A stretch of 64,000 nucleotides of DNA from Scenedesmus sp. PABB004 (GCA_014905635.1 JABVCE010000019.1:310001-374000), one strand, 5' to 3'. Counted from the stretch's first letter, positions 1 to 64,000 are shown. Notes: generated from the letters alone by a model not told the origin. Numbers and translations: made by a program.

Positions 1-2925
1 GCGTCCTCCGGCCACTCGTCCTCGGGCATCGTGGCAAACCAGGGGTGGCCCGCGCTCAGCTCGAGCAGCAGGCCGCTCGCCGACCACTCCACGACGAGGT
101 CCGGCATCGAGGCGAGCCACACAAAGCCCTTGGACCTGCGCGCGGGCCGGCAGGCAGGTAGACAGCGGGCGGCGTCAGGCTCGCCCACGGCCCGGCTCTG
201 CCGGCACGGCCTGGCCGCCGCGCGCTCACCTGAGCAGGCAGCCACCGTCGGTCAGCAGGCGGGCCTGCGACGCGCGGATCTCGCGGCGCGCAGCCTCGAA
301 CTCCTCCAACCCCTCCCGGGCCTCGTCGTCGTCGTCGCCGTCGTCGTCGCTGCCATCGCTGCTCGCGTCGGACCCCGACTCGCCGTCGCCCTCGGCCTCA
401 GTGCTGCTCGCCTCAGACTCCTCCTCCTCCTCCTCCTCGTCCTCCTCCTCATCGCTGTCGCCCTCGGGCGGGGCCTGCGCCGGCAGCGCGCACGGCCGCG
501 GGCGGGCCGGTCAAGCGGGCCGGTCGGGCCTCGGCCTGGCTGATGAGACCCCATGCAGCCCGCCGGACCCAGCCGCGCGCGTGGCGCGGGGCCGCGCGCC
601 TGCGTGACGCGCGTGAGGAACGCCTGCTTGAGCAGGCCGAACAGGCGCCCCGGGTGGAAGGGGCGGCGCGCGCGGTAGACACATGAAGCGATGCCATACT
701 CCTCGCTCTCGGGCATGCCGCCGCGCAGCAGCTGCGACAGCGCCGCGGGGCCGCCCGCCGCGGCGCCCGGCGGCGGCAGCGTGCGCAGCAGCGACAGCCA
801 GCCGGGCGCCTGCGCCGCCTGTTGGTGTGCGCGCGCGAGCGAGCGGGGGCAGCGCAGCGGGTGAGTCCGGGGTCACAGGCCAGCGAGATGAGATGAGCAG
901 GCGCAGGCCAGCAGCCCCTAGGCCAGGGGCTCATCACGCACGTCCTGCATGCTGAACCGCCCCGTCAGCAGCACCTCGGCCAGCGGCACGTCGCAGCGCG
1001 TCGTCGGCACGAGGCGCGCGCGCGGGTTGAGCGCGGCGAGCTGCGCGGCGAGGCGCGCGGCGCCGGCCCGCCGCGCGGCCTTGCCCCCGGGCAGCAGGTC
1101 GGTCTTGTTCAGCAGAATGACGTCTGACGTCCAAGGCGGGGCCAACCGCGGCAGGCAGGCAGCGCAGGGGCGCGGAGCGAGCGAGTGCGCGGGGGGTCAG
1201 CGTCGCCCCGGGAGCGGCGCGCCGGCAGCCCTGCTGGCTTAAACCCTAAACCTAGAAACCCAGGGCTCCGCGAGCTTTGCACTAGCTCGCGCTCACCCGC
1301 AAACTCGATCTGGTCAAGGAGCAGGTTGGCGATCGTGCGCGCGTCGCCCTCGGGCACCTCGGCGCCGCCGTACCTGTCGCGGCCGGGCGGCGCGTGAGGG
1401 GCAGCGCCGCGCGGTGCGTCGGGGCCGAGCGAGCTAGCGCCGCGGCGGCAGGGCGAGGCAGCGCCTGGGCGGGCCAGGCGGGCGCCGGGCGGCTGGCCGC
1501 AGCGCGCCTGTCCTTGAGCTCCTCAATCGAGTGCAGGTTGTCGGCGAAGGCGCTCGCGTCCACGACGGTCACGCACGTGTCGAGCCGCACAAAGTCGCCG
1601 AGGCTGAGTTCGGCCAGCGGGTCGGCTGCGGCGGCGGGCTCGGCAGGCTCGGCCGCGCCGGGCTTGGCGTCCCCCCGGCCGGCTGCGCAGCGGCCTTGAC
1701 CCACGCGCACGCGCCGTCGGGGCACGCCTCGGCGTGCGCGGCCTGGTTGGCGCGGATCGCGGGCAGCAGCCTGACCAGCGCCGCGCGCGCCTCGGGCGGC
1801 AGCTCGCTCGCCGGCAGCGGGAACGCAAAGGTCTCGGCCACCGCCATCGGCTCGGAGATGCCTGGCGCGGGCAGGGCGAGAGGCAGGCGGCGTCATCGGC
1901 CGGCCGCGGCAGCGGCCGAGGCGGGCGGCAGGGTGGCAGGAGGGGTGCAGCGAGCGCGCAGGCCAACGCCCGCGCGCTGGTTAGCCCCAGGGGATGATGA
2001 TTGGTGATGTTCAATCACCTGTGCTCTCAATGACCACCAGGTCATACCGCCCCTCGGCCGCGAGCTCGGTCACCTGAACCAGCGGCGGCAGGCGGCGCAG
2101 CGCTCAGCAGGGCCCCCGCACTCGGCCGCCTGAGCCCGCAGGGCCCGTGCGCGCAGCCGGGCCCGCGCACGCGGCGCGGCGGGCGCGGCGTGCGCCACCT
2201 GCAGCAACAGGTCCTCACGCAGCGTGCAGCAGATGCAGCCGCTCTCCATGCTGACCAGCTTCTCCTCAACCTGCAGGGTTCAGGAGCGCGGCGGCAGGGG
2301 CGCGGCCCCAGCCGGCGGTCAGCGACAGCGGGCGCGGCGGCGCCGGCCGCCTGGCGCCCACGTCGGCGAGCGAGCAAGCCTGCCGCCGCCGCCGACCTGC
2401 ACGAGCGCGCCGTTGGTGATGAGCGCGGCGTCGATGTTGAGTGCTGCGCGTGGCGGCGGCGCGGCGGGGTGGGGCGGGGCGCGGGCTGGCCGCAATGGGG
2501 GAGGGAGGGGAGGCGGCGGCGGCGCGGCACGCACCTGCCATGTCGTTGACGATGACTGCCACGCGCAGCCCATGCTTGTTTTTGAGGATGTGCTTGAGCA
2601 GCGTCGTCTTGCCTGGGCGCCCAGGGGCGCGCGCGCGGGGAGCTCCGGTCATGGCGAGGCCCGCGGCCGCGCAGGGCGCGCAGGGCGCGGGGGCCAGGCG
2701 ACCGGCGCGCGAGTGCGTGCGGCGGCGGCGGGCGCCGGCGGCGGCGGTCGCGACGTTGGTGCGGTGCGAGGGCGCCTAGAGCGTGCCTGAGCCGAGGAAG
2801 CCGCTGAGAAGCGTGACGGGCAGGCGGCAGTCCTTGGCGCGCAGCGCCTGAGCGTCCAGGGGCAGGGCCGCAGCGTTGCCGGCCGCCGCCGACGCGGGCG
2901 CCTCGTGCGTCGTGCGGCCGGCCAT
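1..2925 (-). CDS. COG0523/CobW-family G3E P-loop GTPase (putative Zn metallochaperone), multi-exon, 3' end runs off the window start
   Basis: Spliced translation: LPVTLLSGFLGSG|KTTLLKHIL (Walker A), VAVIVNDMA, GCICCTLREDL (CxCC metal motif), VVIEST|GISEP, LDTCVTVVDA, LLLDQIEFA|DVILLNKTDL (NKxD), and CobW_C signatures VYRARRPFHPGRL and LLR|SKGFVWLAS. Apparent 1-nt frameshift in the C run at ~1671-1676. Confidence 0.93.
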
Positions 2926-3686
2926 CGTCGCGCGGCGGCGCTTTGGCGCGAGGGCCCGAGCGGCGCTGGCCTGCTGGCGCTTGGCAGTGCCTCCGCGCGT
3001 TGCCGGCGCGTCGCCTCCTGGCATGGAGGGCGGCCTGAGTGGTGCAGCGGGAGGCGCAAGCGGGTGGCGGCAGTGGGGGCGAGGCCCGAGGCGTGCTGCT
3101 GGCCGGTCCGGCCGCGCCGGCGCGGTGCTCACCGGCTGCGCCGCGGTGGCGTCGCCGCTCACCGTGACTGCGGCGCGCGCCCGATCGTCAAAGAGATTGA
3201 TCCGGCGTGTGTGTGTGGCAGCGGTGGAGCGGGAGCGGGGCGCCACAAGCCCCTTTTTTTGCTGAGCGATGGCTGGACGGCGGCGGGACTGCGCCGCACG
3301 TACCGGCGGCGCGCGGCGGCGTGCGGCGCGCGGCGGCCAGGGCCCTGCGCGTGGCTTTCCACGGCTGTACAGGCGGTCGGGCGGCTCTGCCCGGGCAGTG
3401 GAGCGCAGCGGCGCGTCGCGCGGGGCGGTCCAGCGGCGGCGGCGGCGCAGCGGTGGACCGCGGCCGGCCAGCGGCGCAGCGATGTCGCTCAACGTTTCCC
3501 GCACGTCCAGTGCGCTCCGGCCACCGTTTCGCTCGCGCAGTGCAGCGCGCAGCCAGCCGGGAGGGCGCTCGGCCTCCCGCGCCAGCGGCGGCAGCAGCAC
3601 GAGCCCTCGCGCGCCCCACGCGCCGGGCGAGCCGCCCCCCACTCGCAGAACGCGCGCTGCTGCAGCAAACTGCCCACGCGGCGGCG

Positions 3687-5421
3687 ATGGCGGCGGCGCA
3701 GCGGCGGCGGCGGGCGAGCGGGCCTGGCGGCGGCGCAGCAGCGGCCGACGCGGCGCCGTTCCCGTTGCTTCGCCTGGCGGAGGAGCTGCCCGGCGTGTTT
3801 GAGGTGCTGCGGCGGAGGGGCGTCGCGGCGGGGGCGGCGAGCAGCAGCGAGCAGCGGCGAGCAGCAGCGAACGGCGGAGCCGACCTCCCGCGCACACCGC
3901 CGGCCGCCGCTGTCGCTGCCCCCGCTCCACAGGAGGCCGTGCTGTCGGTGCTGCAGCCGCGGCACGCCGCGGCGCTGGCGGAGAGCTGCGCTGCGCTCGC
4001 GGAGCTCGTGCAGCGGCGCGCGCGGCGCCTGCGGCTCGCCGCGGGCGCGTGCTGCCACGTGACGGAGCACCGCGGCCTCGCCGCGGCGATGCCGGGCGTG
4101 ACCGAGGTGCGCGCCGCCCGCGCGTGCGCGCGCGCCGGGCAGCGCGCCACGCCGCCGCGCCACGCCGCTGCACCTGGCGCCGCTCACGCCGCTCTCGGGC
4201 GCAGGTCGTGGCGAAGCCCGGCAACCTGCACGAGGCCATGTTTGTGGTGCCCCTGTTCCTGATGCAGGCGCGCGGCCGCTGGCCCCGCAGCTGCCGCCGC
4301 CAGGCCTGCCCCCGCCGCCGACTGCCGCCGCCTCCCTCACCACCCGCCACCACCACAGAGCGCGGCGCACTTGGCACACCTGACCTCGCTGCAGCTCCAT
4401 GACCTGCTGCCGGACAGGCGCGCCCGCCGCCGCTGCCGCCGCCACCGCTGCCGCTGCGACAGCCGCAGCGACAGCCGCAGCGACACACACACACACAGCC
4501 GCAGCGACACAGCCGCAGGCGGGCCGACACGCCGCGCCGCGCCGCCGCCGTCGCCGCCGCAGGGTGCCGCTGCACCAGGTCAAGTGCGCCGCGTGCCCCG
4601 CCTACACCACCACGTACGACCTCTCCGCCATCCTCGCCACCGCGGCGTCCTGCCTGCCCCGCCTGTCGGCGCTGGACTTTGCCACGCACTACGTCAGCGA
4701 GGCGGAGTGCGCGGCGATCGGACGCATGACAGGCAGGCTGCCTCGCCCACACTCCCACCCCGCGCGCGCGCCCCACCCTGCCGACGCCGGCGCCGCGCCG
4801 ACGCCAGCACCGCGCCGACACGTGCCGCGGCGCACCCACCCCGCTGGTCGGCGCCGCGCCGCAGGGCTCACGCGCCTGCAGCTGCGTGCGTCGCACGGCC
4901 TCAAGCTCGGCGCGCTGTCGCGTCTGCGCGCGCTGGACGCGCTGCAGGACGTGCGGCTGCTGCACCGGAGCAGCCGCGGCGACGCGGGCGACGTAGGATG
5001 GCTGCTCGGGCGCAGCAGCATGCGCCGCCTAGCCATCGGCTACCAGCCGGCGGTGCTGCTGCCGCTGCTGGAGGGCCTGCGCGAGCTGCAGGCCGCGGCG
5101 GGCGCGGCGCCCGGGGACGGCGGCGCGCCGGGGCCCGGCGCCGGCGCCGCGCTCGCGGCGGCGGCGGAGGCGGCGGCCGAGCCGCCCCGCGGCGCCGCGG
5201 GCGCGCGCGCGGCGGGGGCGTCGCAGCTCGCAGCGATCCCGCCGCCGCCGCTGGCCGAGCTGAGCGCCGTGCTGAGCGTCTATTATGGAGCTGGCCCCCA
5301 GGCACTCACCGCCGCCTGTGCGCTGACCGGCCTGACCAAGCTTCAGCTCGGCTGGTGCGCGCGCGCGCGCGCACGCCCACGCCGCCGCGCGCCGCCGCGT
5401 GGCAGGGCCGCCCGCCCGTGA

Positions 5422-5461
<40 letters not shown>

Positions 5462-7522
5462 GCCGCCGCGCAGGCTGGTGCGCCCAGAGCATGAGCTGAT
5501 GGATGCAAGCGTGGACGCGGTGCTCCCGCCTGAGGCGCAGCAGGCCGCGTTTGGCCAGCTCACGGCGCTCCGCAGCCTCGGCCTGGGTTGGGCGCCGCGG
5601 CATTCGGTGCTGTCCGCGCTCGCGCCGCTCACAGGTGCGGGCGGCGGCGGGCGGCGCGCACCTGGCGGGCCGGTGCGCCGCAGCGGCCGCTCTGGTGCTG
5701 CACCCGAGCCCGCCGCGCGCCGCCGCTGCGCAGGCCTCACGGAGCTGCACCTTGGCGGCCTGGGCATCACGCCCCCGTCGCCGCTGCTCCGGCTGCCCCA
5801 CGTGCGGCGGCTGACGGCACACGTGCGCGCGGTGCTGGGCCAGCAGCCGGCGCAGGCGCCACTGGACGAGGAGGAGGACGAGGCGGCGCCTGCCCCGGCG
5901 GTTCAGGGGCCGGGGCAGGCGCAGCAGGGCGAGCCGCAGGCTGCGGAGCAGCAGCAGCCCGAGCAGGCGGCCCCGCCAACGGTGGCGGTCGTGCTGTCAG
6001 CGTTCCCTGCCCTGACCCGCCTGGAGTTCACGGGCGCGCTGTCGGGCCAGGCTCTCTCGCAGCTGCCCGCCCACGCGCCGCTCGGGCTGCGCGAGCTCCT
6101 GCTGCCGCAGCGCCTCGTGCGGGCCAGCTGGCAGGACGTCGCAAGGTGCGGTGATCTTGCGGCTGGCTCGGGGCGGGCGCTGACGCTGCGGCGACGACAG
6201 CGCCGCCGCGCTCACGCGCGCCGCCGCCGCCACCGCTGCAGGCTGCAGGAGTTCACGGGGCTGACCAGCCTACGGCTGGGCTGGCGCGCGGGGCTGCACG
6301 CGGGCCCGCCCTCCCTGCCGGACCAGCCAATCCTGGGTCAGCTGAACGGTGAGCTGCCCGCCGCGCGCCCCCCGCGCCGAGCCCGCCGCGGCGCTGCTTG
6401 CAGCTGCACAGGCCGGCTGCGGCGCCGAGCAAGCGGCGCGCCACCGGGCCGGCCCGCCCATGCCCACGCGCGCGCAGCGCCCGCCTGCCGCCCCCGCCGC
6501 TGCAGACATCCAGATGCAGGCGCTGGCGGCGGTGGACGACGGCGGGCCGCTGCAGTGCCGCGTGCCCAGCCTGTCGGCGCTCACCGAGCGCCTGCCGGCA
6601 TCTGCGGAGCCGCCGGCCGGCGCCGCGGCCGGGTCAACGGCCGCGGGCGCCGCACCGCCCGCGCCGCCGCACTGCACCGCGTGCGGCGCGGCGCCCGCGC
6701 CGGGCTGCTGCTGCCGGCTCGAGCGCCTGGAGGTGGTCGGCCCGGCCTCGGCGGCCGAGCTGGCGCACCTGGCGGCCCTGCCGTCGCTGCGGGAGCTCGT
6801 CCTTCGGGACAACGCCTGCTGGAGCAGCGGCCTGCCCCTGGACAGCCTGGCGGCCGCGCTGGCGGCCTGCGGCCGCCTCACGCGCGTGTCGTTCGTCGGC
6901 GTGCCCCGCCTGGACGGCCTTGCCCTGGAGCGCGCGCTCCTGCGCCTGCAGCAGCAGGGCCAGCAGCAGCAGCCGCAGCCTCAGCAAGAGCAGCGCGGCG
7001 CCGCCGGCGCGCGGCGCGACCGCCGGAAGGGCGGCGGCGCCGCCGCCGCCGCGCCGGCCGACGCGGCGGCCGGCAGCAGCGCGGCGGCCGGCGGCAGCGC
7101 GGCGGCCGGCGGCGCGAGCGGCGCGGGCGGCCTGCTGGACATTGCCGTGCAGGTCCACGGCGGCTGCAGCGCGGCCGAGCTGGGCCTGGCGTACCAGGCG
7201 ATGGGCACGATGGTCAGCCTCGGCGAGGAGTGGGGCCCGGGCGAGCAGGCGGGCGCGGGCGGCGAGGGCCCCGAGCCCGGCGAGCTCATCCCAGGGTTCA
7301 TGCTCGCTGACTTTGGCTGGGCCGCCGGCGGCGCGCCCTGGGCCGCGCCGCCGCCGCTGCCGGGCGGCGCGGCGCTGCCGGGCGGCGCGGGCGCGCCGGG
7401 CGCCGCCGCGCCGCCGGGCGGCGGCGGCGCCGCACGTCAACGCGCTGGTGCAGGCGCTGGTGCAGATGGCGGATGTGCTCGGCGTCCCGGGCGGCGGCGG
7501 CGGCGGCGGCGGCGGCGCTTGA
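3687..7522 (+). CDS. Leucine-rich-repeat (RNI-like, possibly F-box-like N-terminus) protein, multi-exon
   Basis: Recurring LxxLxxLxL segments across exons (LTSLQLHDL, LTRLQLRAS, LTGLTKLQLG, LTELHLGGL, LTRLEFTG, LPSLRELVLRDN). TGTAA at 7670. The C-terminal frame is uncertain (apparent shift near 7418), so the stop is 7522 or 7638. Confidence 0.7.
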
Positions 7523-7669
7523 TGTTGTGCGCGCGCGGTGGCGGCGTCGTTGAGTTGAGCCTGCCGTGGGCAACTGTTCCGAGGGCGCTGGTCTGCGTGC
7601 GCAGCCTCGGGTTGCGCGGGCGCGCGGCGTGTGCCTGACCTGCGCGCGCGCGCAGCGTGTGCCCCGACC

Positions 7670-7693
7670 TGTAACTTGCGACGCTCAGTTACA
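7670..7693. terminator. Back-to-back TGTAA polyadenylation signals for two convergent genes
   Basis: TGTAA on + at 7670-7674 and TTACA (TGTAA on -) at 7689-7693, forming the inverted repeat TGTAACT...AGTTACA. UGUAA is the established chlorophyte near-upstream poly(A) element. Confidence 0.6.
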
Positions 7694-8104
7694 CGCCCGC
7701 CCCGCCATGGCGCCGGTGGCGTCACCAGCGCATGTGTATGTGCATTGGGCAAGCCCGCGCGCGCCACACCACAAGCGTGGGCCGCGCCCGCGGGGCGGCC
7801 ACAGGGGCGCCCCGCGTCCGGCGGCGGCGGCCCGCCCCGCACGCTGAGATGCAGGTGCGGGACGCGGCCCCCCTCTTATGTAGCGCAGATTAGTTGGATG
7901 GGCCGCAGCCAGGGCCCGGGGGCAGTGCATTCACACGCTGCAGCCGCCGTAGGGGCGGCTTCGATTGAGCGGACCGCGCGCGCGCGGCAGACCGCGCGCG
8001 CGGCACGACCAGGCGCGGCCTCAAAGTGCACTTTGAGCCCCCGCCTGCTCGTCCCGCGCTCGCCACGGCACCGCCGCGCTCCCGCAGTCCCGGAGGTCAG
8101 TTTT

Positions 8105-8726
8105 TCACAGGTACGAGACCAGGCGGTTCCTCGTCGTCACGGGGATGCCCTTGTACGAGGGCTGGTTCTTCTCCCAGACCTTGAAGCTCTTGTAGCTGTC
8201 GGCGGCAGCGGCAAGGCGGCGGGGAGGGCGTGAGTGTGCACGGCGCCTGGCGCGGCGCCGGCAGCGCGCGCGGTCGCGCTTACGCGTCGACGCTAGACCA
8301 ATCGGTGTAGCCGGCAATGTCGCCCCAGGTGGTGTCCTTGGCGCCGAAGAGCAGGCCGTCGTTCTGCTGGCCGATCCAGTAGCCGTTGACCGAGTTGGCG
8401 TTCACCTTGTTCCAGGAGTTGTAGAGCGCGATGCGCACGGCCTTGGAGCCCGCGGCCGCGCCGACGCCGCCCTTCAGCCCCCAGACGAAAACCTGGCGCA
8501 CCACGAGCGCCTCTGCGGGCGGGTGGGCGGGCGGGCGCGGCGCCGTTAGCGCGCGGGGGCGCGGTGGCGGTGGTACCATCCCGGTCGCATGGTCACCGGC
8601 CGGCGGCCGGTGACCGGGCGGGAGCGCGCAGCCGCGCCGCGTGATGCGCGCGGATCACGCACCGGACGTGGTCGCGAGCGCGAGCAGGGCCACGAGGGCC
8701 AGCGCGACGGAGGTGGCCTTGGCCAT
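8105..8726 (-). CDS. Small secreted protein (~130 aa), 3 exons, unknown function
   Basis: Signal peptide MAKATSVALALVALLALATTSEA. Two GT-AG introns join in frame to give LVVRQVFVWGLKGG...YTDWSSVDA|YKSFKVWEKNQPSYKGIPVTTRNRLVSYL*. Strong coding-like codon bias. Confidence 0.8.
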
Positions 8727-9085
8727 TTTGCCGGCGGGCTGCAGGCGCGAGGGCGCGGAGGACGGCGGGCGCGGATGCCTGGAGGATGAAAGGATGGGTG
8801 GGGTGGCGCTAAGGGCGCCGCCACGCGCTAAATGGCGGCGCAAATGGAACCCGGCAGGCGAGCGGCCGTGGAACGGGACACCGGCAGAACGCCGCCGGCG
8901 CGATCAGCCGTGAGTCAGCCACGTTGTGGTACCATCCGCGCGCGCGGAGCGAGCGGGTGCGCGAGCTCGCGACGGCCCAGTGCTCCGCGGCCGGCGAGCG
9001 CCCGCTTGCGCCGGCCCAGTGCTCCGCCTGGGCCCGCTCCCTGACCTGCTGAGCCGCGCGAGCCCTCCCCGCACCCTCGAGCGTC

Positions 9086-10468
9086 ATGCCGTCCGGCTCG
9101 CGGCCCCCGCCGCGGGCGTCACCGGCGCTGGCGGTGCCGCCGCTGCTGCTGCTGGTCACCTGGTCCGCGGCGGCAGCAGCAGCGGCGCCGCTCGGCAGCC
9201 CCTCAGACTACGACGTGCAGCCAGTCGCCGCGCCCCTGTGTGGCGGCGCGGGCGACGCCCGGCTGTACATGCCGCGCACGCCGCTCACGCGGCCGGCGCC
9301 GCTGGTGGTGATGCTGCCCGCGCTCGGCCAGGGCGCGGACGCGCCCTCGCTGGCGGCGTACGCCCACGTGTTTGCCTCCAACGGCCTGGCCGTGCTCGTC
9401 CTGTCCGCGCCGTGCGCGCCCGGCGGCGGGCGCGGCGCGGCGGGCCTCTCTGGCGGCTGCTTCGCCCGCGGCGTCGCCGCGGCGGTGCGCGGCCTGGCGG
9501 CGCGCGGCGCCGTCGACGCCGGCCGCGTCGCCTACTGGGGCACGGAGTGGGGCGGCGCGGTGGCGGCGGAGGCCGCCGCGGCCGCGCCGGAGGGCCAGGT
9601 GCAGGCGCTGGTGCTCCAGGTGCGCAGCCTTGGCAGCTGGGCGCGCACGCGCGCGCCCGCCGGGCGCGCGCGGCGGGGCGCGACGCTCGTGCCCACCACC
9701 CCCGCCCGCCGCCGGCGCTGTCCGCCCGCCGCGCAGGCGCCCTGGCTGGGCGGCACGCGTGCCGCGGCCTGGCGGCGCCTGGCCGGCCTGGGTTGGGCGC
9801 GCGCGTCGCGCGCGCTGGGCGCCGCCCTGCTGGACCAGGTCTTTGCTGCGCCGGGGCTGCCCGCCCCGGCGTGGCTGTCGGTGCCGGTGGCTGGCGCGCC
9901 GGGCTCGGGCGCGCTCCTAGAGCTGGGGCCCGACGAGCTGGCGCTGCAGCGCGCGGCGACGGGCGCGGGCGCCGGCGCGCGCGGCGCGGCCTGCGGGGCA
10001 GGCGCGCTGCTGGGCCTGCTGCTGCGCGGCAGCCCCGGCGCGGGCCCGCTGTCGGCGCTGTCGATGCCGCTCGGGTATTACGCGACCGGCGGCGACGCCG
10101 ACTCGCCGCTGCCCGCGTACGTGGCACACTCCAAGACGGCGCGCTTTGTGGGATGGCTGGACGTGGCGGGCAGCCGCTACGCGCTGCTGGGCGGCGGCGT
10201 CGAGGCGACGCCCCGCTTCCAGGAGGTGGTCGCCGACCAGACCATGCTGCTGGTCGCGCTGCTCGGCGACACGGTCGCCCCGGCGCCGCCGGACGGCGGC
10301 GCGCCGGCCCAGCTGGGCGGCGACGCGGCGGGCGGCGCCGGCGCCGGCGGCGAGGGCGCGGACGGCGAGGGCGCGGGCGGCGAGGCCGGCGGCGACCAGC
10401 TGTTCCCCTTTCAGCGGGAAGGCATGGCGGTCAGGGGGCTCGGCGGGGGCGCGCACAGCGAGCTGTGA
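9086..10468 (+). CDS. Secreted alpha/beta-hydrolase-fold protein (probable pseudo-enzyme); one 117-nt in-frame intron at 9620-9736
   Basis: Signal peptide; ARLYMP...PLVVMLPALG, YAHVFASNGLAVLV, VDAGRVAYWGTEWGG (nucleophile-elbow position), ALVLQ|APWLGG and FQEVVADQ match the peptidase S15/dienelactone-hydrolase-like layout. Confidence 0.75.
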   Translation: MPSGSRPPPRASPALAVPPLLLLVTWSAAAAAAAPLGSPSDYDVQPVAAPLCGGAGDARLYMPRTPLTRPAPLVVMLPALGQGADAPSLAAYAHVFASNGLAVLVLSAPCAPGGGRGAAGLSGGCFARGVAAAVRGLAARGAVDAGRVAYWGTEWGGAVAAEAAAAAPEGQVQALVLQVRSLGSWARTRAPAGRARRGATLVPTTPARRRRCPPAAQAPWLGGTRAAAWRRLAGLGWARASRALGAALLDQVFAAPGLPAPAWLSVPVAGAPGSGALLELGPDELALQRAATGAGAGARGAACGAGALLGLLLRGSPGAGPLSALSMPLGYYATGGDADSPLPAYVAHSKTARFVGWLDVAGSRYALLGGGVEATPRFQEVVADQTMLLVALLGDTVAPAPPDGGAPAQLGGDAAGGAGAGGEGADGEGAGGEAGGDQLFPFQREGMAVRGLGGGAHSEL

Positions 10469-10807
10469 CGCGCGGCCGGGTAACTGGCGAGGCAGGCTCA
10501 GGGCGCGCCCGCCCGCCGCACGCAGCACTTGCGCGGACCGCGCCGCCGGTGGCGCTGCAGCGCGGCGCGCCAGGCAGCGTGCGATGCTGGCGCGTCGCCC
10601 GATTTGTTACCAAATCACCGCGACCGCGGGTGCAAGCTCGCCGCGCGCCTGTCGCCGCCGCGAGCCCCGCGCTGGCGGGGCTTGGCCGCGACGCGCTGCC
10701 AGAAGTCAGCAAGAACAGAGCTGGGAGGTGGAGTTCAGTGGTGGGAACGCCGAGCAGGGAGTGATCCGCAGCCAGCCACCGCCGCCCGCCCGCGCCGATG
10801 CGTGTGC

Positions 10808-12890
10808 TCACACGAGCGCGGCGGCCGCGACCGCGCCAAAGGCGAGCAGCACCGGCGCGAGGCCGTGCCCGCGACGCGGCGCGGCCGCGGCGCTCGCGGC
10901 GGTGGCGTTGTTAGAAATGAGCCCGGTGTCGCCGTCGTACGCCGAGGCCTTATCCGGCGTGGAGATGACGTCGGTGGAGAGGTTCAGCTCGTCCGGCGAG
11001 ACCTCGGGCCCTGCGGTGCAGGCACCGCGCCGCGTGGACGCGTCAGCGCCGAGCACCGCGCCGCGCGCGCAGCCGCCGTACGTGGCCCCCGGCTGCCCAG
11101 CCTGCCCGTTGCGCGCGCCGCATCCTCGCTCTCCCCACGCACCGTTGAGGATGTTGAGCGTGTAGGCCGAGGCGTTCTCATAGAACTTGACAGTGTTCTC
11201 GGGCGTTGCGAGGCTCGCGAGCACGCGCTGCTTCGCCTCGGGCGAGTCGGTGTCGATGAGGAACGTGGCCTGCCGGGCGGGGTGGGGCGGGCGGGGTGGG
11301 GCGTGGGCGAGCGGCGCGTGCGCGCGGGCGCGCTCGGCCGCGCTCTTTGGGCGCGCTCATCGAGAGCGCTCGCGCGCTGCTGAGCTCACGATGTTGAGGT
11401 CCGACTGCGTGAGGTTCTTCCAGTAAACCTGTGGCGCCGGACGGTCAGCCAGCCAGTCAGCTTAAGCTTGGTGGAGCAGCTGTGCGGCCGCCGTTGCAGC
11501 GGCCACGGGCCGCCGCCCACGAGCGGCCCCGGGCGCCCGCGCTCGGGCGGCCCCCGCGGCGCGGCGCCCGCGGCGAGCGCCGGACCTGCGACGTGTCCAC
11601 CGACAGCGCCTCGGCGAGGCTCTGAATGAAGGGGATCTGCCGGGAGGGAGGGAGGCAGGGAGGGAGGCAGGGAGAGAGGGAGGCGGTGAGTGAAAGCGGG
11701 AGGGAGGGAGGGAGGCAGGGAGGGAGGGAGGCAGGGAGAGCGGGAGGGAGGCAGGCGTTGGGGAGGAGGCTCGGGCAAGCGTTGAACCCGGGGCCAGCGG
11801 CAAGCCAGGCGGGCGCGCCGGGCGGGCCAGCCCCGGGCGCGGCGCGGCGCCGCGCGGCGCAGGGTTTGGGCGAGCGCGCCGCACCGCGTTGGCCTTGATG
11901 TCAGCGATGGGCGAGTCGGTCACCACGTCAATCTGGAGGGGCGAGGCGGAGCCCGGGCAGGCGGCGGCCGCGGTGGCCGAGCGGCCGCGGTGGGTGCGCG
12001 GCCCCGGAGCGCGCGGGCGCGGCGGCGCGGCGCCGCGGCGCGCAGGCGGGCGGTGGCCCCCAGGCGGCACGTGCGCGCGCGGGAGCCGCGCCGTGCCCTC
12101 GCGGGCGCGCGGCGGGCGGAGGCTCACCAGGACCTGGTCCTTGTTGTTGGGCTTGTCGGCCGGCCACACGGGCTCAAAGCCCTCCAGCGGGATCACCTTG
12201 ACTGCACCCTTCTTGGCGCCAGTGGTTGTGTTCTGGCCGACAGAGGTGCTGCCGCCGGCGAGCACCACATCTGGGGGAAGGGGAGGGAAGGGGAGGGGGC
12301 GGGGCGCGGGCGCGCGGGCTCGGGGCGCGCCCCGGCGGCGGCGGGCAGCCGCGCTTGGCGCGGCCTCGGGCCGGGGCGGGGCGCGAGGGGCAGGCGCGGG
12401 GCACGCGCGCCGCGCGCAGGCGCGCGCGGGGCGGCCGCGCGGGCTCGCGCGCGGCGCGCGGTCCGCGGGGCGCCGTGGCGGGCGCGCGAGGCGGGCGCAC
12501 CCTCGGTCTCAATCTTGGGGATGGAGGAGAGGTCAATGTCGATCTTGGCCGCCGCCGCCTGAGCCTCCGCGTCGGCAGCAGCGGTCTCGGCGTCTTGCTC
12601 ACCCGCCGGCGCCGCCGCAGACTTGGCCGTGGCGGCCGGCGCCGCGGCGGCGGGCTTGGCGGCCGCGGCCGTGGCGTTGGCGCCGATGGTGGCGGGCGCC
12701 GTGGGCGTGGCCGTGGGTGCGGCTGGGGGCGGGGGCGGGGGCGGCGGCGCGCTTGATCGGCGGCGTCACCGGGGCAGCGCCGCCGCGCTGCTGCCGGCGC
12801 AACCGCCACGGCGCGCCGGCTGCACCCACCTGCGACCATGTAAAAGGCGAGAAGGGCGCAGAGCGCGACCGGGAGCGCGCGGGGGGCCAT
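10808..12890 (-). CDS. Secreted, probably GPI-anchored cell-surface protein, multi-exon
   Basis: N-terminal signal MAPRALPVALCALLAFYMVA; Ala/Thr/Pro-rich linker; N-glycosylation sequons (NAT, NTT, NLT, NAS, NLS); C-terminus NNATAASAAAAPRRGHGLAPVLLAFGAVAAAALV* is a small-residue omega region, spacer and hydrophobic tail. Confidence 0.75.
11641..11755. repeat. Intronic GGGA/GGCA purine-rich microsatellite
   Basis: Repeated gggagggagggaggca units; reads as a CCCT-rich tract in the minus-strand pre-mRNA intron. Confidence 0.85.
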
Positions 12891-13170
12891 CGGGCGCGTG
12901 CGGGCGGGTCGGGCCGGTGGCGGGCGGGGCCGGTGCGGCGTCGAGGGCGGGCTCGCGGGGCTGCGCGGCGGTCGATTGTGCGGGCCGGAGGGTGTGAAGT
13001 CGTTGGAGCTGCGCGGCGCGGTGGGGGCGCCTCAGAATCCGTTCCCCGGGGGCGTCCGGTCCTGGAACGGAGACCTCGGCACGGGGGCGCCGGCGGCCGC
13101 CCCGTCTCGCCGCCCCGCCCGCCCGCGCAGCCACTCCCCGTCCCACCCAAACGCCATCCGCCCGTCCAGA

Positions 13171-16100
13171 ATGGGGCTGCCGGCCTTCCTGACCAAGAAG
13201 CGCGCCGATGGCGCTGCGGCGCCGCCGGCGGCCGATGCGGCCCTCCTGGGCCCCCGGCCGCGGCCCAAGGGCGCCACCGTGCGGCTCCCCATCGAGCTGC
13301 CCACCGACGTCGGCAGCAGCGCCGGCGAGGAGTGGCGGTCCATCAAGTCGGCCGCCAGGGGCTCGCGCGACGGGTGCGCCCGGCGCTGCCGCGCCCGCGG
13401 CCGGCCGCCAGCCTGCCCGCGCGCCCCGCGGGCCGCCCCGGCGCTCACCCAGCCCCCTCGGCTCCGTGCCGCGCGCCGCCGCGCGACTCACCGCCGCGCC
13501 CGCCGCTGCCCGCCGCGCCGCCCCCATGGCACCGCCGCCCCTGCCCCATTCCTGCCCCGCCTGTGGCACCGCCCCTGGCGCCGTGAGCGCAGCTGGAAGG
13601 CCAAGAAGTCCCTCAAGTGGCACCAGTGGCTGGCCGTCTTCTTCCCCTGCTTTGAGTGGATCATCGGGTACGACTGGCGCCGCAACCTGGTGTGGGACGT
13701 CCTCGCCGGCTGCTCCGTCGGCTTCATGGTGGTGCGTGGCCGCTGCCGCACGCGCCCCCGCCTGCCTCCCTCCCGCGCCCGTCCGCCCGCCCGCCCCCTC
13801 CCACGCCGCCCGCCGCGCCGCCGCGCCTCCCCGCCACCTCCCAGGTGCCGCAGGGCATGAGCTATGCCACGCTCGCCGGCGTGCCGAGCGTGTGGGGCCT
13901 CTACGGTGCATTCATCCCGGTGAGGCGCGGCACGCCGGGGCTTGAGCGAGGGCAGGGCTCAGGGACGGGGCGGGAGGAGGGTGCCAGGGCGGCGCGCGCG
14001 CGCGCGCGCGCGCCTGCACGTCCGGCGGCCCCGGCCCCAGCCGCCGCGGGGCTGGCACGAGCCCTGGGCCCAGCTCCTCCTCCTCAACTCAACCCGCGCG
14101 CGCCCCCGTCTGCCTAAACCCCAGGTGCTGATGTATTCGGTCTTCGGCTCCTCCCGCCAGCTCGCGGTCGGGCCCGTCGCGGTGACGAGCCTGCTCATTG
14201 GTGCGGCGGGCGGGCGGGGCTCAAAGGGCGCGGCGCTGGGCGGTCCGGGGCGGCGGGAGCCGCTCGGGCGCGGCGCGGCGCGTGGGGGGCTGGAAGGGCC
14301 TGCGCCGCGCTGCGCAGCGCGCGCGCGCGCGCGCGTGGCTGCGCGCACCGACCGCGCGCCGGCCCTGCCTGCGCCCCCCCCCCCCCCCCTTCAAACAAAC
14401 CCCACAGGCAACGGCATCAAGAAGGTTGTGCCGGGTGCGCACACACAGCGCACGCGCGCACACGCAGCACCCGCGCGCTGCACCCGGCGCGCTGCACCCT
14501 ACGCGCCGCGCCCCTCCCTCCCGCCGCTGCCTGACCCCCCCCCCCCCCCCTCTCCTCTCCCCGCCCGCCCGCAGGCTCTCAGTTCATCACTGACCCCAAC
14601 AACCTCGACAGCTTCCAGTTCACGGTGCGCCCTGATTCGGCCCAGGGTTTAGGCCCAGCAGGCCCAGGGTTTAGAGCGGGCCGACGGCGGGCCAGGGCGG
14701 GGCGGAGCCTTCCGGCGCGCGCGCGCGCGCGCGGCCCGTGCTGAACCGCCGCTGCGCCGCGCCGTGTGACCGCCGGCCGCGGCAGGTCCAGAAGCGCTAC
14801 AACAAGTCGGTGACGCAGCTGGCCTTCCTCGTCAGCATCCTCTACACCGGTGGGTTTAGGTTTTGTGTGTGCGGCGGTTGAACAGCGCGGTTGATGATGT
14901 TGTGTTTGACGCCGCTGCTCAGCACCAAAGGCCGAGTACATCAGCACCTGGTTGAGGCAGACGGGGGCGCGCGCGGGTTGGGCCGAGGAGCCGGGTTTGA
15001 CGGGGAGTGGCTGCGCGGGCGGGCGGGGCGGCGAGGCGGGGCGGCCGCCGGCGCCCCCGTGCCGAGGTCTCCGTTCCAGGACCGGACGCCCCCGGGGAAC
15101 GGATTCTGAGGCGCCCCCACCGCGCCGCGCTGCTCTCACGACTTCACAACCTCCGGCCCGCACAATTGACCGCCGCGCAGCTCCGCGCGCGCGTCCTCGA
15201 CGCCGCACTGGCCCCGCCCGCCACCGGCGTGACCCGCCCATGCGCGCCCGATGGCCCCCCGCGCTCCCCATCGCGCTCTGCGCCCTTCTCGCCGTTTCAC
15301 CCTTCGTCCGCCCCGCTGCCCGCCCCGCCCCCCCCCCCCCCCCCCCCCCGCCCGCCCGCCAGGCATCGGCATCCTGCGCCTCGGTTTTCTCATCCGCTTC
15401 CTCAGCCACCCCGTGACCACCGGCTTCACCAGCGGCGCGGCGATCATCATCGGCATGAGCCAGGTGGGTGCGCTGCGCTTGCGTTGACTCAAAAGCAACT
15501 GTTGTGTTGACTCACTGCTCTTGTGTTGATTCAAACGCACCTGTTGGTTTAGTGTTTAGAATACGCAACGCACGGGCTTGCATGCGTGCCGCCCCTAAGC
15601 CCTGCCCCTCAACCTCAACCTCGCTAAACCCTGCTCCCGCCCCCCGCAGTTCAAGTACATCCTCGGCTACAACGTCCCCCGCCGCGACACGCTGCACGAG
15701 CAGGCGCGCCGCGCCGCGCGCCCTCCCCCCGCCGCCCTCTCCTGCCGCCCTCCTCCCGCCGCCCGCGCCGCCCACGCCGCCCGCGCTGGCCCTGCATGTC
15801 TAAACCCCTGAACCCTGGCCCGCCCGCAACCCTGGCGCGCGCAGATCGCGGTGCTGGTGGAGCACGGCGACCTCTTCAACTGGCGTGAGTTTGCGATGGG
15901 CATGTCGCTGCTGGTGTTCCTCATCACGCTCATGGTCGTCTCGCGGCGCTACCCCAAGAAGGTGCGTGCTGTGAGGGTTTGTGAGGTTGTGTGGGGCTGT
16001 GTGGGGTTGTGCGGCTCAGGCCCGGGGTCGAGGGCTGGCCGCGGAGGGCTGGCCCGGCGGGGGGCTTGAGCCACGCTGCCGCGCCGCAAGCCAGCCCCCA

Positions 16101-19100
16101 GCCCTCTCTCACCCCCCCACACCCCCCACCCCCACACCCCGCAGCTCTTCTGGCTCGCCCCGCTCGGCCCCATGATTGCTGCGCTCATCGGCGTGGCCGT
16201 GGTGGGCGGCATGAAGTTCAACTACCTCGGCGCGCCCATCAAGGTGGGGTTTAGCGGGGTTTAGGCAGCCTCAATGAGGGGGCAGGGTTCAGGGGAGAGG
16301 GCCCTGGTGGCCGAACGGCGCGGCGCGGGCGGCGGCGCGGGCGGCGGCGGGGCGGGCTCACGCGCGCGCGCACGCCGTTGACGCAGCCGGCGCTGACCGC
16401 CGCTGACCGCTGCTGCTGCCACCGCTGCCGCCGCCGCTGCTGCGCAGGCGGTGCTGACCATCCCCCGCGGCATGCCCAAGGTCACCGTCGGCGACTGGTG
16501 CGGCGACGCGGCGGCGGCGCGGCGCGGCAGCGGGGGCTGTGGCGGGGGCGCGCCAGGCGACGCCGCCCCCCCCCCCCCCCCCCCCCGCGAGCCGGCCGCT
16601 TCGCCCCGTGCGCTAAACCCTGCCCCCTCTCCGCATGCTCCGCTAAACCCTCTCTCCCAGGCTGCCGTTTGTGTACGTCGACACGCTCGTCCCGCTCGCG
16701 TTCATCGTGATGATCGTCGACATGCTCGAGTCAACCTCCATCGCGCGGTGCGTTGACCGGCCGTGCTGACCGCGCGTTTCGACCGCGCGCTTCGACCGCG
16801 GCGCCCTCGCCGCGGCGCTGACGCCCCGCCGCCCCCGCCGCCGCCCCTTCAATTCGAATTCGAATTCAAACAGCGCCCTCGCGCGCAAGAACGACTACAA
16901 GCTCAGCTACAACCGCGAGATCATCGGCCTCGGCGTGGCCAACTTCTTCGGCGCGGGTGCGCCGGGGTTTAGGGTTTAGGTTGATGGTTGAGGCGCCTGC
17001 TGATCGACTGATGAGGGGAGGCGCGCCGTCTCGCGCCTCACGCTCCGGCCCGCCCCGCCCTGCCCCGCCCCGTGCCGCGCCGCGCCGCGCCGCGCCGCGC
17101 AGCGTTCAACTCGTACACGACCACCGGCTCGTTCAGCCGCTCCGCCGTCAACAACGCGTCGGGCGCCAAGACCCAGGCGCGCGCGCCGCGCGCCGCACCC
17201 TCCCACCACTCTCCCACCACCCGCACAGCTCAGCCCTCAGCCCCCTCAGCCCCCTCTCACCCCCCTCCCTCGACCGCCTCAACCCCCCGCTCAACCCCTA
17301 AACCCTGCCGCCCCCGCACCCACCTAAACCACGCCCGCTAAACCCCGGCGCCGCAGCTCGCGGGCGTGTTCACGGCGATCATCGTGATGTTCGTCCTCCT
17401 CTTCCTCACGCCCCTCTTCGCGCTCGTCCCCTACAACGCCATCGGCGCCATCATCATCGCCGGCTGCACGACGCTGTTCGAGTGGCGCGTCGCGAAGCAG
17501 CTCTGGCGGGTGGGTCGCGTGTGGGGGGCAAGCCGCCGCCGCGCGCGCCGGCGGGCGGGGGCCGGCGGGGCGCCGCGGGCGCGCGCTGCGCTGCAGGGAG
17601 GGCGCGCGCGGCGCAGCAGCTGCGGGGCACAGCAGGGTTGCAGGCACCTAAACCCCGCTGTCGACCGCCCTAAACCCTGATCCCACACCACCCACCCTCA
17701 ACCCTCCCCCCAGACCTCGTTCCGCGACTTTATCGCCTGGCTCGTCGCGTGCGCGGCGTGTGCTTCCTCGGCGTGGAGCTCGGCCTCGGCGTCGCCATCG
17801 GTGCGCCGCCGCCGGGCCGCGCCGGGCCGCGCCGGGCCGCGCCCGCCGCGCCCGTCGCGCCCGCCGCGCCCGCCGCGCCCGCCGCGCGCGCCGCGCCCGC
17901 CGCCGCCGTTCTTGACGGCCCGCGCGCGGCCGGTCCGCGCCACGAGGACGAACCCCTCCCCTAAACCCTGCTCCTCCAACTCCCCTTAAACCCCCGTCAG
18001 GCCTGTCGCTCTTCTGCTACATTCTCGAGACAGCGTTCCCCCACCTCGCCATCCTGGGCAGCGTGGAGAAGACAGACCTCACCGTCAGCACCAAGCAGTT
18101 CCCCGGCGCGAACACGGTGCGCAGGGTTCCAGCGCCTTGCGGGGCGACTGGGCGCGCACGCGCGTGGGGAGGGGAAGGGAAGGGCCCGTCGGCACGTCGC
18201 GCGCCGTGCTCCCCCGCTGTCGGTGCACGCCCCCGGCGCCTCCCTTGAGCTCAACCCCCCGCCGCCGCGCCGCCGCCCCGCCCCGCTGCCGCCGCCGCCG
18301 CCCCACCGTCGCCGCCCCTGCAGCGCCCCGGCGTGCTCGCGCTGCGCCTCGACGCGCCGATCTACTTCGGCAACGTCCAGGTGCGGGGTTTAGTAGGGCG
18401 CGACGCGCGCGGCTTAGGGTTGAAGGCTTTTGGCGGGGGCGCGGCGCGGCGCGCAGGCTCATTCTTTGCGGGCGGCGCGCGCGGCGCGAGATGCCTTAGG
18501 GCTGCCGCTGCGGCTGCCGCCCTGAACCCTTTGCCATGCTCTCTCACCCCTGCCGCCCCGCTGCCGCAACCCCCCCCCCCCCCCCCCCCCCCCCTCCCAC
18601 CAACCTGTCAGTATCTGGAGGACAAGGTGGACACGTTTGTGGAGGAGGCGGAGCGCGCCGCGCGCGACGACGGCGGTGCGCGGCCGCGCCGCACCGCCTG
18701 CGCCCCCCCCTCCTCGGCGCGGCCACCCGCGCGCCAGGCCCCCGCCCGCACGTCGTGCGCCGGACCGTGCGCCGGACCCCCAAACCCTGAACCCTAAACC
18801 CTGCCCCGTCGCCGCCGCCGCCGCCCGCTAAACCGCCGCAGCCCCGCCCCTGGAGTTCCTCATCCTCGACCTCACGCCCTCGAGCCACATCGACAGCAGC
18901 GGCTGCCACACGATCGGCGTGGAGCTCGCGGCGCGCCTGCGCAAGAGCGGCATCCAGGTGCGGTTTGGTGCGGCGTTGCGGTTTGGCGCGGCGCGGCGCG
19001 GCGCAGCAGGGCTGCTCGCGCTTGGTCGCACAGCGCGCTTTTGGGGTTCAGGGGTTCAGGGCTGCCTCTCGGTCGACGCTCACGCGGTCAACGCTCACTC

Positions 19101-19374
19101 ACGTGCACACGCGCGCCCCCACACACACACCCACACCACAGGTCGCGCTCGCGGGGCCGAACGAGAAGGTGCTGCGCTGCCTGGAGCGGTCGGGCGTGGT
19201 GGACGAGGTGGGGCGGGACTGGATCTTCGGCTGCGTGGCGGACGCGGTGGACGCGTGCGGCACGCTGCCGCGGCTCGTCGTGCACGGCCCCGGCAGCAGC
19301 AGCGAGGGCAGCGACGACCTCGCCACCAAGGACGCCGCCGCCCCGCCGTCGCCGCCGCCGCGGGCAAGGCGTGA
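13171..19374 (+). CDS. SulP/SLC26 (SULTR-type) sulfate/anion transporter with C-terminal STAS domain, ~20 exons
   Basis: [113 protein letters not shown] motifs [11 protein letters not shown] and [15 protein letters not shown]. Apparent 1-nt frameshifts at ~17752 and ~19342, so the stop is 19374 or 19441. Confidence 0.95.
14921..15297 (-). repeat. Inverted composite duplication of ~12845-13142 plus ~14090-14148 inside a SULTR intron
   Basis: The reverse complement of 15000-15297 matches 12845-13142 (e.g. ctcagaatccgttccccgggggcgtccggtcctggaacggagacctcggcacgggggcgcc). The reverse complement of 14921-14980 matches caacccgcgcgcgcccccgtctgcct...caggtgctgatgta at 14090-14135. Confidence 0.95.
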
Positions 19375-20509
19375 GCGGGCGGGCCGCGGGAGGGGGGAGG
19401 GGGGCTTGGCCGGGCTGGCCCTGCCCCCGGCGGGGCGCTAGGGCTGGGGCGGCGGCGGCACTCAAACTCGTAGGAGCGGCGCGGCTGGGCCGGCGCGAGC
19501 CGCCGCGCCCCCCGCATCGTGCACAGGCGGATGCTCGTGGGCGGCGGTTGACAGCGGTGTGAGTGGCCCCGGGCCTACGCACCGCCGACTCTGTCCTGTC
19601 TGAGCTTGCTGCTCCCAAAATTGCTGGGCGCACGCGCGCGCGGCGACGCCCCGGCCGCGCGGCGCGGCGCGCGGCGGCGCCGCGGCCCCCCATCCGGGGC
19701 GCGGCGCCGCCGCGCGCGCCAGCAGAGCTGGCTGGGTGGTGAGCCGCGCGCGCGCTGCACTCTGTGCGCGCCGCGCGACCGCCGACTGTGGCTTGCAGGC
19801 GACCTGCCGAGCTGACTGCGCAGTGTGCTGCCTGACCGTGTCGATTGATCAATCTTGCGCCGCCGCGTGCGGCGCCGCGCGGCGCGGCCGTGGCGTTCCT
19901 TCGCGTGTCGCCCGCCCTCTGCTGTGCCTAATAGTCTGGGAGGGCGCGATGCACTTGAACTTCTTGCGCTGCGCTCACGCCGCCGCTCCTGCGCCAGCCG
20001 CCAGCCCGCCAGCGCGCTGGTCACCGCCGCTAGCTCGGACCGGCCGCGGGCGGGCGCCGCCGCAGCCGCCGCGCTCGTCGGCAGGCGCCGTGAGATGCGT
20101 GGCCAGCTCGGGGAGCGGCTCGCCGCGGGCGGTAAGGCGGGCGTTGCTCTGGTTCCAGAGCGCCGTAGCGCGGGCTAACCCCCGACGCCCAACGCCGCCG
20201 CCGCTCGCTGGCCGCACCTGACGCCGCAGCTCCGCCGCAAACGCCAGCCATCTCGTGTCATACGCCGCGCGCCCGCCAACGCTCAGCGACGAAACCGACG
20301 CACCCGCCTCTCACTTTGCTGCTTCGCGCCCACCGCGCCGCGCCCATAGCGCCGCGCAGCCCTGCGGGCGCCGCCCCAGCCTCCTGAGACGGCCCCGGAC
20401 CTGGAGCGCCCGCCGCAGCAGCGTGCGCTGGCCGCACGGGGGCGCACCGCGCGTTGAATGACCAGCGCTCCCGGGCCGCTGCCGGCCTCCTTCAGCAGCG
20501 ACCAGCAGC

Positions 20510-22659
20510 ATGGCGCTGGACGCGTACGGCTTTGCCCTGCTCGGGGGCGAGGCCAGCGGCACCAGCCTGGCGGCCTCGGTGCGCGCCGCGCCGGCCGCCG
20601 CTGCCGCCGTTGGCCGCCGCCGGCTGCCCCTCACTCCTCCGCCCGCGGCGCCCGCCGCAGGCCAAGAGCGCGTCTAGGGCCTGGGAGGCGCTGGACCGCC
20701 AGCTTGCGCCGCTGCTCGACCCCGCGGCGGCGGCCGGCGGCCCCGCGGCGGCCGCGCGCCGGTCCGCCGCGGCGGCCGCGCTCAAGCCGGCCGTGCGGCG
20801 CGGCATCCCCTTCGACCGCCGCCCCGCCGCGTGGCACGCGCTCTCCGGCGCCGCGGCGCGGCAGGCCGCGGCCGGCCCGGGGGCGTACGCCGCGCTGTGC
20901 GCCGAGGGCGGCGGCGGCGCGCTGCCGCTCGTGGAGGAGCTCTCCCCCGCGGCCTTCCAGTTCCGCGGCCACGCGCTGTTCCGGCGCCACGAGGGCATGG
21001 CCGCGCTGCGCAGGCGCGCCGCGGCGCCGAGCGCTGCGGGGTCGCGCGGCGGGGCCGCGCGTCGCGTGCGCGCGCGCGCCCACACCCACCGCCCGCTCGC
21101 GCGCCGGCCCCTCACGCGCCGCCGCCCGTGCCGCCGCCCGCTGCCTGCCGCGCAGGGTGCTTGCCGCGTTCCTGCAGCACACCCCCGGCAGCTACTTCCG
21201 CGGCGTCGGCCACATCGCGGGTGCGCCGCGCCTGGCGCCTGTCCACGCTCGCGCCGGCGCAACCCGCCCGCCCGCCGGCCCAACCAACTGGCCCCCCCCC
21301 TCCCTCCCTCCCAACACACACATCAAACACAATTCAATCCCCCGCAGCCTTCCTGCTGGTCGTGTTTGGGCCCGAGTCTGAGGAGGCGGCGTTCTGGACG
21401 CTCGACGCCCTCCTGCATGACCGCCTGCTGCCCTACGCCCCCGGCCAGGTGGGTTTAGGGCTTGGGTTGAGGGGCTGTGGAGCGCGGGCCGCGCGGTGCG
21501 GCGAGCTCTGGGCGTGGGGCTGGGGCGCGTGCTGAGCGCCGCCGCCGCCGCGCTGCGTGCAGGCGGCGTACGGCGTGAAGGTCGAGCTGCGCGTTCTGGA
21601 CGCGCTGGTTGCCAAGAAGCTGCCCAAGGTGCGCTTGAGGGCCTGGGGAGGGGAGGGGGCTTGCCTAGCTGCCCGAGCGAAAGGGCCGCCGCCTGGCGGG
21701 ACGACGGCGCCGCCGCCTAGGCGGGCCCGCGCGCTGCCACCAAGGGCGCTCTCTCACGCGCGCCGCGCCCGCAGGTCGCGTCCCACCTGGGCAAGATCGG
21801 CGCGACGAGCCTCTCCCTCACGCCGGCCTGGCTGGCGAGCCTCTTCACGACGGCGCTGCCGGCCGAGAGCGCAGCGCGCGTGATCGACTGCCTGGTGCTC
21901 GAGGTGCGCCGGCGGGCGCGGCGGCGGCGGCGGCGGCGGGCGCGGCGGCGGCCAGAGGCGGCGGCGGCCAGAGGCGGCGGCGGCGGCGGTGGTGGCGGCG
22001 GCGGCCAGAGCGAGGGACAGCGGGCCGCGGGCTGGGCAGGCTCTCGCAGGCCCGCGCGGGGCGTGTGGGCGGGGGCGGGGTTCGAAGGACCGGGGCGGGT
22101 CGAGCCGCCGCGGCCGCGCTCACGCACTCCTCGCTGCCTGTGCCTGTCCTGCCCGCAGGGCGGCAAGGTGCTGCACCGCGTCGCGCTGGCGCTGTTCCGG
22201 CGGTATGAGGCGTCCATCTGTGCGGCCTCCCACCCCGCGCAGCTGCGCCAGGTGCGCCGCCGCGCCGCGCCGCGCTGCCGGCCGCCGGCGCGCGCGCGTG
22301 CCCGTGCCCGCCGCGCACGCCACCGGCGCGCGCCGGCGGGCGCCAACGCGCGCCTCCCGCTCCCCGCCGCGCGCAGGTGCTGGACGCGCGGGCTGCCCGG
22401 CTGTACGACGCCGACGTGCTGCTGCGCACGGCCTTCCGCGGCGTCGGCCCGATGCCCGCCGGCTACCTGCAGGTGCGGCGCCAGCGCAGCGCGGCAGGCG
22501 GCGGCGACAGGGGCGGGCGCCCGCGCCGGCTGACCCGCCGGGCCGCCACCGCGCCGCGCCGCCGCGCAGGGCCTGCGCGTGTCGGCCGCGGCCGCCGTGC
22601 AGGAGCAGATGGCCGAGCAGCAGCGCCGCCTGGAGCACATCATGTGCCGCACGCACTGA
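20510..22659 (+). CDS. TBC (Rab-GAP) domain protein with degenerate catalytic motifs, multi-exon
   Basis: LDAYGF, LKPAVRRGIPFDRRPAAWHALSGA, ALR|RVLAAF, AFLLVVFG..EEAAFWTL, LVAKKLPK|VASHL, WLASLFTTALP..AARVIDCLVLE|GGKVLHRVALALF. Confidence 0.9.
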
Positions 22660-23656
22660 CCTGGCCCAGGGTTTAGGCCCGGAGTTTAGGCCGTTCCCCC
22701 GGCACGCGCTGGGGCCGGGGGCGGCAGCTGACGGCCGGCCAACGGCTCGGCCCGCCAGGGGCGCGCGCCGCAGGAAGGGAGCAATGCGTAGCATACGCAG
22801 TATCGGGCAGCACTGGCAGCAAGGGGGGCGCATCGGGCGAGGACACTGCGGCGCGGGGCGCCGCCCGATTCGGCGGCGCGCCCAGCGGCCGCCGGGGTTT
22901 TCCTCAACAGCGGGGCGGCGGGCTCCGATCTCTCGCGCTGTGCAGACTCCCTGCCGCCGCCCTGTTCGCTGTTCGTGACTCTCCGATAAGCCTGTTGTAG
23001 GCGTGGGCGTGTTTCGTGCCTGTGCCTGTGTGGGCGGATGAAAGGGGGGCGGCGGGGACTGCCGGCCGGCGCGCCGCGCTGGCTGGCTGGCTGCACTCGG
23101 GAGGTGTCGGCGCTGCAGCGACGCGGCGCGGGTCGTGCGCGCGCGGCGCATCATTGATGCTCTTGAGGGATACACGGCGTGAGGGCTCGACGGGCCCTTG
23201 GCTTGGCTTTGATTCTTACCGCACTCTAGTCCTCGGGCGTGCTCACATTGCTCCGAGTCTTGTACCAGCAGCACCAACGGCCCTTGCCGCCACCCTGCCA
23301 CATTCTTCGTGCGCGGCACCCACACGTGCCGCTGCGCCCGCGAGCGAGGCTCGGCCCCCGTGCCCCCGCGGCTGGAGGCTCCAGCTCCTAACCCACTCAG
23401 CTCTCTGCGGCGCACGGCCGGCGCGCCCCTTGGCCAGCGAGGGCTGGCCAAGCGAGGTGGCGGCGCGCGCGCCGGCGCCCGCCCCTGCGACGACGGGGAC
23501 GCCGTGGGGTGACAGACGGCCGGGCCGCTGTCTGTCTGCGCCGCCGGAGTGGAGGGGCCGCCGCCGCGCTGCCGGCGCGCCCCTGACCTAGGCTTGCAGC
23601 TCATTTGGTGTGGTTGATCGTTGTTGGGGCGGCCGGCGGACGAGGCGCGTGCCTGT

Positions 23657-23688
23657 TGTAATAATACACAGGGTGAGGAGCGTTTACA
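23657..23688. terminator. Paired convergent TGTAA poly(A) signals (TBC gene + / RsmG gene -)
   Basis: TGTAA on + at 23657-23661; TTACA at 23684-23688, 34 nt beyond the RsmG stop. Confidence 0.45.
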
Positions 23689-23721
23689 GGTCGATCGCGC
23701 AGGGCCAGGCCAGGGCGCGCG

Positions 23722-25271
23722 TCACAGCGGCTTGCGCGCGGGCGTGCCGGGCGTGCGGGGGTAGGCCGCCGGCGTGGGTCGCGCCTTGGCGACCACCACC
23801 GCCGTGCGCTGGCCCTCGGGTGCCCACGAGTCGACGCGCGACACCGCCGCGAGCGAACCGCCGAGCGCGGCGAGCGCGCGCGCCGCGGCGGCGACCTCGT
23901 CCTGCGGCCAGCCGGCGGGCGGCGGCGCCGGCGCTCGCGGGAGGGCGGGCGCGGCGCGGCGGCGGCCGCGGCGCGGCGCGGCGTGGCAGCGGCGCCCCCA
24001 CCTCGGGCGCCGCGCCCTTGGCCGCCACCCAGAGCCCGCCGGGCGCGACAAAGGGCAGGCAGAGCTCCGCCAGCACGCGCAGCTCCGCGACCGCGCGCGC
24101 GACGGCGAGGTCGTACGACTGCCGGAGTCGGCCGCGCGGCGGCGCAGAGGATGAGAGGGGGGGGGGGCTGGGTAGGCAGCTGCAGCCGGGCGGGGCGGGG
24201 AGCCGTGCGGCGCAGCGCGGGCGGGGCGCGAAGCACCCTCTCACGCCCACCTCGCGCAGCTCCGGCCGCGCGCCGCCCTCCTCGGCGCGCGCCCACACGA
24301 CACGCACGTTATCGAGCCCTGCCGCCGTGCGCGCGGCGTGGTGTCGGGGGTGCCGGCGCGCGCGTCGGCACGCGGGCGGGCACGCGGGCGGCGCGCGGGC
24401 GGCGACACACGCTGCAGCGCTGACGCCCACGCGCGCGGCTAGCGGCGCGCGCACCCAGCATGTCGGCGGTCGCCTGCAGGAAGTCGCACCGCTTGCGCAG
24501 CGAGTCCAGCAGCGTCACCTGGCGGGGCACCCAACAAGCGGGCGGGCAGCGCGTGGTTAGGGCGCACAAGGCGCGCTGCTGCCGGCAGCGCGGCTCAAGG
24601 GGGCGGCCGCGGGCCGCGCCCCGCCGCCGCCGCCGCGCCCGCGCGGCGCGCACCTGCCAGCGCGGGCGCACGACCGCGAGCACCATCCCCGGCAGCCCCG
24701 CGCCCGTGCCCACGTCGATGACGCGCAGGGGCTGCTCGGCGGGCAGGCCCCGCCCGCCGCCGCCGCCGCCGCCGCCGCCGGGCCCGCCGCCGCCGCGGCG
24801 GGCCAGGTGGCCGTCCACCACCGGCAGCAGCGCCAGGCTGTCCAGCACGTGGCGCTGCCACGCCTCGTCGGGGTCGCGGACCGCTGCGCGGCGAGTGAGG
24901 CGCGGTGATTGAGGCGCGGCGTGCACCGCGGCGCGGTCATGAGCGAGGCGGCTGCCGGCCGGTGCGCGGCGGCGAGTCCAGGTCGGCCACCTGCTTGCGC
25001 CTGCCGTTCAAACCGCTCACGCAAGCCATTCAAACGCCGGTCAAACGCCGGTCAAACAGCGCACCTGTGAGGTTCATGCTTTGGTTTACCTCCAGCAGAC
25101 GATCCATGTAGCGGCGCAGCCGCGCCTCCTGCTCCGCCGTCAAGTCAAGCGCGCCGCCAGGGGCCGCGCCGCGCGGCGGCGGCTGCCCGCGCTCGCCCGG
25201 CGGCGGCGGCGGCGGCGGCTCGACGCGGCGCTTGGCGGCTGCCGGCCCTGCGCCTGCAGGGCGGTCGCCGC

Positions 25272-25337
<66 letters not shown>

Positions 25338-25767
25338 CATCGTCAGTCGCAGCTGACGGAGGTGCCTCGTACCAGGCGGGCGCCTGCTGCGGCGGCACCG
25401 GCGGCGCGGCTTCGCGCGGCCTGCTGCTGAACCGCCCCCGCGCCGCTGCCTTGCCCGCGGCGGCGCCGCCACCAGCGGGCGCGCGGGCCGCGCCGCCGCT
25501 GCTGCTGCGCCGCCGGCGGCCGGGCGCGCTCGCCGCTCCAGGATCGCTCCCGGCCCACACGACGGCGCCGCGGCCGTGCCGAGCTGCCGGCCGCGCCTGC
25601 TGCCAAGCCGTGGGGGCCAGATGGCAGGGCGCAGGGCGCTGAGCGACGGCGCGCCGGCGCCAGGCGCCCGCTGCTGCCGCTGCCGCCGCGCCGCCGGACG
25701 CCGGCGCCGCACCGCGCGCCGGCGCGGCTTGCCGGTTGACGGAGGCGTTCATGGACTTAGCCGCCAT
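23722..25767 (-). CDS. rsmG: 16S rRNA m7G methyltransferase RsmG/GidB with long organelle-targeting-like N-terminus, multi-exon
   Basis: LRRYMDRLLEVNQSMNLT|AVRDPDEAWQRHVLDSL, VIDVGTGAGLPGMVLA (SAM motif), VTLLDSLRKRCDFL, LDNVRVVWARAEE, YDLAVARAVAELRVLAELCLPFVAPGG, TPAAYPRTPGTPARKPL*. Confidence 0.95.
25272..25335. repeat. (GCT)n trinucleotide tract encoding poly-Ser in the RsmG N-terminal extension
   Basis: About 21 consecutive GCT units; reads AGC (Ser) on the minus strand. Confidence 0.9.
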
Positions 25768-26067
25768 GCGGAACAGGGGCGGGCGCCGCTGGGCCGGCCG
25801 CTGGGGGCGGCGCCCGGCCGCCGCTGCCGCCGCCGCCGCCGCTGCCGCTGTCGCTGCCGCTGCCGCTGCTGTCGCCGCTGTCGCTGCCCAGGGACCTAGC
25901 AGGGTGTGTGCGCTCGCGAAACGAGCCGGGGTTGAGGGCCGCGCTGCACCGCCGCTTCGAACGCTCGCATGACCTCTCCCGCCGCGCGCCCGCGCCGCCG
26001 GCACTCCCTGCGGCGGCACGAGGTCCTCCTGGACGCCACGCCGCGCGCCACGCGGGCCGCCACCACC

Positions 26068-27230
26068 ATGGAGGAGACGCACGCATCGAGCTTCCGCCGC
26101 GTGAGCTGGCAAAAGCGCAACAAGAAGTGGCGTGCGCAGCACGCCCTGCCTGGGGTCGGTGGCAAGAAATTCAATGGCCCCCTGCGCGCCACGGAGCTGG
26201 AGGCGGCCAAGGACGCGGACAAGTGAGCGCACGGCGCCGGCGGCGCACGCGAGCAGCGGCGCGCGCGCAGCCTGGCCACCGTGAGCCACCCTGCGCCCGC
26301 ACACCGCCCGCAGGTACATCTACATCATCAACGGCCCCGAAGCGCCGAACAACGGCACGCTGAGCGCCACGGAGCGCGCCGAGCTGGACGGGCAGACGGC
26401 GGAGCAGCTGCACGCCGCGCTCAAGGCGACCGGCGGCACCGCCTTCGTCAGGCCGGGCAGCAGCAGCCGCTTCCGGGGCGTCACGTGGCACAAGCAGAAG
26501 GGCAAGTGGATGGCGCAGATTGCCTGCGGCGGCAAGAAGAAGTCCCTCGGCAAATACGACAGCGAGGAGGCGGCCGCGCGCGCCTACGACGCCGCCACGC
26601 GCCGCGTGTTTGGCAGGTGCGTCGACGCGCGCCGCGCGGCCTGCGCGCCCGGCAGCTCTGGGCTCCACCTCACCCGCCCCACGCGCCGCCCCCCTGTGCA
26701 GCGAGGCGCGGCTCAACTTTCCCGACGCCGACCCGGCCGACCACCCGGACGCCGAGGCGGCGGCGGACAGGGCAGTGGGCGCAGCGCGCGCTGGCGCCGC
26801 GGCGGCCGAGGGCCCCGCCGCCGCGCCCGCCGCCGGGCGCAAGGCGCCACGCGCGCCGCCGCGCGCCGGCGCCGCTGGCGCGGCCGCGCAGCCGGCGCCG
26901 GCGGTGGCCGGCGGCGGCGCGGGCGGCAGCGAGGGCGGCGCCGCAGGCAGCGACGGCCTGGACAGCGACGTGTCGGCGTGGTGGGAGGAGTCCGACGACG
27001 ACGAGGCGCTGGGCTGGGGCGGCGGCGCCTCGGACGCCGGCTGGGGCGGCGCCGGCGGCGGCGCAAGCAAACACGCCGGCAGCGCCGGCGGGGGCGGCGA
27101 CAGCGGCGGCGGTGCGTGGGGCGGCCTCTCGCTGCTGCTCGACTCGGTGGCCTTCGAGCCCTCCCGCCACGGCGAGGCGGAGCTGTCGCTGGCGCTGCGC
27201 GCGGCGGCGGCGCGCGTCGCGGCGGGCCGC

Positions 27231-27263
<33 letters not shown>

Positions 27264-30200
27264 GAGGCCGAGGCGGAGGCGGCAGCGCTGGCGGCGGCGC
27301 GCGGCGACGACCTGCTGCCGCACCTGGTGTACGCGATCGCTGAGCAGCTGCAGGCCAAGCTGGGCGTGGCCGGCTCCGGCCAGGGCGGGGCGCAGGCGCG
27401 CCGCGCGGCGCGCTGGCGCGGCGTGGCGGCGTGGCGGCAGCTGCCCGCGCGGGGGCAGCCGCCGGAGCAGCCGGAGCAGCCGGGCGGCCAGCCGGCCGGC
27501 GAGGCGGGCGGCGGCGAGGCGGCGCCTGCGCCGACCGGCGGCGCGCAGGGCCTGCCGGAGCAGGAGCAGCAGCACGCGGCCAAGGCGCCCCCCTGCGGCC
27601 CGCGCCTGCCGGGGCGCCCGGTGCGCCGGCGCCGCCGCCGGCGGCGGCGGCGGTGCAGCCCAGCGGCAGCGGCACGGCGTGGGTCACGGTGCCCGACACG
27701 GCGCTGGGGCCGGTGGAGGCCATCTTCCTGGACCCCCGCGCGTCGGCGCGCCTCGAGCTTGCGGCGGCCGCGGCGGGCTGCGCCCCCGTGCCCGGTGAGC
27801 GCCGCTGAGCGTGCGCGGGCGGGCCGAGGCGCGGGGCGCGAAGGGGGGGGGGGGTATGCTTGTGCTGCGCGCGCCTGCATCCTCACACGCCGCCCCCGCC
27901 GCTCCCTCCTCCCCAGGCTGGGACTACGAGCCGCTGCTGGGCGGCCCCGGCGGCGGCGCCGCCAGCCGCGCCGCGCCGGCCGCGCCGGCGGCGCCCGGCC
28001 CCGGCGTCGCGGGCGGCGACGGCGCTGCGGCGGCCGAGGAGGCGTACGCGGCCGCGGCGCTGGCCAGCGGCGAGGTCCCCGATTTCGATGCCATGCTGGC
28101 GTCCTGCGAGACGACCGCCGAGCTGGAGCTGCTGGCCGCGATGCTGCAGGCGCGCATCGATGCGGCTGCCGGCGGCGGCGGCGGCGGCGGCAGCAACAGC
28201 GCTGGCGCGGCGGGGGCGCCCGCGGCGCCGGCGCAGGCCGCGTGGGCCGGCGAGGCGGCGGGGCAGGCGGCGGGGCAGGCGGCGGGGCTGGCGGGGGGCG
28301 GCAAGGGGCTGCAGGAGCAGCAGGCAGGGGACGCCCGGCCGGCACGGGACCAGCTGGCAGAGGGTGCGCGTCAGGAGCAGGCGCCCGGCAGCGGCGGCGG
28401 CGGCGAGAGCGGCGGAGGCGCCAGCGGCGGCGGAGGCGGCAGCGGGGCGGGCGGCTCCGGCGGCCGCCGCCGGCTCAAGGTGGTGCGGCGCCGCAGCGGC
28501 CGCCCCGCCCCCACGCCCGCGCCGGCGCCGGCGCCGGCAGGCGGCGCGTGCGGCCTCTCGCCGGGCGAGTGGGCGGGCGCGCTGGCAGCGTTCCGGCGGC
28601 AGCCCGCGGCGGCCGCGAGCTGCCCGGCCCCCGCGCGCGCCGCGGCGCCGTGCGCGCTGCCCAGCGGCTGCAGCCCGCCCCGCGCCGGCCTCCTGCGCGG
28701 CCTGCGGGGCTGGGAGGATGCCTCGGACGACGACGCGGCAGAGCCGGGAGAGGAGGAGTGGGCGGCGGCCACGCTCGCGGCCGCGGCCGCGGCAGCCGCC
28801 GCGGGCCCGGGCGGCACCGCCGCGGCGGCCGCGCTCGAGCTCGCCGCGGCGGCCGCGGCGCAGCTGCCGGGGGTGGGCTGCGCGGGCGCGGCGGCCACGA
28901 GCGACCGCACGAGGTGCGCTGGGGCAGCGGCCGCCTGCGCGCGCTGCGCGCCCTGCCTGAGCGCCCACGTGGCGCATGCCCCGCGGGCCCGCACGCCGCC
29001 CTGAGCGAGCCGCGCCCGCCGCTGGCCCGCGCCCGCCTCGCAGCGCTGCGGCGGCGCCGCGCTCGCCGCTCGCGGCCATGGCCGGCGTGCCGCCCCTGGC
29101 CGTGCCCCTGACCGGCGACCCCGCGGTGCGTCCCCGACCGGCGGGCCGGTGGTTTTGGGTTGTTGTTGTTGTGTCTTTGCTGGTCAGCGCCCCTAAACCC
29201 TACGACCCCCCCTCTCCCCCTGCTAAACCCTACACCCTGACGCCGCTCCCCGCCGCACCCGCGGCGCGCCCCCGCGCGCAGGCCGACACGGTCGCGGTGC
29301 TGCGTGCGTTCATGGCGGAGGGTGACGCCGACCACCTGTCCACGCACGCGCGCGCGTGGCGCGCCGCGGGGCTCGCGCAGCGCGTGTGGTGCGCGCGCCG
29401 CGCGCGCTCTCCCGCGCGCGCCGCCGCCGCCTTGCCCCCCCCCCCTCCTTTCCTCCCTCCCGCCTCTGCTCTCACACTCAACCCCCCCCCCGCCCCCCTC
29501 CTCACCCCCCCCCCAGCCCCGGCGTGGACTGGCGTGGCCTCGCGCTGCGCTTCGGGCGCCCCGTGGAGGCCGACACCTGCCCCGTCGTCGTCGCCGCGCC
29601 GCCGCCGGCGCCGCCGCACGGCGCGCCCGCCGCGGCGGCGGCGGGCGCCGCCGAGGGCGGCTGGGGCGCGGCCGGCGGCCTGCCGTCCCAGGTGGGGGCG
29701 TGCGCGCTGCCTTCATTTCTTGGGGGGGGGGGGGGGCAGCCAGGGGGGGGGGGGGGCGCGGCGAGCGAGCGTCCGAGCCTGACCCCTAAACCCCTAAGCC
29801 CCAAATCCTAAACCCCTAACACCCCCCCCCCCAACCCCCGTCCCCCGCCGCAGGTCCTCGCGCTCACGGCGCACAGCCGGCGCGGCGCGGCCGCGATTGC
29901 GCGGCGCGCGGCGGCCGTGTCCGCCGCGACTGCAGCCTCTGCAGCGGGCGAGGCCGGGCAGGGCACCACCGCCCCCGCCGCGCGCCCGCCGGGTGGCGGC
30001 GGCGCCGCGCCGGCGGCGCCCCTGCTGGCGGCGGCGCGCGACGCGCTCGCGCGCCCCGGCGCCGCCTGGCCAGGCGGTGCGGCGCTGGGCGCGGCGCTGC
30101 GGCCCGCGGCGGGGCCCGCGAGCGCGTCCGAGGCCGCGGGGGCGGCCGCCGCGGCGGCGCTGCTCGCCCCCGCGCCCCTGGAGGTGGACTGGACCTATGC

Positions 30201-30942
30201 GCAGGAGGACCTGGGCGGCGGCGGCCCTAGCGCGCAGCGCCCCTGGCCGCCCGCGCAGCACGCGGTGCAGGCGCCGGCGGCGGAGGCCGAGCCCCCCGCC
30301 GCAGCGGCGCCGGGGGGCAGCGGCGGCGGTGCCAGCGGGCCTGCGGCGGCGATCGATGCGGCCATCGCCGCGAGCGACGGCAGCCTCGCGGCGGTGGCCG
30401 CGGCGTTTGCCGCCGCCACGCCGGCAGCGCGCGCCGCGGCGGTGGCCGCGGCCGTGGCGCGTGCCAACACGCTCACGCGCGCCGCCGCCGGCCGCGCCGC
30501 CGGCGCGGCCGCGGCCGGGCCGGGGCTGCAGGCGCCCGCGCGCGCCGCCGCGAGCGCGGCGTCCGTGCCAGCGGCGCCAGCGCCGGGCGCCGCCTGGGGC
30601 GCTGCGCCGCCCCCACTGATGGGTTTCATTCGAGCTGAGACATGCCCCGCCATCAGCGCCGCCGACGAGGCGCGCCTCGGCCTGGCCATGCCACGCCCGC
30701 TGGCGGTGCCGCACGCCTACGGCGCCGCGTCGCCCGCGGCGGCGGCCGGCGCCGCGGCCGCGTCGGCCGCCGCGCGGCGCGCCGCCCGGGGCGGCGGCGC
30801 CGCCGCCGGCGCCGGCCGCGGCGGCGGCGGCGCGCCGCGCGTGAGCTTTGGCGCCGCGGAGCGCTGCCAGCGGCTCGCGGCCGAGCGCTCCGGCGCGGAG
30901 GTGCGGCGGCTCATCGCGGCGCTGGGCGACGAGCGGCGCTGA
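26068..30942 (+). CDS. AP2-domain protein (two N-terminal AP2-like repeats, long Ala/Gly-rich C-terminal region), multi-exon
   Basis: SSRFRGVTWHKQKGKWMAQIACGGKKKSLGKYDSEEAAARAYDAATRRVFG|SEARLNFP is a canonical AP2 domain. SSFRRVSWQKRNKKWRAQ...TELEAAKDADK is a divergent first repeat. Alternative upstream ATG at 25969; apparent frameshift at ~27588; downstream exon structure less certain. Confidence 0.8.
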
Positions 30943-33056
30943 CCGAGGCGTGAGCGCGCGGGTGGGGTGGGGGAGGGGGGGGGGGCGACGGGGGTGAGAG
31001 AGGGGGGGGGGGGGTGCTGGGCGACGAGCGGCGCTGACTGAGGCGCGGGGGGGGGGGGGGACGCAGGCCCCCAGGCAGGGGCTATGGGGTGCTGGCGAGC
31101 GAGCTGCCTTGCTGCCTTGCGCGTGGGGGTGGGGGCGTCGGCGCGCTCCGTTTACGCGCTCGGGCCCTTGCCGCGCGCCGGCCTGGCTCGCCGTCCCTAG
31201 GGGATCAATCAATCAATGGCTTAACGGGATGGAATGGAAGCGAATGCAGTGCGCCCACACACCGCCGTCAGCTCACGTGTCAGCTCAGATCAACTAGGGA
31301 AGGGCAGGGATCCCGTCAACAGAAGCCGTCCGCGCACGCCAGCCGCTCCGTTCGAGGCGACGGCTGCGGCTAGCCGCGTGGCCGCTGCCGCGTGGGTGTG
31401 CCCGGGGCGCGCGGCGGCGGGCAGCCGTGGGGCACCTGCTTGGGGCAGTGCGGTGCGATGCGATGCGCTGATGCAATAGCTAGCTGCGCCGGGCAGCAAG
31501 CAGGGGAGGAAGCTCAGCTCAGGGCGTTTAGTCGGTCAGCCACCCCCGCCAGGAAGGGCCGGCGGGGATTGGCGGGGTCAGCGGCCAAACAGCAGTGTTT
31601 TTCGCTCTTGCGAACGTTTTGGAATATGTGTGTGTGTATGTGCAGGGGCCGGCTGCGCAAGCGGGTGCGGGCCGCGGCCGTTCCGTGCAGGCCGCGGCGC
31701 TGCAACACCAAGCTGGAGCAAGAAGAACCAAGTGCAGGCAGGATCACCCGTCTCGCCGAGTGGCCGCGGGGCCGCCGCCCGGTCGCGCGCCGGCGACGCG
31801 GGCGGCGCGCTCGGCCTCTCTCTCGCCTAGGCCACCCCGGCCGCGGCGGCAGGCGTGGTGCGCCCTCGCTGCGCACGCGGGGCGACGGGGGCGCTGCTGC
31901 CGCAACGCCCGCCTCCTCCGCCTCCTCCTCGCACCCCGTCTAGATGAGGCGGCGCGCGGCGCGCTCGTGCGCGCGCCGCCGCGCCTCGCCGCGCCAGGCC
32001 CGCCTGGCCCGGTCTGCGGCGCGCCTCCCGCCATGAGAGTTCTGCAGCTGCAAAGGCAGTAGTGGCGGCCCCGCATGCCGCGGGGCCGCGGAGTCGTGCC
32101 ACACAGGTTTTGCGGCGCGTGCGCGCGCCACTCTGCGACAGCGCGCAGGCGTCGCGCACGCGCCAGCAGCCTCCGGTGTTTGCGGCCAGGGCGTCGAGGC
32201 GAGCCCGGCCCCGAGCGCTGCAGCGCGCGTGCCGGGGGTGCCGGCCGCTGCGCTGGCAGGGGGGCCCGCGCTCGCGCTCTGGCGTGCCCATCTCCGATCT
32301 TCGGGCCAGGCCAAGGCTGGCCGTCCACGCAGCGCATGTCGCGCGCGCCCAGTGCGGGGGCCGCTCGCTCGCCGCTCGAGTGCGAGCGAGCCGCCCTCCT
32401 CCTCCCCCCTCCCCCGAACCCCTATGTACCATGTGATGGTGCGTGCTGTTGCTTAACGGCTCAAAAGGAGCAAATGAGGTGTTGGCCCGCGCGCGCGCAC
32501 GCCTCGGGAGGCGGTGCGCCGCGCTGCGCCCCGGTTCGGCCGCGCGCGCGCCGCCGCCGACTCAGCGTGGCGCGGCGCGCGTGCAGGCAAAAAGCAAAAA
32601 GGCGGCGGTCGCATGTCAAAAAGGAATGAAGAAAGGCCTCGGTCGCCGCCCAGCTAGTGGTTCCGTCCCAACCCCACCCCGTGCGCATGTAGGTCGGCGC
32701 GCGGCTGTGTCAGAGCAGTGCCCCGGCTGTCCCACAAAGCTAGCAGCGGCTGTGCGGGCCCGGCGGGCGAAAAAGGCGCACGCCCGAGCGCGCCCCGTCC
32801 CTCCCGCCCGTCACCACGTGCGTGCGTGCAATCTGCGCAGGGCTGTGATAAAAGATATAGAAGTCAGAGCAGCATGCAGGGCGCGGTTGTGCGCCGTGGG
32901 CTCGCACGTGAGCGAGGCAGGGGCCCGCGGGGCGAACGGTCGGTTCTGCTGGCGGTCGCTGCATACAAGAGAGCTCAACGTGCGCAGGGCGCGCCAGCAA
33001 ATACACCCGGCGGGCGCTCGGCCGGCTCGCCGCCGCTCAGCTGCGCCCTGCTCAGC

Positions 33057-35946
33057 TCAGGCAGTGATCTGCATGTCGCTGTAAAGGGCGGGGCCATAGA
33101 CCGAGACCATGCTAATAACGCCAGAGACCTCGGAGCTCTTGACCAGCCGGCAGGCGCCGTCGGCACCACGCGTGAACGCCTCGCACTCGGCGGCGGCGTT
33201 GCACGCGGCCATGCACTGCTCGAGGCTCTGGCCGGCCAGCTCGCCGCCGTCGGCGATCAGCTCGCCCACGGTCGGCGCCGCGGTGATGCTGCGGATGACG
33301 TAATCCGCGCCGCCCATGATCTTGAGCCCCAGCTTGGTGGGGCCGTCGGCGGTGACCGAAAAGACCTGGCAGACCTGCGGGGCGCGGGGCGCGGGGCGTG
33401 CAGTGTGCACAGGCGCCAAGCGGCCGAGCCCGGGCGGCGGCGGTGGCGGCCCAGGCCGTGCGTGCGTGCTGCAGGTTGCAACGGCCGGCAGGTCCAGCGT
33501 GTGCGTGCGCGCTCACGTTGGTGTCTGTGAGGAAGCGGAACATGATGCAGGTGCTGAGGATGTCGGTGCACGCCTTCTGGCACGCGACCGTGTTGCTCAC
33601 GCCGTCAACCACGGTCCAGCTGGTCTCGTTGTCCAGGCTGAGTTCGAAGCTCGACAGGGGCTGCAGCCAGTCGTAGCAGGCCACGTCCTCGGTGGCACCG
33701 CGGCGCGACACCGTGCCCGTGGCGCAGGGCGTGCAGTTCTCGCTCTTGGGCGTGCTGCCAGAGGACCACGCGTTGTTGGGGCACAGCGCGCATGTTGCCC
33801 CGCCGCGGCCGGCCAGGCACTCGGAGCAGTCGTCGATGCTCTTTGCGGAGTCGCCGTCGCTTGGCGTCGAGGTGCCGGTGGGGCACGCGTTGCAGCTGGT
33901 GGGGTTTGGGGCGGTGATGTTGCCACCGGGGGACCAGGTGCCCTTGTCGCACGCCGTGATGACGTTTCCAGCGGCCAGGTACTGCCCCGGCTCGACGAAG
34001 CAGGTGGCGCTGGAAGAGGCCTCAGCGGGGCCGGTGCGGCCGGTCTCGCAGGAGTCACAGCCCTCCCTGCAGCGGAGCGAGCAGTGCGCGCGGGTGAGCG
34101 AGCCGACAGGCTGCCGGCAGCGGTGCGGCGCGAGCAGCAGCGTTGGCACGTCCGCCGCAGCCGCAGCGGCACCAACCTGTTCAGGCCAGCGTTGTAGGTC
34201 CCCGGCTCGCATGGCTCCGGCCCGCCCGCACCCATGCCCCAGCCGGGCGACAGCAGGCAGTCCTCCTCGGAGGTGTAGAGGGTGCTGGCGTTGCGCGGCG
34301 TGTTGGTCAGCTTGTCGCGCGTGGTGGTGCGGGGCGGGCAGGCCATGCAGCGCGCGGTGGACAGCGCCTGGCGGTCGTCCATGTCGCCGTAGCTGCCGCG
34401 CTCGCAGGGGATGGCCATCTTGGTGGGGCTGGTCTGGTTGAGGCCGTAGCCCGCGGGCACCAGGCACTCGTCCGCGCCGACCGCGCCGAGGGTCGCCGTG
34501 ATCAGGTTGTAGCCGCAGGAGTTGCACAGGTTGCGGTTCCAGCCGTCCTTGTACTTGCCTTTCGGGCACTGGGTGATGGTGGTGGCACCGATCACGAGCT
34601 CCCAGCCCGGGGGCGCGAGGCAGAGCGCGGAGCCGGTCGCGCCCTCGAGCTCCGTCTTCAGGCCTGGCAGCGGGCACGTGCGGCGGCGGCGTGCGTCAGG
34701 GCGATGGGCCGAGACCTGGCCCAGCGCGCGGCGGGCAGGCCGCACTCGCGCGCGGCTGGCCCCGCACCGTTGTCGCAGGGTGTGCAGGCGGTGATGTCCG
34801 TATCCGCATCGCTGAAGGTCCCGATTGGGCACGGCGCCGTGGTGGTGGCGTTGACCTTGTAAAAGCCCTTCACCGCCAGGAGGCACAGCGCCGAGCTGTT
34901 GGCGCCCTCGGCCGCCGTTGTGAGGCCGTCGGGGCAGTCCTGGCAGCTGGCAAGCGTGTTGAAGTCGGTGGTGAACGTGCCGCGTGGGCAGCGCTTGCCG
35001 ATGCCCTTGTCCATGTAGGACCCGGCGGGCGCGACTGCGCGGCGGCGGGGGCAGCAGGCGTGTGTGGGCCGGGGGCGGGCGCGGCGGTCGCAGAACGGGC
35101 GCAGCCAAGCCGCGGGGGCTGGCGTGCAGGCGCCGCCACCCGCGCGGCTGAGCCCGCCCGAGCGCCCGGCGACGCACTGCACGCGGCAGAGCTGTTGGCA
35201 CCGGTCGACTGGGTCGTGAGCCCGCTCGGGCACCGCTGGCACCCGGCCGTGTTCTTGCCGATGTTGTACGAGCCCGCATCGCATGGCGCGCCGGAGACCG
35301 ACACGCGCCCCGTGTCGGTGTCCTTGGTGGAGATGCGGCCAAAGCCGGGCAGCGTGGCGCACTGGGACTGGGACTTGGCGCTCGCAATGTAGATGGTCAG
35401 GCCCGCGGAGCAGGTCTTGGCCTCGTTGTTGGGGTTGGACGACGCGTCGTAGCCGGGGCAGTACTGGCCCGTCGGGCAGGCCACGCAGCCGGCAATGCTG
35501 TCCTTCATGTAGAAGCCGGTGTTGCAGTCTGCGGGGCGGACGGGGCGAGGCGGGCAGCGCCACACGGGGTGAGCGCGCGCAGCGCCGCGCCGCCCGGTGC
35601 GCGGTGGCGCCACTGCGCGTCCAGCAGCAGCAGCGGCGCAGCTGCCCCGGCCCAGCCCTCCTTCCAGACGCCGCCACCCACCGCAGGTCTTGCCCAGGCC
35701 GTCGCGGCGGAGCTTGAAGCCGGCGCGGCAGTTTGTGCACTGCACCTCGGTGCGCCGGCTGCCCGGCAGGCGCCGCGTGGCGCACGTGGAGCAGCCCAGG
35801 GTGATGGCGGCGCAGTTCGGTGTCTGCAGCAGGTCGCGGCCGCCCGTGCGGCGCGCCGGCGCTCCGGGCTCGGCGATGATGCGAGCCCCCGCGCCGCAGG
35901 CACAGAGCAGCGCCAGGGCCGCGAGCAGCAGGTGGCCGCGGGCCAT
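33057..35946 (-). CDS. Secreted Cys-rich protein with ephrin-receptor-like (GCC2/GCC3-type) repeats and C-terminal PAN/apple-like modules
   Basis: Signal peptide MARGHLLLAALALLCACGAGA; GRDLLQ; repeats such as CPTGQYC, CPRGTF, CPIGTF, CPKGKY, CEPGTY; C-terminal CMAACNAAAECEAFTRGADGACRL. Confidence 0.85.
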
Positions 35947-36705
35947 GATAAATTTGTTGCGATGCGCTATGCGGGATGGTCTCTAGGGGCGCCTCGGCGT
36001 CGCGGTACAGTGTCGAACAAGAAGCGGCTATCGCTCTCTAGCGCAGCGCTGTTGCTAGCTGGTTGCCGGTCGATGGGACGCTGGTGGCACGCTGCTAGCG
36101 TGGAGCCTGACTGCGGGAGCGCGGCGGTGCGGTGGAGGGCGCGGGATGAGCAGGCGCGGCAGGCCCTGGCTCAGAGTGAGGTGCACTTTGAGGGCGCCCC
36201 CCGTCGCGCGGTGTGCTGCCGCGGCCGTTCTGCCGCTTGCAATAGCTTGTTCGGCTTGTGAACAGCTTAAAAGCGCGGCCGAACAGCGGCATACGGCACC
36301 GCAGGCGCGGCCGCAGCGACGCCCGTCCGCGCGCCCAGCGCCCCGCCCGCCCCCGACGCCGGCTCGATGGCTTCGTCGAATGCCGCCCAGTCCATGTGGC
36401 CGGCCGGATTGCGCGCGTCGGCGGCCTGCGCAGCGGGCGGCGGGTTCGCAGGGAGGCGCGCAGCGAAGGGAGTTTCGGTCGAACTCGCAGGCTGCGTGCG
36501 CCCGCGGCGCCCGCGGCGCGTACATAAGCCCCCCCGCGCCGCTCCCCCCGGCATCAGCGACGCTCTCGCCGACTCCAACGAGCTACCAGCAACCCGCAGC
36601 GACGCACACGACAGCGCCCAGAGCGCCTAGCTGCAGACCGCGGCACCCCTAGCGACCCGCCTAGCCGACCCCGCGCCGCGCCGACGCCCGCCAAGGCCCC
36701 CCGCC

Positions 36706-37047
36706 ATGGCCCGCCTCGCCTTCACGGCCGCGGCAGCGCTGCTGCTGCTCGCCTGCGCCGCCGAGGCCTCACGGATGATGGTCGACGCCGACCTGGCGCC
36801 CTCGGGCCGCGACCTGCTTCAGACGGCTGCCAACTGCTCCGTCATCGCCAACTGCCAAACCTGCCGCAACCAGCGCAACCCCCGGACCAAAATCTCGGAG
36901 GTGGTCTGCTCCACCTGCAAGACCAACTTCCGCCTCAAGCGTGACGGCATCTCCAAGACCTGCGGTGAGCGCGCGCTCGCCTGGGCGCCTCATCATGGGC
37001 ACAGCACGTTACGGCGCCGCGCTGCCGCCTTGTAGCCGGCCCGCGTG

Positions 37048-37079
<32 letters not shown>

Positions 37080-39238
37080 CCGCCGCCCAAAGAGGCCGCG
37101 CCCGGCTTCTACGGCAGCAGCGCCACCCCCTGCGATGGCACGAAGTACTGCCCGGGCGGTACCGACACCGCGGTGTCCTGCCCCACCGGCCTGGAGACCA
37201 CCGTGGCCAACGCCAAGTCCATCGCGCAGTGCAACACCCTCGCCGGCTACGGCCGCGTGTCGGTCCGCGCCGCCAACGGCTCCGTCTCCGTGGAGGGCAG
37301 GCAGTGCGACCAGGGCTACTACAACGTCGGCAAGAACCAGGCCGCCTGCCAGAAGTGCGGCGCTGGCCTGACCACCGCGGGCACGGGCTCGACCAACTCG
37401 TCCTCTTGCAGTGCGTGGCGGCTGCCTGCGCTGCCCGCTGCGCGCTGCATGCGCTGCCAGCGCTGCATGCGCTGCGTGCGCGCCTGCGCAGCCCGTGCTG
37501 ACGCGTGCCCCCGTGCGCCCCCGCCGCCGTGCAGTTGCGCCTGCCGGCTCCTTCAAGGACAGGGGCGCCGCCAAGCTCTGCCCCAAGGCCACGTACAGCA
37601 ACGGCGGCACCGACACCTGCACGGGCTGCCCCGAGGGCCTGACCACCAACGCCACCGGCACCATCGGCAGCAGCGCTGCTGTGTGCACGGACGTGCAGAA
37701 GGGCTTCTACAAGTCCGGTTCCACCGCCGTGCAGTGTGCCATCCACACGTACAACGACGTGGAGGGCGCGGTGGACGCGTGCAAGCAGTGCACGTCCCTC
37801 GGGGTGACGGGAGCCACCTACCTGAAGACGCAGACGACCGGCGCCACCGGCGCGGCCGAGTGTCTGTTCCCCCCGGGGGTGGACAAGCTTGGCCCGTGCC
37901 GCGACGGCATGTACAAGGAGGGCTGGAACCTCGACGACTGCGTCAGCTGCGGCTCTGGCGGCTTTGTCACCTACAACGCCGACGACGGCACCGCCACCGG
38001 CTCCGTGTCCAAGGCCGCGTGCATGGTGCCCGCGGGCATGGGCCTGACCTCCGCCACCGGCGCCGCCTGGACCATCGGCACCTGCCCCGCAAACACCTAC
38101 GGCGCCGCTGAGGCCCGCCCCGCCGTCAACAACGTGCGCTGCCAGTCCTGCCCTCCGAACACCTACAGCATCGCCGGCCAGGCGGGCGAGCTGAGTTGCA
38201 CGGTTGCCGCCGGTTGGGGCCTGAACAACGGCGGCGTTGAGAAGTGCACGTTTGGCACCTTCAACGCGGGCGGCAACCGGCTCGCGTGCCAGGAGTGCCC
38301 TGCCGGCACGACCACTGAGCAGGATGGTCAGAGCAGCAACACGTCGTGCGTGGCCAAGGCCGGCTGGGCGATTCTGAGCGGGGCCACGGCGCCGACGCCG
38401 TGCGACAAGGGCGAGTACAGTGCTCTTGGTGCGACCATCTGCCAACAGTGCAGCGGCGGCTACACCACCCAGGAGGCCGAGTCCACGTCCGAGGCTGACT
38501 GCAACGGTGCGTGTGCCCCCGACCGCGGCCCGTGCGTGTGCGTGCGCGCTGTGCGCAGCGCGCTGCCGCTGCTGTAGCCGCCTCACCCTGCCGCCGCTTC
38601 GTGTCACGTCCGCAGTGTGCAAGCCGGGCTACGGCGGCGACAGCTGCGCCCAGTGCCCGGTGAACAGCTTTTCCGCCGGCGGCCAGGCCAACGGCACCGC
38701 CTGCACTGGCTGCGCGACTGGCACCGTCTCGCGCCGGCGCGCCACGGAGAACACCATGTGCCTCGACGAGCTGCAGTCGTTCAGCGCGGACGTGCTCAGC
38801 CTTGGCGGCACCGGTGCTGCGTGGGTTGATCAGGGCGCCATCAATGAGGCTACCTGCCAGGCTAACTGCAAGAACAGTGACACCTGCATCATGTACCGCT
38901 TCACCGACGCCGCCACTGACACCTGCGAGTTCCTGGTGGAGGACGCCGGCAACACGCTGGCCAAGCTGGGCCTCAAGGTCGGCAGCGGCGCCGACTACGT
39001 GATCCGCGCCTTCCCCGACACCGCCACCGCGGGCGTGATGATTGGCAGTGCGGCTGCGGTCGCTGACCAGGACACCTGCCAGACCAACTGCAACGCCGAC
39101 CCCACGTGCGAGGCCTTCAAGTACGTTGATTCCAGCAAGCTCTGCACGCTCTCCAAGTCGGAGAACGTGATGGGCGCGACCAGCATGTTCCACGTGGTCG
39201 GCAGCAAGCTCGCCAGCGACATTGCGCTTGGCGCCTAA
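36706..39238 (+). CDS. Secreted Cys-rich/PAN protein, tandem copy 1 (4 exons)
   Basis: MARLAFTAAAALLLLACAAEA signal peptide; GRDLLQ; CPKATY, CPANTY, CPPNTY, CTFGTF, CDKGEY repeats; two PAN-like modules (CQANCKNSDTCIMY, CQTNCNADPTCEAFKY). Paralog of 33057-35946. Confidence 0.88.
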
Positions 39239-40199
39239 GCCAAGCGGCTGGTACCTAATCATGCTTTTACTCTAGCTACCCTATGTGCTCTCCACGCGCG
39301 CCTGTCAGCGCGCGCCTGTCAGCACACCTGCCTTTCAGAGCGCCTTCCTCAATTCACTCTCTGCCTTTCTGATTCAGAGCGTTCTTCATCCCATTCCACG
39401 ACGCATCCCCTTGTCTCACAGCAGACCTTTCTTGTCGCACGGCTCGCTTGCTTGCCCGACGCACCTCGCGCGTGCGGCGCTGCGGCCTGCTGCCATGCAG
39501 CCAGCCCCGCCGGCCTGCGCGCCGCCCCGCGGCGGCGCCGCAGCGCGGCGCGCGCCCTGCTCCACCAGTCGGCTGGTAGTGCCTTGCATGCACAGAGTGT
39601 GGGGCGGTGCTTGTGGGGGGGACGACTCAATGCGCACGCCTCCTCTGCCTAGGTTTCACTCTGAATGTTGGTAGCGCCTCACCCCATCCACCGTGTGCCG
39701 CCCTGCATGGCTGCAGGCGGCCGCTGTATTTGTGCCCGGGCGCTTGGCACGGCCCCCCAAACGTCACAGCGGCAGATGGTCTGAATACTCAACAGCGCTG
39801 GCGCGGGGCCGGAAAACACGCCGGCGGGGTGCAGGAACCCCATTTGTTCCCTTCCTTTGTTACTCAACCCACAAAAGGTAACACCATTCCTTTCTCGACT
39901 TTTCCGGTCACGGCTCTGCCGCGCACGCGCAGTGGAGCCGTGCGCCGCCGCCGCGCCACAGCACCCGCCGCCACAGTTGCTGCCTGCCTCCCAGCGGCGT
40001 GCAAAGCCGGCCCCACGCCCGCGCAGCCGCGCACCGACAGCGCCTCCAGCCGGGGCAGGGCGGCCGCAAGCGCCAGCAGCGCCACGCCCTGGCCGAGCGC
40101 CTTGGCATTGACACCCAGCTCTCCAGCCGCAGGCGTTGTTTTCTCATGCCCAGTTCCGGCCGCGCCGACGCGCCCTGCCGCACGCGCCTTGTTTGCGCG

Positions 40200-41716
40200 C
40201 CTCCCGCCCCCACGCCGCCAGCCATCTTTGCACTCTCCGCACGCGCTCCGCTGAGCACGCCGCACGGCCGACACGAGCGCCGTGCGCCCAGCACGTGGCG
40301 CGCGTGTCCGCAAGCGCCCGCCGCTGCCGGCGATCGGGGCGCGCGGTGTGGCCGCCGCAGCCGACAGCTGGGCGCTGCTGCCGACGGACCTACTCGCCCG
40401 GCCGGCTGCCTCTCGCCCCCACAACCGCTACGAGCGCGCCGCGCTCGGCGAGCACTGAGCAGGCGTGCGGTGGGCTGGGCTGCAGGCCGCGCCGCCCGCG
40501 CCTGTGTGCCTTACGACCACGCTCGTGACCACGCCGCTCGGCGGCCTGGCCAGCCTCACGTCCGCCGCGCTCACCGTGACGCCACCGCTCGCGGGCGCGC
40601 TGGCCCCGCTCGCGGCGCTGCGCCGTCTCCTGTGGCGCTGCGCCTGGCGGCGATCAGCCCCGCCCGCGGGTGGGGCGCCACGCTGGCACTGCTGTCGGGC
40701 TGCCCGCTGCGCGAGCTGGAGCTGGTGTTTGCGGACGTCTGCGACGCCGACCTGGCGGGCGTGGCGCAGCTCGCCGCGCTGACGCGGCTGGACCTGCACT
40801 GCAGCAGGTGGTGGGCCGCTGCTGCCGCCGCCGGGCTGCCCCCGACCTGCCCGCTCGTGTGCGGGCGTGCCACCCTTCGTGACCGCTACACTGCCGACGC
40901 CGCCGCCTGCTGACAGGCACCTCACGCCCGCGTGCGTGCCGCACCTGGCGCGCCTGGCGCAGCTGCGGGAGCTGCAGCTGGCGCACGCGAGGCTGCAGCT
41001 CGGGCCGGCAGAGTTGGAGTGCCTCGGTGCTGCCTGCAGCCAGCTCACGCAGCTGCACGCGGAGCTCAGCCTCGCCGGGGCGGCGGGGCCGGGCGGGCCC
41101 GAGCCCAGGGCGGCTGCGCTCGACACCGGGCTGCTCGAGCTGCTGCAGGCGCTGCCAGCGGACGCAGGCCGCGCTGCGGTGCCGCCGCCGGTCCCCGGCG
41201 CCTGGCCGCCGCTGGTGCACGAGGGCGTGACCAATAGCTGCAGCGTGGCCAACCTGGCGCGCCTGCTGGCGGGCGCGCGCGGCCTGGAGCGCCTCGAGCT
41301 GGAGGGCCTGGGGCCCAACGGCAGCGCCGTCGCGGACGTGCTCGCCGGCGCCGCGGCGGGGCAGCTGACCGCGCTGCGGCTCGCGCGCGCTGCAGCAGCA
41401 TGACGGCCGCCGCCGCCGTGCGTGCGGCACGGCGGCGCACTGCGGCCGCACCTGTGCAGGCTCACCCTGCCGACGTTGGGCTGCCGCAGCACCTGCTCGC
41501 GCTGCTGCGTGGCCTGGCGGGCTGCTGCAGCGTGGGGGCAACGGCGGCGGCGCCCGAGCAGCAGCGCAGCTGCGCCAAATGGAGCCGGTGGGCTGCTGCC
41601 TTGATGGTGGCGGCGGCGGCGAGGCGGCGCTGCTGGCGCTTGCGGCCGCCGTGCCCCGGCTGGAGGCGCTGTCGGTGCGCGGCTGCGCGGGCGTGGGGCC
41701 GGCTTTGCACGCCGCT
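40200..41716 (+). pseudogene. Decayed inverted copy of the F-box/LRR gene at 51444-53712
   Basis: Matches the reverse complement of ~51580-53860, including 5' flank and intron sequence. ATG lost (gcgcgatggcc becomes gcgcggtgtggcc), internal deletions and frameshifts. Confidence 0.85.
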
Positions 41717-42512
41717 ACAGGAGGCCACAGCTGCTGCGACGGCTGCACTGCCAATGTGCGGCGGCGCTGGGCCGTGAGGCGGAGTGACGTCCTGGTGCTG
41801 AAGAGCGCCACGTGCGTCTGCCGCGCAGCACTGCAGCAGAACGTTGCGGCCATGCAGGGGGTTTCGGTGTGCGCCCGCAGCAGCAAAACAAGGGAGGTCT
41901 CTCTAGGCGCGCGAGACGACGCAGTGCGCTGCTAGCGTGCAGCCGGGCGCCGTGCAGGCTGGCTCAGAGTGAGGTGCACTTTGAGGGCGCCCCCCGTCGC
42001 GCGGTGTGCTGCCGCGGCCGTTCTGCCGCTTGCAATAGCTTGTTCGGCTTGTGAAAAGCTTAAAAGCGCGGCCGAACAGCGGCATACGGCACCGCAGGCG
42101 CGGCCGCAGCGACGCCCGTCCGCGCGCCCAGCGCCCCGCCCGCCCCCGACGCCGGCTCGATGGCTTCGTCGAATGCCGCCCAGTCCATGTGGCCGGCCGG
42201 ATTGCGCGCGTCGGCGGCCTGCGCAGCGGGCGGCGGGTTCGCAGGGAGGCGCGCAGCGAAGGGAGTTTCGGTCGAACTCGCAAGCTGCGTACGCAGCCAC
42301 GCGTGCGCCCGCGGCGCCCGCGGCGCGTACATAAGCCCCCCCGCGCCGCTCCCCTCGGCATCAGCGACGCTCTCGCCGACTCCAACGAGCTACCAGCAAC
42401 CCGCAGCGACGCACACGACAGCGCCCAGCGCGCCTAGCTGCAGACCGCGGCACCCCTAGCGACCCGCCTAGCCGACCCCGCGCCGCGCCGACGCCCGCCA
42501 AGGCCCCCCGCC

Positions 42513-45034
42513 ATGGCCCGCCTCGCCTTCACGGCCGCGGCAGCGCTGCTGCTGCTCGCCTGCGCCGCCGAGGCCTCACGGATGATGGTCGACGCCGACC
42601 TGGCGCCCTCGGGCCGCGACCTGCTTCAGACGGCTGCCAACTGCTCCGTCATCGCCAACTGCCAAACCTGCCGCAACCAGCGCAACCCCCGGACCAAAAT
42701 CTCGGAGGTGGTCTGCTCCACCTGCAAGACCAACTTCCGCCTCAAGCGTGACGGCATCTCCAAGACCTGCGGTGAGCGCGCGCTCGCCTGGGCGCCTCAT
42801 CATGGGCACAGCACGTGACGGCGCCGCGCTGCCGCCTTGTAGCCGGCCCGCGTGACACCCCCCCCCCCCCCCCCCGCCGCCGCCCAAAGAGGCCGCGCCC
42901 GGCTTCTACGGCAGCAGCGCCACCCCCTGCGATGGCACGAAGTACTGCCCGGGCGGTACCGACACCGCGGTGTCCTGCCCCACCGGCCTGGAGACCACCG
43001 TGGCCAACGCCAAGTCCATCGCGCAGTGCAACACCCTCGCCGGCTACGGCCGCGTGTCGGTCCGCGCCGCCAACGGCTCCGTCTCCGTGGAGGGCAGGCA
43101 GTGCGACCAGGGCTACTACAACGTCGGCAAGAACCAGGCCGCCTGCCAGAAGTGCGGCGCTGGCCTGACCACCGCGGGCACGGGCTCGACCAACTCGTCC
43201 TCTTGCAGTGCGTGGCGGCTGCCTGCGCTGCCCGCTGCGCGCTGCATGCGCTGCCAGCGCTGCATGCGCTGCGTGCGCGCCTGCGCAGCCCGTGCTGACG
43301 CGTGCCCCCGTGCGCCCCCGCCGCCGTGCAGTTGCGCCTGCCGGCTCCTTCAAGGACAGGGGCGCCGCCAAGCTCTGCCCCAAGGCCACGTACAGCAACG
43401 GCGGCACCGACACCTGCACGGGCTGCCCCGAGGGCCTGACCACCAACGCCACCGGCACCATCGGCAGCAGCGCTGCTGTGTGCACGGACGTGCAGAAGGG
43501 CTTCTACAAGTCCGGTTCCACCGCCGTGCAGTGTGCCATCCACACGTACAACGACGTGGAGGGCGCGGTGGACGCGTGCAAGCAGTGCACGTCCCTCGGG
43601 GTGACGGGAGCCACCTACCTGAAGACGCAGACGACCGGCGCCACCGGCGCGGCCGAGTGTCTGTTCCCCCGGGGGTGGACAAGCTTGGCCCGTGCCGCGA
43701 CGGCATGTACAAGGAGGGCTGGAACCTCGACGACTGCGTCAGCTGCGGCTCTGGCGGCTTTGTCACCTACAACGCCGACGACGGCACCGCCACCGGCTCC
43801 GTGTCCAAGGCCGCGTGCATGGTGCCCGCGGGCATGGGCCTGACCTCCGCCACCGGCGCCGCCTGGACCATCGGCACCTGCCCCGCAAACACCTACGGCG
43901 CCGCTGAGGCCCGCCCCGCCGTCAACAACGTGCGCTGCCAGTCCTGCCCTCCGAACACCTACAGCATCGCCGGCCAGGCGGGCGAGCTGAGTTGCACGGT
44001 TGCCGCCGGTTGGGGCCTGAACAACGGCGGCGTTGAGAAGTGCACGTTTGGCACCTTCAACGCGGGCGGCAACCGGCTCGCGTGCCAGGAGTGCCCTGCC
44101 GGCACGACCACTGAGCAGGATGGTCAGAGCAGCAACACGTCGTGCGTGGCCAAGGCCGGCTGGGCGATTCTGAGCGGGGCCACGGCGCCGACGCCGTGCG
44201 ACAAGGGCGAGTACAGTGCTCTTGGTGCGACCATCTGCCAACAGTGCAGCGGCGGCTACACCACCCAGGAGGCCGAGTCCACGTCCGAGGCTGACTGCAA
44301 CGGTGCGTGTGCCCCCGACCGCGGCCCGTGCGTGTGCGTGCGCGCTGTGCGCAGCGCGCTGCCGCTGCTGTAGCCGCCTCACCCTGCCGCCGCTTCGTGT
44401 CACGTCCGCAGTGTGCAAGCCGGGCTACGGCGGCGACAGCTGCGCCCAGTGCCCGGTGAACAGCTTTTCCGCCGGCGGCCAGGCCAACGGCACCGCCTGC
44501 ACTGGCTGCGCGACTGGCACCGTCTCGCGCCGGCGCGCCACGGAGAACACCATGTGCCTCGACGAGCTGCAGTCGTTCAGCGCGGACGTGCTCAGCCTTG
44601 GCGGCACCGGTGCTGCGTGGGTTGATCAGGGCGCCATCAATGAGGCTACCTGCCAGGCTAACTGCAAGAACAGTGACACCTGCATCATGTACCGCTTCAC
44701 CGACGCCGCCACTGACACCTGCGAGTTCCTGGTGGAGGACGCCGGCAACACGCTGGCCAAGCTGGGCCTCAAGGTCGGCAGCGGCGCCGACTACGTGATC
44801 CGCGCCTTCCCCGACACCGCCACCGCGGGCGTGATGATTGGCAGTGCGGCTGCGGTCGCTGACCAGGACACCTGCCAGACCAACTGCAACGCCGACCCCA
44901 CGTGCGAGGCCTTCAAGTACGTTGATTCCAGCAAGCTCTGCACGCTCTCCAAGTCGGAGAACGTGATGGGCGCGACCAGCATGTTCCACGTGGTCGGCAG
45001 CAAGCTCGCCAGCGACATTGCGCTTGGCGCCTAA
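42513..45034 (+). CDS. Secreted Cys-rich/PAN protein, tandem copy 2 (1-nt deletion at ~43666-43670: error or disrupted allele)
   Basis: Near-identical to copy 1, but ttC5ggggg instead of ttC6ggggg shifts the frame of exon 3. Confidence 0.75.
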
Positions 45035-45995
45035 GCCAAGCGGCTGGTACCTAATCATGCTTTTACTCTAGCTACCCTATGTGCTCTCCACGCGCGCCTG
45101 TCAGCGCGCGCCTGTCAGCACACCTGCCTTTCAGAGCGCCTTCCTCAATTCACTCTCTGCCTTTCTGATTCAGAGCGTTCTTCATCCCATTCCACGACGC
45201 ATCCCCTTGTCTCACAGCAGACCTTTCTTGTCGCACGGCTCGCTTGCTTGCCCGACGCACCTCGCGCGTGCGGCGCTGCGGCCTGCTGCCATGCAGCCAG
45301 CCCCGCCGGCCTGCGCGCCGCCCCGCGGCGGCGCCGCAGCGCGGCGCGCGCCCTGCTCCACCAGTCGGCTGGTAGTGCCTTGCATGCACAGAGTGTGGGG
45401 CGGTGCTTGTGGGGGGGACGACTCAATGCGCACGCCTCCTCTGCCTAGGTTTCACTCTGAATGTTGGTAGCGCCTCACCCCATCCACCGTGTGCCGCCCT
45501 GCATGGCTGCAGGCGGCCGCTGTATTTGTGCCCGGGCGCTTGGCACGGCCCCCCAAACGTCACAGCGGCAGATGGTCTGAATACTCAACAGCGCTGGCGC
45601 GGGGCCGGAAAACACGCCGGCGGGGTGCAGGAACCCCATTTGTTCCCTTCCTTTGTTACTCAACCCACAAAAGGTAACACCATTCCTTTCTCGACTTTTC
45701 CGGTCACGGCTCTGCCGCGCACGCGCAGTGGAGCCGTGCGCCGCCGCCGCGCCACAGCACCCGCCGCCACAGTTGCTGCCTGCCTCCCAGCGGCGTGCAA
45801 AGCCGGCCCCACGCCCGCGCAGCCGCGCACCGACAGCGCCTCCAGCCGGGGCAGGGCGGCCGCAAGCGCCAGCAGCGCCACGCCCTGGCCGAGCGCCTTG
45901 GCATTGACACCCAGCTCTCCAGCCGCAGGCGTTGTTTTCTCATGCCCAGTTCCGGCCGCGCCGACGCGCCCTGCCGCACGCGCCTTGTTTGCGCG

Positions 45996-47512
45996 CCTCC
46001 CGCCCCCACGCCGCCAGCCATCTTTGCACTCTCCGCACGCGCTCCGCTGAGCACGCCGCACGGCCGACACGAGCGCCGTGCGCCCAGCACGTGGCGCGCG
46101 TGTCCGCAAGCGCCCGCCGCTGCCGGCGATCGGGGCGCGCGGTGTGGCCGCCGCAGCCGACAGCTGGGCGCTGCTGCCGACGGACCTACTCGCCCGGCCG
46201 GCTGCCTCTCGCCCCCACAACCGCTACGAGCGCGCCGCGCTCGGCGAGCACTGAGCAGGCGTGCGGTGGGCTGGGCTGCAGGCCGCGCCGCCCGCGCCTG
46301 TGTGCCTTACGACCGCGCTCGTGACCACGCCGCTCGGCGGCCTGGCCAGCCTCACGTCCGCCGCGCTCACCGTGACGCCACCGCTCGCGGGCGCGCTGGC
46401 CCCGCTCGCGGCGCTGCGCCGTCTCCTGTGGCGCTGCGCCTGGCGGCGATCAGCCCCGCCCGCGGGTGGGGCGCCACGCTGGCACTGCTGTCGGGCTGCC
46501 CGCTGCGCGAGCTGGAGCTGGTGTTTGCGGACGTCTGCGACGCCGACCTGGCGGGCGTGGCGCAGCTCGCCGCGCTGACGCGGCTGGACCTGCACTGCAG
46601 CAGGTGGTGGGCCGCTGCTGCCGCCGCCGGGCTGCCCCCGACCTGCCCGCTCGTGTGCGGGCGTGCCACCCTTCGTGACCGCTACACTGCCGACGCCGCC
46701 GCCTGCTGACAGGCACCTCACGCCCGCGTGCGTGCCGCACCTGGCGCGCCTGGCGCAGCTGCGGGAGCTGCAGCTGGCGCACGCGAGGCTGCAGCTCGGG
46801 CCGGCAGAGTTGGAGTGCCTCGGTGCTGCCTGCAGCCAGCTCACGCAGCTGCACGCGGAGCTCAGCCTCGCCGGGGCGGCGGGGCCGGGCGGGCCCGAGC
46901 CCAGGGCGGCTGCGCTCGACACCGGGCTGCTCGAGCTGCTGCAGGCGCTGCCAGCGGACGCAGGCCGCGCTGCGGTGCCGCCGCCGGTCCCCGGCGCCTG
47001 GCCGCCGCTGGTGCACGAGGGCGTGACCAATAGCTGCAGCGTGGCCAACCTGGCGCGCCTGCTGGCGGGCGCGCGCGGCCTGGAGCGCCTCGAGCTGGAG
47101 GGCCTGGGGCCCAACGGCAGCGCCGTCGCGGACGTGCTCGCCGGCGCCGCGGCGGGGCAGCTGACCGCGCTGCGGCTCGCGCGCGCTGCAGCAGCATGAC
47201 GGCCGCCGCCGCCGTGCGTGCGGCACGGCGGCGCACTGCGGCCGCACCTGTGCAGGCTCACCCTGCCGACGTTGGGCTGCCGCAGCACCTGCTCGCGCTG
47301 CTGCGTGGCCTGGCGGGCTGCTGCAGCGTGGGGGCAACGGCGGCGGCGCCCGAGCAGCAGCGCAGCTGCGCCAAATGGAGCCGGTGGGCTGCTGCCTTGA
47401 TGGTGGCGGCGGCGGCGAGGCGGCGCTGCTGGCGCTTGCGGCCGCCGTGCCCCGGCTGGAGGCGCTGTCGGTGCGCGGCTGCGCGGGCGTGGGGCCGGCT
47501 TTGCACGCCGCT
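45996..47512 (+). pseudogene. Second decayed inverted F-box/LRR copy
   Basis: Near-identical to 40200-41716 within tandem unit 2. Confidence 0.85.
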
Positions 47513-48295
47513 ACAGGAGGCCACAGCTGCTGCGACGGCTGCAGTGCCAATGTGCGGCGGCGCTGGGCCGTGAGGCGGAGTGACGTCCTGGTGCTGTAGA
47601 GCGCCACGTGCGTCTGCCGCGCAGCACTGCAGCAGAACGTTGCGGCCATGCAGGGGGTTTCGGTGTGCGCCCGCAGCAGCAAAACAAGGGAGGTCTCTCT
47701 AGGCGCGCGAGACGACGCAGTGCGCTGCTAGCGTGCAGCCGGGCGCCGTGCAGGCTGGCTCAGAGTGAGGTGCACTTTGAGGGCGCCCCCCGTCGCGCGG
47801 TGTGCTGCCGCGGCCGTTCTGCCGCTTGCAATAGCTTGTTCGGCTTGTGAAAAGCTTAAAAGCGCGGCCGAACAGCGGCATACGGCACCGCAGGCGCGGC
47901 CGCAGCGACGCCCGTCCGCGCGCCCAGCGCCCCGCCCGCCCCCGACGCCGGCTCGATGGCTTCGTCGAATGCCGCCCAGTCCATGTGGCCGGCCGGATTG
48001 CGCGCGTCGGCGGCCTGCGCAGCGGGCGGCGGGTTCGCAGGGAGGCGCGCAGCGAAGGGAGTTTCGGTCGAACTCGCAGGCTGCGTGCGCCCGCGGCGCC
48101 CGCGGCGCGTACATAAGCCCCCCCCGCGCCGCTCCCCCCGGCATCAGCGACGCTCTCGCCGACTCCAACGAGCTACCAGCAACCCGCAGCGACGCACACG
48201 ACAGCGCCCAGCGCGCCTAGCTGCAGACCGCGGCACCCCTAGCGACCCGCCTAGCCGACCCCGCGCCGCGCCGACGCCCGCCAAGGCCCCCCGCC

Positions 48296-50818
48296 ATGGC
48301 CCGCCTCGCCTTCACGGCCGCGGCAGCGCTGCTGCTGCTCGCCTGCGCCGCCGAGGCCTCACGGATGATGGTCGACGCCGACCTGGCGCCCTCGGGCCGC
48401 GACCTGCTTCAGACGGCTGCCAACTGCTCCGTCATCGCCAACTGCCAAACCTGCCGCAACCAGCGCAACCCCCGGACCAAAATCTCGGAGGTGGTCTGCT
48501 CCACCTGCAAGACCAACTTCCGCCTCAAGCGTGACGGCATCTCCAAGACCTGCGGTGAGCGCGCGCTCGCCTGGGCGCCTCATCATGGGCACAGCACGTG
48601 ACGGCGCCGCGCTGCCGCCTTGTAGCCGGCCCGCGTGACCCCCCCCCCCCCCCCCCCCGCCGCCGCCCAAAGAGGCCGCGCCCGGCTTCTACGGCAGCAG
48701 CGCCACCCCCTGCGATGGCACGAAGTACTGCCCGGGCGGTACCGACACCGCGGTGTCCTGCCCCACCGGCCTGGAGACCACCGTGGCCAACGCCAAGTCC
48801 ATCGCGCAGTGCAACACCCTCGCCGGCTACGGCCGCGTGTCGGTCCGCGCCGCCAACGGCTCCGTCTCCGTGGAGGGCAGGCAGTGCGACCAGGGCTACT
48901 ACAACGTCGGCAAGAACCAGGCCGCCTGCCAGAAGTGCGGCGCTGGCCTGACCACCGCGGGCACGGGCTCGACCAACTCGTCCTCTTGCAGTGCGTGGCG
49001 GCTGCCTGCGCTGCCCGCTGCGCGCTGCATGCGCTGCCAGCGCTGCATGCGCTGCGTGCGCGCCTGCGCAGCCCGTGCTGACGCGTGCCCCCGTGCGCCC
49101 CCGCCGCCGTGCAGTTGCGCCTGCCGGCTCCTTCAAGGACAGGGGCGCCGCCAAGCTCTGCCCCAAGGCCACGTACAGCAACGGCGGCACCGACACCTGC
49201 ACGGGCTGCCCCGAGGGCCTGACCACCAACGCCACCGGCACCATCGGCAGCAGCGCTGCTGTGTGCACGGACGTGCAGAAGGGCTTCTACAAGTCCGGTT
49301 CCACCGCCGTGCAGTGTGCCATCCACACGTACAACGACGTGGAGGGCGCGGTGGACGCGTGCAAGCAGTGCACGTCCCTCGGGGTGACGGGAGCCACCTA
49401 CCTGAAGACGCAGACGACCGGCGCCACCGGCGCGGCCGAGTGTCTGTTCCCCCCGGGGGTGGACAAGCTTGGCCCGTGCCGCGACGGCATGTACAAGGAG
49501 GGCTGGAACCTCGACGACTGCGTCAGCTGCGGCTCTGGCGGCTTTGTCACCTACAACGCCGACGACGGCACCGCCACCGGCTCCGTGTCCAAGGCCGCGT
49601 GCATGGTGCCCGCGGGCATGGGCCTGACCTCCGCCACCGGCGCCGCCTGGACCATCGGCACCTGCCCCGCAAACACCTACGGCGCCGCTGAGGCCCGCCC
49701 CGCCGTCAACAACGTGCGCTGCCAGTCCTGCCCTCCGAACACCTACAGCATCGCCGGCCAGGCGGGCGAGCTGAGTTGCACGGTTGCCGCCGGTTGGGGC
49801 CTGAACAACGGCGGCGTTGAGAAGTGCACGTTTGGCACCTTCAACGCGGGCGGCAACCGGCTCGCGTGCCAGGAGTGCCCTGCCGGCACGACCACTGAGC
49901 AGGATGGTCAGAGCAGCAACACGTCGTGCGTGGCCAAGGCCGGCTGGGCGATTCTGAGCGGGGCCACGGCGCCGACGCCGTGCGACAAGGGCGAGTACAG
50001 TGCTCTTGGTGCGACCATCTGCCAACAGTGCAGCGGCGGCTACACCACCCAGGAGGCCGAGTCCACGTCCGAGGCTGACTGCAACGGTGCGTGTGCCCCC
50101 GACCGCGGCCCGTGCGTGTGCGTGCGCGCTGTGCGCAGCGCGCTGCCGCTGCCGTAGCCGCCTCACCCTGCCGCCGCTTCGTGTCACGTCCGCAGTGTGC
50201 AAGCCGGGCTACGGCGGCGACAGCTGCGCCCAGTGCCCGGTGAACAGCTTTTCCGCCGGCGGCCAGGCCAACGGCACCGCCTGCACTGGCTGCGCGACTG
50301 GCACCGTCTCGCGCCGGCGCGCCACGGAGAACACCATGTGCCTCGACGAGCTGCAGTCGTTCAGCGCGGACGTGCTCAGCCTTGGCGGCACCGGTGCTGC
50401 GTGGGTTGATCAGGGCGCCATCAATGAGGCTACCTGCCAGGCTAACTGCAAGAACAGTGACACCTGCATCATGTACCGCTTCACCGACGCCGCCACTGAC
50501 ACCTGCGAGTTCCTGGTGGAGGACGCCGGCAACACGCTGGCCAAGCTGGGCCTCAAGGTCGGCAGCGGCGCCGACTACGTGATCCGCGCCTTCCCCGACA
50601 CCGCCACCGCGGGCGTGATGATTGGCAGTGCGGCTGCGGTCGCTGACCAGGACACCTGCCAGACCAACTGCAACGCCGACCCCACGTGCGAGGCCTTCAA
50701 GTACGTTGATTCCAGCAAGCTCTGCACGCTCTCCAAGTCGGAGAACGTGATGGGCGCGACCAGCATGTTCCACGTGGTCGGCAGCAAGCTCGCCAGCGAC
50801 ATTGCGCTTGGCGCCTAA
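48296..50818 (+). CDS. Secreted Cys-rich/PAN protein, tandem copy 3 (intact)
   Basis: Same exon structure and translation as copy 1; C6 run intact at ~49449. Confidence 0.88.
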
Positions 50819-51443
50819 GCCAAGCGGCTGGTACCTAATCATGCTTTTACTCTAGCTACCCTATGTGCTCTCCACGCGCGCCTGTCAGCGCGCGCCTGTC
50901 AGCACACCTGCCTTTCAGAGCGCCTTCCTCAATTCACTCTCTGCCTTTCTGATTCAGAGCGTTCTTCATCCCATTCCACGACGCATCCCCTTGTCTCACA
51001 GCAGACCTTTCTTGTCGCACGGCTCGCTTGCTTGCCCGACGCACCTCGCGCGTGCGGCGCTGCGGCCTGCTGCCATGCAGCCAGCCCCGCCGGCCTGCGC
51101 GCCGCCCCGCGGCGGCGCCGCAGCGCGGCGCGCGCCCTGCTCCACCAGTAGGCTGGTAGTGTCTTGCGTGCACAGAGTGTGGGGCGGTGCTTGTGGGGGG
51201 GACGACTCAATGCGCACGCCTCCTCTGCCTAGGTTTCACTCTGAATGTTGGTAGCGCCTCACCCCATCCACCGTGTGCCGCCCTGCATGGCTGCAGGCGG
51301 CCGCTGTATTTGTGCCCGGGCGCTTGGCACGGCCCCCCAAACGTCACAGCGGCAGATGGTCTGAATACTCAACAGCGCTGGCGCGGGGCCGGAAAACACG
51401 CCGGCGGGGTGCAGGAACCCCATTTGTTCCCTTCCTTTGTTAC

Positions 51444-53712
51444 TCAACCCACAAAAGGTAACACCATTCCTTTCTCGACTTTTCCGGTCACGGCTCTGCC
51501 GCGCACGCGCAGTGGAGCCGTGCGCCGCCGCCGCGCCACAGCACCCGCCGCCACAGTTGCTGCCTGCCTCCCAGCGGCGTGCAAAGCCGGCCCCACGCCC
51601 GCGCAGCCGCGCACCGACAGCGCCTCCAGCCGGGGCAGGGCGGCCGCAAGCGCCAGCAGCACCGCCTCGCCGCCGCCTCCATCCAAGCAGCAGCCCACCA
51701 GCTCCAGCTCACGCAGCTGCGCCAGCGACGCCACGCCCTGGCCGAGCGCCGCGGCATCGACGCCCGCGCAGCGCTCCAGCCACAGGCGCGTGAGCCCTGG
51801 CGCCGCTGCCGCAGACTCGGGCACCGTCGCTCCCCGCGAGTCGCAGCCAGCCAGGCCACGCAGCAGCGCGAGCAGCTGCTGCGGCGGCAGTCGAGCGTCC
51901 GCCAGGCTGAGCCGGCGCAGGCGCGGCCGCAGCGCACCGCCGAGGCGCTCGCAGGCGGCGGCTGCCATGCTGCTGCAGCCCGCAAGCCGCAACGCGGTCA
52001 GCTGCCCCGCCGCGGCGCCGGCGAGCACGTCCGCGACGGCGCTGCCGTTGGGCCCCAGGCCCTCCAACTCGAGACGCTCCAGGCCGCGCGCGCCCGCCAG
52101 CAGGCGCGCCAGGTTGGCCACGCTGCAGCTATTGGTCACGCCCACGTGCGCCAGCGGCGGCCAGGCGCCGGGGGCCGGCGGCGGCACCGCAGCACGGCCT
52201 GCGTCCGCTGGCAGCGCCCACAGCAGCTCGAGCAGCCCGGTGTCGAGCGCAGCCGCCCTGGGCTCGGTCTCGCCCGACTGAGCCGCCCCCGCGAGGCTGA
52301 GCTCCGCGTGCAGCTGCGTGAGCTGGCGGCAGGCAGCACCGAGGCACTCCAGCTCCGCCGGCCCGAGCTGCAGCCCCGTGTGCGCCAGCTGCAGCTCCCG
52401 CAGCTGCGTCAGGCGCGCCAGGTGCGGCACGCACGCGGGCGTGAGGTGCCTGTCAGCAGGCGGCGGCGTCGGCAGTGTGGCGGTCACGACAGGTGGCGCG
52501 TCCCGCACACGGGTGGGCGGGTCGGGGGCAGCCCAGCGGCGGCAGCCGCGGCCCCCGACCTGCTGCAGTGCAGGTCCAGCCGCGTCAGCGCGGCGAGCTG
52601 CGCCACGCCCGCCAGGTCGGCGTCGCAGACGTCCGCAAACACCAGCTCCAGCTCGCGCAGCGGGCAGCCCGACAGCAGCGCCAGCGCCGCGCCCCACCCG
52701 CGGGCGGGGCTGATCGCCGCCAGGCGCAGCGCCGCGAGCCGGCGCAGCGCCGCGAGCGGGGCCAGCGCGCCCGCGAGCGGTGGCGTCACGGTGAGCGCGA
52801 CGGACGTGAGGCCGGCCAGGCAGCCGAGCGGCGCGGTCGCGAGCGCGGTCGTCGCCGTGAGGCGCAGCGCGCGCAGGCCCGCCAGGCGGCCGACGACGTC
52901 GAGCAGCGAGTCGGGCAGCCGCCCCGCCGCGAGCTCCAGCTGCGTGAGCTGCTGCTGCTGCTGCTGCTGCTGCGTCGCGGCGGCCCCCGGCTGCGGCGAG
53001 CCAGGGGCAGGCGGTGCGCACGCGTCGCCGCCTGCCAGCGCCGCGAGCGCCCGCGTGAGGTCCAGGCCCGGCTGCCGCCGGTCGGCGGGGCCGGCGTAGC
53101 ACAGGCTGCCGAGGTGGGGCAGCTGTGCCGCGCGGGCGGGCAGCGGTGGGAGGTGAGAGAATGGCCGAGGCGGGCGCAGCAGGGGAGTGCACCGTGGCGG
53201 CATCGGGGCAGCGCGCTCGCACCTGCGTCAGCAGCTGAACGTGCTGCCGCTCCAGCGCGCCACCGTCGGCCGCCGCGCCAGCGGTGCTGACGACGCTGAG
53301 GTGCTGCAGGTGCGGGAAGCTGCGCAGCACCTGCGCGTCGGCGGCAGTAAGGCGGCGCGGCGCTCACGGCAGGCGGCTGGCCACGGCCGGCAGCGCGCGC
53401 CGGGCGGGTGAGCCGCGCTTGCCTGGGCCGCGGCCGCCGACGAGGGGCAGGCGGCGTCGAGCACGCAGCGCTGCGTGGCGGCGTTGGCGAGCTCGCGGCA
53501 GCGCCTGCGGCGGCCGTCGGCACGTGGGCTGCGGCGGCGGCGCGGGCGGCATGGGCGGCGTGGCCTGCAGCCCACGCGCACCGGCTCGCCGAGCGCAGCG
53601 CGCGGCGGTCGTCGGGCGAGAGGCAGCCGGCCACGACGCGCCGGGCGAGCAGGTCCGTCGGCAGCGCCAGCAGCGGCGCCCAGCCGTCGGCGGGGGCGGC
53701 GGCGGCGGCCAT
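51444..53712 (-). CDS. F-box-like/LRR (RNI-like) protein, multi-exon
   Basis: MAAAAAPADGWAPLLALPTDLLARRVVAGCLSPDDRRALRSASR (F-box-like), followed by LRRs (FPHLQHLSV, LTQLRELQL, CRQLTQLH, LTALRLAGC, LTRLWLERC, LPRLEALSVRGC). Exact stop uncertain. Confidence 0.78.
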
Positions 53713-54130
53713 CGCGCGGCCCGCCGGCAGCGGCGGGCGTTCGCGGCCACGCACGCGCGGGCTGCAGGGCGCGTGCGGCGCGTGTGTCGGTCGGGCGGCG
53801 CGCTCAGCGAAGCGCGTGTGTGCACATAGGGCTGACGGCCGGCGGGCGTGGGGCTGGCGGGCTGTGCACGCGAGCGCTCGCGGCGGGCGGCGGCGGCGCG
53901 CAACGTGCGGCGGCGGTTGCGGCTGGCGCGTCGAATGCGGTGCAGGCCTGGCTGCCGCGTGAGATTGCCCCCAGGGGCCGCGCGGGCTCAGGCACGCCGC
54001 TGGACCGCGCTGCTGTCGCGCCACCTCTGCTCGCGCCTGGCCGCGCCCCCTGACCCCGCCGCGCCGTCCGCGCCGGAGCAGGACGTCGCATACTCTCTCC
54101 ACGCGCACGCGCAGGCCGTGCGGTCGCGCC

Positions 54131-54888
54131 ATGGACTACTCGGCGCACGCGGCGGGCGGCAAGCCCGACGAGTCGCGGGTCATGGAAGAGGTGCGGGGGT
54201 TTGTGACTCCCGGACGGGCGCGCGGCCAGAGGGCCAGTGGCGGGGGCGGCAGCAGCAGATCCCCGCCGAGCGCCGCCGCCGCCGCCGCCGCCCGCCGCGG
54301 GCCCGGGCCGCAGGTCCAGGCCACGCTGCGCATGCAGTACATCCAGGAGTTTTACCAGGCGCGCCGGGCGGTGGCGCTGCGGCGGGGTCTGGCGGGCGCG
54401 GCGAGGGCAGCGGCGGCGGAGACGGCGGCAGCGACGGCAGTGGCGGCGGCGGCGGCTGCGGCAGCGGCCGCAGCTTGGGCTGCCCCCCTTGCCTCGCGCG
54501 CCGCCGCCGCTCACTGCCGTCTGCGCCTCCCGCGCGCCTCCCCGTGCCGCGGCGCAGACGGTGCGGGACCACTGCTTCAAGCTCTGCGTCACCAGCCCCG
54601 GCAGCAGCCTCAGCGGCGGCGAGCAGAAGTGCCTCGGGCGCTGCATGGACCGGTACCAGGACGTGAGCCGCTGCTGCTGCTGCGGTGCCGCCGGGAGGGG
54701 GCTGGCGCGGCGTGCTGCGCGGCCAGGCGGCGACCGCGCGGGTGCCGGGGGCAGCGCCACACGTTGACGCGGGCGGCGGGCGCAGAGGCGGCGCCGCGCG
54801 CTGACAGCACACACGCGCCGCCCCCTCGCGCGCGCAGGCAACCGGCGTGGTCACCAAGGCGGTGCTGGGCATGCAGGGGATGCAATGA
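54131..54888 (+). CDS. TIM13: Mitochondrial intermembrane-space small Tim chaperone (Tim13-like), 4 exons
   Basis: Spliced: ...YIQEFYQ|TVRDHCFKLCVTSPGSSLSGGEQKCLGRCMDRYQD|ATGVVTKAVL...; twin CX3C motif with the Tim13-type PGSSLS..E..CL..CMDRY. Confidence 0.9.
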
Positions 54889-55433
54889 GAGATGGGCCAA
54901 GGGCTTCGCCGCTGGCGCGGAGGGCGCGGGCGCGGGCGCGGGCGGGCGGCACTGCACACTGGTGGGCCCACCGCGGCTGCAGCGGCAGCCGCGACGGCAC
55001 GGGCGCGGAGCGGCGGCGGCGGGCGGCGCATTTCTTGCCAGGCGGCGGCGGCGCGCGCGCGGGGCCCCTGCAGCTGGCAGGGGCGCGCGGCGGCTGCGCG
55101 GGCGACGGCGGCGGGGCGCGATGAACCCTGCCTGCTCAAGTGCAGCAAGCGTTGCCAGCACTCGCACAGAGCACGCCGCCACGGTCAGTCTGGCGCAGAG
55201 GAGGCCGCTGGCGCCGCCGCAGCAGCAGCCGCGCAGCACGCCCCGGCCCCAACCGCCGCGTGGGACCGCGCGCGCCGCACGTACGCAACACTACCGCATC
55301 TACGCATTGCTTGCGCATCTACGCATTGCTTGCGCAGCGCCGGGCCGGCGGCGGGCGGCGGGGGGCGGCGCCGGCCGCCAGCAGCGGCATCCTGCAGCCG
55401 TGCGGCGCTGCCGCCGCGCCACGCATCCCGCAA

Positions 55434-56606
55434 ATGGAGGCCAAGATCGCACACGCCCTGGCGCACCGCGTGGACCGCATCCTGCTCGTCATGGAGGGCT
55501 GCACGGGTGGGCGACGCGGGCTGGCGGCGCAGCGGCGCAGCGACCGGCAGCGCTCCGCCCGCCCACGGCCCACACGCCCAACCGCCGCAGACAATCGCAA
55601 CTTCCTCGCCTGCCTGCGCACCGCCGACGTGCTGGGCGTGCAAAACGTCTGGTGCGTCGAGGCGCCGCCGCCGGGCGGGTGCGAGCCCGGCGGGACGGCA
55701 GCAGACGACGGCGCGGCGGCTGGCGCAGGCGCAGTCAATTCGGGCGACGCTGGTGCTGCAGGCGCAGCAGTGCACCCGTCGCGGCAGGTACGGCAGGCAC
55801 GCGCGCGGCCCCGCCGGCCCCGCCCGCGCCGCGCGCTGAGGGGCGCGCCGCCGCCGCCGCCCTGCGGCACGCAGGGCCGCAAGAAGAAGTCCCGCATCGC
55901 CCGCGCCTCGCACCAGTGGCTCGACGTGCGGTTGTTTGCACGCACGGCCGACGCTGTGGCCGCGCTGCGCGCCGGCGGCTGGGCCGTGTGGGCGACCGAC
56001 CTCGGCCCCGGCGCGACGCCGCTGGACGACCCGGGGCTGCAGGTGCGTGTGCCGCGCTGGCGCTGCATGCGCCGGCGCGGCGCCGCCTGCTTGACCCGGC
56101 CCCGCTCGCCACGCGCGCAGCTGCCGCCGCGCGTCGCGCTCGTGGTGGGGACCGAGGCGAGCGGCATCAGCGCCGAGATGCGCGCCGCCGCCGACAGGCG
56201 CGCAGCGCCCGCTGCGCGCTCGCCTGGGTCCACCCCGCTCCAGCTTCCAATCCCACCCCGCCCTCCGCCTCTGGCAGGCGGGTGTTCCTGCCGATGCACG
56301 GCTTCACCGAGAGCCTCAACGTCGCCGTCGCGGCGGCGCTCGCGCTGCAGGCGCGCGCGCCATGCCGCGGCCTGTGGCGACCGCGGCGCCGCACCCCAAA
56401 GCCTCTCAACCCCTTTGCCCCCCGCCCCCCCCAAACCGCGCCAGCAGGCGCTCATCGCGGCCCACCCGGGCGTGCGCGGCAGCTACGACGACCCGGGGCG
56501 CGCCGCGGCGCTCGAGGCCAAGTGGCGCGCGACCGCGGCGCGGCCAGCGCAGCAGCGCGCGGGAGTGGCGCAGCGGCCAGCCGGCTGTGGTGGGTGTGGC
56601 GGATGA
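55434..56606 (+). CDS. SpoU/TrmH-family tRNA/rRNA 2'-O-methyltransferase, multi-exon
   Basis: ILLVMEGCT|DNRNFLACLRTADVLGV (motif 1), ALVVGTEASGIS (motif 2), VFLPMHGFTESLNVAVAAA (motif 3). Confidence 0.9.
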   Translation: MEAKIAHALAHRVDRILLVMEGCTGGRRGLAAQRRSDRQRSARPRPTRPTAADNRNFLACLRTADVLGVQNVWCVEAPPPGGCEPGGTAADDGAAAGAGAVNSGDAGAAGAAVHPSRQVRQARARPRRPRPRRALRGAPPPPPCGTQGRKKKSRIARASHQWLDVRLFARTADAVAALRAGGWAVWATDLGPGATPLDDPGLQVRVPRWRCMRRRGAACLTRPRSPRAQLPPRVALVVGTEASGISAEMRAAADRRAAPAARSPGSTPLQLPIPPRPPPLAGGCSCRCTASPRASTSPSRRRSRCRRARHAAACGDRGAAPQSLSTPLPPAPPKPRQQALIAAHPGVRGSYDDPGRAAALEAKWRATAARPAQQRAGVAQRPAGCGGCGG

Positions 56607-56878
56607 GCTGCGCCGGTCAACCTGCGCAACGGCATGCTGGCGTGCGCCCGCAAAGCCCCGCCGCCGCGCCGCCGCAGCCGCTGCGCGCGGCCGCCCATGC
56701 CGGCGCGCGCAGCCGCCGGGCGAGCCGCAGACACCCCGCAGCGTCGCCAGCCGCAGCCTCGCCTCGCAACCAGGCAGCGCCCTGCTTGAGCGCACAGCGC
56801 CTCTCGCGGTCGATCCTGCTGCGCCCCCTCGCTCTCGATCGATCCCTGCGGCCTCGCCGCGCCGCTCGCGACACCGCC

Positions 56879-58537
56879 ATGGAGGGCCACGGCGGCGGCG
56901 GTGGCGAGGGCAAGCTGCAGCAGTTCCTGCTGCTCGGCAAGGCCGCAAAGGGGCGCGCGATGTGCGAGCTCATCACGCGCGCCACGGCGGAGCCGGGGCT
57001 CTTCACCTTTGGCGAGCTGCTGGACCTCCCCGGCGTGCAGGAGGTGCGGGCGTAGGCGCTGCGGTCGGCGCGCCTGCGCGTCGGCGCGTGCCGCCACGCC
57101 GCCCGCCGCTGCTCCGCCGCGCGCGCCGGCAGCTGTCGGGCAGCGAGTTCGCGGCGTTCCGCTCGCTGCTGGAGCTCTTCTGCTACGGCACGTGGGAGGA
57201 GTACCAGCGTGAGCAGGCCGCGCGTGGCGGCCGCGCGGGGCGGCCGCGAGCGCCGCGCGCAGCTCATCGGAGCCGCCGCCGCCGCTGCCGCCGCGCCGCG
57301 CGCCACGCCGCCGCGCGCTCCCCCCGCGCAGAGCACCGCGCGAGCCTGCCGCCGCTGACGCCGGCGCACGAGCTCAAGCTCAAGCAGCTGACCGTCGCGT
57401 CGCTCGGCGCGCGCCAGAAGGCGCGCCTGCGCTGCCGTAGCTGCCGCCGCTGATTCCCCGCGCCCGCCGCGCCTGCGCCTCCGCGCCTCCGCCCAATCTC
57501 TGCGCCCAGCCGCTGCGCCCGCGCCCGCCCGCGCGCCGCAGGTGCTGCCGTACGCGGTGCTGCAGGCGGGGCTGTCCATCGGCACGGTGCGGGACCTCGA
57601 GGACTTTATCATCACAGACTGCTTCTACGCGGGTGCGCGCGGGTGCAGTGGGGGCGTTGTTCTAACTGTTACTTTCTTTTAACTTTGGTTTTATTTGAGC
57701 ACAACATGAACGGCAGAGGGACCAGTGGCGCCCACATGACGCCGCGCCGCCGCCCGCGCCTGCGCCGCGCGCCGCGCCGTCGCCAGGCCTGGTCGCGGGC
57801 AAGCTGGACCAGCGCCAGTCGTGCCTGCAGGTCCACGACGTCGCGAGCCGCGACGTGCGGCCGGGCGACACGCGCGCGCTGGCCGACGCCGTCGGCAACT
57901 GGTGCGCCGCGCGGCGCGGCACGGCGCAGCCCGCCATGCACGCGCGCCACGCAGCCGGCGCCGACGCCCGGGCTGCCCCGCGCCGCCGCTGCGCAGGCTC
58001 GCGCAGGCGCAGGTCGTGCTGGCGAGCCTCGAGGGCGAGGCCGCCGCCGCGAGCTTGGCCGCCGCGGAGGCGGCCGCCCGGCGGCGCGAGCTGGAGTCGA
58101 AGCAGGAGGACCTGAAGCGCAGCCTCAAGGTGCGCGAAGGGGGCGCCGCCCACGCGGCGCCTCGTCGCCCGCCGCTGCTCCTGCCGGCGCCACCTCTGCC
58201 GGCGCCCGCGCCGCATCACACACTGATCGCACACAACTGCTGCGCCCCCGGCGCGGGGCCGCGCGCGCGCCGCAGGTCGAGCTGGAGCGCAGCAGCGACG
58301 GCGGGCTGCTGCTGGACGAGGCCGGCTGCTACGACGGGCTGGACGAGGAGCGCGTGAGCCTCGGCGCGCCGCCCAGCGGCGGCGGCGGCGGGCCGGGGCC
58401 GATGGGCCGCCCCAAGAGGTGAGGCGGCGCGGCGCGCGCGGCGGGGGCGCGCGGTCGGCGCCGGGCGCGCGGCGGCGAGACGCCGACGCGCGCCGCCCTC
58501 GCCCGCCCCCGTGCGCCGCCACAGCAGGCGCAGGTGA
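56879..58537 (+). CDS. CSN7: COP9 signalosome subunit 7 (PCI domain), multi-exon
   Basis: LQQFLLLGKAAKGRA, ATAEPGLFTFGELL, LLELFCYGTWEEY, KLKQLTVASL, VRDLEDFIITDCFYA|GLVAGKLDQRQSCLQV, RDVRPGD. Ends at 58537 if the last intron is spliced, or at 58422 if it is not. Confidence 0.93.
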
Positions 58538-58882
58538 GCGCCGCTGGCAAGGTGCTCGGCGCGGGCGAGCTGCGCAGTGAGCGGGCGCTGGGCTGTGCGA
58601 GTTGCTCGGCGGCGGCGGGGCGCGAGTTGCCGGCAGAGTTGCGGCGGCGGTGACCTGCTGCCAAGCCCCTCGGTTGCGTTCCAGGTCGGCGCCGCAGCGC
58701 AAGCGATCCAGGCGCCGCGCGGCAGCTGCGCTTTCTTGCCCCCCGTGCGACAGACAGTCAGTGCTCTCCCGCCGCCAAACCCACATCTGGGCAAATCCTG
58801 CGCCGCTGCATCCGCGCGACCTCCGCCGCACGCCGCCGGCACCCCGCCCGCGCGCGCGCGCGCGCGCGCGCGCGCGGCCGCG

Positions 58883-61800
58883 TCACTTGCCGCCGTTGGC
58901 CGCGCCGCCCGGCGGCGGCGGCGGCGGCTTGCGCTTGGCCGCAAAGGGCCGCAGCAGGCGGTCGAAGTCGGTCAGCGTGCAGCCGTCGCCCGCGTGCAGG
59001 TCGGCGCGCGGCCGCGGCGGCAGCGTGTGGTTGCCCTTGGCCGGGATGACCTGCGGGCGGCCGCGGCGGGCGCGCCGCACGGCGTGGGCGAGCGGTGGTC
59101 GGCGCGCTGCCGCAGGAGGACGAGCCGCGCCGCCGCAGGGGGGCAGGCCTGCACACCGCGCCGGGGCAGAGGCAGGCCGCGCCGCGCCGCGCCGCGCCTT
59201 GGTCGGGTCGTGCGCCGCGCCGGGCGTGAAGAGGATTTCGGTGCGGAAGCGCTCCGGGTGGCCCGCCGGGACGGCCATGTTCTCGTACAGCCGGATCACT
59301 GGCGGCGGCGGCGTGTGGTTTGGGCGGTTGATAGGGGTTGAGAGGGGGTTCGGAAGGTGGAGAGGTGGGGGCGGTGCAGCAGGGGCGCGCGGCGGCGCCA
59401 GCCCAGCGCGGCTGCTGGCCGGCCCGCCCGGGCGAGAGACTCAAAGGGACGCACCCAGGTGGGTGAGGTAGTCGAGCTCCCGCGTGGCCGCCAGCATGGC
59501 GAGGCCCTCCTCGCTCAGCAGCGGCGGCAGCGGCGCCGGCGGGCCGCCGCCCGCGCTGCCGCCCGCGCCGCCGGCGCTGCCTGCGCTGCCGGGGCGCGCG
59601 CCGGGCTCGCCCGACGCCGCGGGCGGCAGCGCTGCCGCGGCGTCGCTGCCGCCGGGGCGGAGGTCGAGGCTCGCGCGCGCGCTCGCGGTGCCGCCGCCGC
59701 CCGCCGGCGTCGTGCCGCCGCCCGCGCCGCCGCCCGCGCCGAGCAGCTCGTGCCTGCGGCGGCGCGGCGGTGCTCGGCGGTGCGTGGGTCAGCTGAACCC
59801 CGCGGGCGGGGCTCTCAAGCCCTTAAACCGCATCAGGGTGCCGCGCCGCACCTGAGGTGGCAGAGGCGAAGCAGGTTGACCAGGCTGTGCATGTGAGACT
59901 CGCTCGTGAAGTAGATGCGCGTGCGCACGTGCCTGTGGGTGTGTGGCGGCAGCGGCGGTCAGCGGCAGTGGTGGTCAGCGGCGGCAGCAGAGGCGCGGGC
60001 GTGCGCGGCGCAGGCAAACCAAATTCACGCTCCGGCGCACCGCAGGGGGCTGTTGATGTCGCTCGCATAGTTGGGGCACAGGCGGTGCATGAACTCGGCC
60101 TCGCTGTCAAAGTCCCACTCGCCGTCAAAGCCCTCTTCGCCGCCCGCCTCGGCCTCCGCCTCGTCGCCGCTCGCGTGCTCGCCCACGCCGCCGGCGGCGC
60201 CGGCGCCGCCAGCGGCCGGCGACGCCGCCGCGGCGGCCGCGGCCGCGAGCGTCGCGCCCGCGCTGACGGAGCGCGAGACGGTGGCGCCCTCGGCCGGCTC
60301 GCCCGCGCCGCCCGCGCTCGCGTCGTCGGCCGCAGCGGCGCCGGGCTCGCCCGCGCCGGCGCCGGCGCCGCTGCCGCGCCGCGCGCCGCTGTTGCTGCCC
60401 TCGCGCGCCGCGCGCAGCGCCGGCATGCTCTTGCGCGCGAGCGGCGGCTCGCCGGCGCGGAACGGCTGCCCGCCCGCGGCGCCGCCCTCGCCGCCGGCCA
60501 GGCCGCAGTGCTCGGCGTCGGTGAGCGTCGCGAGCGACTCGTCCCTGCGGCGCGGGCGGTGCACGGCGCGCGGGCAATCAGTGTCAGCGGGGTCTGTCGG
60601 GCAAAGGGGCAGGAGGCACGAAAAGCCTGCGAGACCCTGGCTGCCAGCACGCCCTCAGCAGCCTCCCCGCCGCCGCGCACCGCGAGACGCGGAGGTCGTC
60701 CAGCAGCTTGGCGAGCAGCTCGGCCGCGATCTTGGACCCGATGGCCAGCCGCCCGGCGCCGTCCACGCCGTACCTAGTGTTGGGTGAGCGCGGGCGAGGC
60801 GGACGGGTTGGCGTGAGGGCCTGCCTGCCTGTGGAGCTGTGCGTGTGCGCGCGGCTGCACGCGTGGCAGCGGCTGCGGTGGCCGGCCACCGCGGCCCCCG
60901 CGCGCGGCGCGGCGCGGCGCGCACTCGTTGGGGATGACCGCGTCGGCGAGCGCCTTTGCCTCGGCGTACAGCTCCTCCAGCACGCCCAGGCCGAGGTGCC
61001 CGTTGTGCAGCGCGTCGTACTTGGCGCAGTCGTAGATGTCGGGGACCTGCTTGGTCGGTTGGTTGTGCGTGTGTGCGTGTGTGAGGTGGTGGATGTGAGA
61101 GTTGGAGGGAGCGAGGCGGCACGCGGCGAGGGGGCGCGGTGAGAGGCAGCAGCGCAAGGCAGCGGTCCGCAGCACGACTGCGCAGCACTGCAATGTGGCG
61201 GCGGCTGCGGCAGTTGCTGCCCGCCCGCACGCCTCGCTCGCGCCTTGCTGATGTCGAAGCGGCCCTTCTTGCAGAACGACCTCTCCAGCTTCTTCCAGCG
61301 GTCAAACATGAGCAGCAGGCGCTCCCCGCTGCACGGCTGGTCCGGCTCGAGCGCCCAGTCCTGCGGCGGGGGCGGGCGGGGCGCAGGAAGAGACGGTCGG
61401 CTCGCAGAGGGCGGGGCGGGGCGGGCTGGCGGGCGCAGAGGGCGTGCACGTGTGTGCAGGCCGGCCGCAAGTGCCGGCGCCTCACCGCCTGGTCGTGGCT
61501 CAGGCTGCTGTAGCGCCCGCCCGCGCCGCCGCCAAACGCGCCGCCGGCGGTGCCGCTGCCGCCGCCGCCGCCGCCGGCGCCGCCGCCGCAGCCGGGCGCA
61601 GTCGACGGCCGCGGCGGCGGCGGCGGCGCGCCGAGCGCGGCCGCCTTGGCGCCGGGCTGGGCCGCCGCGCCGGGGGCCTGCTGACTCGTCATGCTGGCCA
61701 TACTGCGCAGTAGGCTGCTGTCGCCGCCGGCGCCGGCGCCCGGGTCGGTGCCCGCGCCCGTGCCCGCACCCGCGCCCGCGCCGCCCGCGCCCGCGGGCGG

Positions 61801-64000
61801 CGCCGCCGCGGGCGGCGCCGCCGCGGGCGCGGCCGCCGCCTCGGCAGCGGCGCCGAGGTCGCTCGCGCTCGCGCTCGCCGCGCTCGGCGCGCCGGTGCGC
61901 TTCTCGGCCAGCACGAGCTGCCGCAGCTGCGGCGCGGGCGGCGGGGGCGCGGCGGCGGCGGCGCGGGCTGAGCGAGCCGCCGACGCACAGGTGGCGACAC
62001 AGGGCGCAGCACACACAGAGCGCAGCACACACAGCCCGGACAGCGCCGGAGCGCACGCGCACAGCGCCGGCGCCACTCCGCGGCGCCGCATAAAGCCGCA
62101 AAGAGACGGTGCCTGGCATCGCGGCCGCACCTGCTCGACCATGAGGGACATGAGGTCGTTCAGGCGCCGCAGGTGCTGCAGCGGCGCGTCGGGCATGTGC
62201 GCGATGGTCGGCCCCGGCGGCGCCTCGCCGGCGGCGGCGTCGCCGCCGCCGGCGGGGCCCGAGCCCGAGCCCGCCGCCGCGAGCCCGCCCGCGCCGCCGC
62301 CGCCCGCCGCGGCGGCGACCGCGGTGGCCGCGGCCGCCGCAAACGCGCCGCCGCCCGCCGGCGCTGGCGACGGCGCCGCTGCGCCACCGCCGCCGGCGCT
62401 GCCGGCGCGGCCGACGGCGCCGGGCGGGCTGCCCGGCGGCGACGTGGCCGCCGCGGGCGTCGGCGCGGGCGTGCTGGCGCGGCTGTACGGCGCGAGCGCG
62501 GCGCTCGTGGCGGTCTCCGCGTCCCAGGTCATGGCGGTATAAAGCAGCTGCTTGGCGCGGCGGATGTCCTCGCTCGCGCCCTGCGGCGGGCAGGACGGCG
62601 GCCGCGGCCCGGTGGGCGGCGGTCGGTGCCGGCGGCGCGGGGGCGCCCTTGCCCGCGGCCCCGAGCTCGCACGCGGCCCCGGGCTCGAGCCTTAACCCCG
62701 CCGCGTAGCGCCGCACCTTGCCGAACGCGTCGAGCATGCTGGCGTCCTTGGTGACCAGGCTGACCTGCAGTCATTGGGGGTTCGTGGTTCAGGTGTGAGC
62801 GGTTTCAGCCCGAAGCGACGAGCGCCCAGTGCGCGGACAGGGCCAGCCCGCGCCCGGCCGGCGCGGCGCACGGCGCCGCGCACGCAGCACCGCCGCGCGC
62901 GGCTCACCAGGATGGGTGTGAGGCTGCTGCCCTCGAGCGCGAGCAGGCCCTTGGCAAACGCAGCGGCGGACGCCTGCACGGCGCGGGCGGCGGCGGGCGC
63001 GCCGGCGTCGGCGTGCGCGGGCGCGGGCGGAGCGGGCCCTCCCGGCTGCCAATCAGGCCTAAACCCTGAACCCCCAGCCTCTGTCTCGCCTGCACGCGGC
63101 CCTCGTCGCTGCTGTAGATCTTGAGGTCGTGGCGGTACGTCGAGTGCAGGCGCAGCAGGCCGCCGCCGGTGGAGCCGTACCTGGCGGGGTTCAGGGTTGA
63201 GGGGCGGCGGCGCGGCGTGAGAGGGCGGGCAGCTGAGGCGGCGGCGAACGGGGCCAGCCGCGAGCAGGGGGCCGGAGCATGCGCCCTTCTCTTGCTCTTC
63301 TCACCGCGGGTACATGACCAGTCGGAAGACCTTGCCCAGCTCCTCCGCCTGATGACACAGATGGTGGTGGCGGGCGGTCAAAGTTGGTTTGTGGGTTCGA
63401 AGAAACAAAAGGATTGCCAAGCGCAGGGCAGGTGCGCGCGACGACCAACCCCTAGACCCGCCAGCCCCAGCCCCGCGGCGCACGCCCCGCCGCCGCACCT
63501 GGGCGCGGCCCGCGTGCGTGAGCACGCCGCCGTACTTCAAGATGAGCAGCACCTCCTCCAGCTGCCCCTGCGGCGCCGCCGCCGCCGCCTCCTTGCCGCC
63601 CCCGCCGCCTGCTCCCCATCGGCCGCAGGCGCCGCCGCCGCCGCCGCGTCGCCGGCGCCGGCGGCGCCGGCGCCGGTGGCGGGCGGCGCCGCCGCGTCTG
63701 GCACGGTGCTCCAGATGAGGGGCTTGAGCTGGACCTTGCGGTTGATACCGCTGAATTGGCCGCCCTGGCGGCGGCGCGGCAGAGGGGGGGGGGGGGAGTT
63801 GGGCGCGCGGGTGAGCCAGAGGCGCCTCTCAGGGCCCGCTCCTGCAGGGAGCCGCCTGGTTGCGCCCGCTCGCCGCCCCAGCCGCAAGCCTCCGGGGCCC
63901 TCGGGCCCGGACGCGAAACCAGTCGTTGCTTAAACCCCGCGCGGTCGCAGCTGGCCTAAACCCCGCGCACCTGCTCGAGCACGGTGCGCACGATCTGCAG
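58883..64000 (-). CDS. VIP1: Inositol pyrophosphate synthase VIP1/PPIP5K, C-terminal histidine-phosphatase-like region; 5' part outside the window
   Basis: [130 protein letters not shown]. Apparent frameshift at ~63600. Confidence 0.96.

Follow-up and report, generated by a model that had tools for sequence, protein, structure and literature searches.

Telomere-like octamers with opposite orientation at the two ends of introns in a 64-kb region of a green alga

Introduction

In the DNA of the alga Scenedesmus sp. PABB004, with a GC content of approximately 76%, words containing A and T are rare. An earlier note on one 64,000-nucleotide stretch of this genome, referred to here as the window, described telomere-like heptamers within introns, and suggested that they could form an intron-definition code. 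TTTAGGG is the telomere repeat of Sphaeropleales (PMC3318450). The question raised by the locus is whether these words are splicing signals or pieces of telomeric sequence that have come to lie in introns. Our analysis indicates that a telomere-derived insert or a binding site describes the motif better than a general splicing code does.

All counts below are from the single 64-kb window, in which one sulfate permease gene supplies 25 of the 36 intronic copies. The intron set comprises 116 unique introns. The 21 introns of the sulfate permease gene were obtained by splice-aware alignment to a transporter of Scenedesmus acutus, and all introns outside this gene from an HMM gene finder made for this analysis. 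The finder reproduces 19 of the 21 aligned sulfate permease introns exactly (its first version already placed all 21 acceptors correctly) and matches six of the seven aligned introns in the VIP1-like gene. A metagenome scan for an orthologous locus returned distant relatives only, with 41-65% identity.

Results and discussion

A telomere-like octamer is concentrated in a subset of introns

The octamer GGGTTYAG and its complement CTRAACCC have 37 matches on the two strands, compared with 1.32 expected, and the largest count in 100 shuffles was five. TTTAGGG itself occurs nine times (0.59 expected). We refer to GGGTTYAG as the G-form and CTRAACCC as the C-form, read in the sense of the transcript. 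Thirty-six copies are located in introns, none in exons, and one in non-genic DNA, where local composition predicts 0.61, 1.26, and 0.60 copies, respectively. The enrichment is thus approximately 59- to 60-fold in introns and approximately 1.7-fold in non-genic DNA, and promoter-side non-genic DNA of the window carries no copies. The sites listed in the earlier note are real, each being recovered within 1-3 nt, and its observation that they are mostly intronic holds, as does the exception it reported at 22668, past the TBC coding region, which is the sole non-intronic copy. The motif-bearing sites are as follows.

1238..1260, - strand: telomere-like run in a CobW intron; exact TTTAGGG at 1244-1250; transcript G-form (donor distance approximately 45 nt), between exons 1298-1372 and 942-1121
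2276..2283, - strand: CobW intron 2271-2396; transcript C-form 5 nt from the acceptor; adjoining exons match Pfam cobW
14114..14121, + strand: sulfate permease intron 13920-14124; C-form (acceptor distance 3 nt)
14645..14674, + strand: sulfate permease intron 14625-14785; two G-forms (donor distances 20 and 42 nt); 7-mer CTGAACC at 14741
14852..14859, + strand: sulfate permease intron 14850-15362; G-form joined directly to the donor (GTGGGTTTAG)
15624..15631, + strand: sulfate permease intron 15464-15649; C-form (acceptor distance 18 nt) that is predicted by folding to pair with the 7-mer G-form at 15546
15800..15815, + strand: sulfate permease GC-AG intron 15704-15844; two adjacent C-forms
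16247..16292, + strand: sulfate permease intron 16244-16447; three G-forms (donor distances 3, 13, and 41 nt)
16613..16650, + strand: sulfate permease intron 16498-16660; two C-forms (acceptor distances 40 and 10 nt)
16965..16979, + strand: sulfate permease intron 16957-17102; two tandem G-forms; longest perfect telomere-register run of the window, 16 nt
17298..17345, + strand: sulfate permease GC-AG intron 17177-17356; two 8-mer C-forms and one 7-mer
17648..17677, + strand: sulfate permease intron 17510-17713; two C-forms
17961..17968, + strand: sulfate permease intron 17801-18000; C-form (acceptor distance 32 nt)
18386..18529, + strand: sulfate permease intron 18381-18611; G-form at 18386, 5 nt from the donor, and C-form at 18522; sole intron with both 8-mers
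18787..18834, + strand: sulfate permease intron 18676-18841; tandem pair of C-forms, with a 7-mer, close to the acceptor
19044..19059, + strand: sulfate permease intron 18958-19141; two mid-intron G-forms (GGGTTCAG), relative positions 0.49 and 0.53
21451..21458, + strand: TBC/RabGAP intron 21449-21562; G-form fused to the donor
22669..22676, + strand: sole non-intronic copy, 10 nt 3' of the predicted TBC coding end
29193..29230, + strand: predicted intron 29126-29281 of an AP2-domain gene, whose model here comes from prediction alone; two C-forms
29782..29825, + strand: predicted intron 29692-29853 of the AP2-domain gene; degenerate array with 8-nt period, 5.6 copies (ACCCCTAA), containing two C-forms
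59793..59800, - strand: VIP1-like intron 59754-59851; transcript G-form, relative position 0.56
62786..62792, - strand: VIP1-like intron 62765-62907; 7-mer C-form 21 nt from the acceptor
63059..63073, - strand: VIP1-like intron 62974-63089; two G-forms (donor distances 16 and 23 nt)
63187..63194, - strand: VIP1-like intron 63181-63304; C-form 6 nt from the acceptor
63956..63963, - strand: VIP1-like intron 63765-63970; G-form 7 nt from the donor

Only 22 of the 116 introns carry the motif, and 94 do not. Fourteen of the 21 sulfate permease introns are included, compared with eight of the 95 in all other genes, a distribution that argues against a code for introns in general. Within the sulfate permease gene the copies occur along the whole gene and are not grouped at its 5' end.

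The motif matches one telomere unit in a preferred register

The extended consensus, the 12-mer c[a/g]GGGTTYAGgg, is common to both orientations and extends a single TTTAGGG unit by 1-4 nt. Position -2 is C in nine of 16 G-forms and 11 of 20 C-forms (21 of all 37 copies), which is out of telomere register, while position +8 is G in 12 of 16 and 14 of 20. Purines occupy position -1 (A 19, G 16; n = 37), and C does not occur there in either orientation. Flanks of this kind would suit a fixed start. Since flanks and consensus are equal in both orientations, the sequence points to one double-stranded motif rather than two independent RNA signals. Among 48 aligned motif contexts, similarity was not found beyond approximately 12 nt.

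The motif is also discrete, with 27 of the 35 TTTAG pentamers in the window falling inside GGGTTTAG. This is the commonest of the seven circular permutations of the unit plus one nucleotide (n = 27), whereas the register of plant telo boxes, AAACCCTA/TAGGGTTT, occurs four times. The 9-mer CTAAACCCT, the C-form consensus, occurs 14 times and is identical to the telomerase RNA template described for Arabidopsis (AtTR), one pass along which would yield AGGGTTTAG (Fajkus et al. 2019, PMC6765143). By sequence comparison, then, the register of the consensus is the complement of this template, which belongs to a land-plant RNA and not to the alga's own. Perfect telomere-register runs have a median length of 9 nt, far shorter than typical interstitial telomeric sequences, and short tandem or degenerate arrays are present at 16965-16979, 18787-18801, and 29782-29825. 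Variants with one mismatch are altered at position 6 only in 21 of 35 cases (GGGTTNAG), and the variant CTCAACCC is strand-specific, with nine C-form and one G-form occurrences.

Polarity within introns largely follows base composition

As the earlier note had reported, G-forms follow donors and C-forms precede acceptors. The 5' half of the intron holds 14 of 16 G-forms (median relative position 0.14), whereas 19 of the 20 C-forms lie in its 3' half (median 0.74), a separation with Fisher P = 4e-7. In minus-strand genes, four G-forms lie at relative positions 0.05-0.56 and two C-forms at 0.92-0.93. However, the inverted layout, G-form left and C-form right, is the same on both strands, and the apparent flip with transcription follows automatically from it; minus-strand genes therefore provide no independent link to the direction of transcription.

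Six of the 16 G-forms start 2-8 nt from the donor, and eight of the ten introns with G-forms have a copy within 20 nt of it, compared with 3.1 expected (P ~0.001, a value that takes no account of introns with several copies). C-forms are found 3-82 nt from the acceptor, five of the 20 at 3-11 nt, and seven of 13 introns with C-forms have two copies. The G-rich strand is in sense just past the donor, and the C-rich strand is in sense in the C-rich tract before the acceptor. Flank composition predicts this orientation for 28.3 of 36 copies, compared with 33 observed, and for 20.9 of 26 clusters, compared with 23 observed (P = 0.17). Orientation is thus largely what local G/C skew predicts, and the outcome that the earlier note had named as refuting its proposal, a lack of bias beyond the G-to-C skew of introns, is for orientation largely the one obtained.

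Telomere-derived elements as the preferred explanation

The explanation that we tentatively prefer, although we give it somewhat less than an even chance, is that the copies are DNA elements of one telomere-derived unit each, retained in introns in an orientation compatible with skew and splicing. We favor it because the motif is discrete, because both orientations have one consensus, because its 9-mer equals the AtTR template, because short arrays are present, and because orientation is largely set by flank composition. The patchy spread, with most copies in one gene, fits insertion or expansion events. Such copies could have arisen when telomerase templated short additions as breaks in transcribed DNA were repaired, or alternatively by local slippage of such additions, with priming on whichever strand is locally G-rich. 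They would survive only where insertions are tolerated, that is, in introns, and the orientation kept would be the one that does not put AG or branch-like signals where splicing is disturbed. A telomerase-based origin was proposed earlier for single-unit telo boxes (PMC3022908), and insertion of telomeric repeats with in-register nucleotides at break sites is described in PMC7215372. Telomerase-type footprints in splice-compatible orientation, one of the options raised in the earlier note, are still viable.

Three observations stand against an origin at the DNA level. Expectation is equal in non-genic and intronic DNA, yet one copy is found in the former and 36 in the latter, so a purely neutral process needs an added assumption, for instance that breaks are linked to transcription or that promoters and UTRs are under constraint. 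G-forms are nearer to donors than composition predicts, and the variants, with their bias at position 6 and the uneven strand distribution of CTCAACCC, are not those expected from neutral decay.

Possible roles in RNA

These same observations suit a second explanation, which we consider possible but less probable, in which the copies are RNA-level splicing elements in a subset of introns. Donor-proximal GGGUUUAG would be a protein-bound intronic enhancer or regulator, and CUNAACCC a branch-site-like or C-tract-binding element, with proteins recognizing GGGUUUAG or CUAAACCC in RNA. Proteins of the hnRNP type or Gbp1-like RRM proteins are candidate binders of single-stranded G-strand telomere sequence. 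Binding by a telomere-strand-binding factor, in line with the telomere/RNA-binding factor of the earlier note, is still viable. The restriction to introns and the proximity of G-forms to donors, which is what keeps an RNA-level role viable, are consistent with this explanation, as is the strand specificity of CTCAACCC. In addition, 12 of the 20 C-forms have at most one of eight bases paired in the predicted fold. A green-alga POT1 prefers GGGTTTAGGGT as single-stranded DNA, which indicates that such 11-mers can be recognized by protein, albeit as DNA (PMC2794166). However, the motif is absent from most introns, may occur several times in one, and has an identical 12-mer consensus in both orientations, as expected of one double-stranded motif.

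The specific proposal that CTAAAC is the branch site has weak support. Variation is concentrated at N of CTNAACCC, which corresponds to the free position of a yUnAy-type branch box, although CTNAAC has an extra A relative to yUnAy. A branch box with one site per intron at a constrained distance was rejected, because of the introns with two copies and the wide range of distances to the acceptor, and the five C-forms within 11 nt of the acceptor are too near for a branch site. Pairing of U2 with the branch site is established, and CTRAAC would fit this pairing only with a two-base bulge. CTRAAC is also not mutually exclusive with CTRAC/CTCAC, which are found in five of 14 introns with CTRAAC in the last 65 nt and in 39 of 102 without it, and therefore it does not substitute for the usual branch candidates. 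The general 3' intron motif obtained by EM is a weak gCTG[A/C]CC.

A more elaborate version, which we regard as rather unlikely, is that both telomere strands have been recruited as RNA signals, with GGGUUUAG past the donor and CUNAACCC before the acceptor being read by G-strand and C-strand telomere-binding proteins that mark or regulate introns of particular genes, here the sulfate transporter. If true, this would be gene-specific splicing control built from telomerase-templated insertions.

Other explanations

The copies might instead be double-stranded DNA sites, similar to telo boxes, for a Myb-type telomere-repeat-binding factor that controls chromatin or transcription in particular gene bodies such as that of the sulfate transporter, with orientation sorted by skew and splicing constraints. 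The strong gene specificity and the orientation-independent extended motif fit such sites, and plant telo boxes act as cis elements and are present in first introns (PMC3022908). We consider this improbable, given a register unlike that of the plant boxes, copies along the whole gene rather than at its 5' end, and promoter-side DNA without copies.

Terminal inverted repeats left by an intron-generating transposon, with ends GGGTTTAG...CTAAACCC, are very improbable. Copies do hug both intron ends, and intron ends of the form GTG...CAG together with the motif make near-perfect inverted termini. However, the contexts are alike over only approximately 12 nt, no intron has terminal copies at both ends, and many copies are internal or multiple. 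Introner-like or MITE introns were rejected, there being no extended similarity and no inverted termini on the same element.

Least probable, and largely refuted in this window, is the proposal that splice sites are brought together by a helix between the 5' G-form and the 3' C-form, as in the intron-bridging introns reported in 2016 (PMC4691745; (AC)m-(GT)n in zebrafish, GGG/CCC in human). These share complementary motifs at the two ends, a G-rich start, a C-rich end, and short GC-rich introns with those seen here, but are defined by having both motifs in one intron and by added stability of the fold, neither of which was found: although the two forms are exact reverse complements at opposite intron ends, of the 113 introns that were folded one has both 8-mers (odds ratio 0.96, P = 1.0), both 7-mers occur in three of 113 (P = 0.20), and both forms in three sulfate permease introns (3.3 expected), the mean folding z-score against 20-nt block shuffles is +0.13 over the 113 introns (z < -2 in only 5%), and pairing of the two forms is predicted among them for intron 15464-15649 only.

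Comparison with known telomere-like sequences

The telomere-derived elements that we favor resemble plant telo boxes (Gaspin, Rami & Lescure 2010, PMC3022908) in several respects. Both consist of a single unit plus approximately one nucleotide, are scattered within genes, are over-represented relative to composition, and are depleted in coding sequence, and a telomerase origin has been proposed for the boxes. However, the boxes have the register AAACCCTA/TAGGGTTT rather than GGGTTTAG/CTAAACCC (four and 27 copies here), and are described in 5' flanks, 5' UTRs, and the first two introns of typically translation-related genes, whereas the copies here occupy introns over the length of a gene. Telo boxes are also bound by Myb-type telomere-repeat-binding factors. 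In the window, orientation changes over from one end of each intron to the other; the excerpted text of PMC3022908 makes no mention of orientation or strand. We therefore do not assign the motif to the telo boxes, as unit-plus-one holds but register and gene position differ.

The short interstitial telomeric sequences found at double-strand breaks in mammals (PMC7215372) are likewise internal telomere-like tracts, intolerable in exons, with in-register nucleotides and telomerase implicated. They differ in having a few to hundreds of units and in being intronic only in proportion to intron content (31%), in contrast to the approximately 59-fold enrichment here in introns and not in non-genic DNA. 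Internal tracts in telomere register are present in the window as perfect runs of 8-16 nt and the one degenerate array of 5.6 copies.

A telomere-like word confined to introns

The telomere-like 8-mer GGGTTYAG occurs 37 times in the window, both strands counted, where 1.32 copies are expected, and TTTAGGG occurs nine times (0.59 expected). In transcript sense we call GGGTTYAG the G-form and CTRAACCC the C-form; with one position left open these become GGGTTNAG and CTNAACCC. Introns hold 36 of the 37 copies, exons none (31.5 kb) and other DNA one (14.8 kb), against 0.61, 1.26 and 0.60 expected on local composition. When the sequence is shuffled in blocks of 15–40 nt, 5' intron halves retain about 0.2 G-forms (14 observed) and 3' halves about 0.3 C-forms (19 observed). 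Together these expectations rule out chance or composition as the source of the motif. In an unbiased 7-mer screen of introns, GGGTTTA and GGTTTAG are within the top three 5'-half words, and TAAACCC and CTAAACC come next after poly-C among 3'-half words. Moreover, GGGTTTAG holds 27 of the window's 35 TTTAG pentamers. This marks the motif as a word in its own right rather than a by-product of composition. All motif results come from this one window and are dominated by one gene, a sulfate permease.

Genes and introns

The window has a G+C content of 76%. Because the translation of one exon is 100% identical to SULTR2 of Scenedesmus sp. PABB004, the source organism is, on this sequence match, a chlorophycean green alga. 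Telomeres of the TTTAGGG type are described for Sphaeropleales, a Coelastrella species among them, in PMC3318450. Genes were modeled with a 3-periodic Markov HMM with learned splice-site matrices and a length penalty, GC donors being allowed, which returned 19 gene models without overlap.

Genes of the window, with identities confirmed by Pfam matches to single exons
1–2.9 kb, minus strand, CobW
13.2–19.4 kb, plus strand, sulfate permease with STAS domain
20.5–22.7 kb, plus strand, TBC RabGAP
23.7–25.1 kb, minus strand, GidB
26.0–30.9 kb, plus strand, AP2-domain gene
33–51 kb, both strands, Ephrin_rec_like/PAN genes
54.1–54.9 kb, plus strand, Tim10
56.9–58.4 kb, plus strand, CSN7
58.9–64 kb, minus strand, VIP1-like histidine phosphatase

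The 21 permease introns, two of them GC-AG, come from aligning the sulfate transporter of S. acutus (P0009) to the window with splicing allowed. The HMM recovered 17 of the 21 exactly at first, with correct acceptors in all four introns whose donors it missed, and 19 with GC donors. A VIP1 homologue from Scenedesmus (P0011), aligned in the same way, defines seven introns, six of which are identical in the HMM. Introns outside these two genes are predicted only, and the working set consists of 116 unique introns (17.2 kb in total). Five loci with 41–65% identity, found by scanning metagenomes with an exon of the sulfate permease, were left out of the analysis.

The publicly available model of this locus, protein P0001 (a 1085-aa product with domains Sulfate_transp, STAS and RabGAP-TBC), joins the permease to the downstream TBC gene (13171–22659) and retains introns, for example 14125–14307 and 17779–17934; intron statistics in the Scenedesmus genome therefore need RNA-verified models. 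Alignment of the S. acutus protein instead favors a permease gene of its own, ending near 19.4 kb and split by 21 shorter introns. It also needs a frameshift in a permease exon at about 17754, reflecting either an indel in the assembly or a genuine difference. Homology supports GC-AG introns at 15704–15844 and 17177–17356, both starting CAG/GCGCGC. The gene finder predicts GC donors in 14 of the 116 introns, eight of them GCGCGC, a share that would be unusually high if real.

Orientation and base skew

G-forms lie in the 5' intron half in 14 of 16 cases and C-forms in the 3' half in 19 of 20 (Fisher P 4e-7), which bears out the polarity described in an earlier note on this DNA. All six copies in minus-strand genes keep this polar rule. 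The note had taken the flip in these genes to follow transcription. A G-form followed by a C-form is its own reverse complement, so the minus-strand copies tie the arrangement to intron borders without demonstrating a tie to transcription direction.

Intron GC skew runs from +0.19 in the first tenth to between -0.27 and -0.38 in the last three tenths; the last third is C-rich in 98% of introns, and the first third is G-rich in just 50%. With motif copies masked, the composition of the 30 nt on either side of each copy predicts its orientation with a mean probability of 0.78. Counted by copies, the polar rule is kept in 33 of 36 cases against 28.3 expected (P 0.012); counted by clusters, in 23 of 26 against 20.9 (P 0.17). 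By the cluster count, therefore, orientation is largely what skew predicts, and the strand bias beyond general intron skew on which the note's proposal depended is largely absent. Degenerate copies may themselves feed into the skew.

Several permease introns carry (GC)5–11 tracts (13992–14013, 14317–14335, 14715–14733 and 16361–16371) exactly at the switch from G-rich to C-rich sequence, with a left-arm skew of +0.16 to +0.40 and a right-arm skew of -0.07 to -0.48. These introns are palindrome-like in layout, yet their folding is not above local shuffles in stability.

Copies are present in 22 of the 116 introns, and at similar base composition they are concentrated in the permease gene (14 of 21 introns, versus 8 of 95 elsewhere; Fisher P 5e-8). 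This distribution speaks against the general intron-definition code that had been proposed.

Nature and origin of the element

G-forms and C-forms have in common the extended consensus c[a/g]GGGTTYAGgg, and perfect telomere-register runs extend over 8–16 nt. Among circular permutations GGGTTTAG is preferred, and CTAAACCCT, given as the Arabidopsis telomerase template in PMC6765143, has 14 copies in the window. These features point to one double-stranded, probably telomere-derived element.

Our tentative preference is for telomerase-type additions at breaks in transcribed DNA, kept in introns in splice-compatible orientation. Single-pass additions of this type, or slippage of them, would arise at such breaks, would take the locally G-rich strand as primer, and would survive in introns alone, in that orientation. 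On this account, one pass over the alga's own telomerase template is predicted to yield AGGGTTTAG. PMC3022908 and PMC7215372 provide precedents for such an origin.

Somewhat less probable, though the main rival, are RNA-level elements (GGGUUUAG and CUAAACCC as RNA) read by strand-specific telomere-binding proteins. For these, and against DNA addition, count the near-absence of the motif from non-genic DNA (1 copy, 0.60 expected, versus 36 in introns), the G-form within 20 nt of the donor in 8 of 10 introns (3.1 expected), and the variation at position 6. One-mismatch variants number 35 against about 7 expected, and 21 of the 35 are altered at that position, giving CTNAACCC. Since CTCAACCC is also strand-specific (9 versus 1), an RNA-level component stays alive. 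A putative double-stranded regulatory site resembling the plant telo box is unlikely; the telo box TAGGGTTT has four copies here versus 27 of GGGTTTAG, the window's preferred register. Transposon termini are a very improbable source.

We found no earlier description of orientation-polarised telomere-like motifs within introns in open-access papers and bioRxiv. Plant telo boxes, short ITSs of mammals and intron-bridging repeats come closest. If genome-wide, the pattern would be a clear case of telomere-derived words that are restricted to introns and whose orientation is sorted in units of about 150 nt. It could then be read as a record of telomerase action or DNA repair within genes that are transcribed, filtered by splicing, or as a splicing or chromatin signal made of telomere sequence. 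The authors of PMC7215372 ask if splicing is affected by telomeric repeats that lie in introns. That question would then be directly testable in Scenedesmus sp. PABB004 because the motif is easily seen against the extreme GC background.

Pairing and branch site

Of the 113 introns folded, one contains both the G-form and the C-form 8-mer (odds ratio 0.96) and three contain both 7-mer forms (P 0.20). Four permease introns have G-forms only, seven C-forms only, three both (3.3 expected under independence) and seven neither. Predicted folds show no extra stability over 20-nt block shuffles (mean z +0.13), and the forms pair with each other only in the predicted fold of intron 15464–15649. Co-occurrence and folding thus argue against the suggested pairing of the 5' G-form with the 3' C-form, and bridging helices between them are scarcely credible.

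C-forms are often double and lie 3–82 nt from the acceptor, 5 of 20 within 11 nt. CTGAC (24 copies) and CTCAC (46 copies) peak 30–50 nt upstream of the acceptor, and an EM motif search finds a weak gCTG[A/C]CC and nothing stronger. The spread of the C-forms, together with the equal frequency of CTRAC or CTCAC in introns with CTRAAC (5 of 14) and without it (39 of 102), lends little support to CTAAAC as the branch site, as the earlier note had suggested.

Further candidates were rejected: a premature-stop role for the TAG of donor-proximal G-forms (in frame in 2 of 5 permease introns read), a structured RNA family (no Rfam matches in the window) and an extended repeat family (similarity among copies ends at about 12 nt).

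Other repeats

Three copies of a unit of about 5.8 kb stand in tandem at 36706–50818. Each carries a cysteine-rich Ephrin_rec_like/TNFR-like and PAN-domain gene, followed in two of the three by a small gene without Pfam match; a related gene sits upstream on the minus strand (33057–35946). The region is lower in GC (67–72%) and contains no telomere-like copies. Poly-C runs of 29–39 nt lie just upstream of two permease acceptors (15319–15357 and 18570–18598) and in the first intron of a PAN-domain gene (37049–37078), apparently serving as pyrimidine tract. A (GGGA)28 microsatellite (11642–11755) falls within the limits of a gene model on the minus strand, and a perfect (GCT)21 repeat (25273–25336) occupies non-genic DNA between the GidB and AP2-domain genes.
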